From a virus: a DNA stretch of 64,000 nt. This document shows positions 1 through 64,000 of the stretch, piece after piece. Where the stretch lies: positions 32,001 through 96,000 of IMG/VR virus record IMGVR_UViG_3300045988_158973. The stretch is one strand, 5' to 3'. The notes under the pieces were generated by a model, which saw nothing but the letters and a program-made list of their open reading frames with translations, searched no databases and was not told where the DNA came from. Made by a program: the position numbers and the translations under genes. The number at the start of each line of letters is the position of its first letter. Position 1 is the first letter of the stretch.

Positions 1-1119
1 ATCATCGGTGAACTCGCGGTACATTTCCGCATCCGGTTTCAGAGTTCGCGGCGCAACCTTTCTTTGCTGGCGTTGCAACTCTACCTCGTACTGTCCTCTG
101 ATGCGATCAAGGTCTTTGAAACGAGCCTCGATGATAGCACGCATCTTCGGTTTAGAGGCCAATTTACCAGCGTCGAAAAACGCCAACACCTCGTCTTTGC
201 GTGCCTTTAAGGCGTCAATTTGGTTGATAAAATCCCGCGGCGTAAGGTTAGCTACAATCTGTGGGTTGTAGTGAACCATGCCGTCCCAGTCGATTTGACT
301 GTTAAAAGGCTTATTGGCGCCTTGTGCTCGGTAGTCGAACGTACCGCCGTTATCCACGCGATAGACTTTGCCGGCGGCGTCAACCAAGCAGTTGTCATTC
401 TGGTAGATATCCCAGTTGGCCAAAAAGGCATCAACGGCGAAGCCTTTGGCCATAGCGTCATAGTCCTTGGCCTGCGGCTCACTCATACCGCGCATGTACG
501 GCGAAATAAGCGTCAAATCGGTTCCGTCGTCGTACATTTCATATTCTGGCGTGTCGAGCCCCAAGAGGTCATAAACCTGCGCGGCGTAGTATTCTGCAGC
601 AACGTGACCGCGATTAGTGTTTTTAGAACTCTTGACGACAAACTCACGCCCTTTAGAGTCCTTCATGAGTTTGGCTCCAGTACTACCGCCGAGGTCCTGC
701 ACATAGGTGAGGTCTGAAGGATCGGCAGGGAACATCTCGTTCAACTGCTTCTCTTCCTGAGCCAGCATGGCTTTAGAACGAAAGGCTCCTTTTCCAATAG
801 GTTGGCCGTTGGCGGTCTTGTAAACTCGCCAGTCGTACGTCGTCTTGGCGTTAGGAGTCAGCGTCCAAATGTACACCACGCCATTCACGACCTTGGTCTG
901 GCCAGGCATGATGGCTTTGGCTATCTCGGGGTCTTGATCGATACCGTGGATGTGGTCATACACCGATTTGGCGACGTACAGGTTGTACGAATAGTCGTCA
1001 GCAAAGTCTTCAGACCGCGCCTTATACGCTTCACACGCCTTCTCCAGTACGGCATCAGATATCTCGCCCTCAGCGTTACGGAGGGCGAAGACATCGAGTG
1101 CTTTTCTGAGTTCATCCAT
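1..1119 (-). CDS. Partial CDS (C-terminal part beyond left edge): atypical kinase-like protein (PI3K/PI4K-like catalytic loop)
   Basis: Absent from the ORF track because no stop lies inside the window. My translation from ATG 1119..1117 stays open for all 373 codons to position 1 (MDELRKALDVFALRNAEGEISD...). Kinase-like motifs: Gly-rich LGGSTGAKLMK, Lys in REFVVKSS, Glu in VAAEYYAAQ, catalytic-loop-like FLANWDIYQNDNCLV, DFG-like YRVDNGGTF. Confidence 0.55.
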   Translation of the reverse strand, partial: MDELRKALDVFALRNAEGEISDAVLEKACEAYKARSEDFADDYSYNLYVAKSVYDHIHGIDQDPEIAKAIMPGQTKVVNGVVYIWTLTPNAKTTYDWRVYKTANGQPIGKGAFRSKAMLAQEEKQLNEMFPADPSDLTYVQDLGGSTGAKLMKDSKGREFVVKSSKNTNRGHVAAEYYAAQVYDLLGLDTPEYEMYDDGTDLTLISPYMRGMSEPQAKDYDAMAKGFAVDAFLANWDIYQNDNCLVDAAGKVYRVDNGGTFDYRAQGANKPFNSQIDWDGMVHYNPQIVANLTPRDFINQIDALKARKDEVLAFFDAGKLASKPKMRAIIEARFKDLDRIRGQYEVELQRQQRKVAPRTLKPDAEMYREFTDD

Positions 1120-1125
1120 GGCTGG

Positions 1126-2883
1126 CTATTCGAACAACAGGGTTTCTGCCTTTTCGATCGACATTTCATCAACGTGGAGTGCGCCAAGATCAATCTCTTT
1201 GGCCTTCCACGTATCAGGGATCATGTCTTCAGCACCGAGTGTTTTGGCGCGACGCTTGATCCAGCGGCGAGCGCGTTCGGGGTTCTTAGCGTTGCCGGCG
1301 AGGCGGATGGCGTTCTTCAGATCAGACTTGTTGCGGATCGGGAACGAGCCGTCGGGGAGGGCCTCCTTTTTCTTGGCGAGTTTATCGCGCTGCTCTTCGG
1401 TGAAATCGGCCTTTTCGAGCGATTCTGCGCCGTTAAGTAACTGCTCGGCCTTACTGATCGCGTCGGAGGTTTCGATCGGTTGAATGGCCTCATACGCGAG
1501 ACTCTTCGTCAGCGCACGCACGGCACTCTTCTCCCACTCCTTTTGCTTCGCACCGATGAGGTTCGTCCACTCACCGCCCTGTTGGGCCATACGGTTAGAA
1601 CGTTCCGTAGAGCGTTTTTCTGACAGAATGGTACCGAAAGTACGGGTGGTAAACTTGGCGGGATCGATCTTATCCTTATTCTTGACGATCAAATCGAACA
1701 GCTCTTGGCGTTCGGCCTTGTCCTCTTCAGGATCGTCAAGGTGAGGTGCCTGAGGTACGTCCATACTGGCGAATCGGTCTTTTAGTACCTCGATAGTTTC
1801 ATCAACCGTCAGGTACACCTCCGACGAAAGCGTAGCGCGGCTGATGATAGCTTTAGTATCTTCGTTCTTGGCGAGGTTCACCAAGTCCTTGTTGGTCATG
1901 ATGATGATACGTCCCGTGAATACGAAATTCGACTTGACGTCTTCAGGGTCGCCGACGACGCGTTTACCACTGGCGGCAGTAGCTTTCTTCATGATAGAAG
2001 CCAGGTCGGCGCGGGCGATAACGGAATCGGTATCGTCGAACAGCAGAATCTTGCCGTTGTGGGCCTTGAGTACGCCCAACAGCTGCTTCTTGGAGTTGAT
2101 ATCACCAAGTTCAACGTAGTCATAATCGCCGTCGCCAGGGGCGTCGGTCTCAGCGTCAAACGGACGCTTGTTGAGCAGTTCGGCGATCTTCTTGAAACCG
2201 TACGACTTACCAACGCCTGCGCCTCCGGCCGAGATCATGAAGCGTTGCTCCTTGTTGTCCAAGAACTCCAGATACTGGCGGTTCAGGTCGTACATTACCT
2301 CAACGGGCGGCTGGTAGTCGGGGTCCTTACGCTTCATCTTGTAGACGAAACGGTCGTAGGCGATACGGTCTTGGCGGTTCTGGAGTTTGTTGAATTTCTT
2401 CTGAACACGCGGGTCCTCGGGGTTGAGGAACCAGTCTTCCATAATCTCGCCATCGACGTTTTCACCTTCGCCGTCGTTAATATCAACCTTGTCTTGGGCG
2501 TTAGTAGGCGCAACGTCGTCCTGCTTGGAGGTCATCTTCAGCAGCGCGTCGAGTGTACCGGAGGTATCAACAGCCGAAGCGTCGAATTCGTCACGCGTCT
2601 TCAACTCCTCATAGGCGATCTTACGCAACTGCGCGTTGCCCTTGGGGTTGTTTACTACTTTGAGCAGATTGTCTGCGGAGGTACGCTTGGCCCACTCTTC
2701 AAGGCTGGCGGAACCGCCAGCAGAACCCGATTTACCTTCGTCGGCGGCAGGAGCCTTCTTGTTCTTGGCGTTTTTGTCGAGACGCCAGTTAAACTTTCCC
2801 GGCTTGTATTCGGTCCAAACCCACGGCTGTGTAGGGTGGTGGTCGCCGACGTTGTGTTTTGCTTTTTGGATAATGTCTGACAT
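1126..2883 (-). CDS. P-loop NTPase (AAA-like ATPase)
   Basis: 585-aa ORF. Walker A ISAGGAGVGKSYG, Walker B GKILLFDDTDS. C-terminal LPDGSFPIRNKSDLKNAIRLAG segment of a kind seen in phage head-associated proteins. Confidence 0.6.
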   Translation of the reverse strand: MSDIIQKAKHNVGDHHPTQPWVWTEYKPGKFNWRLDKNAKNKKAPAADEGKSGSAGGSASLEEWAKRTSADNLLKVVNNPKGNAQLRKIAYEELKTRDEFDASAVDTSGTLDALLKMTSKQDDVAPTNAQDKVDINDGEGENVDGEIMEDWFLNPEDPRVQKKFNKLQNRQDRIAYDRFVYKMKRKDPDYQPPVEVMYDLNRQYLEFLDNKEQRFMISAGGAGVGKSYGFKKIAELLNKRPFDAETDAPGDGDYDYVELGDINSKKQLLGVLKAHNGKILLFDDTDSVIARADLASIMKKATAASGKRVVGDPEDVKSNFVFTGRIIIMTNKDLVNLAKNEDTKAIISRATLSSEVYLTVDETIEVLKDRFASMDVPQAPHLDDPEEDKAERQELFDLIVKNKDKIDPAKFTTRTFGTILSEKRSTERSNRMAQQGGEWTNLIGAKQKEWEKSAVRALTKSLAYEAIQPIETSDAISKAEQLLNGAESLEKADFTEEQRDKLAKKKEALPDGSFPIRNKSDLKNAIRLAGNAKNPERARRWIKRRAKTLGAEDMIPDTWKAKEIDLGALHVDEMSIEKAETLLFE

Positions 2884-2917
2884 ACGTTGTGCAGTTTTCC
2901 AATAAATACTTGGAATC

Positions 2918-3727
2918 CTACACTTCTACAGCGTCAAAGTCAATATCAAACTTCTTGTACACAATACGCAACTCCGGAACGCCGTTTATGGGTTTCTTCT
3001 TTTCGTCAACACGAGCGTTAAGCGGCCAACGCTTCAAGATAATATCGTGAGCACGCTGTACACGCTCTTGACGCTTGTATACGTCTTGAAGACCGCCGCC
3101 TTGAGTGGCTTCCTTGTTCATTTTGCTCTGGAGAAGGAAACGCACGAACCGCGCATACACGATACCGAGGTACATGCACTTCAACGAATAGTCGATATCA
3201 CACTTCAACTCCAACTTTTCGTCAAAATCCAGTTCCAGCGTGCGTAAGCCTTTGAACACGATGAGGTGAGGGATGCCGCCGTATTTGAAGCGAGGGCTGA
3301 CGTCGGTGCAGTTCCAGTCAAACGCGCTCTTCCCCATGGTCCCGTACTCGAAGTCGGTTTCCATGACTTCGCGGTTGAACTCTTCGAAGAATTCAGCCAA
3401 CTCTTCAGGGGTTTTCAACGAAAGCCCGCATTTGGCTTCGCCGTCAATCGAATAGAAGAAGTTGGCGATATCGTCATCCATGACCACTACCGGGCGCCCC
3501 TCGTGCAGATAGGTGTTCTTACAGAAATTGACTACATAGCTGTAGCCACGATTCGATGCCGGTAGCACGATAAGGCGTTCACGCTCGTGACCCGCTTCGA
3601 CGTATTTCTCGACGTCTTCTTTCTCGACTACGATGTGATAGTCGACGCCGCCCTTTTTCAGCAGTTTGGTCGTGACGCATTTAGGGCGGTTCTTGGACAC
3701 GACGAAGAATTGACAATTCATACTCAA
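2918..3727 (-). CDS. GT-A-like glycosyltransferase (DxD type), paralog of 21123..21938
   Basis: 269 aa. N-terminal FFVVSKNRP strand, acidic VVVMDDDIANF. Collinear with 21123..21938 (SKNRPKCVTTKLL/TRGRVDRQKTLQRL; VVVMDDDIANF/VFFLDDNVSF; GGGLQDVY/AAGGCSVY). Architecture recalls phage DNA-base (TET/JBP-associated) glycosyltransferases, from memory only. Confidence 0.45.
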   Translation of the reverse strand: MSMNCQFFVVSKNRPKCVTTKLLKKGGVDYHIVVEKEDVEKYVEAGHERERLIVLPASNRGYSYVVNFCKNTYLHEGRPVVVMDDDIANFFYSIDGEAKCGLSLKTPEELAEFFEEFNREVMETDFEYGTMGKSAFDWNCTDVSPRFKYGGIPHLIVFKGLRTLELDFDEKLELKCDIDYSLKCMYLGIVYARFVRFLLQSKMNKEATQGGGLQDVYKRQERVQRAHDIILKRWPLNARVDEKKKPINGVPELRIVYKKFDIDFDAVEV

Positions 3728-4404
3728 AACGGTAAGTCACCCTCGTACCAAATTTCCTCGGGTGGGTTTTGTTCTATAAAACGTTGATATTTGTTCATCG
3801 TAGGCTCTAACGACGGATAAAAGCGCAGCGCCAGTTCCCACTTAACGTCGAACATATCGCCAACATCAACCCGGCGTTTCATCAACAAACTTTCGCTGCC
3901 GTAGCACTGGACTTGAATCTGGCTACAACCGCGGCGCGTGTACGAATACGGAAAGTCGCGATAGTATTCCGCCCCGGACGCCGTATCATACACCGTATCG
4001 TGCACAAACTGGTTGAAGGGGTTGCCTGCACCCAACGGCGCTAACAGGGTGTATCCGGGGTTGCGGCGCATAAACTTACGCAAATAATCGCGAAGCGTTT
4101 GTTCGGCGAAATTAAGCCCATCAGTCCCGAATTTAGCGCGAAGGTACATATAGACGCTTTCGTAGCTATAATCCCTGTAATGGGTCTTGAAATCGCTGCA
4201 ACGGACATCTTCTAACTCCAAGTCCAGACAGTCCGCGCCGATTCCCAGAAAATCGTACAATTTACGCTGTTCAGCGAGCGACGATGGCGCGTTATCAACA
4301 GTAAGCACCCGAACGTCGTATTCGGGTGCTACTAAAACGTGACAAGCGCTCATCAGGAGATCACCCGCGTGCGGCTCGACACAGAGGTACTTTATTTTTC
4401 CCAT
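3724..4404 (-). CDS. PIG-L/LmbE-like deacetylase-fold protein (tentative)
   Basis: 226 aa. LCVEPHAGDLLMSACHVL resembles the AHPDD metal motif and NQFVHDTV the HxDH region of PIG-L/LmbE enzymes. Overlaps both neighbours (4 nt and 13 nt). Confidence 0.3.
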   Translation of the reverse strand: MGKIKYLCVEPHAGDLLMSACHVLVAPEYDVRVLTVDNAPSSLAEQRKLYDFLGIGADCLDLELEDVRCSDFKTHYRDYSYESVYMYLRAKFGTDGLNFAEQTLRDYLRKFMRRNPGYTLLAPLGAGNPFNQFVHDTVYDTASGAEYYRDFPYSYTRRGCSQIQVQCYGSESLLMKRRVDVGDMFDVKWELALRFYPSLEPTMNKYQRFIEQNPPEEIWYEGDLPF

Positions 4405-5351
4405 GGCCGTTTGTAAATCTTCTCAGCGCACGGGCCGTCCTTCGATACGTCTTCAGCCATACGGCGAATTTCAGGCGTAATAGGCGGCAGCGTTTTCTTG
4501 CCCATTTTGTCAGGCAGGAATCCGACGCGGACGCTGACGTGTGTACACCCTTGACACGGCCGGAAACGGCGGTCATTGTTGTACAGCATAACGCGAGCGG
4601 CGTGAAAACGCGGATGGTTCCAAAGGTCCTCGATAGGCATATCGTGGATATTGGCGATAGGGTATTCGCCGCGGAAGTCGTCACAGCACAGACACACCTG
4701 GCCATTCCAACGCACATCCAGTTCACGGAACGGGAAGGTACAGCGCTTGTTGTTGAACGAATCGTCGAGCGGGAACGCTGCACCGCAGTGATTGGCCAGG
4801 CGACGCGTCATCTTGTTGGTATCGTCTTCGGCGATAGGCGGCAGCAGGCAGATACGACGCCCCTGCTTGGGATAGTAGTACGGAACGCCCGGTTCCAGCG
4901 TGACGACGTTGTACTTTTCAACGTCGATCTTCTTGACGAAGTTCCAGTCGCCGTTGGCTGTGTAGCAGTCAACCAGTATGTCGTTCATGCCGGCCTCGAA
5001 CAGGCGGTCGAGGTACTCGGACGTGTCAGCGGCGTGGTTCATGGCGTAGCCGTTGCTGTACATATGAAATACGGCCTTCGGTAAGTGCTTGCGGAACGTA
5101 GCCACGATGTCGATGAACGCGGGGTTAAGCGTCGGCTCGCCGTGCATAGCGAACACGAACTTACAGTTCCACCCCACGCGTGCCACCTCCGAAGCAATAC
5201 GCTCGGCGGTTTCAACGGTCATGAAATTCCACGGTTTAGTCCCTTTTTCGCGCATACCGTGAAGACCACAGAACGAACACCCCAGATTGCACCCCTCGGT
5301 CGGCTCGATCTGCATGGTAAACGGGGGGTCTTGTACGATTTTGTTTTTCAT
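4392..5351 (-). CDS. Radical SAM enzyme with SPASM/twitch-like Cys-rich C-terminal domain
   Basis: 319 aa. CNLGCSFC is a CX3CX2C cluster motif near the N-terminus, and HGEPTLNP is the SAM-binding motif. C-terminal cysteines VCLCCDD...RPCQGCTH. Confidence 0.75.
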   Translation of the reverse strand: MKNKIVQDPPFTMQIEPTEGCNLGCSFCGLHGMREKGTKPWNFMTVETAERIASEVARVGWNCKFVFAMHGEPTLNPAFIDIVATFRKHLPKAVFHMYSNGYAMNHAADTSEYLDRLFEAGMNDILVDCYTANGDWNFVKKIDVEKYNVVTLEPGVPYYYPKQGRRICLLPPIAEDDTNKMTRRLANHCGAAFPLDDSFNNKRCTFPFRELDVRWNGQVCLCCDDFRGEYPIANIHDMPIEDLWNHPRFHAARVMLYNNDRRFRPCQGCTHVSVRVGFLPDKMGKKTLPPITPEIRRMAEDVSKDGPCAEKIYKRPWEK

Positions 5352-6283
5352 TATTTGGTAACTTTAATGTTAAGTTTCACGTTCTTTAACTTTGGGTTCT
5401 TGAATTGACGCTTAACTGGCTTGGTGAAGGCGCGTGTTGCGGGGTCCCATTCGAAGCCGTCAGGAACGAAGTTGATCGTACACCGACAGTAGGGGTGCGT
5501 TGGGTCAATCGTCGGGAGCCATTCAGCTACTTTGCGTCCAATATTGTTACCGTTGGCAATAAGGTCTGCCAAGCGGAACAGTTTCGGCTTTGAGTTGAGG
5601 TCTTCAGGGTCTTCCAAGTACAATTCACGACATTTGGCACACGCGCCGGGGTAAACGTCGAAATACACCTTGGCGTCAGGGCCGTGTTGCTTGAAAATAC
5701 TTTCAGCGCGGCCTACATTGTAGGCTTCATGGAGAAGGTAATACGCAATACGCAGCCAATCACGCCCCCAGTCTTGGGTAAGGTTCCCCAGTTCGCTGGC
5801 TATATACCGCGCTCCCTTACGGAGTTGAACGGCTTGAATGGCCTTGTCTTTGATTTGCTGGCGTATTGCCGATTGCTGACGAAAGTTCGACTTGAGTACA
5901 GCGTTGCGCGTTCCGGTGACGATCCGGTTGCCGAGCGACGTGATGTCGGTATAGGCGCGGTTCTTGAGGTAGTTCAGCGCGTTTTCTTCCTGTTCAGTGA
6001 GTGGAACGAAGTTTCCCGATTTCAAGAACTGGAGAAACTGCTTGTAGTTCATCTTCTTGGCGCGTGTGTCACCGATTGCTTCAGCTAAGATTCCAAACAA
6101 AAAGGCGTGTTCGATGATACCCTTTGAGTTCTTGTACTTATCGACGTTGACGCCCGACGCTACCAAGATATCAATTTCAGACTGCGTAAGGTAGTCCAAT
6201 CCGACGTGTTTGGCAATAAAGAGATACTGCCAACGTCGGAGAATACCGACCATGTCGTCTATTTGGCGGTTGTTGAAAATCAT
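5351..6283 (-). CDS. Mu F / SPP1 gp7-like minor head (head morphogenesis) protein
   Basis: 310 aa. C-terminal CAKCRELY...IDPTHPYCRCTINFVP matches the HPNCRC signature of the MuF family. Confidence 0.7.
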   Translation of the reverse strand: MIFNNRQIDDMVGILRRWQYLFIAKHVGLDYLTQSEIDILVASGVNVDKYKNSKGIIEHAFLFGILAEAIGDTRAKKMNYKQFLQFLKSGNFVPLTEQEENALNYLKNRAYTDITSLGNRIVTGTRNAVLKSNFRQQSAIRQQIKDKAIQAVQLRKGARYIASELGNLTQDWGRDWLRIAYYLLHEAYNVGRAESIFKQHGPDAKVYFDVYPGACAKCRELYLEDPEDLNSKPKLFRLADLIANGNNIGRKVAEWLPTIDPTHPYCRCTINFVPDGFEWDPATRAFTKPVKRQFKNPKLKNVKLNIKVTK

Positions 6284-6295
6284 TGTCGTTAATTT

Positions 6296-6952
6296 TTAAT
6301 CATCATCCCCATCGTGCTCAGTACCCCACGTTCCGTTATTCCTCAACGTGCGGGGAGATGGTAAATCAGCGACACTCACCTTCGCGCCGTAACTGCCACT
6401 TTGGGAGTTTTCTTTACTACGCACGCGATTCGCTCTTTTAGCTTCTTCCGCGGGTGAAGGGGTCGACACCTTCCTCAGTAGGCGAATATCTCCAACCTTG
6501 ACTGGATCGACGAACTTCCCACCTCCTACCTTAGACCTTGAACCGTCAATCTTGACCTCAAACTCATCGCCTTTCAAGTGCTTTATAATAGCACCAACAG
6601 AATAGGAATGGCAACCATACCTATTCTTCACATGAACGATTATCTTATCGCCATGCCCCAAGTCTGAAACGCTAACCCGGTGTCCCGAATTGAAGTCATC
6701 AACCGTATATCCCCACGTTGGTTTCGACGGCAAAACTATCCGTTCGAAATTGGGTTTTTCATAGGGCATTCCAACACGCCCCTTCTTTCGATTTTCAGGC
6801 GTGTTGGCGTAACGACCGCTCTTAGAACGCGCCTTCTCAAGCGCATCATCGGTCAAAGTGTTTCCTTGAAAACAGCCAATGGCCTTTCGTAAGTGATCGT
6901 TGCGGTATTTACTGGCCTCGTGAAAGGTCCTTGTGATTTCGTCTACTTCCAT
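6296..6952 (-). CDS. Hypothetical virion-module protein
   Basis: 218 aa. ALEKARSKSGRYANTPENRKKGRVGMPYEK module shared with 7624..9687. Beta-rich C-terminal segment. Confidence 0.5.
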   Translation of the reverse strand: MEVDEITRTFHEASKYRNDHLRKAIGCFQGNTLTDDALEKARSKSGRYANTPENRKKGRVGMPYEKPNFERIVLPSKPTWGYTVDDFNSGHRVSVSDLGHGDKIIVHVKNRYGCHSYSVGAIIKHLKGDEFEVKIDGSRSKVGGGKFVDPVKVGDIRLLRKVSTPSPAEEAKRANRVRSKENSQSGSYGAKVSVADLPSPRTLRNNGTWGTEHDGDDD

Positions 6953-7161
6953 AATCGTACCTTTGATTCATGGCCGCGCTTAAAGATAACCACGCAGTCG
7001 TTGAGGTTGATTTCAGCAGCGGTGTCGGTGAGTTTAACGACTTTTCCTACTCTGTAACTGAATCCGGCTTCAGTGCGTACCTTGACGATAACGGTACTGC
7101 CCTTGAGGAGTTCGGCGAAGTCTTTAATTTTGACAGCGTCTTCATCAAACATTTTCTTCAA
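6943..7161 (-). CDS. Hypothetical small protein
   Basis: 72-aa ORF in the minus-strand gene train. 10-nt overlap with the downstream gene. Confidence 0.45.
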   Translation of the reverse strand: MKKMFDEDAVKIKDFAELLKGSTVIVKVRTEAGFSYRVGKVVKLTDTAAEINLNDCVVIFKRGHESKVRLWK

Positions 7162-7179
7162 AAACCAATCGGCGTCAGG

Positions 7180-7452
7180 CTAAAGGCGGATTTCTTCGTC
7201 GGGTTGTAACGACACCGTGATCGATACACCAGAGGGGTACACCTGCACTTCACACTTACCGTCGGCAATACGCGATAATGTACCGACGTTGTACTTCGGC
7301 CGACCTCTTTCGTCCCTAACGCGGGTAACAACCCGCACCGGATATGGCGGTTCTTTCTCCAATGCGCTGTTACCAGCGATTATCGTACCGACGTTCCAAA
7401 TCTTTTCAATCTTCGTTGACGGTATGGCCCAAATTGCCTTTCTTTGTTTCAT
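7180..7452 (-). CDS. Hypothetical small protein
   Basis: 90-aa ORF in the minus-strand gene train. No motif recognised. Confidence 0.45.
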   Translation of the reverse strand: MKQRKAIWAIPSTKIEKIWNVGTIIAGNSALEKEPPYPVRVVTRVRDERGRPKYNVGTLSRIADGKCEVQVYPSGVSITVSLQPDEEIRL

Positions 7453-7624
7453 CCTCGTTTAGTTCTTTAACCGCCGCAGCCGTAGCGTCGGCGATGTATT
7501 TCAAGACATCACCGAGCGCCGCGGCGTTATTGGCGTTCCATTCCTTAATGAATCGGTTCTCGTATTGAGTAACGGTGGGGAATGGCGACGGAAGGAAGTG
7601 TGTATGTTTGGCGTTGTAGGGCAT
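7406..7624 (-). CDS. Hypothetical small protein
   Basis: 72-aa ORF. Start overlaps the stop of 7624..9687. 47-nt overlap with 7180..7452 makes one of the two starts uncertain. Confidence 0.4.
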   Translation of the reverse strand: MPYNAKHTHFLPSPFPTVTQYENRFIKEWNANNAAALGDVLKYIADATAAAVKELNEDETKKGNLGHTVNED

Positions 7625-9687
7625 TACTCTTCGGTGTTACCGCCGTAGATTTCGAGGAACTTGTCGACGAATTCCTTGTTGGTGCGTTTCATTACCTCGA
7701 TTTGCGCGTCAACCTTCTTGCGGTATTCTTCCGGATCATACTCCCCGCGAAGCGAATCGCGTGCAGCCTGACGCTCGTCAGCGATTTTCTTCAACTCAGG
7801 ATGGTTGAGGAGTTCTTGGCCAACGCCCTTGTCGCGCGACTGCGGATCGGTAAGCGAATTGAGGCTCAAAGCAGCACGCTGGGCCTCCTTGTCGCCGGAT
7901 GCGATCCTTGCTTTCAGAGCGCGGGCAATGCCTTCAGGATTCTTGGCGATCATCTTGGCGTACTCAGCCGGATCAGCCCCTCTGCCGGTTTTCTTGATGA
8001 ATTTATCGGCTGCAGCGTTATCCTTCTCAGGCGAAGACTTTGTAGCTTTGTCGGCCTTGGTGCCCTTTTCAGCACTCTTCACTTCAGCCTTGGCGGCAGC
8101 ATCAGCCTTCTTACCTTGCTTGGTAGCGCTTTCCTCCTCACCGCCGATCAGCGCGTCGAGTTCCTTCTGGCCGTCCTTCGATACCTTCACGCCAGCCATC
8201 TCGAACATATTGGCGATGGTGTCGGCAATTTCGTCGTCCGTAGCGTCGGACTGAGCACCACCAGTGTCAACCGGATTTGCTTTCATGGCTGCAGCCAGCT
8301 CCTTGATGGCCTTGGCGTCGCCTTTCTGCTTTACGAAGGACTTGAAGCCTTCAGTGTCGAAGTCGGTGTCGTTTTCAGCCATGTCGTCGAAACTTTGAAC
8401 GAGGCCCTCGGCGCTGCTGACCTTACCGTCGTCGTTGGCGTCAGCGCGCATCTTGTCGAGCGTGGCTTGGCCTTTCTTCGAAAGTTCGATACCGGCTTCT
8501 TCGAAGATGTTGGCGATCTCGTCAGCGATTTCATCGTCGTTCAAATCGCTCTGAGCCGATTCAGCCTCGTCGGATGCCTTGATGGCGGCGACGAGTTCCT
8601 TGATGGCCTTGGCCTCGCCCTTGTTGTCGATGAGGCTTTCGAGCGCTGCGCCGAAGTCATCGTCTTCACCCGACTCCGAAGTGTAGGCGTCCCACTTGGC
8701 CAGAACGCTTTCACCCGACCCGCGAAGGTTGTCGAGTTCCTTCTTGGCCTCACGCGGTACGCGCGTTCCGGCCTCTTCGAACATATTCTCGATCATGTCG
8801 GCGATCTCGTCGTCAGCCAGATCACTTTGCCCGGCCTCGCTGGGCATCTTACGGATGGCGTCGGCGATTTCCTTCACGGCCTTACCGCCTTTTTCCTTCA
8901 CGAACGATTTGAACGACTTGGCGTCGAAGTCTGCATCGCCCTCAGCCATAGCGTTGAAACTGTCAACGAGCGATGCGGCGTCAGCCTTTCCGCCCTTACC
9001 CTTGGCGTCGGGATCGCCAAACTTAGACGCGGCTCCCTCAACGTCGCCGATCTCCTTCACCGTCACCGACTCGAAATTGTCCACGTCGGCGTAGGGGTAT
9101 TTGTCCACGCGGTAGCCCTCGCTGGTCTTGGTGACTACAAGGTCGAAGCCGTCTTCGTCACCGCCGATCTGCTTGATGAAGGCGTGCGAAGCGTCCTCAA
9201 CTCCGGCGTACTGCTGGAGGTCCTGATCGTCCATCTGACGGAAGCCCATGCCCTCGAACGTCGATGCCGATTTGGCGTCACCGTCAGCCAGCCCGTTACG
9301 CAGCGACGTGTCGCCGTTCTTGTTCTTGGCGCGAACGCTTACACCGCGGCGTTCCAATTCAGCGGTAGCCACCTTGCGCATTTCGGGGTCAGCCTGCGGA
9401 TCGTTGGCAACCTTCGTCAGCGCCTCCTCCGAAGCCTGACGAGCGTGGTTCTGGAGGCTGACATTTCCCTCAGGCATACCACCCTCCTGGCCTTCGCCTT
9501 CAGGGTCTTCCTTGGCGGCTTGGCCGTACTCCTGTCCCACGCGCTGCAGACGACGGTTTTGAGCGTTGTCGGTGTAGACACCGTGACGCGCTTTTTCGAT
9601 CGGCTCTTCCGCGGCCTCCTCGGGGTTGGTGAACCCTTTAAGAATTTGCTGGCGACGCGCTTCGCCGTAGTTGATAACTTCTTTCAT
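7624..9687 (-). CDS. Highly acidic 687-aa protein with three ~95-aa tandem repeats (scaffold-like or DNA-mimic-like; function unknown)
   Basis: The ORF sits directly behind conserved promoter copy i. Repeats share FD..F.SFVK.KG.AKAIKE...A.....QSD..DDEIAD.IANMFEEAG. Asp/Glu-rich throughout. Confidence 0.7.
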   Translation of the reverse strand: MKEVINYGEARRQQILKGFTNPEEAAEEPIEKARHGVYTDNAQNRRLQRVGQEYGQAAKEDPEGEGQEGGMPEGNVSLQNHARQASEEALTKVANDPQADPEMRKVATAELERRGVSVRAKNKNGDTSLRNGLADGDAKSASTFEGMGFRQMDDQDLQQYAGVEDASHAFIKQIGGDEDGFDLVVTKTSEGYRVDKYPYADVDNFESVTVKEIGDVEGAASKFGDPDAKGKGGKADAASLVDSFNAMAEGDADFDAKSFKSFVKEKGGKAVKEIADAIRKMPSEAGQSDLADDEIADMIENMFEEAGTRVPREAKKELDNLRGSGESVLAKWDAYTSESGEDDDFGAALESLIDNKGEAKAIKELVAAIKASDEAESAQSDLNDDEIADEIANIFEEAGIELSKKGQATLDKMRADANDDGKVSSAEGLVQSFDDMAENDTDFDTEGFKSFVKQKGDAKAIKELAAAMKANPVDTGGAQSDATDDEIADTIANMFEMAGVKVSKDGQKELDALIGGEEESATKQGKKADAAAKAEVKSAEKGTKADKATKSSPEKDNAAADKFIKKTGRGADPAEYAKMIAKNPEGIARALKARIASGDKEAQRAALSLNSLTDPQSRDKGVGQELLNHPELKKIADERQAARDSLRGEYDPEEYRKKVDAQIEVMKRTNKEFVDKFLEIYGGNTEE
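8143..8979 (-). repeat. Three in-frame tandem coding repeats (~285 nt each) inside 7624..9687
   Basis: aa ~237-325, ~338-415 and ~427-515 of the 687-aa protein align with each other (SDLADDEIADMIENMFEEAG / SDLNDDEIADEIANIFEEAG / SDATDDEIADTIANMFEMAG). Confidence 0.85.
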
Positions 9688-9714
9688 GGTGTTATAGGTT
9701 TATAAGTTTCATTT

Positions 9715-9760
9715 CCACTACAAAAGTACTGAATTTTCTCCAAACTACCAAGAGAACCGT
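9715..9760 (-). promoter_or_regulatory. Conserved Bacteroidota-type promoter, copy i
   Basis: Minus strand CTCTTGGTAGTTTGGAGAAAATTCAGTACTTTTGTAGTGG: TTG, 20-nt spacer, TACTTTTG (TAnnTTTG). Lies between the stop at 9760 and ATG 9687. Confidence 0.6.
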
Positions 9761-10317
9761 CAAAATTTTATGCCAAAATCCAACGTATATCCCCACTGGT
9801 CTTCAACCCTTATAGCTGAAGCGCCAACCATGAAGCGTTGACGAAAGTCGGCTCCGGCGGAGAACTTTTGCGTACCAAAGTCCACGGACGTTCCTATCTG
9901 GGCGTAGCCTTGGATGAAGGGTATTCGCTTGTCGATGATGGTGTGTTCTATCTCGTGGATGCGGATCAGCGGCTTGACGTGCGACACGGCCTCCGTAATG
10001 GCGTTACGCTGGACAGTGGCGTTGACGCGGAATTCACCGATACTGTCGTTAGAGAAGTCGAGGTGATACTCCTTGCGCGCCAGATAGTCGGCCAGTAGCG
10101 CGGCGGTGTCGATTTCACCCGGTAGGTAGATGGTGGTGTCGCGGATGATGATTTTCGGGACCGGAACCTTTACCGTATCGCGGTATTCGACCGTGTCGTG
10201 CTTTGTACGCCACCTTTCAACGACTTTAGGGGGTTCAGGGGTATAAGTACTTCGCCCGAATAAGAACGCGAGAATTAGGGCCACCAAAACGAGGATTATT
10301 TGCACTACTGTTTTCAT
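9760..10317 (-). CDS. Membrane-anchored protein (possible lysis accessory/spanin-like)
   Basis: 185 aa. N-terminal TM VVQIILVLVALILAFLF and beta-rich C-terminus. ATGA-type overlap with the upstream gene. Confidence 0.4.
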   Translation of the reverse strand: MKTVVQIILVLVALILAFLFGRSTYTPEPPKVVERWRTKHDTVEYRDTVKVPVPKIIIRDTTIYLPGEIDTAALLADYLARKEYHLDFSNDSIGEFRVNATVQRNAITEAVSHVKPLIRIHEIEHTIIDKRIPFIQGYAQIGTSVDFGTQKFSAGADFRQRFMVGASAIRVEDQWGYTLDFGIKF

Positions 10318-10814
10318 GGCCGTTTTCCGCTTTTGATCATCTCCTCGTAGGCCGTTATGGAGGCTTCGAGTTCGTTGATGCGTCGCTTGTAGTCTTCCGC
10401 CGCCTTGTTGGCTTCACGCTCCTGAGTACGGAACTCTTCCATCAGGCGGTTGTACTTATCACGGTCGGCCTGACGCTGGGCCTCATACTCGTCGCGTATT
10501 TTGATGAGTTCGTTACGAAAGTTCGTCATCATTTCGTTGGATAACTTACGTTCGTTCTGAACCTCTTGGTAGAGGTTGTTGTAGCGTTCCTTCCACCACG
10601 ACTCCTTTTTGTCCAACTCGGCCATCAGCGTATCATAACGGCCTTTCCAGAACTCTTCGCCTTTGAGGTCAGCGTCGGCTTGGCTACAACGTACTTCCTG
10701 ATCGTATTTCTTACGATCCAGCATACGCGCCACAATGGCGTAGCCAATACTGCCCACCCCGAACAGAAGCGAAATTACAGGGAAGATGGTGGTCGTGAAA
10801 AGTCCGTCAGCCAT
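10314..10814 (-). CDS. Membrane protein with N-terminal TM and long coiled coil (i-spanin-like or holin-associated)
   Basis: 166 aa. TM IFPVISLLFGVGSIGYAIVA followed by a charged heptad-like helix. Adjacent to the amidase-like gene. Confidence 0.4.
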   Translation of the reverse strand: MADGLFTTTIFPVISLLFGVGSIGYAIVARMLDRKKYDQEVRCSQADADLKGEEFWKGRYDTLMAELDKKESWWKERYNNLYQEVQNERKLSNEMMTNFRNELIKIRDEYEAQRQADRDKYNRLMEEFRTQEREANKAAEDYKRRINELEASITAYEEMIKSGKRP

Positions 10815-11376
10815 TGTGTTTCATTCTTTCGTTAATACGTATGCGAGCGGCCTTGGCGGCACGAGCATATGCGTTATAATCGTAATTAGAGCGAAGACAC
10901 CTCACAATTTCGTCAGCGAATACCCGTATAATCCCGTCGCGTGCGCTGAGGTAGGCGTCCATGTCCCCCTCGTTGGTAAGCGTAGCGGGATAGATTATGA
11001 GTTTCACCTCCGCGCTAACGCGATTGAAGAAACGATACCACTGACGGTCATACGAATCAACGAACAGAAACGACCGCCAACGAATTTGAGGCGTCAAAAT
11101 ATCGTAGTGGTTCGAAAGGTTGTAGGCAAAGTCCCGCGTTAAAGCCGGGCAAACCCGGTTCAACGTCAAACTGCACCCGTCCTTCTGGTCGGCGAAGAAG
11201 TCCACCGCCATGGCTATACCGTAGGTGCGATGTGGCCGGAAATAATTCCAAACATCGTAAGCGTTGCCGACGACCACTTCGATACGCCGCCGACGCAACT
11301 CAGCAGCCAGCGCTTGGATGAAGCGTCGAGCCTCGGCGTTGAAACGCTTGGATGTTAAATAGACCACCTTGCACAT
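10807..11376 (-). CDS. N-acetylmuramoyl-L-alanine amidase-like endolysin (Amidase_3-like, tentative)
   Basis: 189 aa. Pattern GIAMAVDFFA...KLIIYPATLTNEGDMDAYL resembles the CwlD/Amidase_3 C-terminal ...E.gF.tN..d motif. Followed by two membrane proteins. Confidence 0.4.
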   Translation of the reverse strand: MCKVVYLTSKRFNAEARRFIQALAAELRRRRIEVVVGNAYDVWNYFRPHRTYGIAMAVDFFADQKDGCSLTLNRVCPALTRDFAYNLSNHYDILTPQIRWRSFLFVDSYDRQWYRFFNRVSAEVKLIIYPATLTNEGDMDAYLSARDGIIRVFADEIVRCLRSNYDYNAYARAAKAARIRINERMKHNG

Positions 11377-11379
11377 AAC

Positions 11380-13029
11380 TTACGATTGTCGATTGAGAAT
11401 GTATTTCGTCATCAGCCAATATCCACGTTCACCTCCATAAAGCGGCATAAAGCGGCAGTTAATGAGGGTCTGATAGCTGGACGCCGACGGCGAACCAATG
11501 GTGTTCTGATATACGATAACGGGCAGCCAAGTGACATAAAGATCTCTGCGAATAATCAACTTGGCAGTATTATTAGGCATACGAACCCAAAAATCCCACA
11601 TACAATCAGTACGGATATTTTCGTAGTTTTCAGAAATAGACGGCTCCACGTTTGGTAACGTAACCGTGGCCGCATCATAAAACATACCCGGCTCAATGAA
11701 CCAATTGGTCGGGTCAGTACCTTCCCAAACGTTAACGGGATATTGCTTTTCGACTCCGTTGTTTATGAGCGACATAACGTCAACACCTAATTTAGGCTGC
11801 GTAACGCTTTGCGGACGAATACTCTGCGTACGAACCAAGCTATCAGCCACGTAGGGGACGTCATCTACTCCGCCGCCAAACAGCGAGGCCAAGTTGTTGA
11901 CGATCTTAGCAACAGCCTGATACAGATTATCCGTTGGTTTGATCTGGTACGAAGGATTAGGACTGGCCGGGAAGTCGCCTGCGTTACCACCAACAGTAAC
12001 AGCAGTAGCCTGTCCGTTGAAGTCTTGGAGGAATTTCTGAAGAATACCGATGGCCTGTTCCACGGTATCACCTGCCTGAGGATAACGCGACTTGTTCGCT
12101 GCTGGAGCATACGCAGGCGAAAGACTCATGCCGGTACTCAATTTCAGACGGTTGTACCAGCCTTGTATCTTGTTGAGGGCCGTCTTCAAATCATCCTGCG
12201 TGGTCAGGTCCTGAGGCGCGGCCACCGTAGCTGTTACGGGATTGACCTCGATCAACTTGGCGCCAAAGATCATTGCCGACGAACCGTTCTGCCAGTCGTT
12301 GATGATTTTGCTGACGTCAGCAAAAGCCTTTTCGATGGCCACATAGTCGGCCTTGTATTGCTTGTAGCCGGGGACTTGGGTATCGCCCGTCTGCTCAGAG
12401 ACGATAACGCCGTTCATCGCTGCGCTGAAGTCGAAGTACAAGCCGTTGACGAACCCTAACGAGTTCTTACTCGAATTAGACAGCAACGACTTCACCGTTC
12501 GCTTCACCAACGTAGGAATGTTGTTGATGACCCGCATGCCGTACAACACGTCTGCGAGAGCCGGGTTGTCGGTCAGCTGTTGGAACGTGTAGTTGAGTTT
12601 CGAGGTCTTTTTGTCAAACGTAGCGACGATGTTGTCGAAGAAGTAGTTGGTCGATGCCACATACTGAGTCGTCGTACCTTGGCCAGCCAAGTCTTCAACG
12701 ATGATGTTGTTGAGTTTATCGACGTACTGGATGCGCGTTTGCCCCACCACCCAGACCATGGTGTTCCACTGGGCGTCAGCGTCGCGTTTCAGGACATTGT
12801 AGAACGCAGCGATAGGTAAGCCGCCCGGAAGGTTCGCTTTATTGATAAGGTCGTTGAAATCGCCTATTTCGGACACAATCGCCTGCGACATCGGAATCCA
12901 CTGCCCGAGTGAGGCGTCGTAGTTCTTGTGGAGTTTGTCGGTGGTGTCGTACCAGATAATCGCCGGATTCGACGGTGGTGTCGTTCCGATGGATATACCT
13001 GCTACAGTTCCGACGTCAATAGTTGCCAT
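11380..13029 (-). CDS. Structural protein with tail-fibre-like N-terminus
   Basis: 549 aa. N-terminal TTPPSNPAIIWYDTTDKLHKNYDASLGQWIPM is the motif type found at N-termini of phage fibre/receptor-binding proteins. Confidence 0.4.
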   Translation of the reverse strand: MATIDVGTVAGISIGTTPPSNPAIIWYDTTDKLHKNYDASLGQWIPMSQAIVSEIGDFNDLINKANLPGGLPIAAFYNVLKRDADAQWNTMVWVVGQTRIQYVDKLNNIIVEDLAGQGTTTQYVASTNYFFDNIVATFDKKTSKLNYTFQQLTDNPALADVLYGMRVINNIPTLVKRTVKSLLSNSSKNSLGFVNGLYFDFSAAMNGVIVSEQTGDTQVPGYKQYKADYVAIEKAFADVSKIINDWQNGSSAMIFGAKLIEVNPVTATVAAPQDLTTQDDLKTALNKIQGWYNRLKLSTGMSLSPAYAPAANKSRYPQAGDTVEQAIGILQKFLQDFNGQATAVTVGGNAGDFPASPNPSYQIKPTDNLYQAVAKIVNNLASLFGGGVDDVPYVADSLVRTQSIRPQSVTQPKLGVDVMSLINNGVEKQYPVNVWEGTDPTNWFIEPGMFYDAATVTLPNVEPSISENYENIRTDCMWDFWVRMPNNTAKLIIRRDLYVTWLPVIVYQNTIGSPSASSYQTLINCRFMPLYGGERGYWLMTKYILNRQS

Positions 13030-13042
13030 TGTGCGTTGCGGT

Positions 13043-13300
13043 TTAGCGTGAATATACGTAGGTAGCGCGGTCGGCCCACACGAAATTGTAACTCATGTCG
13101 CCAATGGGGTATTCGGTGATGGTGATTCCGTCGGCGGTAGTCTCACGCTCGATGCGCCACCCGGCTTCGCCTTGGCCCGTACCGATGGGGGCATAGCCGC
13201 GGTAGATCACGCTGCCGCCGGAAGCGTCGATGATAGGCTTGGGCATAGCGTCAGCCAACAGCTGTACGATGGGCGCGGTGTTCTTCTCGTTACTCGTCAT
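13043..13300 (-). CDS. Hypothetical small protein
   Basis: 85-aa ORF overlapping the portal gene stop by 11 nt. Confidence 0.45.
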   Translation of the reverse strand: MTSNEKNTAPIVQLLADAMPKPIIDASGGSVIYRGYAPIGTGQGEAGWRIERETTADGITITEYPIGDMSYNFVWADRATYVYSR

Positions 13301-15050
13301 GGTTTATTGCTTTTTGTAAGTATTCATCGAATGCGGCCACGAGCGGATTTGCCTCACGGGCCTTCATAGTTTCTTCTTCATCGCCTTGGGCGTAGAGATC
13401 GAACGGGTTGCCGGCCTGCGCTTCATCGTCTTCCTCACCTTCGCCGCCAGCCACAGGTTCATCGGCCGGGCCGCCAGCAACCTCCATACCCATACCCGCG
13501 GCCTCTTCGAACGGGTTGCCGCCGCCCATACCACCCATCGCCTGTTGCTGTTGTTGCTTGGCGCTGAGTGCTTGCTGGATGACGGCGTTCTCGATGGTGT
13601 CGCCACCCTTTTCTTCGCCGATAGCCGGGAGGTCCCACTTCTCGCGAATCTCGTCCACGGTCTGGAAGGCTTGAAGGCGTTTGATGTCCATATCCAGCTC
13701 TTCGGAAATGGTCATTCCGTTGAGGCCCATGAATACGAATTCGAAGTCAGGGTTGATTTGCTCGACTATGAATTTGTTGAGTTTACGCTGGATGAACTTC
13801 AGCATCGGGTAGAGGCCCTTGTCCTTGGACTGCTCCATGCGCTGCTTTTGGCCATCGCCGAACGTCAGGCCGCTGCCGTTGGAACGAGAAATGTCCCACC
13901 CGATTTCCGTCGGGTCGATACAGAATACAGCACACGCGATCTTGATCAGGTATTCCATCCACGAGTTGTACTCCATATCGCGGTTGTTCTTCTGGAGATC
14001 AACCCAGTCGATATCGCCCTCAACGACGGGCGTCTTCCACGACTGCATAACGCCTGATATCATGGCCTGCCACTGCTGCTTGAACTGCTGAAGTGAAGCC
14101 TCATTGACGTTACCCTTGATCCGAAGAAGACCCTTCGGCGCTGATCCTTGAGAGAAGAAGCGGCGGTTGTATTCGTCACCCCAAAGCATCGATGTAACGA
14201 CGTTAATCAGTTCTTCCAATTCAGAGTTTCCGTACCCGTTGGCGTAGATCGACGTGGTCGGGTTGCGTATACCGAAGCACAACTCCCACGGATAGAACTG
14301 CGCCACCTTGGCTGTTTGGTACACCTGAACGTAGGCCGGATAATAGCCATCAACCTTTGGACCCCAGTTTTGGCGGTCATCCATCATAGCGCCGTCAAAA
14401 TACGGGTTGTTGTATTCACCGTCGAAGTACGATTCAGCCAACCGGAACGTCGCAGCATCGACGGCTTGAAACCGTACCAGTTTGCCGCGGCGGTTACGAA
14501 TGCACTCAAACGTCATCTGGTCGAACGTCAACGAGTCGTCAACGATTTTACGAATAAACTCGTCAAACTCGTCGCCGTCCCAAGTGGCGGTATCACCGCA
14601 ATTGAGAATGAAGTCGGTGATGGAGGCCGCAATCTTGCGGTCTTGAGAATCCATCTTCTGCTCTTGGCCGAATTTCGGTTTACGACGAATGACGAATCCC
14701 GTAGAATAGCGGTCGGCCTGTGGTTCGGCAAAGTCGGCTATTTGGTTCTTGCGGGTCTTGAGGATTGAGTTGATGATGGGGGTGCGGCTCATCCGGCGCA
14801 GTGTCTCATACGAGAGCGAAAACGGCTTATCCTTATACCCCAAAAACGAATTGAACTCCAAAGGATCGATCAAGTACGCCTTCGGGGCAACGTTAGCAGG
14901 CTTGGATTGCTGATTGAATATTTCAGCGGCTTTGAGTATATCGGACGGGTTGTCGCTGCTCAACGCACGCTCTACCAACAGCGACTTGCGTATTGTTAGA
15001 GCCTGCATGGCACGTTCCACCGATTCCAATCTTTCTTTTACACCGGACAT
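13290..15050 (-). CDS. Portal protein
   Basis: 586 aa. Core EYNRRFFSQGSAPKGLLRIKGNVNEASLQQFKQQWQAMISG is typical of HK97/SPP1-type portals. Gly/Glu-rich acidic C-terminal tail. Confidence 0.7.
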   Translation of the reverse strand: MSGVKERLESVERAMQALTIRKSLLVERALSSDNPSDILKAAEIFNQQSKPANVAPKAYLIDPLEFNSFLGYKDKPFSLSYETLRRMSRTPIINSILKTRKNQIADFAEPQADRYSTGFVIRRKPKFGQEQKMDSQDRKIAASITDFILNCGDTATWDGDEFDEFIRKIVDDSLTFDQMTFECIRNRRGKLVRFQAVDAATFRLAESYFDGEYNNPYFDGAMMDDRQNWGPKVDGYYPAYVQVYQTAKVAQFYPWELCFGIRNPTTSIYANGYGNSELEELINVVTSMLWGDEYNRRFFSQGSAPKGLLRIKGNVNEASLQQFKQQWQAMISGVMQSWKTPVVEGDIDWVDLQKNNRDMEYNSWMEYLIKIACAVFCIDPTEIGWDISRSNGSGLTFGDGQKQRMEQSKDKGLYPMLKFIQRKLNKFIVEQINPDFEFVFMGLNGMTISEELDMDIKRLQAFQTVDEIREKWDLPAIGEEKGGDTIENAVIQQALSAKQQQQQAMGGMGGGNPFEEAAGMGMEVAGGPADEPVAGGEGEEDDEAQAGNPFDLYAQGDEEETMKAREANPLVAAFDEYLQKAINHDE

Positions 15051-15087
15051 AATGTTTTTACGCGATTTGTTAACCTATAATTGGCTG

Positions 15088-15411
15088 TCAACACAACAGT
15101 TTCAAAATGTCGTTCCGTGCCGTTTGCCTGATAATCAGAGCCCGATGGACGATATCGCCCCACACAGCCACCTGATAACCATTCCACGTGAAATAGTCCG
15201 TCTGGTCGTCATACGAACCATTCCATTCACCGTCGTGACGTATATCAACGATCAAACGATCAAACCGCGCTTTTTCTTCCGTGGTGAAGGGTGTTATGAA
15301 AGTGCCGACGACTACTAATCGTGCGGCACTCGTAGACAGGTCATCGGCCATAATCTGAAAGTCGATACCCATAAAATCGCCCGTTTCAAGAGGCGTGTGA
15401 AAGGTTATCAT
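15088..15411 (-). CDS. Hypothetical protein
   Basis: 107-aa ORF. 4-nt overlap with the upstream gene. Confidence 0.45.
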   Translation of the reverse strand: MITFHTPLETGDFMGIDFQIMADDLSTSAARLVVVGTFITPFTTEEKARFDRLIVDIRHDGEWNGSYDDQTDYFTWNGYQVAVWGDIVHRALIIRQTARNDILKLLC

Positions 15412-16418
15412 TGCCCCACTAATTTACGAGTTTGAGGTTCAAATGTAGAACGCTGCTTACCTTCGCCAATACGCATTTTCCAATACTTTTGGTACTCACA
15501 CAGCCACATTTCCACCTGATGAAGCGTTATTTCTCCCACACGCGATACGCGGTAACGCCACCCGGCGCGGTCCCAGTGTAGGTATGGGAAATTACCTAAC
15601 TTCGCCAACTCGTCGCGTGATTCATCGCGCAGGCGATATATTCCATCCACCTGACGTTTCAACGACGGAAATATCAACCGCAACCCAATCGAGGCGCCAG
15701 GCCCTACGTTGGTATAGTCGTCTTGAGTAAAACGCATGAAACGACGCGTGGTGTAGCGTGATATGTAGGTGAAGTCTTGGTAAAATTCGTGAGCGATGAA
15801 TGTAGCCGATGAAGGTAAACTGCGTAAAAACCTGATGATCTGTTCGGGGGTTTCAGCCGCCAATACCGTCCGTATCAACTCACCCAAGCGCTGGTGTAAC
15901 GTGGGAACCACCAAGTGCGTGTAGCAGTAGTCGCGCGGTTTACCGGGCGTGGCCATCGAATTGATCAAATACGCCGTGGTGTAAGGGTTGTTTCCCGACG
16001 CACGGTACGCAGCTATCATCTCTGCGAAGCGATCTTCGTCGTATTGGTCGTAATCCGGAATTCCCGCCTTCCAACCATATCGTTCTTGAGCGAATTCGAA
16101 CGTTGCAGGATTATTGAAGTACCGAAACACCATCGTCTTCCAAACCAAATTCGTCAACGAAAGTAGCGGATCGAGGATGATGTTTCGTATTTGCCACTGC
16201 GAATTGCGGTCCAACTCGCGGTATACGTTGGTGAACTTATAGTCCCTTAAGATCGGATCTTCGGTCCACGGACGCGGCGCTCCATCCAAGAAGCGGCGTT
16301 TCCATATCATCTGGCGCTCGAACATCGTTCTGAAGAACTCCGAGCGGTGCTCTTCGCTCACGTCCAGCGTTTCATCAGGTAGCTTATCTGCCCACGCATA
16401 ATTATCAAAGGTCGCCAT
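15408..16418 (-). CDS. alpha-glutamyl/putrescinyl-thymine pyrophosphorylase (aGPT-Pplase)-like DNA base hypermodification enzyme (tentative)
   Basis: 336 aa. N-terminal FERQMIWKRRFLDGAPRPWTEDPILRDYKFTNVYRELDRNSQW matches my memory of the aGPT-Pplase family signature. Needs an HMM check. Confidence 0.45.
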   Translation of the reverse strand: MATFDNYAWADKLPDETLDVSEEHRSEFFRTMFERQMIWKRRFLDGAPRPWTEDPILRDYKFTNVYRELDRNSQWQIRNIILDPLLSLTNLVWKTMVFRYFNNPATFEFAQERYGWKAGIPDYDQYDEDRFAEMIAAYRASGNNPYTTAYLINSMATPGKPRDYCYTHLVVPTLHQRLGELIRTVLAAETPEQIIRFLRSLPSSATFIAHEFYQDFTYISRYTTRRFMRFTQDDYTNVGPGASIGLRLIFPSLKRQVDGIYRLRDESRDELAKLGNFPYLHWDRAGWRYRVSRVGEITLHQVEMWLCEYQKYWKMRIGEGKQRSTFEPQTRKLVGQ

Positions 16419-16719
16419 GCTGTTTACGATAGCTTCTAATTAACAATTCTCGTCGCGCTTCAACGCTCTTCCCAGTCAACCGCACCAACGTACCATCCGG
16501 AACCTTCATCAACGGACGTTTAGGAGCGTTTACAAGTCGTACCTCCCCGACGCCGAGGTTTACCCTTATGCGGCGACCGCGAATCGGTTTGAGGGACTCG
16601 CCAGTGATTAACGGACAGTAGTCGTTACCGTGAAACGCGCGTATTACAAACGTCGTCCGACCCCAAACTTCAGGGTCTGCAACGACATCACCTATTCTGA
16701 AATATTTCCATTGGTCCAT
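16405..16719 (-). CDS. Hypothetical small protein (SH3-like beta pattern)
   Basis: 104-aa ORF. 14-nt overlap with the downstream gene. Confidence 0.45.
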   Translation of the reverse strand: MDQWKYFRIGDVVADPEVWGRTTFVIRAFHGNDYCPLITGESLKPIRGRRIRVNLGVGEVRLVNAPKRPLMKVPDGTLVRLTGKSVEARRELLIRSYRKQHGDL

Positions 16720-16794
16720 ACGTTCAAAAACGTTGGCCCCGAAACGTTACCGAATCGAGGCCGCTGTCCTGACAAAATGGAAACGGAAAAGAAA

Positions 16795-17457
16795 CTAAAA
16801 CCCGAACACCGTCAACTGACGAGGTGACAGCTGATAGCGCTCGTTGTCGGAAAGATTGGTTTCAAGGATTTCGCACGCCTTGATGTCGGTAGCCACGTTG
16901 GCGTATTCACGCACCTTGTCGTTGTACTCTTGGCGGCACTTACGCATCTCCGGCGTAACGGGGTTCTCCTGCTCTTCGCCAACGAGCGTACCGGCAATTC
17001 GCGGCGCTTCACAGCAGTCCATGCTTTCCCACGAGAAGATGCGGAACGGGATGTCGACCTTGATGTCGGCCGTCCACCACGGCGGAGTGGTTTCAGTAGG
17101 CGCACCGCCGCACTCTTCCAACTTGCTTTCAAGTTCTGCGGCCAGAACCTGCAATTTAGCGTTCAGCGGCGGAAGAACGTCGGCCTTCAGTTTGGCCTTG
17201 ATTTCCTTACCGAGTTTGCTGAACCTGATGTTGGAATCGTAGCTGATGGCGTTCATGATATCAGCCTTCTGGAGTTCACCTTGGAGAGCCTCCTCGCTGT
17301 TGTCGGACTCAGCCTTTTCGATAGCCTCGGCCATTTTCTCGAAGACGTTGTCGGCCTTTTCAACTTCGTCGCCTTCAGGGATCGGGCCAAAGCCCTTGAG
17401 CATGTGCTCCTGACGCTCGGCGCGAGCGCCTAAAATGATGTCACGAATGTTTTCCAT
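16795..17457 (-). CDS. Acidic hypothetical protein
   Basis: 220 aa. N-terminal ILGARAERQEHMLKGFGPIPEGDEVEKA module shared with the N-terminus of 7624..9687. Confidence 0.5.
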   Translation of the reverse strand: MENIRDIILGARAERQEHMLKGFGPIPEGDEVEKADNVFEKMAEAIEKAESDNSEEALQGELQKADIMNAISYDSNIRFSKLGKEIKAKLKADVLPPLNAKLQVLAAELESKLEECGGAPTETTPPWWTADIKVDIPFRIFSWESMDCCEAPRIAGTLVGEEQENPVTPEMRKCRQEYNDKVREYANVATDIKACEILETNLSDNERYQLSPRQLTVFGF

Positions 17458-17641
17458 CGCTGTTCGATTGTTTAGCGGCCTTGGCAGCCAAATACTTCAC
17501 CCACGCCCAGTGTGCTACCACGCCCGCCACAAACGAGAAGATAGCCACCAGCGTGTGGATCACCTTCGCCTCATGGGCGTATACCACCGCAGCGATCACC
17601 AAGACCACCGCGATAATAAGAATCCACATCCACTTTTTCAT
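17441..17641 (-). CDS. Small two-TM membrane protein (holin-like)
   Basis: 66 aa. WMWILIIAVVLVIAAVVYA and LVAIFSFVAGVVAHWAWV hydrophobic helices, basic C-terminus. Confidence 0.4.
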   Translation of the reverse strand: MKKWMWILIIAVVLVIAAVVYAHEAKVIHTLVAIFSFVAGVVAHWAWVKYLAAKAAKQSNSDGKHS

Positions 17642-17661
17642 AGTATATTATTTTGGTCAAA

Positions 17662-18654
17662 CTACTTTATTAACATTCCGTAGAAGTCTTCAAGCGTGTA
17701 TGCCTTCTTATAGTTGTAGCTGTCCTTCGTGTTGGCCACCTCTTCAGCCATCGCTATGAGTAGTTCTTCCTGCTTGGGGCCGTACACCGACGGTGAAAGC
17801 CACGTTAACTGAATATTGGAGATGATACGACCTATTTCTTCCGTTGAAAGCGCCGTGCCCAAAAATCGCTCAAACTTGGACTGAATCCAAAGCGCCAGTT
17901 TCGTACAGCTGTAGCCTTGGAATACGGTCGGCGACGGCAATCGGCCGTTGAGTTCCGGTTTCAGTGATTCGATAAAACGGTTGAACGCCTTATCGCCAAA
18001 TCCAGCGCGGACCTTGGGTATATTATCCGACTTATCACCCATGAGCACCTTATACAACAACACCTCAAACGCTTCGGTGGTGAGAACCTGAATTTCGGCG
18101 TCCAAGCGCTCATTCCACAACGCCTCCTTGCCTGGAAAGACGTAGAACTTCATGAACTTCGAGTTGTAGTTAAACACCGAAATGGTTGGCGTTATCAGCT
18201 GGCGAATATCGCTGTCGGCGGTGAGAATCACCGTCTCTTCGTCAGGGAGTTCGTCCAACGCAAAGGCCCACATCATAATCAGGTCGTCGCCTTCAGCTCC
18301 CGGTACGCGCGTAACAATCAGCCCGCGTTTACGCAACAGCGCTTCGAATTCACCCAACACTTCAACGAACGCATCACTCCATGGTTCCTTCACGCGCGTG
18401 AGAGCGTACTTGTAGTCGTCGTAAATAGTTCGCCGCCACGAGTGGGAGTCGATGACCACCACAACGCGGTTCACGTCATCGCCAAAGCGCCGCACCGCAG
18501 CGCAAAGGTTCATCACGCACTTACGAATCAGAACTTGACGCTTTTCGCGGTCTTCCAGGACCTCTGTTAGGTCCTGGCCGCGATAGTATGTCGAGAATAC
18601 AGAGAACGACAGGTGGTACAGGAAATTGCCGTCAAATACGAGATTCACTTTCAT
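17662..18654 (-). CDS. FEN-type 5'-3' exonuclease / flap endonuclease (T4 RNase H-like)
   Basis: 330 aa. PIN-domain acidic clusters (LVFDGN, VVVIDSHSWRR, AEGDDLI, LTADSDIRQL) and H3TH motif LMGDKSDNIPKV. Confidence 0.75.
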   Translation of the reverse strand: MKVNLVFDGNFLYHLSFSVFSTYYRGQDLTEVLEDREKRQVLIRKCVMNLCAAVRRFGDDVNRVVVVIDSHSWRRTIYDDYKYALTRVKEPWSDAFVEVLGEFEALLRKRGLIVTRVPGAEGDDLIMMWAFALDELPDEETVILTADSDIRQLITPTISVFNYNSKFMKFYVFPGKEALWNERLDAEIQVLTTEAFEVLLYKVLMGDKSDNIPKVRAGFGDKAFNRFIESLKPELNGRLPSPTVFQGYSCTKLALWIQSKFERFLGTALSTEEIGRIISNIQLTWLSPSVYGPKQEELLIAMAEEVANTKDSYNYKKAYTLEDFYGMLIK

Positions 18655-19478
18655 TGCGCTATACGGTTAGGGTTGGTATTCGAAGCAGCGATACCGCCTC
18701 GCGTTATATTAACCTTGCGGCCGTCTTCGCGCCCCTGCTGCATGGCCTGATAGCTACCAATGTGACCCGGTTTGGAAGCGCGGAGGTCCTTGTAATTTTC
18801 AGCCACATAGTCGTTCAGCTGCTGGTCGTGGCGGAGCACCAGCGCGTTTACCTGCACTTGGGCTTGGAGTTCGCGTTCACGTTCTTCACGCAATTTGTCC
18901 TGAACACCCTTGGCTGCTCCGGCTAAATACGAGCGGAGGAACGTACCGCGGTGCATTTTCTTTTCACCCATAAAGAGACGCATAACCGCCTGACGGTCAT
19001 CCTCACGATATTCTTCGTAACGCTTCAGCGCCAAGCGGTACAACTGCCCTGCCAAGACGTTGAACAGCCATTTCACGACCTCGATATTCTGCGGTTCGCC
19101 AATAACGATGTATTTATGGCGCTTTTCGAAGACCATTTTGCCGTTACGATTAATGCGGTGTGTGTGCTGGCCGCTGACTATCGCGTAGCAGAAGTTGTAC
19201 TTACAAATTCCGTACAGCAGGAGTTGGTCCCAAAAACCGCCACACTTACGCTGCCAGCTGTCGTCGAGTTTCTCTTCCGTTACGTTGGTCTTCGGCTCGT
19301 CGTCAACGGCTGCTTCCAAATCAACCATCGAAAGGTTGTATTGCGTGAGGAGGTTCTGAATTTTGGCAGCGGCGTTCTGGGCTTCTGCTTCAGAGTTGAT
19401 AGCCTTGGCGCCCTCGTAGAGCCGCTGCAGTTTCTTCAGTTTCGAGAGGATCGAGTTGATGTCTTGAGTCTTTTCCAT
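18651..19478 (-). CDS. DUF2786-like domain protein
   Basis: Track ORF trimmed to ATG 19478 (MEKTQD) because 19479..19568 is promoter/leader. KLKKLQRLYEGAKAINSEAEAQNAAAKIQNLLTQYNLSMVDLE resembles the DUF2786 N-terminal helix pair. Confidence 0.45.
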   Translation of the reverse strand: MEKTQDINSILSKLKKLQRLYEGAKAINSEAEAQNAAAKIQNLLTQYNLSMVDLEAAVDDEPKTNVTEEKLDDSWQRKCGGFWDQLLLYGICKYNFCYAIVSGQHTHRINRNGKMVFEKRHKYIVIGEPQNIEVVKWLFNVLAGQLYRLALKRYEEYREDDRQAVMRLFMGEKKMHRGTFLRSYLAGAAKGVQDKLREERERELQAQVQVNALVLRHDQQLNDYVAENYKDLRASKPGHIGSYQAMQQGREDGRKVNITRGGIAASNTNPNRIAQ

Positions 19479-19509
19479 AACCAATTTTGTTTTACGATTT
19501 CTTTTCCAA

Positions 19510-19550
19510 GAGCGAAGGTACGGCGAAAATGCGAATTCTCCAAGAGAATC
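19510..19550 (-). promoter_or_regulatory. Conserved Bacteroidota-type promoter, copy ii
   Basis: Minus strand CTCTTGGAGAATTCGCATTTTCGCCGTACCTTCGCTCTTGG: TTG, 20 nt, TACCTTCG. Confidence 0.55.
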
Positions 19551-19561
19551 ACGAAAATTTT

Positions 19562-19849
19562 TCAACAATCCATCACCAAATTACCTTCACACTCCAAGGC
19601 ATACAACCGTTCAGCGTCTGGTTTGGCGTAACAGAATATCAATTTACCGCCGCCAGCGGCTTGTAGTGCCTTACGGTATGCAACCTTGATACGCTGAAAG
19701 GTTTCACTCCTGTAAAAGTCGTAGTCGCTGACGCATATCTCCCACCACCGTTCTTGGCGTGACGCCCAGGAAATTACTCCTGGGCGTTCGGCTTCGATTC
19801 GCTTTACAGCGGCCAACATCAACGAACCGTGTCGGCGATCTGGTTTCAT
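19562..19849 (-). CDS. Hypothetical protein
   Basis: 95-aa ORF. 4-nt overlap with the upstream gene. Confidence 0.45.
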   Translation of the reverse strand: MKPDRRHGSLMLAAVKRIEAERPGVISWASRQERWWEICVSDYDFYRSETFQRIKVAYRKALQAAGGGKLIFCYAKPDAERLYALECEGNLVMDC

Positions 19850-20433
19850 AACGTTTCGTCGAGGTTTTGAGCCAGTTCAGCCAACAGTTTCACGTGTACA
19901 CGCTCGTCAGCAATAATCTTGTTAATCAACTGAACGGCCAACGTAGAAGTCACGGTCGGCGTAGGGTTGCTGGATTGAATGCGCTGGATGAGTTTCTCGT
20001 ACGAAGTGATGGTGTCTTGCTCGGCGCGGAGGTTGATCATCACCGCTTCGATGGGACTTTCGGTCGTAATGTTCACTTTGGCTGCCGAAAACACGGGCTT
20101 CGATACGGCGTGACCCAGATGAGCGATGAAGTCGCCTAAACGATCGTAGTGCTTCATTTCGGTCAGCGCGATTCCCAAGAACGTTTCGCCAATCTGGTCG
20201 AAAAGCATTCGCTGCTGCGTGTACTGGAGAATGGCCGTGAGTTCCGACGTCTCGTTGATGCCGGCGTATGCCTTGTAGAACCACTCGGCCGGAACGCCAT
20301 CGTCGGCTTTGGCCTTGGAAATATCCGGATAATCGACTACATGGTCGGCGAAGCGCATCGACTCTACCATGGCGTCAGCCATCGCTTCGACGTTATCCTG
20401 TTTGGCAGGATTGTGTAAGAGTATCGTTTTCAT
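19846..20433 (-). CDS. Ferritin-like diiron-carboxylate four-helix-bundle protein
   Basis: 195 aa. E / ExxH / E / ExxH pattern: SELTAILQY, LTEMKHYDRL, SYEKLIQ, ADERVHVKLL. Confidence 0.5.
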   Translation of the reverse strand: MKTILLHNPAKQDNVEAMADAMVESMRFADHVVDYPDISKAKADDGVPAEWFYKAYAGINETSELTAILQYTQQRMLFDQIGETFLGIALTEMKHYDRLGDFIAHLGHAVSKPVFSAAKVNITTESPIEAVMINLRAEQDTITSYEKLIQRIQSSNPTPTVTSTLAVQLINKIIADERVHVKLLAELAQNLDETL

Positions 20434-20445
20434 GAGTTACGAGTA

Positions 20446-21126
20446 TTAATATCCACCGTCCGTGGTGTGACCGTCGTTATCGATACGTTTCCAGTAGCCG
20501 CAGTCCTCGCACTGGTAAAGAACCGTGTCGTCTAAGTCCTTCGTTACCGACATCGGCGAGCCGCAGCGCGGGCACGGTTTCACGTCTTCGTCCCACACGG
20601 CACGCGGTGTTTCCTTTTTGACCGTTGACCCGAAACCACCCGTGTCGCGCTTCGACGGAGTGAGTTCTTCAACCCAACCGGACTCAATTTGGGGCGCAGG
20701 CACGATGACCAGCTGGGCTACGACATCACCGACGGCGAACGCCTTGGAATGTATCGGGCGGGGATTGACACAGAGTTTTCCGACTCCGTGACTATACGTC
20801 TGTAGTTTACCGGCAATCTTCTGCCACAGCGTCGGTGCGTGGAAGACGTTTTTGTAGCGAGCGCGCATCGTACCACGATACCCCGGATCGATCACCCCCG
20901 GCGCGTTACACATCACCAGGTCCTTTTTCGAACAGCGCGAATTGGGGACCAAAAAGCCGCAGTACCCCTTGGGTATTTCAACGGCCACGCCAGTGTCGTA
21001 TTCGATGTAGTCTTCGGTTTCCTCGATCGACACAGCCACGAGGTCCAGTCCGTTGTCTTCGCCGTCGGGGTGAGCGTATGTCGGGAGAACAGCGTTGGGG
21101 TGTACTTTCTTGAATTTTACGTTCAT
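20446..21126 (-). CDS. dut: Trimeric dUTPase with internal insertion and C-terminal zinc ribbon
   Basis: 226 aa. dUTPase motifs NGLDLVA, GVIDPGYRGTMRA, VAQLVIVP, KRDTGGFGST. Extra segment VFHAPTLWQKIAGKLQTYSHGVGKL. C-terminal CPRCGSPM...YQCEDCGYW. Confidence 0.8.
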   Translation of the reverse strand: MNVKFKKVHPNAVLPTYAHPDGEDNGLDLVAVSIEETEDYIEYDTGVAVEIPKGYCGFLVPNSRCSKKDLVMCNAPGVIDPGYRGTMRARYKNVFHAPTLWQKIAGKLQTYSHGVGKLCVNPRPIHSKAFAVGDVVAQLVIVPAPQIESGWVEELTPSKRDTGGFGSTVKKETPRAVWDEDVKPCPRCGSPMSVTKDLDDTVLYQCEDCGYWKRIDNDGHTTDGGY

Positions 21127-21938
21127 TTCTTGTATCCTTTTAAGTGTATTTTGACTTCGATCATTTCACGATCCTTCATTTCGCCACCCCAGTTGGTGCA
21201 CCGCTTGGTACGAAGGGTGATATACTCGGGGAACGCTTCTCTTAAACGTTGTGACTCGGCATTGGAGTTCTCGATAGTTCGATACACGGAGCAACCGCCA
21301 GCGGCGTTGGCTCCTGTCATTTTATCGAACGAATACTGGTACGAAACCACGTTATCCAATCCCGCACGGCGTAAGCCACACGCCACCGCAAAATCTTCCT
21401 TGATGGGCCACTCGCTGAATCTCACAGGCTGGCTCAGATACTGCTCGATGTTCAGCCCCCAAATGGAGAAGAACCGCCCGTTGATCTGTACGTCGTGTTC
21501 CTTATCGCGGTTGAAAGGACGGTACGAAAGCGCCGCCACGGCATAGGTGTCCAGCTGTTCAGCCACCCAGTCGAACATCATCGAGTAGATATATTCTTGA
21601 GCCTCGACGGTGAAATTGTCGTTGTTTATGACTACAGGGGTCTTGGCATCGTCTAAACGTAGCGAGAAAGACACGTTATCGTCTAAAAAGAAGACTCCGC
21701 CAAATCCCCGATTTTGGGCCTCTACAACAATGTAGTCGCGTATATCCCCCACGCCGCGACACGCCGTGCTGTATTCCTCGATGCCGCCAACCTTACCGCC
21801 CCAGTTACGGCGATGAACCGCCAATTCGCCGGGGTGACAGAATACGGTCACGCGCCGACGCGCTTCAGGAGTGAGACGTTGAAGGGTTTTCTGACGGTCA
21901 ACACGACCACGAGTGAATAGTGCTATCAGAGTTTTCAT
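21123..21938 (-). CDS. GT-A-like glycosyltransferase, paralog of 2918..3727
   Basis: 271 aa. VFFLDDNVSF acidic motif. Collinear similarity to 2918..3727 (see that entry). Confidence 0.45.
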   Translation of the reverse strand: MKTLIALFTRGRVDRQKTLQRLTPEARRRVTVFCHPGELAVHRRNWGGKVGGIEEYSTACRGVGDIRDYIVVEAQNRGFGGVFFLDDNVSFSLRLDDAKTPVVINNDNFTVEAQEYIYSMMFDWVAEQLDTYAVAALSYRPFNRDKEHDVQINGRFFSIWGLNIEQYLSQPVRFSEWPIKEDFAVACGLRRAGLDNVVSYQYSFDKMTGANAAGGCSVYRTIENSNAESQRLREAFPEYITLRTKRCTNWGGEMKDREMIEVKIHLKGYKK

Positions 21939-21957
21939 ATCACTTAAAACGATGGCG

Positions 21958-24675
21958 CTAACCTAACATATCAAACTTAAAGCCCGTAGTCATACGCGAA
22001 GCAGCCAAGTCGGCCAACCAGAACGACGACGAAATATCGTCGTGACTGCCCACGCTCTCCAATCCTTTTTCGGTGAAAGCCACTGAACCGAGGTCTTGGA
22101 AAATGAGGTCCTTGACCTGTTGTGAGTATACGTTACCCACGGGGATATGTATCTTACCGCGTTCAAAGAGCGTCGAAAGGTGCGGCCAACCAGTTTTCAG
22201 GTCGTATTTATCAATACCCGTAGTGTGGCCGATAACAGGCATACCTTCAGTGTCGGCGGCTTCAACGAATATCTGTTGGAAGGTGTTATTCTCCATCACG
22301 ATCAGATCTGGACGGAAACGGGAATTGATACGGCGCAGAACGTTCATCTGCTCGAAGAACTTCACGCCCTTTTCACGGTACAGGTGTAACAGCCAACGCT
22401 CGTCAGTCAATTCGTCAATTCCCCACACGCTGAATACGGCGTAGTCGGCGCCGACGTTGGCTGAAATGGCGAAGTCGCACCCAACGACCACCTTGGAGAA
22501 TTTAACAGGGAACTCTTCACGTGAATCCACCAACGTGTAGTTCTCCATTCGTAGCAACGCGCGTGTAAGAATTTCCATCGGGAATATAGACGACTCGTTA
22601 GTGATCGGGCGGCAAAGGTTCTCGCGCGAGAAGATGATCGATCCTTGGGTCTCCTTTTTGTCCATCAGGTCCTTAAACGACCACCGTTGAGGCCAAAGAA
22701 TTCGTCCGTCAGGGAAGATAGCTGGGTATTCAATCACAAACCAGCCGTTCTTCGTCTTCAAGTCGCCGTAAAGGTCTTCGGCGTGGAACGGCGTACCAAC
22801 AACGATAATCTGGCCGCCGGGGACGAGCATATTCATAATCACCGAGTGGAAATAGTCGGTGGACTTATTTCGTTGGAGACTGGAGTAGATGACGTTGTCC
22901 TTCAGGCCGTCGTCAACGATAATCCAGTACGGGTGAGCACCGCGCACCGACGATCCAAAGCCCTTACCCGTCAAACGCGCTCCGTTGCGGCACACGATAT
23001 TGGTAGCTGACCAGTTGTTGGCCGTTGACTGGGGGAACAGCCGCTCTTTCAGAATCTCGTTTTCTTCGATGGTTCCTTTCAGAATCTCCAAAAGGTCAAC
23101 GCTCTGCTGTAGCGAGAACGAAAATAAGAATCCGCGGTTTGACGACGCCACGGTTGGACGCTTTGAATAACGAGTTGTTGAGGGACGTTTGTAACGGTAT
23201 AGCTGCCACGCGGCGTAGGCGTTGGAGAAATAGAACGAGTTGTGAGTCACCGTACCATCACCCAACACGAAGCGGTGGTCGCCGTCGGTGGTGATAGACA
23301 CATACTCGCCTTCGCCAACGGGCGTAATTTTCAACGACGATACCACGCTGGGGTGTATACCGTTGATCGTGCCCCATTTTTTGTGTGACGTCTTTGAGGC
23401 CCAGTCGGTGACGACTTTCTTACGAGCGATCTTTACCGGAATACGGTCCAGTTCGCCAGAAATAGTCACGACCCACGACGCATAGTCACGACCCAACGCT
23501 TTACAATACCGCGTTCCGCCACCTAATCGTGTACAGAAACCGAGGCTATCAGCCAAATTCTTCACATCACGCGCCAGCTGGTGGTTCGTGTTGCTGAAAT
23601 GATAGCCGCCCTGCCAATAGTTACCGTCGGAGTCTATCAACCCTGCCAACACCTGGAGACGAACGTCTTCGCTGTTGACGAGGTATTGGTCGGGAATGTG
23701 TTTGTTGAAAAGTAGGTTGTAACCCTTTAGCATCCTTTCCAGCGGGTTACGCTTACCGCGTCCACGGGTGTCAATTCCAATCGTCACCGTCATACCCTGC
23801 TCGCCATAGTGAAGTCCTAAACGCTCGGCGTAACCGCGTAAATACTCCGCAACTTCAGGGTCGGCGGTGGTGATCTTTTGGTTGTTGGAATTTCCGTCAC
23901 CTAACCAGTACCCCAAGAAATACGGTTCCAGCCCTACAGGTCGCGCTGGATATTTCACCGCCACCTTGAAGCCGCGATAACGCTCTCTTACCCAGTTTGG
24001 GGCTTTACTCAACAGCGTTGGTATATCAACGTCAACGATTCGTTTACAGCAGCGCTCAACGCTTCCGTCGCGTCCTTTTTCGATTAGCGTACAAATGTGA
24101 CGCGAATTGACGGTGTAGCTATCACCGCGCGACTGGTCGATACGGTACATAATCGAATCATGACCGCGGTGCGTAGCAACCACGCGACGCGGTTTAGAAT
24201 CAACACCCATCAACAGGTCTCCAACGACAACGTCTTCGACCTTTTTGATAGTTCCATCGTACATTCTTACGGGAGTGCCAACGGCTTCGCATTTTCCGTG
24301 GTCACGCGCAGCGTTGATACACAGTTTCTTGTACTGGTGTACCAACTCACCCCACTCCAAGTGGTGCCACGACAGTTGGAAGTCTGGTATTACAGAGGTG
24401 ATGAAATACGTCAAATTGGCGCACCTCAAGGTGTCTTCCACCACGGCAGCGACGTTCTCTTCATAGCGGGGCTTAAAATCGATCGACACGTCGCCAGTAT
24501 ACATAATCCGGTACGTGTCTTCCATCAAGGCGTCGAATATCGTATCAACGTCGTGTATATCGCCGCTCATCATTTCATTCAGACCCCGCTCGTCCATACC
24601 CTCGATAATTTCATCAACGAGGTCCAAACAAGCCAAGCGGTGTGTCACCGAGGGAGCTGTAATTTCAGGCATCAT
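21958..24675 (-). CDS. terL: Terminase large subunit, interrupted by an intein
   Basis: 905 aa. Walker A is reconstituted as AARDHGK|SFYF after intein removal. RNase H-like nuclease region VVGCDFAISANVGADYAVFSVWG. Extein length ~554 aa. Confidence 0.8.
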   Translation of the reverse strand: MMPEITAPSVTHRLACLDLVDEIIEGMDERGLNEMMSGDIHDVDTIFDALMEDTYRIMYTGDVSIDFKPRYEENVAAVVEDTLRCANLTYFITSVIPDFQLSWHHLEWGELVHQYKKLCINAARDHGKCEAVGTPVRMYDGTIKKVEDVVVGDLLMGVDSKPRRVVATHRGHDSIMYRIDQSRGDSYTVNSRHICTLIEKGRDGSVERCCKRIVDVDIPTLLSKAPNWVRERYRGFKVAVKYPARPVGLEPYFLGYWLGDGNSNNQKITTADPEVAEYLRGYAERLGLHYGEQGMTVTIGIDTRGRGKRNPLERMLKGYNLLFNKHIPDQYLVNSEDVRLQVLAGLIDSDGNYWQGGYHFSNTNHQLARDVKNLADSLGFCTRLGGGTRYCKALGRDYASWVVTISGELDRIPVKIARKKVVTDWASKTSHKKWGTINGIHPSVVSSLKITPVGEGEYVSITTDGDHRFVLGDGTVTHNSFYFSNAYAAWQLYRYKRPSTTRYSKRPTVASSNRGFLFSFSLQQSVDLLEILKGTIEENEILKERLFPQSTANNWSATNIVCRNGARLTGKGFGSSVRGAHPYWIIVDDGLKDNVIYSSLQRNKSTDYFHSVIMNMLVPGGQIIVVGTPFHAEDLYGDLKTKNGWFVIEYPAIFPDGRILWPQRWSFKDLMDKKETQGSIIFSRENLCRPITNESSIFPMEILTRALLRMENYTLVDSREEFPVKFSKVVVGCDFAISANVGADYAVFSVWGIDELTDERWLLHLYREKGVKFFEQMNVLRRINSRFRPDLIVMENNTFQQIFVEAADTEGMPVIGHTTGIDKYDLKTGWPHLSTLFERGKIHIPVGNVYSQQVKDLIFQDLGSVAFTEKGLESVGSHDDISSSFWLADLAASRMTTGFKFDMLG
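23239..24291 (-). mobile_element. Intein (351 aa) with LAGLIDADG homing endonuclease, inserted in the TerL P-loop
   Basis: Begins with Cys129 (DHGK|CEAVGTPVRMYDG) and ends VTHN479|S480. LAGLIDADG blocks LGYWLGDGNS and LAGLIDSDGN. Codons checked: TGC at 24291..24289, AAC at 23241..23239, TCG +1. Confidence 0.85.
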
Positions 24676-24698
24676 ACGTCAAGGCATTTTAATAGCAA

Positions 24699-24729
24699 CA
24701 CCCAAAGGGACTGAAAATCCCTCCGGGTG
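24699..24729 (-). other. 12-bp stem-loop between a wHTH gene and terL
   Basis: Minus strand CACCCGGAGGGA-TTTTCAG-TCCCTTTGGGTG (two G-U pairs). The weak U tract after it means it is not a clear terminator. Confidence 0.35.
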
Positions 24730-24751
24730 TTACCGCGTCACACAACAAAAC

Positions 24752-25228
24752 TCATCTCTTCAACTTCAGCGCCGTACTCAAATATCGTTCCATTTCCAGT
24801 GTCTCACGCTCGTATACGTCCTTGGGGTAATCCTTCAGGAGCAGGCTGTTGTAGCTTTCGATGGTGCTGCCCAGCAGGGTGGTCAGCTGCATGATTTTGG
24901 CCTTATGGACCGCTGCGCGGTCATCGGCGTTGAAGGTGAAGCGAAATTTAGTCTTGTTGGTATCGAGAAATGCGACGTAACCGAACGTCGCCAGCGTTTC
25001 GAGTAGGTCCAACGCTTTACGGTGCGACAGCGTTGTCTTTTTAACAACCCCTGTACGAGTGAACTGCCGCTGGGCTATCATCTCGCGCTCCAAGTTGTCG
25101 AGGCCCAAAATACGGAGCAATTCCAACGCTTTAGAAAACGCCAAGCGGCGATTTTCGTCCTGTTCGGTGAACTTCTTTGTCGCTTCTACCTCCTCGGGCG
25201 TTTGAGCGACACGTGTGTTATCTGCCAT
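24752..25228 (-). CDS. Winged-helix-like protein immediately upstream of terL (possible small terminase; position only)
   Basis: 158-aa ORF. LSHRKALDLLETLATFGYVAFLD resembles a wHTH recognition helix plus wing. Confidence 0.3.
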   Translation of the reverse strand: MADNTRVAQTPEEVEATKKFTEQDENRRLAFSKALELLRILGLDNLEREMIAQRQFTRTGVVKKTTLSHRKALDLLETLATFGYVAFLDTNKTKFRFTFNADDRAAVHKAKIMQLTTLLGSTIESYNSLLLKDYPKDVYERETLEMERYLSTALKLKR

Positions 25229-25907
25229 TTTGTTTTACGGTTTCTCGTTTTATAGTTGGAAACAACTCGCCGTGAAAGCGAATCATCGTCCGCTGAAGGT
25301 GAGCAAATATGTCTTCCGGTTGGGTGAATAAATCACGCAGCGGAACGTCGTTAGTGTACACCAAGTCGTCTTCATCAGACAGGCGATATGCCAAGTTGAA
25401 CGTATAGCGGCCGTTGGTAATATCACGCATAATGCCGATAATCTTGACCTCCACCACCTGAACCGGCCCGCAGTCGGCGTGAAGTATATATCGTGAATCA
25501 CCAATATTAGGCAGCAGTTTGCCCTCAAAACGTTTGACATTTCCGTTCTGGTTGACGTCACGCGGGGGGGTTACACGTTTAGGACGACCGTCGGTACGGC
25601 GAGCAGCGTTATACGAGCAAAGGGCTTCATACACCTTTTCAGCCAACTTATCAAGATCAGGAGTCACACAAGCCCGCGACTGATAACGGTAACGCACCCC
25701 TGTTCCAACGCTTTCACGCTCGATGAGTCCGTTTTTCGTCAACACGTCGAAAAGCGGCGGTGTGTATTTCTTGTTGACGCCGTTGGCGGCTAATATGGCG
25801 CTGAATGACGCGCCGGGTTCCCTCACACTTACCCACTTATCGCGGGAACGCTCAAAGATTTCAGCGATTGACGCCTTAATGCCTTTAATGAATTGTTGCT
25901 TGTCCAT
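25218..25907 (-). CDS. Hypothetical DNA-binding-like protein
   Basis: Track ORF trimmed to ATG 25907 (MDKQQF), since 25908..25957 is intergenic and carries the CCAACGTTAT motif. wHTH-like FSAILAANGVNKKYTPPLFDVLTKNGLIERE. Confidence 0.45.
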   Translation of the reverse strand: MDKQQFIKGIKASIAEIFERSRDKWVSVREPGASFSAILAANGVNKKYTPPLFDVLTKNGLIERESVGTGVRYRYQSRACVTPDLDKLAEKVYEALCSYNAARRTDGRPKRVTPPRDVNQNGNVKRFEGKLLPNIGDSRYILHADCGPVQVVEVKIIGIMRDITNGRYTFNLAYRLSDEDDLVYTNDVPLRDLFTQPEDIFAHLQRTMIRFHGELFPTIKRETVKQNGR

Positions 25908-25941
25908 TTTCGTTATACGGTTTTGTTGTTTGACGTACTGT

Positions 25942-25951
25942 ATAACGTTGG
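25942..25951 (-). promoter_or_regulatory. CCAACGTTAT motif copy
   Basis: Perfect 10-mer on the coding strand, 34 nt upstream of ATG 25907. Confidence 0.35.
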
Positions 25952-25957
25952 CGGTTG

Positions 25958-26626
25958 TTACTTGGCGCACTTAAATTCGAAGAACTCGTTACCGCGTCGC
26001 CGTGTCTTTTTCTCCGCAGTAGGCAACGCACCGCCCACAGCCCTCAAACGCTGTACGCAGTAGCGGAAGTACCCAGCCGTGGCTTCAACGTCGTTCATCG
26101 CTCCGTGAGCGTCCGTAAGGGTGATTCCTGCGCGTTCACACGCGGCACCCAACGTCATTTTTTCATCACCCGTCAAGCCGTACATCATTTTCGAGAGATA
26201 CATCGTGTCCAGCGTCTGGTCTTGGATGTAGGTGAACAGGCTCTGCTTTTTGGCGTAAGACGAGTAATAGAACGCCGCTTCCAACATCCCGACGTCGAAC
26301 AACACGTTGTGACCAACGCCAACCAAACGCCGCTGGTCCTTATCCTTTACGTCACCGAAGTTCTGGGTACAAAACCGTCCAAATGCCTCAATAAACGCAT
26401 TCAGTTCCATACCGCGATTCACCTCGGCCATATTCACCATCGTTTTCTCGATGGCTGTCTTCGTTATTTGGAGACCATTGTACGGCTTTATGTAGGTCTC
26501 CCAGCGGTCTACCTCTTTCAGGGTATTGAAGTCCAGCACAACGGCTGCAAATTGCGTTATGGGGTTTTCTGAGGGGTCAAGGCCTCCGGTTTCGCAGTCG
26601 AATACCAAATAGTTACTTTTCTTCAT
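25958..26626 (-). CDS. DEDDh 3'-5' exonuclease (DnaQ/epsilon-like proofreading subunit)
   Basis: 222 aa. ExoI LVFDCETGG, ExoII VGHNVLFDVGML, ExoIII HGAMNDVEAT. Confidence 0.8.
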   Translation of the reverse strand: MKKSNYLVFDCETGGLDPSENPITQFAAVVLDFNTLKEVDRWETYIKPYNGLQITKTAIEKTMVNMAEVNRGMELNAFIEAFGRFCTQNFGDVKDKDQRRLVGVGHNVLFDVGMLEAAFYYSSYAKKQSLFTYIQDQTLDTMYLSKMMYGLTGDEKMTLGAACERAGITLTDAHGAMNDVEATAGYFRYCVQRLRAVGGALPTAEKKTRRRGNEFFEFKCAK

Positions 26627-26639
26627 CTTCGTTTTTACT

Positions 26640-27300
26640 TTACAAAGAAGAGACCGCCGCGGGAGCGCTTACGCAATCGGTTTAATGCCTTCTCCGACGT
26701 GGCGGCGGACATCTTTGATCTCCCGCGGCGGTTATCCGCGTTTCTCTCTTCTAAAAGAAACACCCAAGTTAACAAGAGCAGCGACCTATTGCGGTTCCCC
26801 TTTTGCCGGCCGGGCGTCCACTGGTAGTTAACCTTGGGTGTTAATTTCGTCAGGGAGTTAACGTGTCCCTGATTCTCACACGGTCTTCGGGACGATCCTC
26901 GGAGTTTACTTCAGGTTCATCACCCTGTATCACTCCTCTTTCTGGACGACGATCCAGCGAGTGTTCATTTTGCCGTGCTGCCACTCGTCAGCGCTGGTTG
27001 AGATGGAAGGATTCGAACCTCCAACGCGAGAACCAAAATCTCGTGTGTTACCATTACACCACACCTCAAAATGAGGGATCGGACTGCGGCGTCCGTTATA
27101 CTCTATCCCTCGGTTCGAGTCTGTCTCCTCCGCTCCGGCGCTCGCTATGGAGGAAGTCTGCGTTGCTGCCTTGGAGACAATTTGGTTGACCTTTTGGCCC
27201 GTTAGAAACTACAGAACGCCAACTGGAAAAGAACTACACTAACTGCTAAACCTCATTTCGTCACTTGGCATAAGTCGGCGTATCGCTCGTTTCAGGTAGT
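26640..27300 (-). ncRNA. Candidate large structured noncoding transcript enclosing tRNA-Gln
   Basis: No minus-strand ORF of 60 aa or more across 26627..27386. Bounded by the HU terminator plus a CCAACGTTAT motif (27301..27310) and the next ATG (26626). Many GC-rich helices, including two 13-bp long-range pairings (details in findings). Confidence 0.35.
26995..27068 (-). tRNA. tRNA-Gln (anticodon UUG), CCA encoded
   Basis: Hand-folded 74 nt: acceptor TGAGGTG/CATCTCA, D-arm GTGT-AATGGTA-ACAC, anticodon arm CGAGA-TTTTGGT-TCTCG (UUG), variable CGTT, T-arm GGAGG-TTCGAAT-CCTTC, discriminator A, CCA. Confidence 0.85.
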
Positions 27301-27310
27301 ATAACGTTGG
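27301..27310 (-). promoter_or_regulatory. CCAACGTTAT motif copy (heads the ORF-free region)
   Basis: Perfect 10-mer, 12 nt downstream of the HU terminator. Confidence 0.35.
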
Positions 27311-27322
27311 CGTGTAAGTAAC

Positions 27323-27358
27323 GAAAAATCCGTCAGGGCAAACCACCTCCCCGACGGA
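27323..27358 (-). terminator. Rho-independent terminator after the HU gene
   Basis: Minus strand TCCGTCGGGG-AGGTGGTTTG-CCCTGACGGA followed by TTTTTC. Confidence 0.6.
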
Positions 27359-27386
27359 CTGCGAAAGCAAACGTTGTTAGTTTGGG

Positions 27387-27683
27387 TTATTTCTTACCCT
27401 TTTTGGCAGTTTCGCCGTACACCCTGAAGGCGTGAGCCGCGCGGAACTGAACCGTGCGATACGGTTGAGCCTCGGCGATCTGTCCGGTGATGGGATTGCG
27501 TCTTACGTGAGCCGGAACGTCCTTCAGAGCAAACTTACCTACGCCGTTGAGCGTGATGGATTCACCCTTGTCGCGGACCTCCTCGGCAAGCACGACTTCG
27601 AAGGCGCGGACCAGTGCGATGGCCTGAGCCTTGGTGATGCCGGCTTTGTTGGCCAGCACGTTGTAAAAATCTTGCGTTTTCAT
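27387..27683 (-). CDS. hup: HU/IHF-family DNA-binding protein
   Basis: Trimmed to ATG 27683 (MKTQDFYNVLANKAGITKAQAIALV...). Beta-arm VRRNPITGQIAEAQPYRTVQFRA is typical of HU. Confidence 0.8.
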   Translation of the reverse strand: MKTQDFYNVLANKAGITKAQAIALVRAFEVVLAEEVRDKGESITLNGVGKFALKDVPAHVRRNPITGQIAEAQPYRTVQFRAAHAFRVYGETAKKGKK

Positions 27684-27721
27684 TTTACGATAATTTTGAT
27701 TGTTGATGATTATGGGGTTGT

Positions 27722-28201
27722 TTAGACCTTCGCTAAAACGATAGTGATGCCCAGTTCTACGAGTTGTTGACGTAATGAGTTCCACGCTTCGTCACGCGCT
27801 GCGGCGTTTACCCACCACTCGCTGATGTTATCACCTTCGGAGGCCATCGTGTCGTGGTTGATAACGATACCGAACTCGTACTGCATTGACGAGGAATTAT
27901 AGCGCTCTGCACGCTCTAACGAACGCACGGCGTACCACGGGACCACTGCGTCGCCTAACTCGATGAAAATGCCGTTCAAGCGCTTTTTCTGGGTAAAGGA
28001 TTCAGCCTGAGCCAAAAAGTCACTCAACGACAGATCGTAATCCACGCCATCGTCGGCGTTACGCTGGGCGTCGTAGGGGCGGGATTTTTCAGCCGCTGGT
28101 TTATCGCCAAACAGCGGTAGACCGTTGGCACCGCGGGGTATCTTATGAGCCTTGGAAGGCTGCTGTTGTTCGTCAATCTTTGACGTGTGGACCTTTACCA
28201 T
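27722..28201 (-). CDS. Hypothetical protein
   Basis: 159-aa ORF in the gene train. No motif recognised. Confidence 0.5.
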   Translation of the reverse strand: MVKVHTSKIDEQQQPSKAHKIPRGANGLPLFGDKPAAEKSRPYDAQRNADDGVDYDLSLSDFLAQAESFTQKKRLNGIFIELGDAVVPWYAVRSLERAERYNSSSMQYEFGIVINHDTMASEGDNISEWWVNAAARDEAWNSLRQQLVELGITIVLAKV

Positions 28202-28538
28202 CGTGTTTCACCATTTTGATGTACCCAGCCTTGGTCAGTTTGCGTATAGCGTTACGGTGATTCAAGGCTTGTAAATAAACGCAATCGGGGTTGTACTGAA
28301 CCTTCACTGCTCGACGCTGACGTGGGGCGCCAGTGGTGACGTCTAATTCCAACGTGGTTTCAGTACCAATCTCGCGACATTCTCCGGTCTTATAGTTGAA
28401 CTCATATAACCACATACCCGGTAGCCGAATGGCTGATCCAAGATAACGCTGCTCTTGCTTTTGGCGTTCTAACTGCTCGGTGCGAGTACGTTCGGTGTCA
28501 CGGCCTAAAACGGGGACAACGTGGAAGAATTCGCTCAT
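28173..28538 (-). CDS. Hypothetical protein
   Basis: 121-aa ORF. Overlaps both neighbours. Confidence 0.45.
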   Translation of the reverse strand: MSEFFHVVPVLGRDTERTRTEQLERQKQEQRYLGSAIRLPGMWLYEFNYKTGECREIGTETTLELDVTTGAPRQRRAVKVQYNPDCVYLQALNHRNAIRKLTKAGYIKMVKHDGKGPHVKD

Positions 28539-29080
28539 AACACATCAAGATTTTGGAGTCCTTGTGCCACGCCTTTCAACACTTCAGCCGTGAAGCGATG
28601 AATCAACGGCGTGTAAGTACCGTGTTGGCGCCAATAGGGAATTTCGCCTTCAACACCAACGTTGGCGATACGGCGTTTCTTCAACTGGAACCACAGCCAA
28701 CACTCTTCGTCGCCAGTCACCTTCACGTCCAGCAGGTATACCCAACCACCAAAGCATATTCTGGCGTCGTGGTTTGAAAGCACTTTGGCGCGTGAGGCCG
28801 TGATTTCGAGTTGAAGTTTCAAGCCCTCAACGGTGACGGTAAGGGTTCGCAGGTGTAGTTCATTGGCGTCACCCCAGTTGGCGTGAATTACTTCTGCTGG
28901 CGAAGGAAGGTTAATCACCGCTGTGGCGTAAACGTCTTGGTGAATTAAAGGCGCCAAGTCTTCGTCGTCGCGTAATTCAGGCATCCGTCGATGTAGTTCA
29001 TGTGTCACCGCTGTGCCAATAGCATCAGCCACACGGTCGGCGTAAAGCCATTCAACGAAGCGTTGGAAATATCGTTTCAT
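28535..29080 (-). CDS. Hypothetical protein
   Basis: 181-aa ORF. First gene after the unusual intergenic region. Confidence 0.5.
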   Translation of the reverse strand: MKRYFQRFVEWLYADRVADAIGTAVTHELHRRMPELRDDEDLAPLIHQDVYATAVINLPSPAEVIHANWGDANELHLRTLTVTVEGLKLQLEITASRAKVLSNHDARICFGGWVYLLDVKVTGDEECWLWFQLKKRRIANVGVEGEIPYWRQHGTYTPLIHRFTAEVLKGVAQGLQNLDVL

Positions 29081-29108
29081 TCTGGAGTGTTGTTTGTTTA
29101 CGGAGTGA

Positions 29109-29118
29109 ATAACGTTGG
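29109..29118 (-). promoter_or_regulatory. CCAACGTTAT motif copy (plus a degenerate second copy at 29126..29135)
   Basis: Perfect 10-mer 28 nt upstream of ATG 29080. Upstream neighbour CAATCGTTAT. Confidence 0.35.
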
Positions 29119-29150
29119 CTGTGAATAACGATTGCTGTTGGCGTGTTGGT

Positions 29151-29257
29151 CACGCGCGTATAGGCGCACGCGGGGTGGTACACACGTGTTCTCGCTGGGA
29201 TGTGTGTCGCGTATGCGTATGAGCGTGCGTAAGCACGTGAGCGCACATACGTGCGCG
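29151..29257. repeat. ~107-bp alternating purine-pyrimidine (CG/CA/TG) tract
   Basis: Perfect RY-alternating runs of 12 (cacgcgcgtata), 9, 10 (tacacacgtg), 8, 14 (cgcgtatgcgtatg), 9, 7 and 17 nt (gcgcacatacgtgcgcg). Confidence 0.8.
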
Positions 29258-29281
29258 AGGAGAGACGAAGTCTCTCGAAAG

Positions 29282-29311
29282 TATAAACACCAGTGTCTTT
29301 TGGTGTTTATA
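29282..29311. repeat. Perfect 11-bp inverted repeat
   Basis: tataaacacca-gtgtcttt-tggtgtttata. Preceded by a 7-bp hairpin gagagac-gaa-gtctctc at 29260..29276. Confidence 0.85.
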
Positions 29312-29327
29312 CCGGAAAAGCGGAGAA

Positions 29328-29394
29328 GGGGGATTATAGGGGGTTAAGGAGTAAAGGGGGTGAGGGGGAAGAGAACCATCGGGGGAAAAGGGGG
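29328..29394 (+). repeat. Six G5 runs in 67 nt (G-quadruplex-prone on plus strand, C-rich on transcript strand)
   Basis: GGGGG at 29328, 29339, 29356, 29364, 29381 and 29390. Confidence 0.8.
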
Positions 29395-29409
29395 AGGAGG
29401 CTGCCAACA

Positions 29410-29443
29410 GAAAAGCCGCCAAGGACCTAAATCCAAGGCGGCT
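29410..29443 (-). terminator. Rho-independent terminator after 29468..30454
   Basis: Minus strand AGCCGCCTTGGA-TTTAGG-TCCTTGGCGGCT (2x2 internal mismatch) followed by TTTTCTGTT. Confidence 0.55.
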
Positions 29444-29467
29444 AAAAGCGTCAACGCCAAAGCGTCG

Positions 29468-30454
29468 TTACGACACGGGTTTGCCCTTTGTGTCCATCAC
29501 CACGGCGGCTTCCTCGACCTTCTCGTCCAGATCGGCCACCGTAGGAGCGCTGCCGTCCTTGGGGATGACGATACGCGCCAGCCCTACCTTCTTCCCGAGC
29601 GACTTACCCAGCATCTCTGCCAAGGCCGCCATCGGGTTGTCTTCAAGGACTTCAGCAGGCTCTTCGTCGATGATACCGTGTTCGCGCTTGTATACCTCCG
29701 ACATGGCCAAAAAGCGCGTGTGGTACTCGTTGACGATCTCTTCAGCGTCGTGCTGGAGATAGCCTTCGTCGGCCAACGTGGCCAACACTTCAGGGTTGAT
29801 AGCCACCAGGCGTTCGACGATGAACGTTCCAACGCCAAACACGTTCACCAACAGCAGGCCGTCGGTGCGGCGGTATACAGCACCCATGAGGTCGTTGTCG
29901 ACCATCACGAACTGGTTCTTCAGTTCGCGCGGATTCAGCGTGGGGACGTGGCGCATACATTCCTCAACGCCGATACCGCAGTGGCCGTAGCGGTTGTTAA
30001 CGATTTTCAGGACCGAGCGCTCGATCACCAGCCACTCAGCGTCCAACACCGGGCCGTACTTTTCGATGGCCTCAACACCAAGGGCGGTGAAGTGAAGCGT
30101 GTCGTCGTCAACGCACAACTCCAACAGCCCGGCGTCGCTACACTCGTACGACACGCGCTTGATTTCGCGAACGAAGTCTGCGCCGTCAGGGATAGGCATC
30201 ACGCGCCGCATCAGCAGGTTGGCGTCCAGCATCTGGCCAAGCCAGTTACGGACCTCGCTGTAAGGCACGGCCACTTCGTCAACACCCGTGAACGGCAGCG
30301 GGCCTTCGTCGACGTTAGGGATGAAGGGGCGGTCAGCGGCAGCAGCGGCGACGGCGTACAGGAACAGAACCTGCGTCTTGGTGATTGAGGCTTCGGCGTT
30401 GATGGCCAGCGGGGCGGTGGCGTTGAAAACGCTCGTGATAGTTTGATTTTCCAT
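29468..30454 (-). CDS. Hypothetical protein
   Basis: 328-aa ORF. No motif recognised. Confidence 0.55.
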   Translation of the reverse strand: MENQTITSVFNATAPLAINAEASITKTQVLFLYAVAAAAADRPFIPNVDEGPLPFTGVDEVAVPYSEVRNWLGQMLDANLLMRRVMPIPDGADFVREIKRVSYECSDAGLLELCVDDDTLHFTALGVEAIEKYGPVLDAEWLVIERSVLKIVNNRYGHCGIGVEECMRHVPTLNPRELKNQFVMVDNDLMGAVYRRTDGLLLVNVFGVGTFIVERLVAINPEVLATLADEGYLQHDAEEIVNEYHTRFLAMSEVYKREHGIIDEEPAEVLEDNPMAALAEMLGKSLGKKVGLARIVIPKDGSAPTVADLDEKVEEAAVVMDTKGKPVS

Positions 30455-30492
30455 TTTCGTTTTGCTATTTGGTGATTAAAAGGTTTGCGTTG

Positions 30493-30720
30493 TTATTTGG
30501 CCTCGTTCTCGAATGCCCTCAAAAGTTCACGGGTGTCGGCTATACGTTCACACAACCGCCTCACTTCTTCGTCGGTGGCGTTTTCCTTGGCGCGATTCAG
30601 CGACTTTACCTGCTCACGGTACAGCGCTACCTGTACACGGAGAGCCTCCTTGGAATGGTTTTTAGCGTAGTCACGGGCCGTAGCCATGGCCGTCGCACGA
30701 GTTACTCGATTAGGTGCCAT
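30493..30720 (-). CDS. Hypothetical small helical protein
   Basis: 75-aa ORF with charged coiled-coil-like composition. Confidence 0.45.
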   Translation of the reverse strand: MAPNRVTRATAMATARDYAKNHSKEALRVQVALYREQVKSLNRAKENATDEEVRRLCERIADTRELLRAFENEAK

Positions 30721-30739
30721 AATTCACGATATTAGGGGA

Positions 30740-31039
30740 TTAAACTTCGATTTCTATTTTCTCGAACATCACACGGTCGAGGTTGAAGTCACCGAATACA
30801 GTCGTCAGGGTGTACCACGCATCAGCCACTTCACGGCGTGTTAGGCGAGGGACCATGATGGCGGTGTGGAGGTTGGCGTTGATGGTTACGTTGGTCAGGA
30901 CGTTGGTGCCGGGTAACAACTCGCGAGCCGTTATCAACCGTCGCTCTTCCGTGCGAGCACGTTCGTAGACGGACATATCACGAAGGTCGCTGTTGGCGGT
31001 GGCGTTTACGACGTAGAGGTTGATGAAAGTAGGGTTCAT
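30740..31039 (-). CDS. Hypothetical protein
   Basis: 99-aa ORF. Confidence 0.45.
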   Translation of the reverse strand: MNPTFINLYVVNATANSDLRDMSVYERARTEERRLITARELLPGTNVLTNVTINANLHTAIMVPRLTRREVADAWYTLTTVFGDFNLDRVMFEKIEIEV

Positions 31040-31044
31040 CGCTT

Positions 31045-31872
31045 TTACCAGTTTTGGAGTTCGTATTGGTTGAACGCGGCTTCAAAGCCTTCAAGACCGA
31101 GTTCTTTTAGTTGAACGTTGGCAGTGCTGATGGCAGTCGCGATCTTAGCTGCGGCGGACCCGTATACCAGCAAGAGGTCTTTAAGCGATTTAAGACGACC
31201 TGCCAACAGCAACACCCCCATCCACGCATAGCGCACGACCTGGATATTCACGTCGTCGCACGAAAAACGTCCGTGATTGTCCACCGCTGTTACCAGCGTG
31301 GGCTCATCGTTACCACTCACGCCACGGTCGATGTAGAACGTCAGCGCCGACTTTTCAACGATTTCGCCTTTAGCGTCGGCCAACCCAAACGTCACGGAGT
31401 TCTCGGTGAAACGTGCCACGCGCCAGTCTTCGCAGTTGCGGTGCTCTTCAACGAACTTATTCAACTGGGCGAGGAACGTTTTGTTTTGGCGGTCCAGTTC
31501 GGCGTTGTTGTGATTGATGGTGTTGAGCAATTCTTCTTGGCGTGCCCTCCCCTCCGGCGACCGGAGATAGGTGTCTTGGAGGTGGAAGCGCAGCCAACGC
31601 TCACGCGCTTCGCGGAACAGGCACTCCATATTCTTCAGGTAATCGACCATGTAGCGCTTCGTGTGTTGGTACTCGCCGGGCTTGAACGAGTTACCACCCA
31701 TCGTTTGGAAGGCGAGGTCGTATGCCTTTTGAGCCTTGAACGACGGCTCGGGGTTGGTGCCGGTGCGGCGGGCTTCAGCCTCGCACCAATCTTCGCGGCG
31801 CTTGAATACGTCGATAATGGCGTCCATCACCTCTTCCTTGGTCTTGAACTGGTTGATAAGGTACGTTTTCAT
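31045..31872 (-). CDS. Hypothetical protein
   Basis: 275-aa ORF. Confidence 0.55.
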   Translation of the reverse strand: MKTYLINQFKTKEEVMDAIIDVFKRREDWCEAEARRTGTNPEPSFKAQKAYDLAFQTMGGNSFKPGEYQHTKRYMVDYLKNMECLFREARERWLRFHLQDTYLRSPEGRARQEELLNTINHNNAELDRQNKTFLAQLNKFVEEHRNCEDWRVARFTENSVTFGLADAKGEIVEKSALTFYIDRGVSGNDEPTLVTAVDNHGRFSCDDVNIQVVRYAWMGVLLLAGRLKSLKDLLLVYGSAAAKIATAISTANVQLKELGLEGFEAAFNQYELQNW

Positions 31873-31873
31873 G

Positions 31874-32803
31874 TTATTTCTTATCGTTAAATTGTTTAAT
31901 TGCTTCTACGACCTTGGCGAACTCGTCGGCGGTAAAGTAAACACGTTTACAAATCGTGTCACCCGTGCCGTAAATCAGTTCTACATAGCGTTCGTCGTTG
32001 ACCGACGGTGCGCTAACCGTAGCGAAGGCGCCGTTGGGGTGTTCTTCGTCCGGAGTTTCTTTTACTACTACCGGATAGTGAGGATTCAATTCACAGAACA
32101 CTCCAGCGGATTCCCCAGTGAGGTGTACGACGCGGACGGAATTCGGGAACTGCTGTACGACCTGATACTCACGCTGGTTGATATTTGAATACACGCGACT
32201 GCCTACAGCCACCTCGCCGAGCGGTTGCTCGTGGTCGGTGATGAGCGTAACACCGATGGCTACTGCTGATTTGCCGGCTGACGGGAAATTGGTTCTGAAG
32301 GTGTCGAGAGCCTCATCGAGAGCTGGCTTTTCAACGGCCGCAATCGTTACACGGCCTAAATACTTACCGTTTTTGTCGGCGAACTGGAACGTGTAGAGGT
32401 TGAGTTCTTCATCCGTTTCCGGTTCTTCTGGGGTCTTGGCCCACTCCAGCCACGCTTTATTCCAAGACGAGCGGATGAACAGCATATCACCCGAGCCGTC
32501 ACCCCACCAGTCGTTGCAGTGCGATAACTGAGCGCCGTATCGATTCCGATTAGCCGGGCACAGTTTAGCGTAAATCGAGCGGAACATCGTAGCCACGACA
32601 CGACCAGCAAAGTGCTTACCCTCGCGGGCGTCGTTCGTGCAGTAGCCCCAAGCACCAACGGTTTCAATCTTGCCGTGCCCGTCGAGGAACTCGGAGTCGG
32701 TATCTCCCCAACCTCCATAGAGGAAGGTGTCTTTCAGGAGCTGGCGCTCTTCAGCGGTCAATACGCTTACGATAGTGCGGATGTTTTCGATAGAAGGTTT
32801 CAT
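31874..32803 (-). CDS. Hypothetical protein
   Basis: Trimmed to ATG 32803 (MKPSIENI), because 32804..32857 is the promoter iii leader. Confidence 0.55.
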   Translation of the reverse strand: MKPSIENIRTIVSVLTAEERQLLKDTFLYGGWGDTDSEFLDGHGKIETVGAWGYCTNDAREGKHFAGRVVATMFRSIYAKLCPANRNRYGAQLSHCNDWWGDGSGDMLFIRSSWNKAWLEWAKTPEEPETDEELNLYTFQFADKNGKYLGRVTIAAVEKPALDEALDTFRTNFPSAGKSAVAIGVTLITDHEQPLGEVAVGSRVYSNINQREYQVVQQFPNSVRVVHLTGESAGVFCELNPHYPVVVKETPDEEHPNGAFATVSAPSVNDERYVELIYGTGDTICKRVYFTADEFAKVVEAIKQFNDKK

Positions 32804-32831
32804 AATTCCAAGTGTTTTAGTTTCATTTCCA

Positions 32832-32872
32832 CTACAAAGGTACGGCGAATCTGCCAAACAGCCAAGAGAATT
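32832..32872 (-). promoter_or_regulatory. Conserved Bacteroidota-type promoter, copy iii
   Basis: Minus strand CTCTTGGCTGTTTGGCAGATTCGCCGTACCTTTGTAGTGG: TTG, 20 nt, TACCTTTG. Confidence 0.6.
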
Positions 32873-32973
32873 ACGAAATATTTTTCAAAGATTTTTCCAA
32901 ATCGTCGTTTCACTAACACCACAGCGAATATAGCGTCATCAACAATAACGCCAACACAACACCAAACCCCGCC

Positions 32974-33012
32974 AAATAAACGAGGTTGACGATCACCCGG
33001 ACCACCAACCTC
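32974..33012 (-). terminator. Possible terminator after 33035..33460
   Basis: Minus strand GAGGTTG-17 nt loop-CAACCTC followed by GTTTATTT. Confidence 0.35.
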
Positions 33013-33034
33013 ACCATCCATATCAATACTCGTT

Positions 33035-33460
33035 TCACGGCTTGAAAAGCATTTTGTTACACCGCCGACACCGTAACAGCACACGGGGGAGGTAGCGGTG
33101 CTCGTACGCACCGCGCATAAAGATTCTCGCCTGTGAGTACGTCAACGCGATTTCTTCGCCACACTCACACGTCAGCGTGATACGCGCAGTGTACTTACCC
33201 TCGCCAGCCGTTTCATCCAAATACAAGCGGTCAGGATATTCGCTACACTCCAACACTCCGTTGGCGTTACGCTTCCACGCTCTCACGCGCTCTTTTCCAA
33301 ACCCCATATCCATCGTGATGGCGTACCCTGACGTGTTGGCCAAGAACTCTGGCGTGAGTATTATCTGCGTGGTGTCGTCGGCTGTTTTGACGGTATAGCA
33401 CCCCCAACGACGCATTTCGTCATTCAGACGCGGGTCGTCATAATTTCGTTCTTCAGTCAT
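33035..33460 (-). CDS. Hypothetical protein with C-terminal zinc-ribbon-like cysteines
   Basis: 141 aa. TCECGEE...RCRRCNK. Confidence 0.5.
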   Translation of the reverse strand: MTEERNYDDPRLNDEMRRWGCYTVKTADDTTQIILTPEFLANTSGYAITMDMGFGKERVRAWKRNANGVLECSEYPDRLYLDETAGEGKYTARITLTCECGEEIALTYSQARIFMRGAYEHRYLPRVLLRCRRCNKMLFKP

Positions 33461-33471
33461 ATTTCACGATT

Positions 33472-34032
33472 TTAGTCAAATAACGTTCCGTTGGCGTATT
33501 TCATCACCCACACCTTAGATTCCAGTAGGTAGTCGCCCTCTTTAGCCATATCCACCAACCGCCAATACTGGGTAAATACGCGCCCCGTGGGGTCTTCTCC
33601 GGTGGCGGAATTGTAGCGCACCTCCATCCGTGTACGGCCAAAGTCGCGAAACCCCAACCGCGCAGCACGAAAGTGGTGTTCGTCGTCGGTGCTGGCCAGC
33701 GTCACGGCGATAGCATCCACCAGCGGTGCTACTTTCAACAACCCCTCAACGTCAGGGAACCCGGTGAATAGCTTGACGCGCACGGTGGGGTTTGACGCAC
33801 GGACTTGCTCTACGACTTCGATAACGCGCTGTGGGTAGTTCATCGGTTCGCCACCGATAATCTGTACCACCGGGAACTCACGCCCCAACGCGCGGCCCGT
33901 AGTGATACACACCTTGCCTTGTGCCGTCCACAGTTCACGCGCCGCCGCCAACACCTTCATTCCATAGGCGTCAACAGGCAATTCGTCAACGATCAAACGA
34001 CATATAGGTCCTCGCAGGTTCATAAGCATCAA
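33472..34032 (-). CDS. Radical-SAM-like TIM-barrel remnant lacking the CX3CX2C cluster (tentative)
   Basis: 186 aa. VVQIIGGEPMNYP resembles the GGEP SAM-binding motif, but there is no N-terminal Cys triad. Confidence 0.25.
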   Translation of the reverse strand: MMLMNLRGPICRLIVDELPVDAYGMKVLAAARELWTAQGKVCITTGRALGREFPVVQIIGGEPMNYPQRVIEVVEQVRASNPTVRVKLFTGFPDVEGLLKVAPLVDAIAVTLASTDDEHHFRAARLGFRDFGRTRMEVRYNSATGEDPTGRVFTQYWRLVDMAKEGDYLLESKVWVMKYANGTLFD

Positions 34033-34517
34033 CGGTTCTTGGTTCGTTTAACAACACGCCCTGTCTCTTCTGGCGTTTCGTCTAATCCGCGGTTGTAAGG
34101 TGCGTCGGCTATTTCGCTGAAGGGGTACGGCACCGGCATCGTATTCAGTTCGCGACGACTTACGAGGTCTTTCCACGAGCGTTTACGATATCCCCGCGTG
34201 TGCTTAAGAACGTTGGGGGGTATCATATCGGCTGGCGGTTCGTACGCAGGTGCGGGAGGCGGAGGAGGCGTTACGAGCGCTTTTGGTTTACGACCACGGC
34301 GTGAGGTGGGCTTCACGATGTTGGCGGTGTCGTTTTTACGGACTTTCCCCCTCTGACGGAGTAAACCCCTTCGCGACGCTGTACTGCGGACCGTAGCGAT
34401 CGCCAATCCCCATTTAGCACAATACGCCTTTACATCCATCGTGGCGTAGGTTTCGATGAGTTCTCGTAGCGCAGGGCTGCCTTCGTAAAGCACAGCGCGA
34501 TTTCCAGGTCGGGACAT
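34029..34517 (-). CDS. Hypothetical protein (HTH-like N-terminus, Pro-rich linker)
   Basis: 162-aa ORF. 4-nt overlap downstream. Confidence 0.45.
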   Translation of the reverse strand: MSRPGNRAVLYEGSPALRELIETYATMDVKAYCAKWGLAIATVRSTASRRGLLRQRGKVRKNDTANIVKPTSRRGRKPKALVTPPPPPAPAYEPPADMIPPNVLKHTRGYRKRSWKDLVSRRELNTMPVPYPFSEIADAPYNRGLDETPEETGRVVKRTKNR

Positions 34518-34518
34518 A

Positions 34519-34755
34519 TCACAGGTAAGTTAGGGTGGTGGTGTATTTAGCGCGTTCTTCATTCAACAGGGCCAACAGCCGTTCTTCAGAGCGCGTAGAA
34601 GACCCTTCGTGGTGGTATTCATCCAGCGTGAGGTCCACTTCAGCGTCGTTGTGGACAGGATAACCCTTACCGCTGGTGATGAGTTTGCGTTCAGCCTTCA
34701 CGCGTTGACGGCGGACGTCTTCGATTTGGCGTATAATTTCGTCTTTCGTCATCAC
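34519..34755 (-). CDS. Hypothetical small protein
   Basis: 78-aa ORF. Confidence 0.45.
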   Translation of the reverse strand: MMTKDEIIRQIEDVRRQRVKAERKLITSGKGYPVHNDAEVDLTLDEYHHEGSSTRSEERLLALLNEERAKYTTTLTYL

Positions 34756-35081
34756 CGCGTTAGTTTCAACATCCAGTCGCGGAAGTGGTACGGCGCTCCG
34801 GGTGTGTATTCAATCATTTCACCAGTACGCAAGTTACGCAGGTGATAGGTAGGGAAAATTGCTTCAGGTTCGCCGCCAACGATTAGACACGTGTCTTCAC
34901 CGCGGCCAGCGCCAGTGTACATTTCTTCCAACAGCCCAATAGGGTCGTCGTTGGCGTCATCGTACACCACACCTTCTAATTCCATGAACGTGGCTTCGTC
35001 GTACTCGACGCCAACGTGTTCTGCTATTTCGGGCCACGTCTTAACCTTTACGCGGGTGCCGATACGGTACAGGGGATTCAT
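34752..35081 (-). CDS. Hypothetical protein
   Basis: 109-aa ORF. 4-nt overlaps on both sides. Confidence 0.45.
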   Translation of the reverse strand: MNPLYRIGTRVKVKTWPEIAEHVGVEYDEATFMELEGVVYDDANDDPIGLLEEMYTGAGRGEDTCLIVGGEPEAIFPTYHLRNLRTGEMIEYTPGAPYHFRDWMLKLTR

Positions 35082-35416
35082 TTCTGGGGTTGTTTAGGAC
35101 GTTCAGGGTCGTAGGTATTGATAGTGTTCTGTATTTTACGGAGGTTGTACGCAACGTGGACCTCTTTAGCCATCAGCGTCTGGCGATACGCTTCAACGAG
35201 ATGAGGCCGGAGTGCGTCGAGCATTTCACCGTTGATGGCGGCATCGGTCAACACCTTACCTTCAAGGTCGGTGATGTTGATAATGACGGCAGAACCAAAA
35301 TACGTGCCGTCGTTCACGTGTGCCAGCGTGTCCACCGCTTTCATCACAGCGTCAGCTGTTTGGACTTCGCTTTTGCGTCGCTCGGCGAGAAATTGTTTGA
35401 GGGTTTTGGATTTCAT
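35078..35416 (-). CDS. Hypothetical protein
   Basis: 112-aa ORF. Confidence 0.45.
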   Translation of the reverse strand: MKSKTLKQFLAERRKSEVQTADAVMKAVDTLAHVNDGTYFGSAVIINITDLEGKVLTDAAINGEMLDALRPHLVEAYRQTLMAKEVHVAYNLRKIQNTINTYDPERPKQPQK

Positions 35417-35436
35417 AACGAATATACGATTTAGTT

Positions 35437-35544
35437 CTACAATCTTACAACGGCGTCTAAATAGGCTTCAGCGCCTTCAACGCTGGGCGTTTCAGCCTCC
35501 CAGCCAGCAGCGTAGGCCGCAGCGATAATCATTTCACGTGTCAT
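35437..35544 (-). CDS. Possible 35-aa ORF (below track cutoff)
   Basis: My translation: MTREMIIAAAYAAGWEAETPSVEGAEAYLDAVVRL*. It fills the gap between two genes. Confidence 0.25.
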   Translation of the reverse strand: MTREMIIAAAYAAGWEAETPSVEGAEAYLDAVVRL

Positions 35545-35548
35545 AGGG

Positions 35549-35737
35549 CTACCGATTTAAGCGTTCTACTATACGGGCCATCACATACAAGCCATACCCA
35601 CCAACGCAAACTCCAAGGAGTTTCATCAGCCCGTCACCGTACCATACCAAGTTCACGCCAACAAACGCTATTACGACGACGATTATAACCAGCGCCCACG
35701 CAGCGCGTTCTTCCAGCTGTTTACGATTCTTATCCAT
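35549..35737 (-). CDS. Small two-TM membrane protein
   Basis: 62 aa. AAWALVIIVVVIAFVGVNLVWY and LLGVCVGGYGLYVMA. Confidence 0.45.
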   Translation of the reverse strand: MDKNRKQLEERAAWALVIIVVVIAFVGVNLVWYGDGLMKLLGVCVGGYGLYVMARIVERLNR

Positions 35738-35751
35738 TTCGCCAAGTGTTT

Positions 35752-35865
35752 TTAGAACATCGAAACCATCAATCCGACCACAGCCAGCGTTCCGGCCATC
35801 AATCCAACGAACATCAGTACACGAGCCGTAACTTCAAGAGCGGAGATAAGATTAAAGCGTTTCAT
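35752..35865 (-). CDS. Possible 37-aa hydrophobic peptide (below track cutoff)
   Basis: My translation: MKRFNLISALEVTARVLMFVGLMAGTLAVVGLMVSMF*. First ORF after promoter iv. Confidence 0.35.
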   Translation of the reverse strand: MKRFNLISALEVTARVLMFVGLMAGTLAVVGLMVSMF

Positions 35866-35894
35866 AGTTCAAGTATTTTAGTTTCATTTTCCAA

Positions 35895-35932
35895 GAGCGA
35901 AGGTAGTGTAAATCTCCAAGAGTTCAAAGAGA
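35895..35932 (-). promoter_or_regulatory. Conserved Bacteroidota-type promoter, copy iv
   Basis: Minus strand CTCTTTGAACTCTTGGAGATTTACACTACCTTCGCTCTTGG: TTTG, 19 nt, TACCTTCG. Confidence 0.55.
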
Positions 35933-35980
35933 ATTACGAAAAATCTTCCAAGAAATGAAAACTTTTTTCGTAAACCGCCA

Positions 35981-36020
35981 ACAAAAGACCCCAGCCGACG
36001 GGGGTGGTGTCAGGCTGGGG
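35981..36020 (-). terminator. Rho-independent terminator after 36075..36623
   Basis: Minus strand CCCCAGCC-16 nt loop-GGCTGGGG followed by TCTTTTGT. Confidence 0.6.
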
Positions 36021-36074
36021 CTTACAGAAAAGAAGTGTTGTTACCGCCTCGCGGCGTCACGTGATATAACGTTG

Positions 36075-36623
36075 TTAGATGAACCGCCGCGCGATCCACG
36101 AAATGTATTCAGCGCGTACCGCTGCGCGTTCGTTATCGCCGCGTTCACCACGCTGCTCACAGATATACGCTCGGCGTGCTATTTCGTAACACGGTAAGTC
36201 GCCCACCTGCTCCATCATCCACTGGTAGGGGTCGGTGTGGGGTGCAGCGCCAACGCCAGTCACCTCGCCATACCTGGTGTCAACGTTGATAGTTACAACG
36301 ATCGGGAAGTCCATCATGTCTTGGCGTTTCAACGTCAGCATCACCTCACGCAGGTGGTCGCCGTTAGCGTATACAGCGTCGTAATATTCTGCGTACACAC
36401 CATTGCTTAACGCCTTGGCTTCAGGGTCACGTCGGTAAGCCTTAAGCGCTCGGCGAGCGATACGGTCAACCACCTCGTCCCACGGCATCGTGTCGGAGTC
36501 GTGTTCGTCGAACCCAAACAGATACCTCACCCAAGAAAACGACGGGCGGTGCTCCCACCACATCACTATCAGAATCGCTACCGCACACGCCAACGCGGCG
36601 AAGAGTGTGAATTTATCCTCCAT
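36075..36623 (-). CDS. Membrane-anchored hypothetical protein
   Basis: 182 aa. N-terminal TM FTLFAALACAVAILIVMWW. Confidence 0.5.
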   Translation of the reverse strand: MEDKFTLFAALACAVAILIVMWWEHRPSFSWVRYLFGFDEHDSDTMPWDEVVDRIARRALKAYRRDPEAKALSNGVYAEYYDAVYANGDHLREVMLTLKRQDMMDFPIVVTINVDTRYGEVTGVGAAPHTDPYQWMMEQVGDLPCYEIARRAYICEQRGERGDNERAAVRAEYISWIARRFI

Positions 36624-36641
36624 TTTGGTCTTGAATTTTGA

Positions 36642-37190
36642 TTATCTTCCGTGAAACGTCACTTTGTACCACCCAGCCCCTGCGACGGCCACAAATCGTA
36701 TTTCACGATATCCCGGCTGGAGGCTGATGTACACCGCTGCTGACGTGTTGGCGAACGCGGCGATGACGTCAGTTTCGGCTTCAGGCGCGGTGATCTTCTC
36801 TACCACGGTGTCAGGACGCACGTCAAAGCCCAACGACCGAATAGCGCCCATAACATAGTCCGACGTTTCAACGCGACGCTGGAGCGTGGCGAACAACGCT
36901 TCGAAGTCGGTGCGGAATTCGCTGAACGAGCGTGCAACGGCGGCTTCGTTGGTGGCGGGAGTAGTGTTGTCGCCAACCACTACCACATATCGTTGACGTG
37001 TGTATACGTCGTTGGGGAGGCTGATTTCTTGTGATACGCGCCAACCGATCTCAGCGGTCTTTTCAGCGAGGTAGTGAATACGCTCTTCGCGTTCACGATC
37101 CAGATTCACCAACACGTCAGCCTCAGCAGCGGTGATAAGTTCCACAGGCTGGCCATTCCAGCGCGATTTGAAGTCTTGAATTTCCATCAC
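36642..37190 (-). CDS. Hypothetical protein
   Basis: 182-aa ORF. Confidence 0.5.
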   Translation of the reverse strand: MMEIQDFKSRWNGQPVELITAAEADVLVNLDREREERIHYLAEKTAEIGWRVSQEISLPNDVYTRQRYVVVVGDNTTPATNEAAVARSFSEFRTDFEALFATLQRRVETSDYVMGAIRSLGFDVRPDTVVEKITAPEAETDVIAAFANTSAAVYISLQPGYREIRFVAVAGAGWYKVTFHGR

Positions 37191-38425
37191 TTCTTGAATT
37201 TTGATTTTTGCTTTTTGTTGAATTTGTGTTGCGGTACGCGTCCTTCCTCACGTGTGAGTTCGTGTTCGTCGTCCGGTGTTTTATTAAACTTTGAACGCCA
37301 AAAGTCAACTTCAGCGTCAGCACGCTGTTTAGGGCCTTCCAACACTTCACGCTGCCGAGCGATACGCTGTAAGAACAGCTGCTTTATAGCCTCGCTTGAG
37401 GTACGCTCTTCAGGGGTGAGAGGTTCGGCCTTGACGTCTTCCACTTCGTCGATACCGTTGACAGCGTGGTTGTGTTGAATACGGTTGAAGTCGTAGTTCA
37501 TCGACGATGGGTACTCCATTTCGGCTTGGGGATCGTATTCTTCGCTGGTAGGCATAAAGCGGGCGTAATACGAGTTGTGCAGTCCGGCGACGAGTTTCGG
37601 TAGACTCCAGTTCATACGCGCAGCCACACGGCCAAGGATTATCTCCTTGAGGTTGACCGACTTGTATATGGTTTGTTGGATGTGAAGGCGTATTTCGGTT
37701 TCGACGTTGACGTCGATGGCGCCGTTAACGAATATCTGGTCCCCCTCGGCCTCTTTACGAATCTGTTCCAAGGTGCGTAACATCGAGTTATACGCATCGT
37801 TAGAACGAAGAGCCTTGTAGCGAGTTTTCATCTGGGTGTACATCCAACTCAACTCTTCCAACCGCGGTCGTTTTGAGTATAGGCGCACGTCTTGTACGCG
37901 GTTACGGAATTCGTCACGACGTTTTTCAATATCGTTTATAAACCGCTTCAAGACGTCTTGAACGTACGACAGTTCTACCTCTATTTCACGGCTTTCAGCC
38001 AGAATGCGTACTACCTCACGCGGAGTGAACATTTTCCCCAAAAGTTCCTTGACGTCTTCTACCAGCGACACGTCACTCAAATGGAGCGCTGCGTGTTCGG
38101 CTTTTTCAGCCTGTTTACGCTTACGCGCCAAATCGAACGATCCGCGTGCGACGGCCAAAAGGCGGTTGGCGGTGATTTGGGCCTTGCGGCGTGCGCTGTA
38201 TAGTTCCAATATCTCTTCTCGTTCGCTGGTAGAGAGGTGCTTAATGGTTTCGTTGAGTTTACGGGGGAACCACAGTAAGTTGATTTCCGTACCGTCCGAC
38301 GCTAACACATGAATGCGTTTCAACGTCGCCGACTCTTTCATCACCAAATACTTCTTCCACGCCACTGAATCAACGATTTCCGGTGGCACAGGGGCGTTTA
38401 ATATGTCCTTGAAGTCTTTGTCCAT
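37187..38425 (-). CDS. Hypothetical protein (helical, basic C-terminus)
   Basis: 412-aa ORF. Motif variant CCAACAGTTAT lies 32 nt upstream. Confidence 0.55.
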   Translation of the reverse strand: MDKDFKDILNAPVPPEIVDSVAWKKYLVMKESATLKRIHVLASDGTEINLLWFPRKLNETIKHLSTSEREEILELYSARRKAQITANRLLAVARGSFDLARKRKQAEKAEHAALHLSDVSLVEDVKELLGKMFTPREVVRILAESREIEVELSYVQDVLKRFINDIEKRRDEFRNRVQDVRLYSKRPRLEELSWMYTQMKTRYKALRSNDAYNSMLRTLEQIRKEAEGDQIFVNGAIDVNVETEIRLHIQQTIYKSVNLKEIILGRVAARMNWSLPKLVAGLHNSYYARFMPTSEEYDPQAEMEYPSSMNYDFNRIQHNHAVNGIDEVEDVKAEPLTPEERTSSEAIKQLFLQRIARQREVLEGPKQRADAEVDFWRSKFNKTPDDEHELTREEGRVPQHKFNKKQKSKFKK

Positions 38426-38457
38426 CTTCGTTTTGCTATATTGTTCTCTTGTTGATA

Positions 38458-38468
38458 ATAACTGTTGG
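38458..38468 (-). promoter_or_regulatory. CCAACGTTAT-like motif (CCAACAGTTAT)
   Basis: One-nt insertion variant upstream of ATG 38425. Confidence 0.25.
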
Positions 38469-38470
38469 CG

Positions 38471-38812
38471 CTAATCTTCTACTATTGACGACGGCGGTTG
38501 AGGGTTGTTGGCGTCGCGTTTGTATAGCGACGGCGCCACTTCGTTACGATAGTCCATGAACGCCCAACGGTTGTGGTCACCACTCAACGCGCCCAACAAT
38601 TCACGATCGCGCCAAATGTTATTACGAACTGGAAAGGGCTGGCGTCGCATACGCGTGGGGACGATGCCGTAGTTTATCGTGTTACGCGCCGTGCCTTCAC
38701 TGACCTTTACGGCGTCAGCAACCGTTAAACGAAACGCCTGACCCGCATCCTCTGGGTAGAGTATCGGAATCAGGAGTCCGTCGCGTGTTTTATAGATTTC
38801 GTATTTCATCAC
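38471..38812 (-). CDS. Hypothetical protein
   Basis: 113-aa ORF. Confidence 0.45.
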   Translation of the reverse strand: MMKYEIYKTRDGLLIPILYPEDAGQAFRLTVADAVKVSEGTARNTINYGIVPTRMRRQPFPVRNNIWRDRELLGALSGDHNRWAFMDYRNEVAPSLYKRDANNPQPPSSIVED

Positions 38813-39084
38813 TCATACTTTTTGGCGTAGAATAACCGCCAACGCCAATACGGTATCTTACCCTCGTCGAAGAACAACACAACATTAATATCATTTTGAC
38901 ACACCACGCAGTGAACAACGTCTGGTTCGTGAAGACGTGATGAGCGGATGATTTCGTTTTGACGAAATAAGACCTTCGTCCCGCATATTTTACAACGCTT
39001 CAAATAAGCCGGGTTTTCGTTGTAGGCTTTACGTCTCATATTTCGCTCACGGCGGCTTTCAGTACCTTGTTTCAAGATTATCAT
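38809..39084 (-). CDS. Small zinc-ribbon protein
   Basis: 91 aa. CKICGTK...HCVVCQND. Confidence 0.45.
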   Translation of the reverse strand: MIILKQGTESRRERNMRRKAYNENPAYLKRCKICGTKVLFRQNEIIRSSRLHEPDVVHCVVCQNDINVVLFFDEGKIPYWRWRLFYAKKYE

Positions 39085-39275
39085 CGTTTGGCGTTTTTAG
39101 TGCGTTTTTCGCGTTCCTTGAAGAGCAACCAACGTAGACGGTTGGCGATAGCTGTTAGCTGTTGGTCGTCGAAGACTACTGCTTCACGCTGGTCGAGGTG
39201 TACGTCTATTATTCCAACCAGCGTTTCAAGTTCTTCAACTTCCAAGCGGATATTATTTCGCGGTGTGTTGTTCAT
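39081..39275 (-). CDS. Hypothetical small protein
   Basis: 64-aa ORF. 4-nt overlaps. Confidence 0.4.
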   Translation of the reverse strand: MNNTPRNNIRLEVEELETLVGIIDVHLDQREAVVFDDQQLTAIANRLRWLLFKEREKRTKNAKR

Positions 39276-39493
39276 TTGCGGTTCTTTATTTTACGTCTCA
39301 AGGCATCAATTCGTTGACGCGGTGAAACGCTTATGGCTGTAAGGTGAAACACGCCTTTACTCATATATCCCTCAACGGTGGTCTGCAGGTCACCAGTTTC
39401 AAGACCGTCGTCTACTCCAATCACCAGTTCTGCGTCACACGGCGCTGGAGATGGCGTTCCAAATTTCAATTCCTTGAATACTCGATCATCCAT
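39272..39493 (-). CDS. Hypothetical small protein
   Basis: 73-aa ORF. Confidence 0.4.
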   Translation of the reverse strand: MDDRVFKELKFGTPSPAPCDAELVIGVDDGLETGDLQTTVEGYMSKGVFHLTAISVSPRQRIDALRRKIKNRK

Positions 39494-39505
39494 TGTTACG
39501 CGATA

Positions 39506-40066
39506 TTAGATTTTACGTTGCTTTTTCTTGCGCTGATACGCCAAGCGGATATTTTGGCCCGTGAGTTGTGCGTATTCCGCTTTTGTTACTTCGCGACAGT
39601 CGGCGGGTATTACAGCACGTCCCGTTGTTACCATCCACTCTGATACAGCGAAGCCGAACTCCACGCCAACGATCTTGATGTTGGCCTCAACATCCACGCG
39701 ACAACCTGCGAAGTAGTCCGTGTAACCCACCAACGCATTTACTTCGTTGCGGCCAACACGCGGAAGACGCTGTATACACTCTTGCGCACGTTTACCTTCT
39801 GGCGTGGAGGTGTCGGGACGATATTGGTTATACAACGGCGATCCGTCGCGTTTCCACCCCGTGGGTGCGTCGTGAGGGAATTCAACGGTACTTATACCGC
39901 CAGCCCAAAGCAACTTCGCTGGACGATAACCCACACCACCAACACCTTTTACAAACGAGCGCGCAGCGTTTAAGGCTTGGATTCTTCGCCACGCCAACGC
40001 GAATATAACGTCGTAAGTCTTGGTGCCTGATGGCGTAACGTAGTATTTCATCGTTTCTTTTTCCAT
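39506..40066 (-). CDS. Hypothetical protein
   Basis: 186-aa ORF. Confidence 0.5.
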   Translation of the reverse strand: MEKETMKYYVTPSGTKTYDVIFALAWRRIQALNAARSFVKGVGGVGYRPAKLLWAGGISTVEFPHDAPTGWKRDGSPLYNQYRPDTSTPEGKRAQECIQRLPRVGRNEVNALVGYTDYFAGCRVDVEANIKIVGVEFGFAVSEWMVTTGRAVIPADCREVTKAEYAQLTGQNIRLAYQRKKKQRKI

Positions 40067-40836
40067 ATTTCACTTTCCTTTTGTAACATCGCGTCAGCGT
40101 ACAGTAGGGCACCGAATAACGCCGCAGCGATATTACGATCGATGTATAAGTTCTTCGACTGGTCGATTTCTACCAACACGCGGTTGTCGTCCAAAAGTTC
40201 GAGACGCACACGCCCATACGCCAACAGTTCCATCATTATGTCCTCAAGTGTAAACGCTGGCTGATAGCGGTGGGTGTGTAGGCCATCAAACGCTCGCGGT
40301 GGTGAGGTGGTGAGCAGCGTGCCTGACTGGTGTCCACGACGCAGTAAGTACCCCAGCTGTTTACGGGGTTTTAAGCCCCTTTTCAAGAGTTCTGCTGATG
40401 CTGGGGCCGGTAATACGTCAGCGCCGATCAACGACTCTGTATAGGCTTGTTTAGGGCCATACTGCGAGGGGTATTGGTCGTCGGGCGTGGGGATGTGCGG
40501 TAGGCGTCCTTCCAGTACGCGCTTATCGACTTTTTCTGAGCGGCCGTCAGTAGCATACCATTGGCCGTCGTAGTGTGACGGACGACGTTCAAACCAGTGA
40601 AACGTGCCATCAGCGTCAGCCGTGTAATATCCCGGTTTAATAGCTACCATCGACGAAGAACGCAGTGGGACGTATTCACCGGGAAGTAACGTAGCGCCAT
40701 CAAGAAGGATTCGAGCCTGTTCTTCGGTGACAGCCTCGGTCTTGGCTTCGCTGAAGAACAGCCGATGGTCACCTACCTTCATAGGGTGCTGCGCGGCAAC
40801 GGCATAACCGTCAGCGGTTCTAATCAACCACGCCAT
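40048..40836 (-). CDS. Hypothetical protein
   Basis: 262-aa ORF. Confidence 0.5.
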   Translation of the reverse strand: MAWLIRTADGYAVAAQHPMKVGDHRLFFSEAKTEAVTEEQARILLDGATLLPGEYVPLRSSSMVAIKPGYYTADADGTFHWFERRPSHYDGQWYATDGRSEKVDKRVLEGRLPHIPTPDDQYPSQYGPKQAYTESLIGADVLPAPASAELLKRGLKPRKQLGYLLRRGHQSGTLLTTSPPRAFDGLHTHRYQPAFTLEDIMMELLAYGRVRLELLDDNRVLVEIDQSKNLYIDRNIAAALFGALLYADAMLQKESEIWKKKR

Positions 40837-41299
40837 ACTCTTCCTTCAGTATTTCGTAGAACTCACGCGGCCAAATGATATTATCAGGCAGCGGCACCAA
40901 GAACGACGCCAACGCCATAGCAAAAGCCCACGCCACCTCCTCAACGAGCCAACCTGCAATTCCGCAACCGATCTTAGTGACGTAGAAGGTCAATTCGGGG
41001 TGTTGGGAGGTGTAAAGGATGAAGCGATCACACGCTTCCACCAATTGCTGTTCCGGAATGCGTATTTTCTGCCACGAGGGGAGAACTGACATATCGTCTT
41101 CGTCCGTCCACTTGACGTATTCCATCGTCGGGATGGCGTAGCTTTGTCCTTGAGGACCTTCGGCGACACCGTTCACAGCGCCAAAACGCTTCAACGCAGT
41201 AAGGGCTGCGCCACCGCAGTGGTCGCCGTCGGTATTAGAACCAAAGACGAACACACCATAATCAGGCAGGTGGCCAATATTTTCAGGTGTGAATTTCAT
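40820..41299 (-). CDS. Conserved phage Rossmann-like (SLOG-like) protein, function unknown
   Basis: 159 aa. GVFVFGSNTDGDHCGGAALTALKRFGAVNGVAEGPQGQSYAIPT is a motif I recall from a widespread phage non-structural family (GSN..G.HG.GAA...SYAIPT). Confidence 0.35.
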   Translation of the reverse strand: MKFTPENIGHLPDYGVFVFGSNTDGDHCGGAALTALKRFGAVNGVAEGPQGQSYAIPTMEYVKWTDEDDMSVLPSWQKIRIPEQQLVEACDRFILYTSQHPELTFYVTKIGCGIAGWLVEEVAWAFAMALASFLVPLPDNIIWPREFYEILKEEYGVVD

Positions 41300-41304
41300 A
41301 GTGA

Positions 41305-41514
41305 TTAGATTTCTTCAATTTCTCCACGTTGGAGCATTTTCTTGTGTTTTACCAAGTCGATCGACGTTGTAGAACGCGATCCGTCGGCGCCGATAAACTG
41401 AACGCCAAGTTGCTTTTCGTTAGGACGTATCTTCAGTACCTGAAAAGGAACGCCTGTAGGGTGGGTGTACGTACCGCCAACGCGGAAGAACCGTGCTTTG
41501 CTTTTATTGGCCAT
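41305..41514 (-). CDS. Hypothetical small protein (SH3-like pattern)
   Basis: Trimmed to ATG 41514 (MANKSKARFF) to limit the overlap with the upstream gene. Confidence 0.4.
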   Translation of the reverse strand: MANKSKARFFRVGGTYTHPTGVPFQVLKIRPNEKQLGVQFIGADGSRSTTSIDLVKHKKMLQRGEIEEI

Positions 41515-42160
41515 CGGTGAGGGTGTTGAGGCGGTTGATGATACGGTTGAAGTCGGCTTCGAGGTCGATGAGGGTTTTTTGGCCTTCATCGCTGGCGTAG
41601 GTGCATTTCTCGGAGATGAGGTTGCTGATATTGTGGGCGAGCATCCTCACGTTGTTACGCCGAGCCTCGTAGAACAGGGCTTCAATCTTGCGCGGTGAAG
41701 CGTATCGGAAGGTCGAATGCCCGGTTTGGTGATGTTCGGAGGGAACCATCACTTCTTCCTCATCGCGGCGTATACGACGATGAGCCGTGAACGGTTCGAC
41801 TTGGGCGTTTACCGTCCCCGATATAGGGTCCATACGAACCAACCGCACGTAATCTTCACTTTCGTGCAGCGAAACGCGGAAAATACCCAATACCTTCCCG
41901 CAGTACTCTTCGTACACCAAGTCACCTTCGAAAAGGTACTGCGGGTGTACCGGAGCGACGCGGAACTGCTCGTGGGTGATGATGTCGGGGTAGCAGTTTT
42001 CCTTACCTTCGTACACGATCATCAACGCCGCCTCTCCTCCTTCGTCTTCGCCAAATGACTTACGCACGCTGGCTTGACCAACGATGGTGAACGCCTTGGT
42101 CTGCTCACCGCGGTAATACCACATACCGCTGAATTTCTGAATACGATCTATGCAGCTCAT
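41504..42160 (-). CDS. Hypothetical protein
   Basis: Trimmed to ATG 42160 (MSCIDRIQ), which follows the upstream TAG at 42162..42164. Confidence 0.5.
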   Translation of the reverse strand: MSCIDRIQKFSGMWYYRGEQTKAFTIVGQASVRKSFGEDEGGEAALMIVYEGKENCYPDIITHEQFRVAPVHPQYLFEGDLVYEEYCGKVLGIFRVSLHESEDYVRLVRMDPISGTVNAQVEPFTAHRRIRRDEEEVMVPSEHHQTGHSTFRYASPRKIEALFYEARRNNVRMLAHNISNLISEKCTYASDEGQKTLIDLEADFNRIINRLNTLTDGQ

Positions 42161-42161
42161 A

Positions 42162-42554
42162 CTATTGGTAGTTTTCCGAAAGTTCTTGAAATTTGTGGTG
42201 ATACTCGTTTTGGCGGCTGGCATTGCCAATACGTTCACGCCAAGCGGTGATGCCTTCGCCCACCGGCAGCACGTTTTCGTACTGGGAAACTTGGCGCTGA
42301 TCAGCCCACGAACGCTGAGCCGTGGGCATCATATAGGCCACCACCTCCCACTCGTAGGGCGAATGGAGGACGTTCTTCAGATAATCGTAGTGGACCACCA
42401 TTTCGATGGGGTCCTGAGTCCGGAACGCGAAGTCCGGGTCGGCCGTTTCGGAGAAGCCACGGCCACGGCCAATCAACCCCGACCGCAACCACTGGTGATA
42501 GGAGGGCTTGCCGGAGTCGTTAGTTCGCTTCAAAAGGTAATAAAGAGTCTTCAT
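42162..42554 (-). CDS. Hypothetical protein
   Basis: Trimmed to ATG 42554 (MKTLYYLL). A CCAACGTTAT motif lies 26 nt upstream. Confidence 0.5.
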   Translation of the reverse strand: MKTLYYLLKRTNDSGKPSYHQWLRSGLIGRGRGFSETADPDFAFRTQDPIEMVVHYDYLKNVLHSPYEWEVVAYMMPTAQRSWADQRQVSQYENVLPVGEGITAWRERIGNASRQNEYHHKFQELSENYQ

Positions 42555-42580
42555 TGTAGTGTTTTTGTAATCACTTCTTG

Positions 42581-42590
42581 ATAACGTTGG
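42581..42590 (-). promoter_or_regulatory. CCAACGTTAT motif copy
   Basis: Perfect 10-mer in the 130-nt gap after the UvrD-like gene. Confidence 0.35.
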
Positions 42591-42685
42591 CGATTTCACG
42601 CGGTGACGGAACGCCGCGTTGTTGGCGTGACGGGTGGGGACGCTTGATGGGTTCGTCGTCGTGATCCTCAATGCGGTCTTCAGCC

Positions 42686-44230
42686 TTATTGAGTTCGTCG
42701 TCGTAAGCCTTGGACTGGATATCGTCCTCGGAAGGGTTGGCTGATGTCATGGGTCGATTGGTTTAATGGTACGTATATTAATGAGTTCTTAGCGCGGGTG
42801 ATAGCCACGTATTTGAGGTTGAGTTCTTGCTCTTGCTGCCACGGTTGAGTAGCCCAACGTGAGGGTATCAACTCTGGCGCCAAGAAGAACACGTTGTCGT
42901 TTTCCAACCCTTTCGATTTGTGGATGGTCATCAGCAGTATACCTTCCAAGTCGTCGGTGAAAATTCCCTCGATTGTTTCACGTAATTCCATCACCGTATC
43001 GGCTTCAACGGCCAAGGCGCGTATCACTTCGATCTTCTCGTAGAGTTCGTCCATTTTAGGCGACGCGCTGGGGTTTTTCCAACCTTTAGTGCGTAATTTC
43101 TGCTCCAGTTTGTCGGCTTCCTTCCAAAGCAGTTTTTCCAACTGGTCGATGGTACGCGCTCCGGTCTTGTTGATTAGGTCGATAAGGCTGTGGCCAATGT
43201 CCTTACCTCGAACGCGCGATTTGATCTTGTTCTTCAACAGCCAAAGGTACACCTCTACCAACGGCCGCAGGTTACGGCAGATTATCCAATCGCCGTCCTC
43301 GATGTCGTTCAACGAACCGAGCACGACTTCGCCTTCGTGAGCGCGTTCGTAGGGGCGTATATAGGGGACTATCTTCTCAGCCTCTTCGACAATACGCCGT
43401 CCGCAGCGATAGCACACCGAAAGCGGCATTTCAACACTCGTGCCGTTCAGTTCTGCCAATCGGGCGTAACTGTTAGCGTCGGCTCCGGCGAATCCGTATA
43501 TAGCCTGACGTGGATCGCCAACGGTTATCAACCGCGAACGGCGGTCCAGTGCGCGTTTTATGAGTTCGTGTTGGAGGAGGCTCATGTCTTGGCTTTCATC
43601 GACCAACACCACCTCATACTTACGGAACCGCAACGTGGGGTCCGTCACGGGAATATACAACATGTCGGTAAAATCAAACTGCGTACAGTCCTTGACGCTT
43701 AATAGGAAGGTCTCCAAGGCCAGTTGCTTTTCCAGCAGGCCGCAGTCGATGTCGTGATAGTCACACAACGACTCAATTTCGCCGATTTCAGGACGGCAAA
43801 GTGCCGTGCGCATCAGGTCTACTATCTTCGGAATTAAATAGATCAAATACCCCTTTTTGCGACGCATCAACAGTTCTTGAACCGCTTCGTCGTGAGAGTG
43901 GCGTTTCAACACCACTTCCAATTTGGCGATCGACTTATTTGGATTCATTTTGGCCGCATTACCGTAACGGCGCAACAGCAACCGCCACCCGTACGAGTGA
44001 AGTGTCATTATATCCACATTGGGGCGGCGGTTACGAGCCTGCAACTCCTTGACGATGGAGTTGTTGAAGGCCATGAATATTATGGATTTGCCTCGGGGAA
44101 TACGTTCCAAACACCCCAACAAGGTCGTGGTCTTACCGCTGCCAGCCACGGCGTTTACGTTGATATTGTGGTCGGTAGTAGCTACTTCGTTGTATATTGC
44201 CTGTTGATAGGGTGAAGGCTCAAAGCCCAT
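42686..44230 (-). CDS. UvrD/PcrA-type SF1 DNA helicase
   Basis: 514 aa. Walker A VNAVAGSGKTTTL, motif II VVLVDESQDMS, GDPRQAIYGFAGA, TIHKSKGLENDNVF, YVAITRAKNSL. Confidence 0.85.
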   Translation of the reverse strand: MGFEPSPYQQAIYNEVATTDHNINVNAVAGSGKTTTLLGCLERIPRGKSIIFMAFNNSIVKELQARNRRPNVDIMTLHSYGWRLLLRRYGNAAKMNPNKSIAKLEVVLKRHSHDEAVQELLMRRKKGYLIYLIPKIVDLMRTALCRPEIGEIESLCDYHDIDCGLLEKQLALETFLLSVKDCTQFDFTDMLYIPVTDPTLRFRKYEVVLVDESQDMSLLQHELIKRALDRRSRLITVGDPRQAIYGFAGADANSYARLAELNGTSVEMPLSVCYRCGRRIVEEAEKIVPYIRPYERAHEGEVVLGSLNDIEDGDWIICRNLRPLVEVYLWLLKNKIKSRVRGKDIGHSLIDLINKTGARTIDQLEKLLWKEADKLEQKLRTKGWKNPSASPKMDELYEKIEVIRALAVEADTVMELRETIEGIFTDDLEGILLMTIHKSKGLENDNVFFLAPELIPSRWATQPWQQEQELNLKYVAITRAKNSLIYVPLNQSTHDISQPFRGRYPVQGLRRRTQ

Positions 44231-44260
44231 GACGATTTAGTTTTACGATTTTTACTGATA

Positions 44261-44584
44261 CTATCCGCGAGTCGATGTCCAGTAAATCCATTTGACGCTT
44301 TTGTGAAACTGGAAATTCAGCGCTTTCTGGTTCTGTACGATAGATTCGAGTTTCGACAGTACAGCTGCCCGGCCTCGGTTCATCTCTACCGACTCTGAAC
44401 GTATAAACGCTGTAATGTCGTAGCCCGACACCTCGCAATAGTCGATTGACGCCACGTTGGACTCAACCGACGGCGTAAACTTATTCACCAAGAACACCAG
44501 CGGTTCGTTGGCGTACATCCAAACCTCCAAAACGGCAAACCCGCTTTCAAGGATGGTGGTGATGGTTTCAATCTTTCTTTCCAT
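44261..44584 (-). CDS. Hypothetical protein
   Basis: 107-aa ORF. 17-nt overlap with the sigma-like gene. Confidence 0.45.
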   Translation of the reverse strand: MERKIETITTILESGFAVLEVWMYANEPLVFLVNKFTPSVESNVASIDYCEVSGYDITAFIRSESVEMNRGRAAVLSKLESIVQNQKALNFQFHKSVKWIYWTSTRG

Positions 44585-45206
44585 TATGATAATCTTTTTT
44601 GACGTTTTCTAACAGTTTTTTCATTCTTACCAACGCGCGGCTGTATAGGTTTTCGGTCACGTCGGGATTTTCCGCCAAGAACTCTGATTTACGCTGGCCG
44701 GCTAAACGCGACAGCGTGATACGCCGCTCAAGGAGCGTGAACCCAAACGTGTCAAACGTTATTTCCATGTCGTTGACGTGGTCGGGAGTACGCATATCAG
44801 GGTGCGACGATTCAATGGCTTCTGAAATATCGCCATGACGCGCCTTGATATTCTTCTTGTAAAGCGTGTAGAAGTTACGCGCGATGGACTTGTTGAAATA
44901 GAAATAGAAGTTGGCGCCGGGAAGAATATTGAACTTCTCCAAGCATTTATCAAACATCGCGTAGCAATCCGCAATGGCTTCGTCGCGTGAAGGTATTTCA
45001 GGAGCGTTTGAGCCGTTAAGCAGGTTGATGTAGTTGGTGATGTTCTTCAACACAATATTCCCCATCATCCTGAATACCAAGTTCCGATACGCTGACGCAC
45101 GGCATGGGTCGCCGCAGTGGCGGATGATTAGAATATATTTATTCACCAGCCCAATTCGGTACTTGAACAGCTGGCGAAACATTTGACCCTCGACCGTTCT
45201 GCGCAT
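44568..45206 (-). CDS. Divergent sigma-70-family (ECF-like) factor
   Basis: 212 aa. Region-2-like DEAIADCYAMFDKCLEKFNILPGANFYFYFNKSIARNFYTLYKK. Region-4-like LLERRITLSRLAGQRKSEFLAENPDVTENLYSRALVRMKKLL. Confidence 0.5.
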   Translation of the reverse strand: MRRTVEGQMFRQLFKYRIGLVNKYILIIRHCGDPCRASAYRNLVFRMMGNIVLKNITNYINLLNGSNAPEIPSRDEAIADCYAMFDKCLEKFNILPGANFYFYFNKSIARNFYTLYKKNIKARHGDISEAIESSHPDMRTPDHVNDMEITFDTFGFTLLERRITLSRLAGQRKSEFLAENPDVTENLYSRALVRMKKLLENVKKDYHNGKKD

Positions 45207-45213
45207 AATGCCT

Positions 45214-45543
45214 TTATTTTTTCATCATCGACTTTGCTTCAGCGCGTACCGCAGCCAGTTTGGCGCGACGTTCTGGGGCGATCTGCTTCTTGTAGTGCTC
45301 GTGCGAGCGCCGCTTTAGGGACTCTTGCTTTTGCTCCTTGGACATGGCTCTAAAGCGTCCAAAATACACACCCTTCAAGTCTGCAGGCGTTTCCTTCTTG
45401 ATCTCTTCGCGCTCACGGCCGCAAGCCGGACACGGCGATTGCTTACAAAACGCGTGGCCGTCGCGTAATACAAGACTCACTGATGAATAGTAGTCGCGCT
45501 GATCGAAGCGCGGGCACTCGGGGTTCTTACATACAAATTCCAT
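45214..45543 (-). CDS. Zinc-ribbon protein with basic C-terminal tail
   Basis: 109 aa. CKNPECPRF...CPACGRE. Confidence 0.45.
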   Translation of the reverse strand: MEFVCKNPECPRFDQRDYYSSVSLVLRDGHAFCKQSPCPACGREREEIKKETPADLKGVYFGRFRAMSKEQKQESLKRRSHEHYKKQIAPERRAKLAAVRAEAKSMMKK

Positions 45544-45552
45544 AAGGCGTAT

Positions 45553-46026
45553 TTATTGGCGGCTACCATACAACGCAATCAGCATCGCGTCGCAAGTGGC
45601 CAAAGTTACGTTGAATTGGGGAAATAGCTGTTGCGCCTTGGCTTTGAGTTTGTTCTTCCACTCCACCTTGGTCATTTTACCACGAACCCCTAATTGAAAC
45701 TCTTTCTGCCATTTCTGGGGAGTGACGGTTTCGGTAGGAATACGACACGCCAACAGCGCCATTTCCAAGTGCCCATATCCACGTCCAAAATTGAACATGG
45801 CGTTGGCGCCATTACCGGGTATTCCGCCAACCTTTTCAAGGTAACATTTGGAGTTCAGCGAATGAAGTTTCAGAAACGCCAAAAGGTCAGTTGGTGTTTC
45901 AGGCATTTTTACTGCCGCCACCAGCCGACCTTTGTCGATGGAATATATGCCTATGCCGCCTGCGGCACCGGGGTCTATACCGATTATTAATCGGTCTTTG
46001 TAGTAGGTTGCGACGGATTGTTTCAT
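45553..46026 (-). CDS. RuvC-like Holliday junction resolvase
   Basis: 157 aa. N-terminal LIIGIDPGAAGGIGIY catalytic Asp strand. The size and position after Mre11/Rad50 fit a resolvase. Confidence 0.6.
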   Translation of the reverse strand: MKQSVATYYKDRLIIGIDPGAAGGIGIYSIDKGRLVAAVKMPETPTDLLAFLKLHSLNSKCYLEKVGGIPGNGANAMFNFGRGYGHLEMALLACRIPTETVTPQKWQKEFQLGVRGKMTKVEWKNKLKAKAQQLFPQFNVTLATCDAMLIALYGSRQ

Positions 46027-46055
46027 CGTTATATCTTATTTGGAACTATAAGATA

Positions 46056-46065
46056 ATAACGTTGG
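46056..46065 (-). promoter_or_regulatory. CCAACGTTAT motif copy
   Basis: Perfect 10-mer 29 nt upstream of ATG 46026. Confidence 0.35.
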
Positions 46066-46067
46066 AA

Positions 46068-47939
46068 TCAATCATACCTTGATACTTTGTCTATCTTCCT
46101 CACTATGAGTTTGTTCTTCGCTGCGAAGTCAGCCGATACGTTCTGGGTGATCATCATCGACGTTATACCCACGTTTTCCAGTGTTCGAATGATGTGTTCC
46201 TGCCCCAAAGAGTCGATTCCGTGGAACGCTTCATCCAGCAGTATCATATCCAACCCGCGACCGTCGGTAGCCATATTGATCAGGCGATTCAACCCTATCA
46301 ACGAGGCCAACGCTACACGACCGCGTTCTGCTCCCGAGTGGATTCCGTACACGTCGGCGTTCAAGCCGTCAGACTGAATATACACATCGATCTTATCGCG
46401 CACGTTACCGTCCTTGGTGGTGGTGAAGCCGTTAATCAGCACCGTTACATCCATACCGAATTTCTCCAAATACAGATTCGTCATGCCTTCAAGGACCTTG
46501 AGCGACTTATTCGCCAAAAACGTCAAGAAGCCGTTTTTACCCATGTGAAAGTCCCAGAACGCCATCGACTCGGCCAAGTACCGGAAGTCGGCTAATTCAG
46601 CCTTGGCGGTTTTGAGTTCTGCCTTGGTGGCCTTAATCTTGGCTTCAGCGGTTTTTATCGACGCGTCTTCGTCAGCAGCACGCCGGGCTTCTTCAATACG
46701 TTTCTGGAGATCGTTCTTCCGGCGTTCGACGTCATCCATTTGGCGCTTCAAACGGTCAGCGCGTTCACGAATAGCCATCATCGAACGTTTCACACGGCTC
46801 AATTCCGACTGGAGTTGATCGTAGTCGCGCTGCTTGTCTTCCAAGGCTTCCAACGCCTCTTCAGCCGTCTTAACGGCAGCAGCCAACTTCACGTCATCAG
46901 CCTCGCGTTGCGTGATTATCTTACGAATCTGGTCCGGTGTGAGATCGAACTCGGCGTTGGGTATGAAGCGTTCGTGACATTTGGGACATTCGATGGCTCC
47001 CTCCAGCGCCAACGCCAATTCCTCCTTGGCGCGACGGTTCTTCTTGCGCTCCTTCTGGGCTGCGGTGATCTTACCTTCCGCTGCGGCGATATCGTCCACG
47101 AAGTTAGGCGCAGTTTCCAACTGTTGTTCCAGCGCGGTACGCTTCGTCTTTTCTGTTTCAAACTCATTGCGGATTGCCTGAGCCTGAAGCCCAAGTGCCG
47201 CGGCGTCGTTAATATAGCCTTCCAAAAGGCCAATCAACCCTTCGATGTTAGCTTCGGCGGAGTGGTTAGCCTTCAACTCCTTGAGGTTTTCTTCGAGGGT
47301 TTCAAGCCTCGTTTCCAACATCAGAACCTGCGTATCGTATTCAGCCACGCGGTCGTCAGCGGCCTTGTGGTCGGCCTTTATGGCGTCCAAAACGGGCTGA
47401 AGCATATCGGCGTTGGTGATACGGTTCAATATTTCCTTCTTGGTAGTGTCGGGAGCGGTCAAGAAGTTGTACTGACGGTCTTGGCTGATTATGTAGTACC
47501 GGAGCAGGTCCTCGCGGCTCAGCCCCAGCAACTCCAGTATTCGCTTATCAACTTCGGCTACCGACGTCAACTGGGTGTTCTCACGATCGTTTTCGAACAG
47601 TACGGCCTTGGCGCTACGCTTACGATAGAAACGGCGCCGAATTTCCATAGTCTGGTGAAGAACGTCGTTCGCCAACGACATAACGACCCATCCTTCATCG
47701 CTATCGCGGTTGATAGCCTTATCGCGCGTTATAGGCGTATCGCGTGGTAACAGGTCACCAGTCAACGCCAACGCGATAGCCTCAAACAGCGTCGATTTAC
47801 CTGACCCGTTGTTCAGCGATCCGCGGTCGGTTTGGTTGTCGCCAAAGATCACCGTACACTCACCGCGGTTGAACACCACTTCAGCTCGGTCACGGAACGC
47901 AAACAAGCCGCCAAACTCTATTTTTACAGGATACCACAT
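46068..47939 (-). CDS. Rad50/SbcC-like ATPase
   Basis: 623 aa. Walker A NNGSGKSTLFEAIALAL, long coiled coil with CPKC zinc hook, Walker B/D-loop MILLDEAFHGID. Confidence 0.8.
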   Translation of the reverse strand: MWYPVKIEFGGLFAFRDRAEVVFNRGECTVIFGDNQTDRGSLNNGSGKSTLFEAIALALTGDLLPRDTPITRDKAINRDSDEGWVVMSLANDVLHQTMEIRRRFYRKRSAKAVLFENDRENTQLTSVAEVDKRILELLGLSREDLLRYYIISQDRQYNFLTAPDTTKKEILNRITNADMLQPVLDAIKADHKAADDRVAEYDTQVLMLETRLETLEENLKELKANHSAEANIEGLIGLLEGYINDAAALGLQAQAIRNEFETEKTKRTALEQQLETAPNFVDDIAAAEGKITAAQKERKKNRRAKEELALALEGAIECPKCHERFIPNAEFDLTPDQIRKIITQREADDVKLAAAVKTAEEALEALEDKQRDYDQLQSELSRVKRSMMAIRERADRLKRQMDDVERRKNDLQKRIEEARRAADEDASIKTAEAKIKATKAELKTAKAELADFRYLAESMAFWDFHMGKNGFLTFLANKSLKVLEGMTNLYLEKFGMDVTVLINGFTTTKDGNVRDKIDVYIQSDGLNADVYGIHSGAERGRVALASLIGLNRLINMATDGRGLDMILLDEAFHGIDSLGQEHIIRTLENVGITSMMITQNVSADFAAKNKLIVRKIDKVSRYD

Positions 47940-47940
47940 A

Positions 47941-48999
47941 TCACAATTCTTTTAACATCGTTAAGCCTTCTTTCATGCGTTCGCCGCGTATTTCACGCTC
48001 CTTGCAGAACTCCATGAAGTTCTTAACGATGGTAGATTTACGGAATGTAACGATCTTCTCCGGGTCAGCCGCTGTAGCCATCGCCGCGGCGGTTTCATCG
48101 GCTTGAAACTTGATTTCAATACCAGCGGCCGAAAACTCCGAGGCGTTCAGTTTCTCACAATCGGCTTTAGAGCCAGTTACAACGATTCTGACGCGATCAA
48201 ACGTTTCGCCCGAGTATTTATCCATCAAGTTCCGTAAAGTCGTTGTGTCGGTCGCTACAACAGTTTCACGGATATACCGCGGAAAGCGCAGCGGGCGGTG
48301 CTCCCACGAACCGTCGTCGTAAACCACGGTCACACCCTTATCGTCGGCCGTTTCGCCGAAATTATTCTGGCACATCGAACCCAGATAGTGAACCTTTTCG
48401 CCAACGCGCGAAGCGTTGTGATAATGGCCCACAAACACCGCGTCGTAGTTACGAAACATATCCGGACGAATATCGCTTTCCACCTGTGTGCCGTCGTTGT
48501 TACGAACGCCCTCCACTGCCACGTGCGTTATCATAAAACGCGGTCCTGTGAACGTTTCCCGTTCAAGGCCGTTATCCACAGCCAATTTCTCTTCAAGCCA
48601 CTTGGCGTCTCCGTAATAGGGGATCAACACGAACGATACGCCGTCCCATTCAAACTCTGATGCCTGACTCACAACCGTAGCTGCTCCGGGGCACACACTC
48701 AAATAGCTGCGGTCCGAGTTGGGGTCTGTCTTGTCGTGGTTGCCGGGAATAACGACAATTTCCAGTCCACGTGCTTCAGCGTCTTCGGTGATTTCGCGCC
48801 AAGCATCAAGGACTTCCAAAGGTTGCGCCGAGCGGGACGTAAATACGTCACCGCCCAGAATCACAATATTACAACCTATTTCTTCAGCCAGCGCAAAAGT
48901 CTGACTGAATAAATCCCGTACCACCATCACGTTGTCTTTCGACAAGTGCGGGTCGAAACCTAAGATGGCCACGGGACTTTTTTGCGTTTTCTTTTTCAT
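47941..48999 (-). CDS. Mre11/SbcD-like nuclease
   Basis: 352 aa. Calcineurin-like phosphoesterase motifs GFDPH, GGDVF, PGNHD, ITHVAV, VGHYH. Confidence 0.8.
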   Translation of the reverse strand: MKKKTQKSPVAILGFDPHLSKDNVMVVRDLFSQTFALAEEIGCNIVILGGDVFTSRSAQPLEVLDAWREITEDAEARGLEIVVIPGNHDKTDPNSDRSYLSVCPGAATVVSQASEFEWDGVSFVLIPYYGDAKWLEEKLAVDNGLERETFTGPRFMITHVAVEGVRNNDGTQVESDIRPDMFRNYDAVFVGHYHNASRVGEKVHYLGSMCQNNFGETADDKGVTVVYDDGSWEHRPLRFPRYIRETVVATDTTTLRNLMDKYSGETFDRVRIVVTGSKADCEKLNASEFSAAGIEIKFQADETAAAMATAADPEKIVTFRKSTIVKNFMEFCKEREIRGERMKEGLTMLKEL

Positions 49000-49027
49000 A
49001 AAGACGATTTTACCAAGGTAACGTTGA

Positions 49028-50158
49028 CTATTCGTCAGCCAACTCCGCTTCCTCCATCATCTTCTCACGCCAAGCCTTCAGGTCTTTGTTACGAGCAGTG
49101 CAAATGACCTTTTCCAGCGTGGCCAACAGAGGATTTTGGTCATAGTAGAGCTGGTAGAGTTCGCGGTCGGACTTCCACTTCAGTTTGCCGTTCATGAAGG
49201 CGTAAACGGTCTTGGAGGGCTTTTGAATGATACCTCGCTCAACAGCGTATTCGATGTCTTCTTCGGACAGAATAATGCCGTACCCCAACAGAATACGGAT
49301 GTACGTCTTTTGGCGCGAACCAAAGTCGTTCTTGATAACCTTGACTTCAGAAATTTGTGCCACTTCGACGTCATCGATTTTTTTCATCTCCGTTACGCGC
49401 ATTTGTAAGCGCAACGTCGGCATTAACTCCACCCATTCTCCGCCTGTGCTTTTGCGTGACGTTACGCCCATAACGTTCTGTTCGTACTGGTGATTAAGGA
49501 TAACGAAGTGGATCGCGTTGGTATAGCACAACCCAACCAGTCCTTTGGCGAACATCTTTGCTGACTTGGCGAACGCCATCATCTTTGGCTCTTGTAGCTT
49601 TTCGAGTTCCTCACCCTTGGCTGCGGCCTTATCCATGTTTTCGACGTTGGCACGCAAAGCATCGTATTCCGCCTTCGAAAGCGTAGCGCCAAGCGAGTCC
49701 CACAAGAAGAAGAACCGCGGTTTCTCCTTGATATCGGCTTCTTCGAACAGCGCGTGAGCGTCCTTGACGAACTTGCTTACGCGCACGAACATTTGCTCGA
49801 CGTAGCGAATCTTGATGATAACCACGCGCGAAATATCAACCCCCAGCTGGATGGCGTAGTCCTTGTTGTCACGATTTTCAGACGAAAGTATACACGCCAA
49901 CCCGGTTTCAGGGTTCTCGGCCAGAAAATACTTCATAGCCTCCAAACCCTCGGTGGTCTTACCGCTGCGGCTGCGCCCGGCGATCTCGATAATACCCGTT
50001 GGAAGACCGAACGTGCGCAGGTTCCAGTTCAGTTCCGCGCTGCCGGTATGGGCCCACGACTTGATCTCCGAAAAACCGTCCTTCTTCCTGAACGTTATGA
50101 CATCATCGGAGTTGAACTTCGCCGTGAGTTTATTCAGTACATTTGAAATTTTCGACAT
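49028..50158 (-). CDS. RecA/UvsX-like recombinase
   Basis: Trimmed to ATG 50158 (MSKISNV). Walker A AGRSRSGKTT, Walker B FFFLWDSLGA. Confidence 0.7.
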   Translation of the reverse strand: MSKISNVLNKLTAKFNSDDVITFRKKDGFSEIKSWAHTGSAELNWNLRTFGLPTGIIEIAGRSRSGKTTEGLEAMKYFLAENPETGLACILSSENRDNKDYAIQLGVDISRVVIIKIRYVEQMFVRVSKFVKDAHALFEEADIKEKPRFFFLWDSLGATLSKAEYDALRANVENMDKAAAKGEELEKLQEPKMMAFAKSAKMFAKGLVGLCYTNAIHFVILNHQYEQNVMGVTSRKSTGGEWVELMPTLRLQMRVTEMKKIDDVEVAQISEVKVIKNDFGSRQKTYIRILLGYGIILSEEDIEYAVERGIIQKPSKTVYAFMNGKLKWKSDRELYQLYYDQNPLLATLEKVICTARNKDLKAWREKMMEEAELADE

Positions 50159-50171
50159 AATGTTGATAGTT

Positions 50172-50206
50172 AAAAACGGCTGGCCAACCACGAAAGCCAG
50201 CCAGCC
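50172..50206 (-). terminator. Possible terminator after the SSB-like gene
   Basis: Minus strand GGCTGGC...GCCAGCC stem followed by GTTTTTAAC. Confidence 0.4.
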
Positions 50207-50227
50207 GCGGGAAAGTTATCACGGGGG

Positions 50228-51508
50228 TTATTTCTTGCCCAATTTGGCGCGAATCATAGCCAGTGAACGCGCTGCGCCGCCTGTAGCGGCCGGAGCCTCG
50301 TCTTCTTCCTCTTCGGGTTCAGGTTCTTCCTCCTCTTCTTCGCCGTCCAGTCCAAGCGCGGCACGGATAGCCGCACGAATCTGGTCGTCGGTCGTTGATT
50401 TGTGGACCTTCACCGTGTCACCAAGGTCGTTATCGCGGATGAATGCCCTGAGTTCGACACGGTCCATGTCGTCGAGGCCGTCGTCGTTGCCTGCCGGCGC
50501 TTCTTCCTCTTCGAGTTCAGGTGCAGCCTCTTCCTCCTCTTCAGGCTCTTCTTCGGGTTCGGGGTCAGGAACGCGAACGCCGGGGCGGTTCTTCTTCGTA
50601 CGAACAGGCGGAACGTCATCCTCCTCGTCGTCGGTGCGACGCTTGGCGGCCTTCTTGGTGACTTTCTTCTTGGGTTCGTCGTCGCCTTCAGCGTACTGGG
50701 CGCGTACCTTCTCCACGATCTCCAGCCACTCGTCGTCACCGAACAAGTCGATACCGTGCTGCTCGTCGAAATTCTGGAGACCTTCCAGTGCGCGTTCGAA
50801 CACTTCCATGGTGTACGTTCCAGCGACCTCCTCGATCGGTTTGAGTTTCATGAACTTCTCGATGGATTCGTCGGTCAGCGGGCATGCCTTGGGCTTCTTG
50901 CCGAGCGACACGTCGTAGTAGTTCTCACCCTTCTTCTTGTTGGGGTTCTTGATGTACTTGACGAACAGCGGCAGGCCTTCGTCGGGGTCGGTGAAGGGAT
51001 CGGTCTCGATGGGTTCGTCCTCGTCTTCGGTGATTGCCAGACGGTTCATGGCGTCGCGGACGCTCTTCTTGAACTCCCACAGTTTAGGCTCCATGCCGTC
51101 TTCCCGGACTTCGGCGGCGTAGCACAGCCACGACAGCGACGGCAACAGGCCATCACGCTGGGCAGTTACAGCCGCAACTGCGGTTTCCGACCCGTGGGTC
51201 TTCACATAGGCTACATACTCCTGAACGATGTCCATGGCGGTCTTGCCGTGGAAGATCGAATCCAGTACCGTGCCGCGGCGCTCGTCGCCGGAGTCGGTAG
51301 TGAACGGCAGCCAGTAGCACTTGCGCGGAACGTAGAAGTTGTCGTGATCGGGGTGAGCCGGGAACACGCGAATCTTCATCAGTTTACCGTCCTCAAGCGT
51401 CAGGAACTCGGCGTTGCCGTTGTTCAGCATCGAGTTGTCCTCGTCGATGCGGGCTTTGAGTTTTTTGATCGGCGTCGCCTTCAGGCGGCTCCTCAAATCG
51501 TTTGCCAT
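50228..51508 (-). CDS. ssDNA-binding protein (T4 gp32-like, tentative) with very long acidic C-terminal region
   Basis: 426 aa. N-terminal AEFLTLEDGKLMKIRVFPA resembles the gp32 N-terminal pattern. Sits next to the recombinase. Two poly-Glu tracts flank a small C-terminal domain. Confidence 0.45.
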   Translation of the reverse strand: MANDLRSRLKATPIKKLKARIDEDNSMLNNGNAEFLTLEDGKLMKIRVFPAHPDHDNFYVPRKCYWLPFTTDSGDERRGTVLDSIFHGKTAMDIVQEYVAYVKTHGSETAVAAVTAQRDGLLPSLSWLCYAAEVREDGMEPKLWEFKKSVRDAMNRLAITEDEDEPIETDPFTDPDEGLPLFVKYIKNPNKKKGENYYDVSLGKKPKACPLTDESIEKFMKLKPIEEVAGTYTMEVFERALEGLQNFDEQHGIDLFGDDEWLEIVEKVRAQYAEGDDEPKKKVTKKAAKRRTDDEEDDVPPVRTKKNRPGVRVPDPEPEEEPEEEEEAAPELEEEEAPAGNDDGLDDMDRVELRAFIRDNDLGDTVKVHKSTTDDQIRAAIRAALGLDGEEEEEEPEPEEEEDEAPAATGGAARSLAMIRAKLGKK

Positions 51509-51546
51509 AATACTTTGATTTTGTTAAGGTGTTAATATAAACTTTG

Positions 51547-52083
51547 TTAATCTTCCACGTCGGGGATCAGTTTCGGGCGTTTACGAACTTTCACAACCGA
51601 ATTTGCCTTACTCTGAAGCAGGTGCTCTTCGATATCGCCCGTGGGTATAGACAGCGATAGCTTATCCAGTTTGGCCGATTTGTCTTTGGCCGAAAACAGC
51701 AGCGACGCAACATAGTCCCGTGTCTTTTGAGCCTCAAAAAGCCTTATTTGGTTAGCCTTATAAACGGGATTCTGATAGGTAGCCGTGTTCACCTCGTCAA
51801 TCGTAGGGGGCTTGCGGCGGTCCTCTTCAGTATTGAGTAAAACACGAATTTCTTCACGCAACTTTGCCTCTACAATGGCGCAGTTGAGTTTCGTTTCAGC
51901 CAGCGAGCGTTCAGCGTCAGCCAGCAGCAGACCTAATCGGTTTACAACAACCGGAAAGGTGATAATTTCCCCAACCAGATTGTCATAGTGAATAGCCATC
52001 AGGTCGTCGACGTCGATTTCTTCTTCGAATTCTTGAAATTCGATTTCGTAGACGTCTTTTCCAATCAGCAGTTTCCGTTTCAT
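51547..52083 (-). CDS. Hypothetical protein (UvsY-like recombination mediator by position and helical pattern; weak)
   Basis: 178-aa ORF adjacent to the SSB and recombinase genes. Confidence 0.25.
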   Translation of the reverse strand: MKRKLLIGKDVYEIEFQEFEEEIDVDDLMAIHYDNLVGEIITFPVVVNRLGLLLADAERSLAETKLNCAIVEAKLREEIRVLLNTEEDRRKPPTIDEVNTATYQNPVYKANQIRLFEAQKTRDYVASLLFSAKDKSAKLDKLSLSIPTGDIEEHLLQSKANSVVKVRKRPKLIPDVED

Positions 52084-52445
52084 TCTTTAGGTTCTTGTTG
52101 GTTAATGTCCCCGGCGCGTACACGGCGCGTGATTTCGATAATGAGGTAATGAACCGCTTTCTCCAGATCGCGAATCAGACGACTCTTTTTATGGCCAACG
52201 GTGATGTACCGCTGAAGATAGCGCGTCACCTGATAAATGTTGATGGCTGCGCCGTGATCTGCGCCATACAGCATTTTCTTGGTGTCAATTACCTTTTGAC
52301 CATCGGCGTACTTATCAGAGTACGTTCCGGCGATATGGTCAATAGTCATGGCCAAGGCTTCAGCAGCCTCCGGTTCGGCGACGCAGATACGCTCAATGTT
52401 GTAAGCGACCTGCGAAATAAGTTCTTGATGTCGTTTGTTATCCAT
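52080..52445 (-). CDS. DUF3310-like protein
   Basis: 121 aa. NIYQVTRYLQRYITVGHKKSRLIRDLEKAVHYL matches the KYl.R...K...DL.KA.hYl pattern. Confidence 0.4.
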   Translation of the reverse strand: MDNKRHQELISQVAYNIERICVAEPEAAEALAMTIDHIAGTYSDKYADGQKVIDTKKMLYGADHGAAINIYQVTRYLQRYITVGHKKSRLIRDLEKAVHYLIIEITRRVRAGDINQQEPKE

Positions 52446-52446
52446 G

Positions 52447-53097
52447 TTAAATTATGTTATTTTGTAAAGCGTTTACGGCTTCGCGCGGTACATAAAGCGT
52501 GTGTACAGTATCAAATACATCAGCCACTTCACACGCATTTTGTAACGTTGTCACTGCTTTCCGGAAATTGTCGTTACAGTACGGAAGCAGATTCAACGGC
52601 CATGAACGGTTCCCCATGGAGAGTTCGCGGTTCAGGAAATACAACAGCGCCATCCAGTCTGCCACCTTCACCACCGCATGAGTGATATCGTAATACTCAC
52701 CCGTCTTGGAGAGAGTTTGAAGTACCTCTGAATCCGCGCCAAAGTCATCCGCCATCTGGTGTTCGACGAACTTATCGAGTGCGTATCGTATTTCCATGCC
52801 ATTGTAGGCGTTGTATTTCACCTCGTGAGTGATGTCACGACGCAAAATGGCTTCATCGAAGTCGTGCATCAGCGCCACTTTCAACGTTCGGTACTTGAAA
52901 GCCAATACGGCGTTAGTTTCAGTCCCCGTAGGCCAAAAGTAGTCCAGTAGGCTCATTGTGAAGACCGACACCTTGAACGAGTGCTGCGAAACACTCTCCT
53001 GCTGATGGCGGTCGTATTCCAGCCACTGCTTGATGTTGTCCAGCCGCGCCAAATAATCGCGATTGAACAGTTTTGTTAAATCCCCTTTGATTCCCAT
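52447..53097 (-). CDS. HD-domain phosphohydrolase (YfbR-like 5'-deoxynucleotidase type)
   Basis: 216 aa. His in SQHSFKVSVF, HD in ALMHDFDEAILRRDITHEVKY, distal Asp in VVKVADWM. Confidence 0.65.
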   Translation of the reverse strand: MGIKGDLTKLFNRDYLARLDNIKQWLEYDRHQQESVSQHSFKVSVFTMSLLDYFWPTGTETNAVLAFKYRTLKVALMHDFDEAILRRDITHEVKYNAYNGMEIRYALDKFVEHQMADDFGADSEVLQTLSKTGEYYDITHAVVKVADWMALLYFLNRELSMGNRSWPLNLLPYCNDNFRKAVTTLQNACEVADVFDTVHTLYVPREAVNALQNNII

Positions 53098-53112
53098 AAC
53101 GATATTGTTTAA

Positions 53113-55158
53113 CTATTGCAGTATTTCTAACCTTGTAGATGGTGAAGACTGCACGGTTTTCTTTCCAGCGAAGTAATTCACACGCCCCGTAACAGCCACA
53201 ACGCGGTTCAGCAGCGTGGCTTCAGTTTCTGACTGGTGAAGCCAAAAATCGGACCACAACGTGACCTGTATGATAAGGTCGTTCACCTCCAACTGAAGAA
53301 CGCCATATGCGTCACCTCGCTTGGTTTGGCGCTCAAATACGTTGTTCACTCGCCCCACAATACACACTTCGTCGCCTTCGTTCTTGCGTTCGAATTCCGG
53401 CGCGGTAACATACAGTCGAACCATTCGTTTTCCGAGCCCATATTCGTTCATCATACGCTCGTAGTCTACTTCTCCGTACCCGGTTAATTCACGCTGTTTG
53501 AAGACCCACCAAGCGTTGGTATGGGCATCTGGCGTATCGTACTCTTCGGGGAGTGGTTCGCCGCGGCGGTCGAGATACTGTTTAACGATATCCAGCCGTT
53601 GGCGTGGATTGCGTATACCCTCTACGAGGTCAAACGCTCCGGCGGTTATGAGCCGCAGCACCACGGTACGATTAATACCCTTTGGTGCAGATGTTATGAA
53701 GTCTTCAAACGAAAACACTTCGCCGTGTTCTTGCTTCATAGCCTTCAAAAACGAAAGAGCACGTTCGCCAATTCCCTTCACCTTCCCCAAGGAGAAGAAT
53801 ATACGGTTCGTCGTTGGGTCACACGTGAAGGTTTCATCTGAGAAGTTGATGTCTGGTGGACGAACTTCAATGCCAGCTCCAGTCTTCTTCATTTCCACCA
53901 ACCGATACGGAATATCTGATTCTTTTGAAGCGTACTGGAGTGACGTTGTCCAAAACTCCAACGGATAATTGACCTTGAACCACTGCGACCAATACGACAT
54001 CATGGTATAGGCTACGGCATGACTCTTGTTAAATCCATAGCCTGAAAAGGCCAGCAGTTTGGACCAAACCTCATCGGCTTTTTCTTCCGTTCGCTCTTTT
54101 ATTCCCGATTCGCGCAACAAGGCTGAATACCCTTCACGGAACTTACCATGGAACGATTCGATAAGGTCCATATTTTTCTTCTTGATAGCCGTACGAAGTA
54201 TATCGGACTCTACAGGACTTAAACCTCCAACGACCACGGCTTTCATGATTTGCTCTTGGTAGGTATACAACGAGTATGTATCACGCGTGATTTCCTCCAT
54301 GCCGGGGTCGAATTTAGGCTTCTTGCGTCCGTTCTTGATTTCAACAAACGTTTCGTGTGCCTTAACATCCATAGGACCTGGACGGAACAGCGCCGTCATA
54401 GCGATCAGGTCGTCAAGCGTATGCGGCTTGGCTTCGCGGCAGTAGTTCATAAGTCCCATAGCGCCAAACTGGAATACATCCTCGCACCATCCACGCTGGA
54501 AATACCGGAACACCTCTTCGTCGCCGAACGGAATAGTGTTGACGTCAATATGCTGTTTACGGTTCTTGGCTATCAACTTTATGATCGACGAGAATTTATC
54601 CAACTGGTTAAGCCCCAGAATATCCTCTTTCAAGAAGCCTGACTTGTCGATGTACTTACCTTCCCACTCCGACACCAACGTGTCTCCCATGCGCTTTATA
54701 GGCATCCAGCTGTAAAGGTCCATAGGGTTTCCGTTTTCATCTTCCTTTGGTACGATGATAACAGCCGACGGGTGAACCGAGCCTGTCTTACATTGCGTAA
54801 GAGCGTATTTCGTCATATGTACCAACTCCGGATGATCTTGAACGAAACGGAACAATTCCCGCGACGTAGCGGCGTAATTGAACAGGTCGCCCCATGTGTA
54901 TTCGATTTGGTCGTCGATGTCCTTGGTGAGTTTATTCATCACCGCAAACGGTACGCCCATGACCTTGCCGAAGTCCTTCAGACATGTCTTCAGTTTCATG
55001 CGCGTATAGGTACCAACCGAGCACACATGATTAGCGCCATAACGTCGCGACATGTATTCTTTCACCGTATCGCGAAACGCTACAGGGAAGTCGCAATCCA
55101 CGTCCGGCATGCTGTCCTGACGGGCAATTTCAACCTTTTCTATCTTTAGAATTTTCAT
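53113..55158 (-). CDS. dnaE: DNA polymerase III alpha (DnaE-type), C-terminal fragment starting just before the catalytic aspartates
   Basis: Trimmed to ATG 55158, which overlaps the HEG stop as ATGA. SMPDVDCDFPVAFRDTVKEYMSRRYGANHVCSVGTYTRMKLKTCLKDFGKVMG aligns with E. coli [26 protein letters not shown]...ITFGTM..K..IRDVGRVLG. Confidence 0.85.
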   Translation of the reverse strand: MKILKIEKVEIARQDSMPDVDCDFPVAFRDTVKEYMSRRYGANHVCSVGTYTRMKLKTCLKDFGKVMGVPFAVMNKLTKDIDDQIEYTWGDLFNYAATSRELFRFVQDHPELVHMTKYALTQCKTGSVHPSAVIIVPKEDENGNPMDLYSWMPIKRMGDTLVSEWEGKYIDKSGFLKEDILGLNQLDKFSSIIKLIAKNRKQHIDVNTIPFGDEEVFRYFQRGWCEDVFQFGAMGLMNYCREAKPHTLDDLIAMTALFRPGPMDVKAHETFVEIKNGRKKPKFDPGMEEITRDTYSLYTYQEQIMKAVVVGGLSPVESDILRTAIKKKNMDLIESFHGKFREGYSALLRESGIKERTEEKADEVWSKLLAFSGYGFNKSHAVAYTMMSYWSQWFKVNYPLEFWTTSLQYASKESDIPYRLVEMKKTGAGIEVRPPDINFSDETFTCDPTTNRIFFSLGKVKGIGERALSFLKAMKQEHGEVFSFEDFITSAPKGINRTVVLRLITAGAFDLVEGIRNPRQRLDIVKQYLDRRGEPLPEEYDTPDAHTNAWWVFKQRELTGYGEVDYERMMNEYGLGKRMVRLYVTAPEFERKNEGDEVCIVGRVNNVFERQTKRGDAYGVLQLEVNDLIIQVTLWSDFWLHQSETEATLLNRVVAVTGRVNYFAGKKTVQSSPSTRLEILQ

Positions 55159-55907
55159 TTCTTTCTTGGTTTCATGCCATACCAAAATCCATCAGGGAGC
55201 GGAGCGCCCTTTGGGATAGTAGTGTTTATTTCGCCGTTAGTTATCCTAACTTTGCCTTGCATGGGATTCGTGTACCCGTGCTCGTATCTATCGCGTATTT
55301 TCTTACCAAAATCCCTGCGCCGTTCCTCGGGCCAACGGTTATTCCAGTTAGGGTTATTTTCACCATTATAACGACCTCTCATTTTAGCCGACAAGTTCGC
55401 TTTTTGTTCGGCTGTCCATCGGTTGCCGTAGTTTGGATTCTTTTCGCCTACATATCTGCCTTTCAAGGACTTCGAAATTCTTTCCTTGTAGTCAGTATTG
55501 TCCAAAGTAATTTGGCGTTTTTGGTGAATTCGCTTCATTAACTCTGGACGATTCTTGAACGTCTTTTTAAGCGACCTTGAAACCTTAACAGCGACCTCTG
55601 GAATCAACATCGGCGAACCGCTTCCAAACTGGTTAGCCGTACCCGGTAGGATGTTATATCCTATACCCTTTTCAGTAGAACGTAGCTTCTTGATGTAAAG
55701 CATCTCCCAAGCGTCGAGTTGTAGCTGGGTATCACACACGCGGAGCGTTTCACGTTTGAAATTCTCAGGGCCGTAATACCTAACAGCATTCGTCAAGGAT
55801 ACGCCGCTACCCAAATACCCATCAAACTCGTCTGTTTTGCAGTGGTGTTGGCCGATGTAAATCTTACCGTTGACGAGGTTCGTAGTTTTGTAAATTATAC
55901 CTTGCAT
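55155..55907 (-). CDS. GIY-YIG homing endonuclease with NUMOD3-like repeats
   Basis: 250 aa. GIIYKTTNLVNGKIYIGQ (GIY...YIG). Repeats GRYVGEKNPNYGNRW / GRYNGENNPNWNNRW. AT-rich relative to the flanks. Overlaps both DnaE fragments. Confidence 0.85.
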   Translation of the reverse strand: MQGIIYKTTNLVNGKIYIGQHHCKTDEFDGYLGSGVSLTNAVRYYGPENFKRETLRVCDTQLQLDAWEMLYIKKLRSTEKGIGYNILPGTANQFGSGSPMLIPEVAVKVSRSLKKTFKNRPELMKRIHQKRQITLDNTDYKERISKSLKGRYVGEKNPNYGNRWTAEQKANLSAKMRGRYNGENNPNWNNRWPEERRRDFGKKIRDRYEHGYTNPMQGKVRITNGEINTTIPKGAPLPDGFWYGMKPRKK

Positions 55908-57598
55908 AAAGTCCGTAATTTATCAATATCTATGTCCAGGTCTATATTTGATAAATCACAGTCTATGTCTATTTCTTTACCGTTTCGAAGAGGAATCTTG
56001 ACATTTTCAGGTAATCTAAATTTACCATATCCCTCTATTTCCAAATCCCAATACTTAGGAACGGTAACGCGCGTTTCATTCAAGAAACGTTCGAACATCA
56101 GGTGGTATTTCAGCGGGTCCACGTCCGTGATGTACAGGCAATACGCAATCAACGAACCGCACACTGAACCACGGCCCGATCCAGTCATGATACCTTGTTC
56201 GCGACACCAGTTCATGATATCCCAAAGGATCATGAAATAATCACACAACCCGTTAGGGACGATAATGGCACATTCCTTCTCCAACTCGTTTAGATAGCGA
56301 TCAAGGTCATCGACCTTACCTACCAGCCGTTCCTGAACGCCCGCTTCCAGTTTCTCAAAGAAAGCGTCTTCAACCGTAGTTTTTACAAACTCATATTTCG
56401 GAAGATGACGTATGCCGGTGGGTATCTTAAAGTCAATACTGTCCGTCAACGTCGTGGAATTGGTCATTCCATCAATTATCTTTTCGTAAAGGGGCGCGGC
56501 TCCGTCCATCCACTCTTCGTAGGCTAAAATCGTCTCTTTTGAGTTTTTGAAGTATTGCGTCGCACTTTCAGCATTTACAACCCCTGCCACCTTATTCAAC
56601 AACGACTTCAGAGGCGCTTCTTCAGCGTCCAAGTAGTACGAATCGTTGATGACCAACGGCAGCGCGTCACGGTATAGCTTCATCTTGCGGCACCGTAAGA
56701 CGTAGGTGTCCAAGTTTTCGAGGTGGTCACGGAAAAGACTTTCCGACGCATATTCGACGGTATCGATCTGGTAATATACTCGATCGAACGCTGCATGGTA
56801 TGCCGTCAGCAGGCGCTTACACCGATCTAAATCACCCTTGAAATAATTCAGTTCCGAATCCGACGGTATGACACACGCCAGTCCGTCGCCCAGTTTGTAA
56901 AGTTCTTCCGCAGGGATGAATCCTTGATAATCGACGTTGATGGCCTTATTTACCAACAACAAGTTACGCCATCCGGCGGCGTTCATGACGTATAGTTTCA
57001 GCGAGAACGTTTCCTGAATTTCCACCGCCGGGTCGTAGTTACACGCCACCGTAATGGTCTCGCCGATGATAGGTTTAACACCTTTAGCCAAGCACGCAGT
57101 CTGGAAAGCCAGCGTTCCGGCCAGCGTGTTGCGGTCACATATACCCAACGCCGTCATACGGTTGAACCGAGCCTTCGTAGCCCACTCATCGCAATTCGAA
57201 GAGCCGTTCAAGAACTCGTACTCGCTGTGGACACCGAGGTGTACAAACGGCACCAGTTCTTCAGCCGTACTCGTACCAAGGTACTTGAAGTCGCGGAATT
57301 CAGGGCGAAATACCACGGTTTTATCCAACCGCAGGTGATCCTTTTTGATGTTCGAGTAGTAGAACTTTCCACCAAACTCGAATAGGATATATTTTACAAC
57401 GCCGTCATACAAGGCGTCAAATTCGTCGGCCGTTACCGCAAACGAGAAGCGTTCGTCGATTATCTTTCCCTTATCGTCGGGGTGTAGGTACAAAAAGTCC
57501 CCCACACCTTCAATTGAAATTACGTTCAGTTCGTCGTCGCGCTTTTCTTCAATAGCCAAATAATTATCATCAGCCCAACGGCGTAGTGCGTCAGTCAT
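55895..57598 (-). CDS. dnaE: DNA polymerase III alpha (DnaE-type), N-terminal fragment (PHP domain plus first part of palm)
   Basis: 567 aa. PHP FVHLGVHSEYEFLNGSS. GSGRGSVCGSLIAYCLYITDVDPLKYHLMFERFLNETRV aligns with E. coli [39 protein letters not shown]. Followed by a 55-aa non-homologous tail. Confidence 0.85.
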   Translation of the reverse strand: MTDALRRWADDNYLAIEEKRDDELNVISIEGVGDFLYLHPDDKGKIIDERFSFAVTADEFDALYDGVVKYILFEFGGKFYYSNIKKDHLRLDKTVVFRPEFRDFKYLGTSTAEELVPFVHLGVHSEYEFLNGSSNCDEWATKARFNRMTALGICDRNTLAGTLAFQTACLAKGVKPIIGETITVACNYDPAVEIQETFSLKLYVMNAAGWRNLLLVNKAINVDYQGFIPAEELYKLGDGLACVIPSDSELNYFKGDLDRCKRLLTAYHAAFDRVYYQIDTVEYASESLFRDHLENLDTYVLRCRKMKLYRDALPLVINDSYYLDAEEAPLKSLLNKVAGVVNAESATQYFKNSKETILAYEEWMDGAAPLYEKIIDGMTNSTTLTDSIDFKIPTGIRHLPKYEFVKTTVEDAFFEKLEAGVQERLVGKVDDLDRYLNELEKECAIIVPNGLCDYFMILWDIMNWCREQGIMTGSGRGSVCGSLIAYCLYITDVDPLKYHLMFERFLNETRVTVPKYWDLEIEGYGKFRLPENVKIPLRNGKEIDIDCDLSNIDLDIDIDKLRTLCKV

Positions 57599-57599
57599 T

Positions 57600-58826
57600 T
57601 TACAACAATTTACTGGGTTCTGCGTTAGATAACCTTGCTTCGAAGAAGTTTCTCGCCAGCATCATGTAGTCCCACTTTTCGTCGGCTTCACAGCTGGTGT
57701 TGATAAGGCCTAACAGCCCGTGACATTCGTTCAACAGCTGATCGCGGTCTTCGCCGAGACACGCATGGCGGTTACGCTTGTAAAAGACGTACAGTTTCAG
57801 CAACTCGTACACACCCCAAAAGTAAGTCGACTTCTCCAGCACATACTGCTCAAACCCCGCTTCGTCGTCGGGGTCAGTACCGTTAGTGTTACGATGAAGC
57901 AGCCGGGAGATCAGTTCGTCCATGAAGGCCGTTATTTCACGCAAACGGTTTACCGCCACTTCAGATTCGAACTTGAAGTCCATCATATAGGCAACGCCGC
58001 CTTCGCGAACGTTGTAAATACTGCTCCGCGCTTCGTCAGCCATGAATAATTTCGCCATTTGTTCAGCGGTTTTATTCCACTCGTAGATGTGTAACGACTG
58101 CGAGTTATGGGTCTGAACACCCAACTCAATTCCTAAACAAAGGGACATTATCTCCGTCAGGAACGAGAACTGAAAGATGTTCGTAGGAAGGCCCCAGTGG
58201 AGGTCATTCGAGCGATTCTGAATAGTGGTAACGAGTTTGCCGTTGCGTATCTTGAGCATCACCATGTCGTTACAGGGCAAGTCTTTCGACTTCACGCCCA
58301 AATCGAAGCGGGGGTTCCAAATCGACATCACCACCTGTCGCGTTTCGGGATCAGCCGACAACAGCCGCACAGCCTCGCTCACCTGGTCAAAGCCGGGGTC
58401 CATCGACTCGCTCTCAGAAGCTATTCCCCAATGACGCAAACGCCATCCATAAGGGGCGTGAAACGTTTCGCCATTGTCAGAAAAATCAGCCATCTTGCTG
58501 TTGAAGATCGTCAAAAATTCAACATCCTTGCGGCCTGTAGCTATCCACATGGCTTCAGCCAGCAGGAAGAATATATTGATGTTGCGGCCATACCCTCCCA
58601 CACACCGACGGTACGGGTTGTTGACGATGGTCTTAACGTCTAAAAGTTCACGAACGTTACCACCGCGCGAAGGGTTCAGCGGGAGATTATTCATCATCAA
58701 TTTGTTGATGTAGGGATATACCTCCGCAAACGACCCCCATGTATCAGTAAACGCGACGCGTCTTTCGAAGTTAAAATCAAAGCGACTCAAGCCCACAGCG
58801 TCTTGGGAAATAGACTCTTGTTTCAT
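57600..58826 (-). CDS. Thymidylate synthase-fold enzyme, dUMP-specific (TS or dUMP hydroxymethylase)
   Basis: Trimmed to ATG 58826. HAPYGWRLRHWG, catalytic Cys in KDLPCND, NRSNDLHWGLPTNIFQF aligns with E. coli QRSCDVFLGLPFNIASY (Asn177 equivalent retained). Confidence 0.75.
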   Translation of the reverse strand: MKQESISQDAVGLSRFDFNFERRVAFTDTWGSFAEVYPYINKLMMNNLPLNPSRGGNVRELLDVKTIVNNPYRRCVGGYGRNINIFFLLAEAMWIATGRKDVEFLTIFNSKMADFSDNGETFHAPYGWRLRHWGIASESESMDPGFDQVSEAVRLLSADPETRQVVMSIWNPRFDLGVKSKDLPCNDMVMLKIRNGKLVTTIQNRSNDLHWGLPTNIFQFSFLTEIMSLCLGIELGVQTHNSQSLHIYEWNKTAEQMAKLFMADEARSSIYNVREGGVAYMMDFKFESEVAVNRLREITAFMDELISRLLHRNTNGTDPDDEAGFEQYVLEKSTYFWGVYELLKLYVFYKRNRHACLGEDRDQLLNECHGLLGLINTSCEADEKWDYMMLARNFFEARLSNAEPSKLL

Positions 58827-58853
58827 ATCTGGAATCAATTTTATACGCCCTTA

Positions 58854-58863
58854 ATAACGCTGG
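58854..58863 (-). promoter_or_regulatory. CCAACGTTAT-like motif (CCAGCGTTAT)
   Basis: One-mismatch variant between the terminator 58877..58902 and ATG 58826 (27 nt upstream). Confidence 0.3.
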
Positions 58864-58876
58864 CGCGTGTGATACT

Positions 58877-58902
58877 AAAAACCCCAGCCACAAGGGCTGG
58901 GG
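58877..58902 (-). terminator. Rho-independent terminator
   Basis: Minus strand CCCCAGCC-CTTGT-GGCTGGGG followed by TTTTT. Confidence 0.7.
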
Positions 58903-58930
58903 CGGGAAAGAAACTGACAATGAAAGGCGT

Positions 58931-59971
58931 CTATTTCTTGGCGGCTTTGGCTTTTTTAGCGGCAGCGGCTTTGGCCAGCGCAGCACGGGCCTTGGCTTTG
59001 GGGTCGTCGGCAGGTTCAGCCTTGGCGGGCGCCTTCTTCGGGGTGGGAGCAGCCTTCTTGCCGGTAGCCTTCAGGTCGGCCTCCATCTTCTCCCGGTTCT
59101 TGCCGAGGCGGTTGTCGGCAGTCGAAACGGCAGACTTGATGTCGGGGAGGTAGGTCTTGACGATCTCCATGGCCTCGCTCCACGCGATACCCTTAAGCCA
59201 CGGCAGGTTGTTCCACGTCGGAACGAAGTCCACGCCGTCGTCGGCCAGTTTGTCCTGCGAAGCCTGACTGCGGAACGTGTTCAGGACGACGTTGGTCGTG
59301 GCGAAGTCACCGTCCTTCGAGTATACGTTCTCGAACATGATAGCCACGGGGTGCGAGTTGGCGCCGCCGAACTTGATCGAGATACCATGCGACACGGCAA
59401 CGTACTGGAACTCCTTCTCAGGGAAGAACTTGCTCAGCGCCTTGCGGAGCAGATCGAGGTGCTCAGGGTTGGTCTGGGGCTTCAGGCGAATACCCTTGTC
59501 GTTGCGTTTGGACGGCTTCTTCTCGGCCTTCTTGGTCTTCTTGGCGGGCTTTTCAGCGGCCTCGGATTCCTTCTTGGCGGGAGCGGGTTTTTTCTTGGGG
59601 GCAGCAGCGGTCTTCTTCGGTTTGGGCGCCGGAGCCGCCTCGGTTTCAGACTCCTCTTCTTCGCTGGACTCCGATTCAGGTTCCTCGGCGGCGGCCTCCT
59701 CTTCTTCCTCGGCGGCCTCCTCAGCCAGTTCGTCAGCCTGCTTTTCGGCGGGAGTAGGTTCCTCGGCGGCGGCCTCGGATTCCTCACCTTCAAGTTCGGC
59801 GAACGACCCCACGATGTCAATCAGGTTGTCGAGCGTTTCCTCGTCCATACCGGGGATGCCGGCCTGCTCAAGGCGCTGGAGAAGAACCTCCTTTGCCTCT
59901 TCTTCGCTTTTGGCGACAATACCGAGTTTCTTCAGGCGCTCGGCGTTTACTTTCGAAATTTTAGTTGCCAT
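58931..59971 (-). CDS. Lys/Ala/Pro-rich (histone H1-like tails) and poly-Glu protein with a central globular domain
   Basis: 346 aa. KPKKTAAAPKKKPAPAKK, AEKPAKKTKKAEKKPSK, C-terminal AKAAAAKKAKAAKK. Acidic EEAAEEEEEAAAEE block. Confidence 0.55.
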   Translation of the reverse strand: MATKISKVNAERLKKLGIVAKSEEEAKEVLLQRLEQAGIPGMDEETLDNLIDIVGSFAELEGEESEAAAEEPTPAEKQADELAEEAAEEEEEAAAEEPESESSEEEESETEAAPAPKPKKTAAAPKKKPAPAKKESEAAEKPAKKTKKAEKKPSKRNDKGIRLKPQTNPEHLDLLRKALSKFFPEKEFQYVAVSHGISIKFGGANSHPVAIMFENVYSKDGDFATTNVVLNTFRSQASQDKLADDGVDFVPTWNNLPWLKGIAWSEAMEIVKTYLPDIKSAVSTADNRLGKNREKMEADLKATGKKAAPTPKKAPAKAEPADDPKAKARAALAKAAAAKKAKAAKK

Positions 59972-60007
59972 GATTCTTGTACGTTTTAGTGAAACAATTT
60001 GTATGAA

Positions 60008-60640
60008 TTATTCGTCGTTGAGTCGGTAGTAGTCATAACGTGTTGGCGTATAATATAACGCTGACTTGTGATTGGCCAACAAATAGGCCTGCTGATCGGC
60101 GATTATTTTATCAACGATTGCGCAAGCGTCAGTGAACATCATGTTGGGGTCGTAACCTTCAGCCGCAGCACGCGGTGTACGCAGCATACGCGCCATCATA
60201 GCCTTTCCGCGACCGCGAATATGAAGCGAAAATATAACACGCTTCAAGCCTTTGAGGTTGGCTAATACATCAACACCGTTGATAACAAAGCGATTGAGTT
60301 CCGGTTCAGTCGTAACAACATCTTCTATGCCACAATCGTAAGCCGTTTGATCGATACGCAGTTTGTGATTTTCCTTACGAATAGCCCTCATCAGGTCAGT
60401 ACACTTATTCGAACAAGCGCACTCAACATAGTACCGCAACGGAACAGGCCGCGCTGCCGTACCTCGGCGATACGCCAACCAGCGGCGTCCGTATGCCTTT
60501 ATAGAAGTGAAGATTTTGAGGCGAAATTCCTGTAACAGATCATCGCGTTCCAACGATAATTCCCCGTAAGAGTAGAGTTTGTTGGCGTATTTAACTGCCA
60601 AGAACTCTAATTCCTTGTAGGCTTTTTCAGACGCTTTCAT
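60008..60640 (-). CDS. Divergent sigma-70-family (ECF-like) factor
   Basis: 210 aa. Region-2-like ERDDLLQEFRLKIFTSIKAY...LRYYVECACSNKCTDLMRAIRKE. Region-4-like LKGLKRVIFSLHIRGRGKAMMARML. Directly behind promoter v. Confidence 0.5.
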   Translation of the reverse strand: MKASEKAYKELEFLAVKYANKLYSYGELSLERDDLLQEFRLKIFTSIKAYGRRWLAYRRGTAARPVPLRYYVECACSNKCTDLMRAIRKENHKLRIDQTAYDCGIEDVVTTEPELNRFVINGVDVLANLKGLKRVIFSLHIRGRGKAMMARMLRTPRAAAEGYDPNMMFTDACAIVDKIIADQQAYLLANHKSALYYTPTRYDYYRLNDE

Positions 60641-60684
60641 GCCGATTTTGTTTTACAATTTAAGATGTTTTTCATACATCCACA

Positions 60685-60722
60685 GCACGAAGGTAGGTGA
60701 AAATTTCCATTGTACAAAGAAC
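60685..60722 (-). promoter_or_regulatory. Conserved Bacteroidota-type promoter, copy v
   Basis: Minus strand GTTCTTTGTACAATGGAAATTTTCACCTACCTTCGTGCTGTGG: TTTG, 19 nt, TACCTTCG. Confidence 0.55.
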
Positions 60723-60745
60723 TTTTCAAGAAATTTTCAAAATTT

Positions 60746-61177
60746 TTACAACACTCGTATAACTTCACTCTTCGGTATGCCATCGGCGTAAACCTGAGTA
60801 CGCTCGTTGTAAAGTGTAACGTAGTCACCCTTTACGGCGTCTAATTTCCATACTTCGCCTTGGTAGGAAAAATCGCTGTTCACTGAATAGTAGTTCGCCA
60901 AATCTTTAGCGTTTAACGCAAACAACGGACGGTTCAGCGCGTCGAACAGTTCCGCACGCACATCACGCATTTTATCAGGCGAAGAAAATATAGAAGTTAA
61001 CCTGTTACGGTTGGCGATGTCTTCGATCTTTTCGCGCTTGAACTCCATAACACGCGAAAAATAGCGCTTATCTTTGGGGGAGAAATATATCTTGCGCCTA
61101 AATTCAGCCATGAGGTATTCACGCTGAATAACATGAAAATATTCTGCCACCGAAAGGCTATGTGAATTATTGTTCAT
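60746..61177 (-). CDS. Hypothetical protein
   Basis: 143-aa ORF. Confidence 0.5.
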   Translation of the reverse strand: MNNNSHSLSVAEYFHVIQREYLMAEFRRKIYFSPKDKRYFSRVMEFKREKIEDIANRNRLTSIFSSPDKMRDVRAELFDALNRPLFALNAKDLANYYSVNSDFSYQGEVWKLDAVKGDYVTLYNERTQVYADGIPKSEVIRVL

Positions 61178-61181
61178 GGCT

Positions 61182-62144
61182 CTACCTTTTAAGTTTTCCT
61201 ATTACGTTCCAAGCAAAATCGCGAGGACGCTGCAAGTGTTCAAAAACCTCCAGCGTTTCGGCTTCGTTACATTCGTCAATATCCTTCTTGGTCGTGAAAA
61301 CTATATTTGTAGAAAAGTATTTGTCCAATTCGAATGCGTACTTTTTGATCTCCTTGATAGCGTCAAAGTCGTACAACAACACCACCGAGCGAACACCTTT
61401 AGACTGTAACATGGCGCGTTGATAATCGCTTATCTTCTTTCCAAACGTGGCGCAGCACTTAACATCATCGCACTCGTCAAGCCTCAAGCGCCGATCAACA
61501 GCTATTTTATCAAACACCCCTTCAACCAATATCACCGTAGCGCCACGCGCTGTTATGTCGTCATACCCATACAACATCTTGGCGAAGTCTGCCCCCGTGT
61601 CGTTACGCCAACGCAAAGCCTCTGGCGGTACGCGCTTCGAAGCGTAACGCCCTTGAAAGGCTGTTATGACGCCGTTCGTAGTAACCGGAATCAGGATATA
61701 ATCAGCATAGCGTTTTACAAGATTAGTACGTCCAATGGCGTATCGTTTCATGACAGCTGGAGTAAGCCCGCGGTCGTGTTCGAGGTAACGGTCGTGAGAA
61801 CACACTTTGTAGCCCACTGGCATCTTCCGCGGCGGGAGGGCTTCCAGTTTAACGTCTTCGGCAGCAGCGACAGTCAAATCTCGTATTTTGGGTATTACAT
61901 CGCGTTGTTCGATAGTGGCGCCGTCTAACAGATACAGTTTATCGAAATGCGACAACAGTTTATAGACCCCGCCCTCTTCCCAGCACTTCTTACACGAAAA
62001 GCGCAGCGTGGAAAGATTAACGTAGAAATGAGATTCTTTGCCACAAAAAGGACACGTGGTGATATACTCGGTACGGCGCGAATTGAAACGCCCATTAGTA
62101 CCCAACAACTCGCGAACGTCTATGCCCCACTTATTCGTCATCAT
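61182..62144 (-). CDS. DnaG-like primase (zinc finger plus Toprim)
   Basis: 320 aa. CPFCGKESHFYVNLSTLRFSCKKC zinc-binding motif. Toprim ILVEGVFDKIAV ... VVLLYDFD. Confidence 0.75.
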   Translation of the reverse strand: MMTNKWGIDVRELLGTNGRFNSRRTEYITTCPFCGKESHFYVNLSTLRFSCKKCWEEGGVYKLLSHFDKLYLLDGATIEQRDVIPKIRDLTVAAAEDVKLEALPPRKMPVGYKVCSHDRYLEHDRGLTPAVMKRYAIGRTNLVKRYADYILIPVTTNGVITAFQGRYASKRVPPEALRWRNDTGADFAKMLYGYDDITARGATVILVEGVFDKIAVDRRLRLDECDDVKCCATFGKKISDYQRAMLQSKGVRSVVLLYDFDAIKEIKKYAFELDKYFSTNIVFTTKKDIDECNEAETLEVFEHLQRPRDFAWNVIGKLKR

Positions 62145-63567
62145 CTACCGACGTATTACGCCGACCGCGTTTCGATTTAGTGGCGTGTTGCTCTTCAGCT
62201 ATTTCCTCCCACGGCATTTCCAGCGTGCGCTTGCGGTCATAGAACCGTGAGTAGATCATATTATTACAAATACGGATAATGTCCCCTGCCTTGTGCTCGC
62301 GTGCCTTATCCAAGTACAACCGCATGATTTCTTCCTTACGTTCGTCGGAGGTGAAGTTCATCGTCACAAAACCGTCCATCGGGTTCACCTTACCTTTGGC
62401 CTCTGAAAGATTGTAGCGCGTTATGACGAAGTCGGGGTCGTTTTGTAATTCGGGTGGAATACCGTTGGCCTGCGTAGCGACGTGAACCACGGCGTTGAAC
62501 TCCATAGCCATCATCTTGGCCTGTTGAGCCAGTTTCGTCTGGCGAAACCGTTCCTCGTTCATCGAATAGCTGTGACCGTCGCCCAATTCAGCCAGTTCAA
62601 GGTAGTCCCAAATAATCATATCCACCTTACCGTAGGCACGTTCGATATCTTGAAGTTCTTGACGCATCTGGGTAACGGTCATGCCGCCGAAACTTTCCAC
62701 GGCAATGACTATGATGTCGGTCTTTCCTAATTTGGCTACAACGCGCTGTGCCATTTTCAGTTTATTGTCTGAGATGTTGCCGACTTTAACGTCTTGGTAG
62801 ACGCCACCCAGCCACGCTGAATCGTATCGCGCCATGGCCTGCTCGCGAGTACCTTCCAACTGAAAATGCACCACGCGATACCCCTGACGTGCAGCGGCTA
62901 TGCCTAAATGGACCATCGCGAACGATTTACCAGCCCCCGATATCCCCATCCACAGCCACGCCTCTCCGGTTTCAGGGCCACCGTTAGAACCGCCCAACTT
63001 GTAATCCAACTCGTCGATACACGTCGGAATGCGGAATCGGTAGTTCCAATCGTTGCTGCGGCGCTCCAGCTGGCGGCGGTTGAAGTCGCTGAACACGCGA
63101 TCGTATTTGGCATTCTGGATAGTGAAGTGTGATATTTCCTCGGCTGAATTGATGAGTATGTTGTATGCCTTTTCCTTGTTGCCGGAATTGTAGGCATCAG
63201 CGATACGGTCGTTAGCGTCCAAGAACTTCATTTGACGAATATACGCTTCCAAAGAAGTTATCAACGACGGTACGTCTTCATCCGTCACGTCAACGTCGCG
63301 AATATTCTCGATTAACTCCAGTACACCTTCATCGTCCAAGAACGCCTGCTGCAACTGACCCACTGTCGGTACACGCCCGGTTTTTGAATGACGTTCGGTC
63401 ATCAGTTTCCAAACCTTCTTTTCGGCCTCAACCTGAAGATACGAAAAGCGCAAATATTGCTTCAATATATCGAACACCGAGCGTTTACGCATAGCCACTG
63501 AAAACAGTTCGGTAATAAGGCTTGACGATAGTCTATCTTTCAGCATATCCTCGTATTTTGTATACAA
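62131..63567 (-). CDS. DnaB-like replicative helicase (RecA-fold C-terminal domain)
   Basis: 478 aa. Walker A MGISGAGKSFAMV, Walker B DMIIWDYLEL. 14-nt overlap with the primase gene. Confidence 0.7.
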   Translation of the reverse strand: MYTKYEDMLKDRLSSSLITELFSVAMRKRSVFDILKQYLRFSYLQVEAEKKVWKLMTERHSKTGRVPTVGQLQQAFLDDEGVLELIENIRDVDVTDEDVPSLITSLEAYIRQMKFLDANDRIADAYNSGNKEKAYNILINSAEEISHFTIQNAKYDRVFSDFNRRQLERRSNDWNYRFRIPTCIDELDYKLGGSNGGPETGEAWLWMGISGAGKSFAMVHLGIAAARQGYRVVHFQLEGTREQAMARYDSAWLGGVYQDVKVGNISDNKLKMAQRVVAKLGKTDIIVIAVESFGGMTVTQMRQELQDIERAYGKVDMIIWDYLELAELGDGHSYSMNEERFRQTKLAQQAKMMAMEFNAVVHVATQANGIPPELQNDPDFVITRYNLSEAKGKVNPMDGFVTMNFTSDERKEEIMRLYLDKAREHKAGDIIRICNNMIYSRFYDRKRTLEMPWEEIAEEQHATKSKRGRRNTSVDDDE

Positions 63568-63910
63568 GCGGGTAATTCACACCCAGTAATTTTTTACATT
63601 GTTGTTTGAACCTACACGTCGCACACCACGGACTTCGATGATGGTAGAGTGTAGTGTTTATGATACACCACGCAAAGCCCTTATTCACTCCGTAGAAGGC
63701 TGCCTTGGCCTTTTCTTCGCGATCGATAAGCCTAATAAGTAACGCTGGCAACTCGGTTTCGTTCTTGAGCGTAGAAACGTCAAAACGACTCTTCAAGCCT
63801 GCAGCAGTGTAGCGCGTGGCAGTAGTGGGATAAACCTTCTCCCAAGACTTTATGGCGACCTTGCTCACCATCCACGTCAACCGCGTCCGGCTTAACGCCT
63901 TACGGCTCAC
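63533..63910 (-). CDS. Hypothetical protein
   Basis: 125-aa ORF with a GTG start in the track, so the true start is uncertain. C-terminal CATCRFKQQC. Confidence 0.4.
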   Translation of the reverse strand: MSRKALSRTRLTWMVSKVAIKSWEKVYPTTATRYTAAGLKSRFDVSTLKNETELPALLIRLIDREEKAKAAFYGVNKGFAWCIINTTLYHHRSPWCATCRFKQQCKKLLGVNYPLVYKIRGYAER

Positions 63911-64000
63911 GCTGGAGCGGTCGCCGTACCGACATTGTAATTGAAACAGAATGAACCGTCGTACGAAGTCCTCTCCGGCTGCGGGATAGCGTTCCGTGAA

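Follow-up and report, generated by a model that had tools for sequence, protein, structure and literature searches.

The window analysed here, a stretch of 64,000 nt (positions 32,001 to 96,000 of IMGVR_UViG_3300045988_158973), belongs to a phage with a genome of ~100 kb, the remainder of which we rebuilt from related contigs. The phage encodes a DnaE polymerase and a major capsid protein nearest to those of the Bacteroides phages DAC16-23 and SJC03, and it is often present in metagenomes. Genes of a putative DNA base-modification pathway are scattered over 56 kb of the window, not gathered in a single operon, and are placed in the packaging, replication and head modules (Table 1). All listed ORFs are on the minus strand, with coordinates matching those of an initial annotation.

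Table 1 Genes of the putative pathway and its surroundings (window coordinates; values are E values)
Feature	Position	Strand	Evidence
TAGT1, second, very divergent TAGT glycosyltransferase	2918..3727	-	PF20691 3.8e-13, phrog_842 2.4e-18
PIG-L/LmbE-like protein (p226), degenerate motifs	3724..4404	-	Distant homologues
Radical SAM/SPASM enzyme	4392..5351	-	Pfam Radical_SAM 1.7e-16, SPASM 2.6e-12
HMUDK_hel, 336 aa, DNA-glycosylase-like helical protein	15408..16418	-	PF18723 1.8e-51
Ferritin-like di-iron protein	19846..20433	-	Pfam Ferritin 1.7e-8, Rubrerythrin 3.6e-5
dUTPase with C-terminal zinc ribbon	20446..21126	-	Pfam dUTPase 2.2e-8
TAGT2, TET-associated GT-A-like glycosyltransferase	21123..21938	-	PF20691 6.7e-13, phrog_842 7.1e-28
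HD-domain YfbR-like 5'-deoxynucleotidase	52447..53097	-	Pfam YfbR-like 7e-12
Predicted dUMP hydroxymethylase, thymidylate-synthase fold	57600..58826	-	Pfam, PHROG, active-site alignment

The ThyA-fold enzyme (ORF 57600-58838, ATG at 58826) matched Pfam Thymidylat_synt (9.4e-23) and phrog_5131 (4.4e-69), and shares 44-48% identity with the dUMP hydroxymethylases SPO1 gp29, SP8 and SP-10. Alignment with the verified E. coli ThyA placed the catalytic Cys in the motif DLPC and showed that the residue equivalent to E. coli Asn177, in LPTN, is likewise Asn, as the initial annotation had proposed for an enzyme of dUMP type; Cys146, Asp169 and Asn177 are all retained. Asp stands in for Leu143, a change shared with SPO1 and SP10, and in common with proven hydroxymethylases the protein lacks the Trp80/Trp83 region (residues interpreted according to PMC13326640). 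Against the NCBIfam thymidylate-synthase models the protein scored 73 bits, far under the 327-bit cut-off, and Pfam scans of the window ORFs gave no DHFR match, again as first noted. These signatures support a predicted enzyme of the dUMP hydroxymethylase type and not an ordinary thymidylate synthase.

Two further genes may shape the nucleotide pool, and both identities proposed for them held up. The dUTPase, which would supply dUMP and is possibly also a dTTPase, matched phrog_135 (7.5e-31) and the NCBIfam dut model (4.8e-20, under that model's cut-off); in other strains it is 174 aa long and lacks the zinc ribbon. The HD nucleotidase would deplete the dTMP pool. PaMx11 and PhiJL001 each have an equivalent gene adjoining that of the hydroxymethylase; the PaMx11 product carries an HD-domain annotation, and the PhiJL001 product matches YfbR-like/HD_3 weakly and below threshold. 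The gene is also present in 21 of the 48 TAGT loci described below.

The 336-aa protein encoded immediately upstream of the portal gene contains RDYKFTNVYRELDRNSQW, originally recognised as aGPT-Pplase. It matches PF18723 'HMUDK_hel' and no Pfam model named aGPT-Pplase; because PF18723 is also the sole model matched by PaMx11 gp50 and by the 'aGPT-pyrophosphorylase clade 1' protein of Nachito, we equate this family with the old clade 1. The original call was therefore right as to family, under an older name, but the protein is not of clade 2 (PF18724), the experimentally proven amino-acid:DNA transferase, and clade 1 is dispensable for M6/ViI-type product formation in vitro (PMC8989533). HMUDK_hel is a core gene, with 54-62% identity in distant family relatives, and is homologous to PaMx11 gp50 and to the C-terminal half of SP10 gp186, a kinase–HMUDK_hel fusion. 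Across 43 distinct sequences, Cys307, Glu308, Lys311, Asp215 and Gly-Pro-Gly 239-241 are invariant. The segment VEMWLCE aligns with VETILCK of PaMx11 gp46, the site of catalytic Cys247, the hhalign profile match being weak (probability 1.9%); the best PDB match of the AF2 model (pLDDT 89.6) is the gp46 structure 8z2m, likewise weak (E 1.0, TM 0.34-0.38). We infer that HMUDK_hel recognises 5-hydroxymethyl-deoxyuridine (5-hmdU) and flips the base out of the helix for a group-transfer enzyme; since the Cys-Glu pair is invariant, the protein might in addition perform covalent chemistry at C6 itself.

Two glycosyltransferases had been described as paralogous and GT-A-like. Both scored above the Pfam TAGT threshold, but with a mutual identity of 14% their kinship holds at the family level only. 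TAGT1, which gene callers start at window position 3721, bears a DDD motif, and TAGT2 is predicted to be a DNA 5-hmdU glycosyltransferase. The TAGT2 gene occupies an insertion–deletion site directly after the terminase gene across strains, and its presence tracks that of the distant TAGT1: TAGT1 was found in 16/16 contigs with TAGT2 and was missing from 3/3 contigs without it, a co-variation that may reflect one or two events because the contigs come from essentially one clade. In place of TAGT1, the three contigs without TAGTs carry a 495-aa GT-B-looking, GT4-like protein, the gene for which is missing from the 16 TAGT-positive contigs. In the literature consulted (PMC13390438), as in the Pfam family name, enzymes of the TAGT family figure solely as glycosyltransferases of DNA bases, the T6 member adding a second sugar and not the first (PMC13390438), and viral GT-A-like glycosyltransferases are reportedly often close to thymidylate-synthase homologues (preprint 10.1101/2023.12.21.572611). 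Donor and acceptor of the TAGT enzymes cannot be read from sequence.

TAGT1 belongs to a tightly packed cassette (2918..5351) in which neighbouring genes abut or overlap by 1-13 nt, consistent with the translational overlap first reported. It lies between a gene for a MuF-like head protein and further head-module genes; a protein target of the cassette is possible because of this position in the head-morphogenesis module. Directly before the cassette glycosyltransferase is a conserved partner, p226, which had been called PIG-L-like and deacetylase-like and is the least secure of the initial identifications. Distant homologues of p226 match Pfam PIG-L below threshold (1.1e-3, 2.1e-2), but p226 itself has no Pfam match (AF2 model pLDDT 66.7) and its motifs are degraded: EPHAGD and GNPFN stand in place of the QPHSDD and GHPFH of the distant homologues, with loss of the predicted catalytic Asp and both HxxH His residues in this strain. 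In relatives with intact motifs, the pairing suggests GlcNAc transfer followed by de-N-acetylation. The radical SAM/SPASM assignment proved sound, with a CX3CX2C motif alongside both Pfam matches; the best PDB matches were BtrN (1e-8, SPASM part) and anSME, and no NCBIfam equivalog fitted. The enzyme possibly acts as an accessory in a sugar-tailoring step; its gene, present in some family members and missing from others, appears tied to the pathway by position only. The ferritin-like protein carries two ExxH motifs and is found at 41-48% identity in many, not all, distant relatives, mostly in the same neighbourhood, where the dUTPase was mostly undetected. Its di-iron identity stands, but nothing connects it with the pathway in which it had been included.

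A P-loop 5-hmdU DNA kinase, reported as not seen in the window, was likewise undetected in the reconstructed ~100-kb genome, which holds no Walker-A kinase-sized ORF. Three known 5-HMUDKs and one AADT used as phmmer queries gave no match in this genome, although the three kinases do detect each other; kinase detection thus comprised Walker-A motifs and three query sequences, the Pfam run covering window ORFs only. The clade-2 transferase (PF18724) was also undetected across ~100 kb. Both enzymes of the characterised kinase and amino-acid:DNA transferase routes thus went undetected, in agreement with the view that the gene set matches none of them.

A similar kinase-less arrangement recurs in other phages. 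We scanned IMG/VR for the TAGT2 subfamily and obtained 48 loci, of which 41 contain HMUDK_hel, 43 the hydroxymethylase and 40 all three families; TAGT lies ≤600 bp from HMUDK_hel in 39, and kinase plus AADT were found in just one. The subfamily thus occurs nearly always within a kinase-less operon, HMUDK_hel–TAGT–hydroxymethylase–(HD nucleotidase). Brevibacterium phage LuckyBarnes encodes HMUDK_hel (gp38), two glycosyltransferases (gp39 and gp40, by annotation and TAGT2 tblastn match) and the hydroxymethylase (gp41), with no kinase found in 50 of its 50.8 kb, and the counterpart set of Alphaproteobacteria phage PhiJL001 is gp19, gp22, gp24 and gp25. The relatives L246-248 have a TAGT gene immediately behind HMUDK_hel; next comes a 341-aa gene with homology to a protein of L205, and it is the L205 protein that matches an FkbM methyltransferase model. 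The four-gene set was noted earlier in pelagiphages as gene content (PMC9599517). HMUDK_hel is a conserved partner in both kinds of system: where there is a kinase, the two are fused or encoded side by side, and where there is none, its gene neighbours that of TAGT.

Thymidine in this phage is most likely replaced, wholly or partly, by 5-hmdU, to which sugars are then probably added in the DNA. We put the probability of this reading, kinase-independent glycosylation of 5-hmdU as predicted from the genes, at roughly 55%. Glycosylation of the base is best supported because of the TAGT family itself, the HMUDK_hel–TAGT–hydroxymethylase operon observed elsewhere and the joint gain or loss of TAGT1 and TAGT2. 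Before replication, the dUTPase would supply dUMP, and the ThyA-fold enzyme would hydroxymethylate it, with water, and no hydride transfer, attacking the exocyclic methylene to give 5-hmdUMP; dTMP would be removed by the HD nucleotidase, and 5-hmdU would enter DNA with the help of kinases from the host and the DnaE polymerase of the phage. After replication, the TAGT enzymes would move a sugar from a nucleotide-sugar onto the 5-hydroxymethyl oxygen without a phosphorylation step, one probably attaching the first sugar and the other extending it or differing in linkage or sequence context. HMUDK_hel would present the flipped base for transfer, its Cys-Glu pair perhaps adding covalent C6 chemistry, and the radical SAM enzyme and PIG-L-like protein, the latter with degraded deacetylase motifs in this strain, would be accessory. 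All of these chemical steps, and the identity of the sugar, are ones we infer.

A less likely reading makes HMUDK_hel the key transferase: Cys307 would attack the C6 atom of its substrate, either 5-hmdU itself or a form of it activated by the host or glycosylated, to generate the exocyclic methylene; installation of a non-sugar nucleophile or reduction to thymine would follow. The glycosyltransferases would then act on the appended group or on leftover 5-hmdU, and the product would be mixed or non-O-glycosidic. The invariant Cys-Glu pair, Lys311 and Asp215, the alignment of the motif with the clade-2 Cys247/Glu243 region, the 8z2m fold match and the core status of HMUDK_hel in a family with variable glycosyltransferases all speak for such a role. 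The likeness to clade 2 is statistically weak in both sequence and fold, however, no kinase that could install a leaving group was detected, and the M6 and ViI reconstitutions gave product without clade 1.

Somewhat less probable again is a situation like that of SPO1, in which dT is replaced by unmodified 5-hmdU, the TAGT/GT4-like, PIG-L-like and radical SAM enzymes act on virion proteins or host glycans, and HMUDK_hel is a non-catalytic DNA binder that, for example, shields 5-hmdU from host glycosylases. The capsid protein and hydroxymethylase are indeed akin to those of Herelleviridae (SPO1, SP10), the cassette sits among head-module genes beside the MuF-like protein, and SPASM-type radical SAM enzymes commonly mature peptides. 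Against this stand the literature on the TAGT family, cited above, the operonic linkage of TAGT with HMUDK_hel and hydroxymethylase in 39-40/48 loci, and the co-variation of the head-module TAGT1 with the terminase-adjacent TAGT2. That the DNA is unmodified, with an ordinary thymidylate synthase and unrelated accessory genes sharing the genome by chance, is very improbable: homologues are often annotated 'thymidylate synthase' and the genes are dispersed within the window, but the hydroxymethylase-like active site, the low ThyA score, the window without DHFR and a four-gene operon conserved in other phages all argue otherwise.

Glycosylation of 5-hmdU without a kinase would set this phage apart from M6, ViI, PaMx11, ΦW-14, SP10 and SH-Ab 15599, where a dUMP hydroxymethylase is followed by a 5-HMUDK kinase, a clade-2 aGPT-Pplase/AADT and tailoring enzymes. 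Common to both are a hydroxymethylase start with dUTPase/HD nucleotidase, a clade-1 protein and a predicted post-replicative step on 5-hmdU, whereas glycosyltransferases here take the place of kinase and clade-2 transferase. M6 also has a radical SAM enzyme in its gene set, although the enzyme here is of SPASM type and kinship to M6 gp53 is not implied. The predicted product class, O-glycosylated 5-hydroxymethyluracil in DNA, is that of kinetoplastid base J (β-D-glucosyl-hydroxymethyluracil). In kinetoplastids, 5-hmU arises in DNA through JBP dioxygenases and is glucosylated enzymatically; no TET/JBP domain was found within the window.

The T-even phages, which glucosylate 5-hydroxymethylcytosine (T4 α/β-glucosyltransferases; the T2/T6 β-glucosyl-HMC α-glucosyltransferase of the TAGT family), follow the logic proposed here, with a pre-replicative ThyA-fold hydroxymethylase and direct sugar transfer onto the hydroxymethyl group in DNA. 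There too, two glycosyltransferases can yield mixed or di-saccharide products, and glycosyltransferases are swapped among strains. In contrast, the base here is predicted to be uracil-derived (Asn177), not cytosine-derived (Asp), and the conserved glycosylase-like partner HMUDK_hel is absent from T-even phages. SP-15, YerA41 and Carin-5 resemble, by description, what is predicted for our phage, with sugar-decorated thymidines and glycosyltransferase and deacetylase-like genes (PMC12686479), but the SP-15 sugars are on a phosphorylated dihydroxypentyl linker, with similar linkers inferred for the other two (PMC12686479), and these phages have a UDG-fused PolA instead of DnaE.

Close parallels are LuckyBarnes, PhiJL001 and HTVC023P-type pelagiphages (PMC9599517), which carry the same four families with no kinase/AADT detected and, in LuckyBarnes, likewise two putative TAGT genes. 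The proposal of a possibly new thymidine hypermodification is partly upheld: a glycosylated 5-hmdU-derived base is best supported, but the gene combination is not unique, being shared with LuckyBarnes, PhiJL001 and many uncultured phages. Relative to these, our phage represents another lineage (~100 kb, capsid nearest DAC16-23 and SJC03) in which the genes are dispersed and there is an extra cassette encoding a PIG-L-like protein, a second glycosyltransferase and a radical SAM enzyme.

The ThyA-fold enzyme of the window was aligned with Escherichia coli ThyA, the sequence of which was checked against PDB entries, and with the corresponding enzymes of phages SPO1, SP10, LuckyBarnes, PhiJL001 and PaMx11. 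Pro145, Cys146, Arg166, Ser167, Asp169 and Asn177 were invariant, Leu was replaced by Asp at position 143 in all six phage proteins and the Trp80/Trp83 region was substituted. Preference for dUMP instead of dCMP comes from Asn177, an acidic side chain at 143 gives access to water and leads to hydroxymethylation, and a change of Asp169 to Asn is the mark of 5-hydroxy-dCMP synthase (PMC13326640); unlike that synthase, the window enzyme retains Asp169. All residues expected of an SPO1 gp29-type dUMP hydroxymethylase (Asn177, Asp169 and an acidic 143) are present, and the presence of Asn177 bears out an initial annotation that had assigned the enzyme to dUMP rather than dCMP. Among cultured phages, it best matched the SPO1, SP8 and SP10 dUMP hydroxymethylases (44–48% identity), and it scored far beneath the NCBIfam cut-offs for thymidylate synthase. 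Judging from their families, the dUTPase and the HD 5'-deoxynucleotidase would round off the logic of the nucleotide pool. In our own judgement, it is likely that the phage DNA is based on 5-hydroxymethyldeoxyuridine (5-hmdU). The dUTPase also carries a C-terminal zinc ribbon (residues ~176–217) with sub-threshold likeness to the Lar restriction-alleviation family, and in other strains is a 174-aa protein without this ribbon.

Many IMG/VR contigs of 100–101.6 kb correspond to the window, which therefore represents 64 kb of a ~100-kb phage genome, and ENA contig ERZ1034142 NODE_127 is 99.99% identical across a 9.5-kb overlap. The ~36 kb beyond the window were walked via overlapping loci (L005, L012, L087, L103/L110 and L007), closing the circle. 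For the P-loop 5-hmdU DNA kinase, there were zero Pfam matches (PF18748/PF18747) among the window ORFs, and no kinase-sized ORF with a Walker A motif was present in the reconstructed ~100-kb genome. Likewise, no window ORF matched the clade-2 amino-acid:DNA transferase (AADT) family PF18724, which PaMx11 gp46 matches at 1.6e-27. Three established 5-hmdU DNA kinases and a clade-2 transferase (gp46) served as phmmer queries against the whole ~100-kb genome and returned nothing; as a control, the three kinases found one another. The earlier statement that no such kinase is seen in the window is thus upheld by the Pfam and Walker A scans, and its proposed extension to the rest of the genome also detected none (Walker A and phmmer, ~100 kb). 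Both proteins were also undetected in LuckyBarnes (50 of 50.8 kb) and PhiJL001 (50 of 63.6 kb). The kinase and a glycosylase-like gene are the sole genes common to all four founding phages of the known pathway (PMC5889632). The two defining features of the kinase and AADT pathway family, kinase and clade-2 transferase, were looked for and not found, which places the phage outside that family.

Two other ways of reading the genome were weighed and rejected. One is that a 585-aa head-module protein is a hidden 5-hmdU DNA kinase: it does carry a Walker A motif, otherwise confined in this genome to UvrD, DnaB, a DEAD-box helicase and a RecA-like protein, but it has no similarity to the three known kinases, matches only phrog_1250 (annotated as 'unknown') and, weakly, AAA_30, and its gene is conserved within the head module of every relative; a PDB sequence search with it gave no match. 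The Walker A pattern also occurs, probably by chance, in two large structural-module ORFs beyond the window (514 and 611 aa). The other is that 5-hydroxymethyluracil (5-hmU) arises by TET/JBP oxidation, the setting from which the TET-associated glycosyltransferases (TAGTs) present here take their name; this was dropped as the window has no Pfam match to a TET/JBP dioxygenase, nor to a methyltransferase. The 585-aa gene and a ~793-aa gene beyond the window are both conserved and come after a MuF-like head protein and a gene cassette; for the ~793-aa product, Pfam gave nothing significant and PHROG nothing at all, and the two may be ejected head effectors.

We assign a probability of about 55% to the best-supported reading, a kinase-independent, glycosyltransferase-based modification of 5-hmdU in which HMUDK_hel, a 336-aa protein, is an obligatory partner. 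This protein matched PF18723 at 1.8e-51 (175.6 bits; cut-off, 25) over profile positions 4–279 of 281. PaMx11 gp50 and the Nachito protein named 'aGPT-pyrophosphorylase clade 1' match PF18723 only and gp46 matches PF18724, so the window protein belongs to clade 1; the initial label of aGPT-Pplase was correct for the superfamily but does not make it the proven clade-2 transferase. Clade 1 was dispensable in published reconstitutions (PMC8989533). Across 43 distinct HMUDK_hel sequences, Cys307, Glu308, Lys311, Asp215, Tyr150 and Gly-Pro-Gly 239–241 are invariant, and the window protein has the Cys-Glu pair, Gly-Pro-Gly, Asp215 and Lys311. Alignment of clade 1 to a single clade-2 sequence with hhalign, used solely for the local ExxxC motif and statistically weak (probability, 1.9%), placed 'VEMWLCE' over 'VETILCK' of PaMx11 gp46, in which the Cys is the catalytic Cys247 (PMC11472151). 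The AF2 model of HMUDK_hel is confident (pLDDT, 89.6), and its best PDB match is the gp46 structure itself (8z2m), with archaeal AGOG-type DNA glycosylases ranking lower; all of these scores are weak (E = 1.0; TM, 0.34–0.40), and a PDB sequence search gave no match. From its conserved residues and predicted fold, clade 1 looks like an enzyme. In SP10, gp186, the kinase used in experiments, is an N-terminal P-loop kinase fused to a C-terminal HMUDK_hel, which explains the Pfam name; the two are nearby separate genes in PaMx11 and Nachito, directly adjacent in PaMx11.

The two glycosyltransferases, TAGT1 and TAGT2, matched PF20691 with 50.3 and 49.5 bits (cut-off, 27.5), and an Asp-Asp of the acidic DxD type is invariant in the TAGT alignment; a PDB sequence search with TAGT2 gave no match. 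Their earlier description as a paralogous pair holds in that both pass the TAGT model and is weakened by an identity of only 14% between them. Here they are associated with a ThyA-fold hydroxymethylase and HMUDK_hel, in place of TET/JBP and a cytosine methyltransferase. In kinase-less genomes, the neighbor of HMUDK_hel is a TAGT: LuckyBarnes has gp38 (HMUDK_hel), followed by gp39 and gp40 (annotated glycosyltransferases) and the hydroxymethylase gp41, and PhiJL001 has gp19, gp22, gp24 and gp25. Three family relatives (L246–248) encode HMUDK_hel, then a TAGT, then a homolog of an FkbM-type methyltransferase. In some relatives, a 341–348-aa gene directly follows HMUDK_hel or the TAGT, and the copy in L205 matches the FkbM-family methyltransferase model (1.2e-9); this similarity, scanned in the L205 copy, is a hint that the sugars of these relatives may be methylated.

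A scan of IMG/VR with a TAGT2-centered alignment yielded 48 TAGT loci, forming 11 clusters at 70% TAGT identity. HMUDK_hel was present in 41 of 48, the hydroxymethylase in 43, HMUDK_hel, TAGT and hydroxymethylase together in 40 and the HD nucleotidase in 21; the TAGT lay within 600 bp of HMUDK_hel in 39 loci, and kinase plus clade-2 transferase occurred in one. Counted by cluster, the module was found in 8 of 11. The window contains all four families (HMUDK_hel, TAGT, hydroxymethylase and HD), with kinase and AADT undetected, a set shared with LuckyBarnes and PhiJL001, and its genes are spread over about 15.4, 21.1, 52.4 and 57.6 kb rather than joined in one operon. Co-location of HMUDK_hel, TAGT and hydroxymethylase was earlier noted in pelagiphages (PMC9599517); our literature searches retrieved no chemical characterization of the module and no experimental report of glycosylated 5-hmU in phages. 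One contig, L287 (IMGVR_UViG_3300020576_001247), carries the kinase, the clade-2 transferase, two HMUDK_hel genes, the hydroxymethylase, the HD nucleotidase and a TAGT; its system is perhaps a hybrid or an intermediate.

TAGT1 belongs to a cassette beside the head genes, together with a radical SAM/SPASM enzyme and p226, a PIG-L-like protein, and the block from the MuF-like gene through radical SAM, p226 and TAGT1 to the 585-aa gene forms a variable island. In close variant strains, a 495-aa GT-B-looking protein stands in place of TAGT1; in more distant relatives, a p226 homolog is joined by a ~485-aa protein that resembles GT4 below threshold, radical SAM being present in some and absent from others, and one further relative pairs a p226 with intact motifs with a TAGT1-like enzyme. 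These comparisons identify the PIG-L-like protein plus a glycosyltransferase as the conserved unit. In PIG-A/PIG-L, MshA/MshB and BshA/BshB, transfer of GlcNAc is followed by deacetylation, and we infer by analogy that the phage unit may recall this sequence. TAGT2 is a clean indel right after the terminase gene, and TAGT1 and TAGT2 co-vary perfectly (both present and GT-B-like absent, 16 contigs; both absent and GT-B-like present, 3 contigs), which ties the cassette to the pathway of TAGT2, with the caveat that the three exceptions form one clade.

Window p226 had no Pfam match to PIG-L even at E ≤ 1 and carries PHAGD and NPFN where PIG-L has (P)H(P/S)DD and HxxH. Distant homologs retain PHSDD and HPFH, scoring 19.9 bits against PIG-L, below the cut-off of 28.2. 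By these motifs, p226 appears to descend from PIG-L and has probably lost activity; its 'PIG-L-like/deacetylase-like' label survives as a statement of descent, but not for catalytic motifs or Pfam match. The AF2 model, examined for an LmbE-like fold, is of moderate confidence (pLDDT, 66.7) with only generic Rossmann-like Foldseek matches in the PDB (TM ≤ 0.38), and PDB sequences searched with a profile gave no match. Between strains, p226 is 73–90% identical and neighboring genes 95–98%, and in one variant (P0005) the motif His is gone too; the divergence suggests relaxed or diversifying selection. The radical SAM enzyme exceeds the thresholds for Radical_SAM and SPASM, has the CX3CX2C motif CNLGCSFC and has BtrN and anSME as nearest solved relatives; NCBIfam offered no specific subfamily. 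Many distant relatives also keep the ferritin-like protein, which is at most a candidate member of the pathway.

Features of the window and of related loci (coordinates are those of the window unless a locus is named)
Feature	Position	Strand	Remarks
585-aa P-loop protein	1126–2883	−	Walker A at residue 220; phrog_1250
TAGT1	2918–3727	−	
p226	3724–4404	−	
Radical SAM/SPASM	4392–5351	−	
707-aa ORF	7582–9705	+	
687-aa protein	7624–9687	−	
HMUDK_hel	15408–16418	−	
Ferritin-like	19846–20433	−	
dUTPase	20446–21126	−	
TAGT2	21123–21938	−	
Terminase large subunit	21958–24675	−	
HD nucleotidase	52447–53097	−	
DnaE-type polymerase	53113–57598	−	ORFs 55895–57598 and 53113–55185
GIY-YIG endonuclease	55155–55907		
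Hydroxymethylase	57600–58826	−	
~793-aa protein	L005 8389–10770		Beyond window; by eye, kinase-like and ADP-ribosyltransferase-like domains
341–348-aa gene	L205 11114–12160; L246 11944–12969		

All ORFs named in the initial annotation exist with the family stated, subject to three refinements (the 336-aa protein, the glycosyltransferase pair and the PIG-L label). Almost all window genes lie on the minus strand (G+C, ~0.52), and the 707-aa ORF on the plus strand merely shadows a true minus-strand gene, which encodes a 687-aa product rich in Ala, Glu, Asp, Lys and Gly and through its codon bias leaves the antisense frame stop-free. The terminase large subunit is a 905-aa protein with an intein inside (Hint and LAGLIDADG homing endonuclease), and other strains have a 563-aa intein-free allele (PHROG terminase large subunit, 1e-60). 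A free-standing gene for a GIY-YIG homing endonuclease divides the DnaE-type DNA polymerase III alpha into two ORFs and overlaps each of them. The major capsid protein is nearest to Bacteroides phages DAC16-23 and SJC03 (49%), then Herelleviridae such as SP-10 (39%), and DnaE to Chryseobacterium, Cellulophaga and Bacteroides phages. Megablast of 15–22 kb against GenBank phages gave zero matches and revealed no close cultured relative. Public assemblies commonly contain the phage, with one window protein in 34 blocks of the collection, and HMUDK_hel homologs form 668 clusters at 90% identity (E ≤ 1e-5). Homolog searches with p226, HMUDK_hel and TAGT1 returned almost solely members of the same phage family, with no informative fusions or names.

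A more far-reaching version of the glycosyltransferase-based reading is tentative, and we would sooner doubt it than adopt it: clade 1 would be, rather than a passive helical domain, an active cysteine-dependent DNA-base enzyme that, with TAGT/GT4-like glycosyltransferases (plus a PIG-L-type deacetylase in relatives), converts 5-hmdU independently of a kinase into an undescribed glycosylated, possibly amino-sugar, thymidine, and glycosyltransferase swapping in this ~100-kb Bacteroides-phage-related family would reflect an arms race against modification-dependent host nucleases. If glycosylated 5-hmdU is the product, it would, in the literature searched, represent the first counterpart of base J from a phage, would give a role to a clade-1 protein that is conserved yet functionless in every reconstitution and would supply more DNA-acting glycosyltransferases for 5-hmU mapping tools. 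A bulky thymidine modification would shape which host restriction systems act on the phage and, since the family is abundant in public assemblies, could skew PCR-based or nanopore virome sequencing.

To our knowledge, in all thymidine hypermodifications worked out so far, 5-hmdU is phosphorylated by a dedicated DNA kinase, after which a clade-2 transferase acts. The pathway of M6, ViI, PaMx11, ΦW-14 and SP10 has the dUMP hydroxymethylase in common with the present phage, but its kinase and clade-2 transferase are undetected here. This genome, like a widespread operon of LuckyBarnes, PhiJL001, pelagiphages and numerous uncultured phages, retains the clade-1 paralog alongside the hydroxymethylase and has glycosyltransferases in place of the kinase and transferase. 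Such a system would be alike in its working to T-even glucosylation, here set onto a thymidine-hypermodification chassis.

Follow-up and report, generated by a model that had tools for sequence, protein, structure and literature searches.

Conserved structured modules around a phage tRNA-Gln gene as good candidates for new non-coding RNAs

Background

The tRNA cluster of phage T4 encodes species 1 and species 2, stable structured RNAs other than tRNAs that are co-transcribed with the cluster and freed by the tRNA-processing enzymes; their role is not yet clear. In E. coli, 3'ETS-leuZ is a stable RNA derived from the external spacer on the 3' side of a tRNA; it acts in trans as a sponge of host sRNAs by base pairing. 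According to recent work, two further RNAs of still unknown function, GOLLD and ROOL, assemble into cages made of RNA alone; GOLLD is usually longer than 800 nt and forms a 14-mer cage. GOLLD occurs close to the tRNA islands of phages and prophages, in some cases with a tRNA embedded between its domains, and consists of a variable, modular 5' part and another part that is strongly conserved (PMC12286853). [quoted passage not shown] It, too, is located by the tRNA islands of phages and prophages and has no known protein partner (PMC12286853, PMC5737381).

Results and discussion

The window analysed here is a stretch of 64,000 nt (positions 32,001 to 96,000 of IMG/VR record IMGVR_UViG_3300045988_158973) with portal, terminase and DNA polymerase genes, thus it belongs to a phage. 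Minus-strand open reading frames (ORFs) of at least 60 aa cover 95.6 % of the window. The largest gap between them comprises 760 nt (26627-27386), the next ones 438 and 337 nt, and the minus-strand ORFs inside the largest gap have only 34-46 aa. The preliminary description had reported this interval as ORF-free in a window of about 95 % coding density, in agreement with these numbers. The gap is flanked by an HU-like DNA-binding gene, whose ORF ends at 27387, and a DnaQ-type exonuclease with its ATG at 26626; the terminase is a few kb away. The gene order HU, unit, exonuclease is common to all of about 22 close relatives. The unit has a length of ~690 nt in the window and of up to ~1.1 kb in relatives. 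Related contigs are mostly ~100-kb human-gut phages, with leaders that are 72-89 % identical (the exonuclease of the same relatives: 82-88 %) and up to 784 nt long. Elsewhere, the same phage carries a homing-endonuclease-like insertion.

A small conserved protein on either strand was ruled out, considering the short minus-strand ORFs together with the comparison to relatives. No ORF frame or boundaries are shared on either strand; similar translations are limited to the nucleotide-invariant stretch, where they occur in several frames of either strand and differ in their ORF ends. The lengths of the hairpins vary between relatives by non-multiples of 3, and the small ORFs of the gap had no Pfam match. 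A plus-strand ORF of 108 aa (26863-27189) runs antisense across the tRNA-Gln; a Pfam search with it was without match and its frame is not kept in relatives. The earlier view of the unit as non-coding, against which a conserved small protein would have spoken, is thus retained.

Known RNA families were searched with Rfam 15. The cmscan of the window at the gathering score and of 26400-27600 at E ≤ 10 detected the tRNA only, and in the long-leader relative L006 as well as in L110 and L149 nothing but tRNA was obtained at the gathering score or E ≤ 1. The affiliation to GOLLD or ROOL, suggested beforehand pending such a covariance-model search, found no match in the window or in the relatives, including those with a 784-nt leader; both classes and any other Rfam family were rejected, and among the riboswitch families in Rfam none matched. 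With GOLLD the unit has in common that it is phage-encoded, embeds a tRNA and has a variable modular 5' part, but it is shorter (~0.69 kb versus more than 800 nt), its conserved block is located 5' of the tRNA and the order of its modules varies. With ROOL it shares the phage niche by tRNAs, but its supported helices form simple hairpin-type modules, and it has an almost invariant stretch of 58 nt. A divergent member of GOLLD or ROOL, as the occurrence in phages by or around a tRNA with variable 5' modules would suggest (PMC12286853; PMC5737381), is extremely unlikely in view of the missing model matches in the window and the most module-rich relatives, of the supported helices being separate hairpin-type modules with no multistem junctions evident, and of a highly conserved core sequence, unlike ROOL (PMC5737381). 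The modules occupy the same genomic niche as GOLLD and ROOL in other phages. They match no described RNA family in Rfam; a 2023 catalogue, which lists 10,006 candidate structured RNAs of viruses without naming them, may contain them. Like species 1 and 2, the modules would be structured non-tRNA RNAs alongside phage tRNAs; they differ by their origin from human-gut phages and by being tied to the ends of particular tRNAs. We know of no sequence relation between the two.

The tRNA-Gln gene, with the anticodon UUG and an encoded CCA, is located at 26995..27068 on the minus strand, as had been read before. ARAGORN (ttg) and the Rfam tRNA model (64.4 bits at a gathering score of 29 bits) agree, and the cloverleaf has its anticodon, T-arm and acceptor stem. 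The phage makes use of all three stop codons and CAA accounts for 42 % of the Gln codons, therefore the tRNA is considered ordinary and a function in TAG recoding or as suppressor was rejected.

All further elements of the unit are described on the minus strand. The upstream boundary is a terminator-type hairpin followed by T5 at the end of the HU-like gene (27324..27359); already proposed as the limit, it is kept in all close relatives. Next to it, the box CAACGTTATACTACCTGAAACGAG (27286..27309) with a -10-like hexamer TATACT (27298-27303) is found once in the window and is conserved in all close relatives, among which position 5 of the hexamer is the sole variable base, TATA(C/G/T)T. A consensus promoter scan made no call at this box; it is a possible promoter and RNA 5' end. 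The L1 domain (27205..27293) is formed by a long-range closing helix of 27277-27293 with 27205-27220. RNAalifold on 8 distinct relatives predicted 12 bp for this helix, compensatory changes in 3 of 20 pairs and many G-U pairs on the tRNA strand, which would turn into A-C if read on the opposite strand. The closing helix is weaker in the window than in the relatives. L5 (27188..27201), read directly from the sequences, is a small hairpin of 4 bp and a tetraloop. Its stem variants GGCC/GGTC, GGTC/GACC and GGTC/GGCC are all paired, and the loops are GAAA, GCAA or GUGA in relatives, AAAA in the window and GUUA in L024.

A near-invariant core of 67 nt follows (27117..27183). Helix Pa pairs 27173-27179 with 27122-27128 in 7/7 bp, the TGTCTCC/GGAGACA pairing seen initially by eye, and inside it Pb is formed by 27160-27162 with 27139-27141 and by 27169-27170 with 27137-27138. 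A loose core pattern is matched by 61 locus records, of which 49 share identical inner 58 nt (Pa to Pa); base changes are confined to the hairpin loop, and a GGA deletion occurs in one record. This invariance includes unpaired positions, while the adjoining tRNA varies. Covariation in the core is sparse, with one compensatory pair and three G-U substitutions: in the diverged core of L110 and L149, Pa is kept by C-to-U changes giving G-U pairs, and one Pb pair has changed from G:C to A:U. A scan of IMG/VR with exact 17-mers and 19-mers of the core revealed only the same clade and L110/L149, besides two chance matches in coding DNA.

Hairpin L7 (27073..27111) ends 4 nt before the tRNA, carries a conserved 9-10-nt 5' bulge, AGAGUAUAA, and folds in 16/16 sequence variants. 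The helices that had been listed for it, 27073..27079 with 27105..27111 and 27080..27084 with 27091..27095, form in 7/7 and 5/5 bp, and 7 of its 10 pairs have changes on both sides. Core and L7 together always adjoin the 5' end of a tRNA, with 4-7 nt between L7 and the tRNA in every case; they are also present outside the clade in a second group of phages, L110, L122 and L149 (~132-142 kb), immediately 5' of a different tRNA. A covariance model for core and L7 from which the window had been left out (R2) recovered 27071-27183 with 115 bits. For core and L7, 98.4 % of the cells were paired versus 42-61 % with partners slid, and changes on both sides occurred in 8 of 22 pairs, which was reached by 0/500 shuffles. 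A pairing of the bulge (AGUAUAA) with the 5' box (UUAUACU) was rejected, since the box position varies between C, U and G and the bulge is fixed.

An invariant block with palindromes, situated in a replication module between an HU-like gene and a DnaQ-type exonuclease and a few kb from the terminase, may also be read as a DNA-level element, i.e., a replication origin, a packaging or a recombination site. We regard this as very improbable: the cumulative GC skew does not change direction near 27 kb, iterons or direct repeats are absent beyond three short two-copy repeats, and CAGACTTCC is not enriched, so that an origin with iterons was rejected. Moreover, the helices are kept by G-U pairs that are possible on the tRNA strand only, and in other phages the modules accompany tRNAs instead of replication genes.

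On the 3' side of the tRNA, comparative analysis and covariation defined motif A (26760..26841), a hairpin with an outer stem around a conserved core (26783-26818). The pairing of 26761..26773 with 26827..26840, noted earlier, has indeed 13 bp and one bulge. The core consists of GCCC, a loop with GGCCGGCA, GGG and then a 3' bulge A-N4-CAAUAG. The crAss-like phage cr111_1 has a copy of motif A with 87 % identity over 70 nt, also behind a tRNA-Gln; otherwise the window phage and cr111_1 have no DNA similarity. At least four phage groups contain motif A, including cr111_1-like crAss phages and L112, almost always 16-190 nt after tRNA-Gln(UUG); among 27 metagenome contigs the distance was 16-154 nt in 26. 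The 8 chance matches of the motif pattern had no tRNA nearby. A search of 185,579 species genomes yielded one chance match, and bacterial tRNA genes were without motif A; in INPHARED no cultured phage matched any module, the sole match being cr111_1, an uncultured phage. The motif A model without the window (R1) detected 26785-26816 with 30 bits and E = 4e-5. Pairing was present in 94.6 % of the cells versus 33-55 % when slid, 6 of 12 pairs had changes on both sides, and the covariation score was 0.443 versus 0.171, with 0/500 shuffles reaching the observed value.

The conserved bulge next to tRNA-Gln(UUG) shows CAA, the codon of this tRNA (CAG in L024), and may be likened in its way of working to the stem I specifier loop of a T-box. 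However, over 18 tRNA/bulge combinations no complementarity or covariation was observed beyond 3 nt, the T-box family of Rfam had no match, and the comparison is unsupported. A CAAUAG specifier for the UUG anticodon was rejected likewise: it does not covary with variants of the anticodon loop, and AAA is present in one lineage. A kissing interaction of a CUAUUG loop 5' of the tRNA with CAAUAG of motif A was discarded as it is limited to the lineage of L112, L120, L127 and L139, and likenesses of motif A to SRP RNA, boxA and tRNA remnants seen by eye had no support from Rfam models.

The position of these elements raises the issue of tRNA processing. The preliminary description had suggested an RNA released by it; the anatomy fits, with L7 ending 4 nt before the tRNA and motif A starting ~5 nt after the tRNA in array phages, and the cleavage sites themselves are inferred only. 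The structured modules are probably released in this way. For motif A, liberation from a tRNA 3' spacer is proposed by analogy to 3'ETS-leuZ; that host RNA has pairing targets, whereas motif A has no known target or seed. The flanks may, on the other hand, be an ordinary pre-tRNA leader and trailer without a later function, in which the hairpins are signals for processing, stability or termination. The constant distances of L7 (4-7 nt) and of motif A in array phages comply with this, as do the optional presence of several modules among close relatives and the U-rich run that often follows motif A (UUUCUUUU in the window, U8 in L110; in L128 the next tRNA begins within ~10 nt). It appears unlikely, since the 67-nt core is under stricter conservation than the tRNA, even at unpaired positions, since RNase P or a terminator would need far less than conserved asymmetric bulges (AGAGUAUAA, A-N4-CAAUAG) and leaders as long as 784 nt, and since motif A is absent from bacterial tRNA genes, with one chance match in the 185,579 species genomes.

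Between the tRNA and motif A lies a spacer of 153 nt (26842..26994) with four hairpins, homologous only in the ~98 %-identical L004 and L005. The hairpins listed for it beforehand, 26851-26871, 26901-26936, 26942-26957 and 26958-26987, all fold. The unit ends with U/A-G-rich flanks and a long terminal hairpin (26643..26759), in which 26720-26732 pairs with 26653-26665 as a GC core of 13/13 bp, again as described earlier, and the flanks AGAAGAGAG and CUCUUCUU lengthen the stem. Its U-rich tail is predicted to pair with an upstream purine run, and an intrinsic-terminator scan called none on the minus strand. The sequence of the terminal hairpin is unconserved; relatives have a different GC hairpin with a U-tract at the same place. 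Folding z-scores were -2.27 for the whole unit, -1.34 for L1, -2.19 for core and L7, -1.44 for motif A and -3.57 for the terminal hairpin; with -0.92 the spacer (26845-26994) was not above chance. Folding energy is thus a modest support for structure, the main support is the conservation and covariation in relatives. One alignment, A7, had been adapted to the structure of the model and close relatives are numerous among the sequences, so that the counts of changed pairs overstate the independent events. A lack of conservation or covariation would have spoken against the earlier proposal; both are present. They cover L1, the small hairpin L5, core and L7, and motif A. For these parts the notion of a heavily paired RNA holds; it does not extend to the hairpins of the spacer or to the terminal one of 13 bp. 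Both regions are lineage-specific, lack informative homologues and hence comparative support, and make up about one third of the unit.

The terminal hairpin is placed 27 nt before the ATG of the exonuclease, leaving no space for a separate promoter. Together with the constant order HU, unit, exonuclease in all ~22 close relatives and an invariant core that resembles a ligand- or protein-binding pocket, this may indicate regulation in cis, with the leader as an attenuator or riboswitch-like element governing the read-through into the exonuclease and replication genes. Such a function is quite improbable given that core and L7 as well as motif A also occur within arrays of tRNA genes alone, in which a further tRNA comes next, that the terminal hairpin is not conserved in sequence, and that no riboswitch family was matched.

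The elements are separate, helix-closed modules, and their combinations and orders differ between phages. Motif B is located 5' of the tRNA in the window and 3' in cr111-like phages; modules L2-L4 are dispensable among near-identical phages, between which modules of ~85-400 nt are cleanly present or absent. The varying order and the dispensability of L2-L4 argue against one integrated large RNA, and the single ~0.7-kb unit of the preliminary description is replaced by independent modules; the same facts would also fit spacers that are neutral or selfish. Small selfish or mobile elements gathering in a permissive tRNA region would explain the clean presence/absence pattern, the same modules in different orders in unrelated phages and a motif A that is 87 % identical in otherwise dissimilar genomes, and a homing-endonuclease-like insertion is at hand in this phage. 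Against this origin, which we consider very unlikely, stand the inspected module junctions, which have no terminal repeats or target duplications, the fixed positions of core and L7 and of motif A relative to the tRNA ends, and the selection on pairing.

L1, L5, the core, L7 and motif A are conserved and non-coding, and their pairs are kept through compensatory changes. On balance we favour the gap to be a miniature phage tRNA island, one minus-strand transcription unit of tRNA-Gln(UUG) and autonomous helix-closed RNA modules. Transcription would start from the conserved box just past the HU terminator or result from read-through of that terminator. A cut by RNase P 4 nt after L7 would free a leader RNA of ~220 nt, the tRNA 3' processing would free the trailer with motif A as its stable end, and the long terminal hairpin would set the unit apart from the exonuclease mRNA. 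The freed modules may then work as RNAs in their own right. Near-invariant unpaired positions, asymmetric conserved bulges and a GNRA-type loop suggest tertiary or protein contacts and thus independent RNAs instead of simple spacers. The most likely role of the modules is related to tRNA during infection: they would serve the tRNA itself, or a factor that acts on the tRNA, as scaffold or partner.

Conclusions

With conserved, paired modules that match no described family and recur by tRNAs in several groups of human-gut phages, the region makes a good candidate for non-coding phage RNAs that are new. A more far-reaching proposal, which we regard as rather unlikely, is a toolkit of human-gut phages of undescribed non-tRNA RNA genes in tRNA islands that act directly on tRNA biology. 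Core, probably pseudoknotted, and L7 could be a cis-catalytic or RNase-P-guiding element; motif A could bind a tRNA or an enzyme, as decoy against tRNA-targeting defence nucleases or as sensor of tRNA-Gln; or the modules and the tethered tRNA could form a GOLLD-like particle. The locus, which stems from abundant phages of the human gut, adds RNA families to the niche of GOLLD and ROOL that are unrelated to these two, and provides two handles absent from GOLLD and ROOL: a short near-invariant core at the 5' end of tRNAs and a small hairpin tied to tRNA-Gln(UUG). Core and motif A are small enough for direct biochemistry. Even as mere processing spacers, the modules would be conserved RNA elements left blank by phage annotation pipelines. 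Should the modules act on tRNAs or on host factors that target tRNAs, phage tRNA islands would be linked to a concrete mechanism.

Locus and gene-free gap

The window carries tailed-phage genes (portal, large terminase, helicase, SbcC-like, DNA polymerase). Megablast found no close cultured relative, and the exonuclease reached a best identity of ~31 % among INPHARED phages. Minus-strand ORFs of at least 60 aa cover 95.6 %; the largest hole, 760 nt at 26627-27386, has an HU-like DNA-binding gene (PHROG 379) on one side and a DnaQ-type exonuclease gene (PHROG 192) on the other. The next-largest stretches without such an ORF were 483-920 (438 nt) and 35738-36074 (337 nt). ARAGORN and Rfam agreed on the tRNA-Gln(UUG) at 26995-27068 (minus strand) inside the gap, and all pairings listed in the preliminary description, which had proposed a large phage noncoding RNA, were found in the sequence. 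Elsewhere, the DNA polymerase (53113-57598, minus) is encoded in two pieces, ORFs 55895-57598 and 53113-55185. The 250-aa ORF between them (55155-55907) looks like a homing-endonuclease insertion because of sub-threshold Pfam matches to GIY-YIG/SegE and NUMOD3; a group I intron was not found there by Rfam.

The gap is real, and its folding energy by itself is unremarkable: against shuffled sequences the whole unit had a z-score of -2.27, with -0.92 for the spacer, -1.34 for module L1, -2.19 for core and L7, and -1.44 for motif A. Its meaning therefore had to be judged from relatives. Only the terminal hairpin stood out (z = -3.57), a very stable 13-bp GC stem (26720-26732/26653-26665) which the flanks lengthen to about 25 bp. 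This stem may act as a terminator or be processed in an RNase III-type manner; in relatives the site is occupied by another GC hairpin with a U-tract. Four of the hairpins drawn earlier lie in the 153-nt spacer 26842-26994. Their pairings exist, but the spacer has no homologue beyond the same phage and shows no folding advantage over shuffled sequence.

Conserved modules of the leader

A protein-guided scan with the exonuclease yielded 78 loci on contigs that reach ~100 kb or more (loci from this and the other searches carry three-digit L numbers). Gene order (HU, gap, tRNA-Gln(UUG), gap, exonuclease) was kept in ~22 loci (exonuclease 82-97 % identical), with leaders of 302-784 nt and trailers of 220-1492 nt. 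The leader of the window aligned to all of these at 72-89 % identity, the trailer just to the ~98 %-identical L004 and L005, except for one ~80-nt element. Blocks of the leader alignment were either there or cleanly missing: L1, the small hairpin L5, the core and L7 in the window, additionally L2, L3 (holding "motif B") and L4 in some relatives. Two variants were observed among the loci. In L018 (about 2382-2412) and in L101 the HU terminator has a loop that reads CAAACCACCTC, precisely the reverse complement of the GAGGTGGTTTG found in all relatives, and thus a hairpin loop inverted between inverted-repeat arms. L008 (3088-4000, contig shared with L109) has lost the core, L7 and the 5' strand of the tRNA-Gln acceptor stem by deletion; ARAGORN detected no tRNA and the Rfam match was limited to tRNA positions 6-65. 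Either a natural loss of function or a faulty assembly accounts for this.

The 67-nt core (27117-27183) shows no variation among the close relatives compared, except in the L024-L026 lineage (~97 %), and the tRNA beside it varies. Its inner 58 nt were identical in 49 of 61 records, these being loci that fit a loose core pattern and many of them the same contigs fetched twice; in the other 12, differences were limited to one hairpin loop (3' half), except for one record with a GGA deletion. L7 (27073-27111) folds in 16 of 16 sequence variants, with stems GAGGGAT/ATCCCTC, AGGGGG/CCCCCT, AAGGGG/CCCCTT or AGGGGC/GCCCCT and CGGA/UCCG or GCGA/UCGC, while its 5' bulge AGAGUAUAA is fixed. A profile search revealed a diverged L4-L5-core-L7 copy in another phage group (L110/L122, 142-kb contig; L149, 132-kb contig). 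In this group the block lies directly 5' of an 86-nt tRNA with a long variable arm, not tRNA-Gln (L110 399-484, minus; L149 4757-4842, plus); its anticodon loop is CUACUAA and ARAGORN assigned Ser with the unusual anticodon ACU. The covariance model R2 for core and L7, built without the window, scored 115 bits in the window and 79-87 bits in the outgroups L110/L122/L149. In the R2-based alignment, which is fitted to the model and in which core variation is too low to prove the core fold, 98.4 % of cells were paired versus 42-61 % with partners slid, and 8 of 22 pairs differed on both sides, matched by none of 500 shuffles. Helix Pa, the pairing TGTCTCC/GGAGACA noticed earlier (27173-27179 with 27122-27128) is kept through C-to-U changes opposite G, and the inner core helix is backed by one G:C-to-A:U exchange. 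Four loci of a lineage without the 67-nt core (L128/L133/L143/L148) carry, 2-40 nt 5' of tRNA-Gln, a hairpin of L7-like architecture with a similar bulge, CAAGGA-[CCGAGUUAA]-GCAAC-UGA-GUUGC-A-UCCUUG.

L5 (27188-27201) is a 4-bp hairpin with a covarying stem and a GAAA, GCAA or GUGA loop in relatives, probably of the kind used in tertiary docking. From 8 distinct sequences, RNAalifold predicted that L1 (27205-27293) is closed by a 12-bp helix, in which three pairs are compensatory and several alternate between G-U, G-C and A-U. Those G-U pairs are confined to the tRNA strand and thus speak for an RNA rather than a DNA structure. A DNA-level origin is also unlikely because GC skew does not change at the locus and iterons are absent.

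Motif A of the trailer

Among 50,697 phage records the gap had a single non-tRNA match, 70 nt long and 87 % identical, to the crAss-like phage cr111_1. There this element, motif A (26760-26841), likewise sits in a gap without ORFs, 45 nt past tRNA-Gln(UUG). A second sequence version occurs in all close relatives of the window, and pattern scans of IMG/VR located motif A in L110 and L112 too. Of 35 metagenome matches, 27 were genuine, mostly from human-gut assemblies: 26 lie 16-154 nt after tRNA-Gln(UUG), one 395 nt after tRNA-Leu(CAA). The other eight were chance matches with no tRNA close by. Across 185,579 bacterial and archaeal species (one genome each), no genuine motif A turned up, only one chance match.

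The consensus comprises P1, (Y)GGCA, P3 (GYUC/GARC), G, P4 (CCC/GGG), whose loop includes GYCGGCA, and an 11-nt 3' bulge A-N4-CAAUAG. Across several lineages, 20 distinct sequences had 94.6 % of cells paired versus 33-55 % when slid, and 6 of 12 pairs differed on both sides; the covariation score was 0.443 versus 0.171 in shuffles (0/500). The covariance model R1, built without the window, matched 26785-26816 (30 bits, E = 4e-5) and gave no match in distant exonuclease relatives. A T-box-like reading of the CAA in the bulge failed the covariation test. Where the motif A gap of cr111_1 (L001, MT774387) ends, an unannotated tRNA-like element with T-arm and CCA-type end was noticed (3504-3577), its sole match a weak Rfam tRNA-Sec (24 bits, below threshold). 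In L128 a tmRNA is predicted by ARAGORN (5859-6205; tag ANNIFGKLSNKVAALALGQRAQVAMAA) in a phage tRNA island, two genes past tRNA-Gln and motif A.

Known RNA families and coding potential

An affiliation to GOLLD or ROOL, left open in the preliminary description, was not borne out, since Rfam returned tRNA as the sole family in the window (Rfam 15, gathering thresholds) and its relatives. At E<=10 on 26400-27600 only one chance-level match, inside the HU gene, was added; nothing beyond tRNA appeared in 16 related loci, one tRNA-array relative, the longest-leader relatives or the second phage group. GOLLD and ROOL share the niche of these elements, but differ in sequence and apparent architecture. 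No description of the elements was found in Rfam 15 or the literature searched; they may be among the 10,006 unnamed IMG/VR candidates catalogued in 2023. A small protein, the rival considered in the preliminary description, is not encoded by any ORF conserved in relatives: similar translations were seen nowhere outside the nucleotide-invariant stretch, where they fall in several frames of both strands and end at different places; hairpins vary in length by numbers not divisible by three; and a Pfam search of the gap ORFs gave no match.

Modular architecture and proposed function

A single 0.7-kb fold, as first envisaged, is not the picture that the relatives suggest. Every supported module has a closing helix of its own, and sets and orders differ between phages, which is why we interpret the gap as a miniature tRNA island, its modules strung like beads. 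Motif B lies 5' of the tRNA in L006-L009 and L114, 3' in the cr111-like L002/L003; L2 is 5' in the clade of the window, and L2-like sequence follows motif A in L112/L114/L120. In tRNA islands of gut phages, further helix-closed modules recur, "M" (GUUGUAGUAGUU...CUCCUACAAC), "B" (GAGGGGCU...GAAGUCGANGCNGAUAGACAAUAAAG) and "L2" (...CAGUAUCUCG...CUGGCACCAAUA), none with an Rfam match; the sites noted for the set are L110 about 620-770 (minus), L149 about 4450-4560, L114 about 2420-2500, the L006-L009 leaders and the L002/L003 trailers. A cis-regulatory leader for the exonuclease is possible, because its ATG leaves no room for a promoter ahead; however, the modules are present in pure tRNA arrays as well.

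A conserved box after the HU terminator containing TATA[C/G/T]T suggests a promoter, since variation is confined to the least constrained position of the hexamer and L1 begins 5 nt downstream; a consensus scan did not call it. By standard tRNA processing, RNase P would cut 4 nt after L7 and free a leader RNA, and 3' maturation would free a trailer ending in motif A. That unpaired positions of the core are nearly invariant and the bulges conserved suggests specific contacts, either tertiary or with proteins. Such putative contacts moderately favour an independent RNA function of the modules over plain spacers, which we consider rather improbable.
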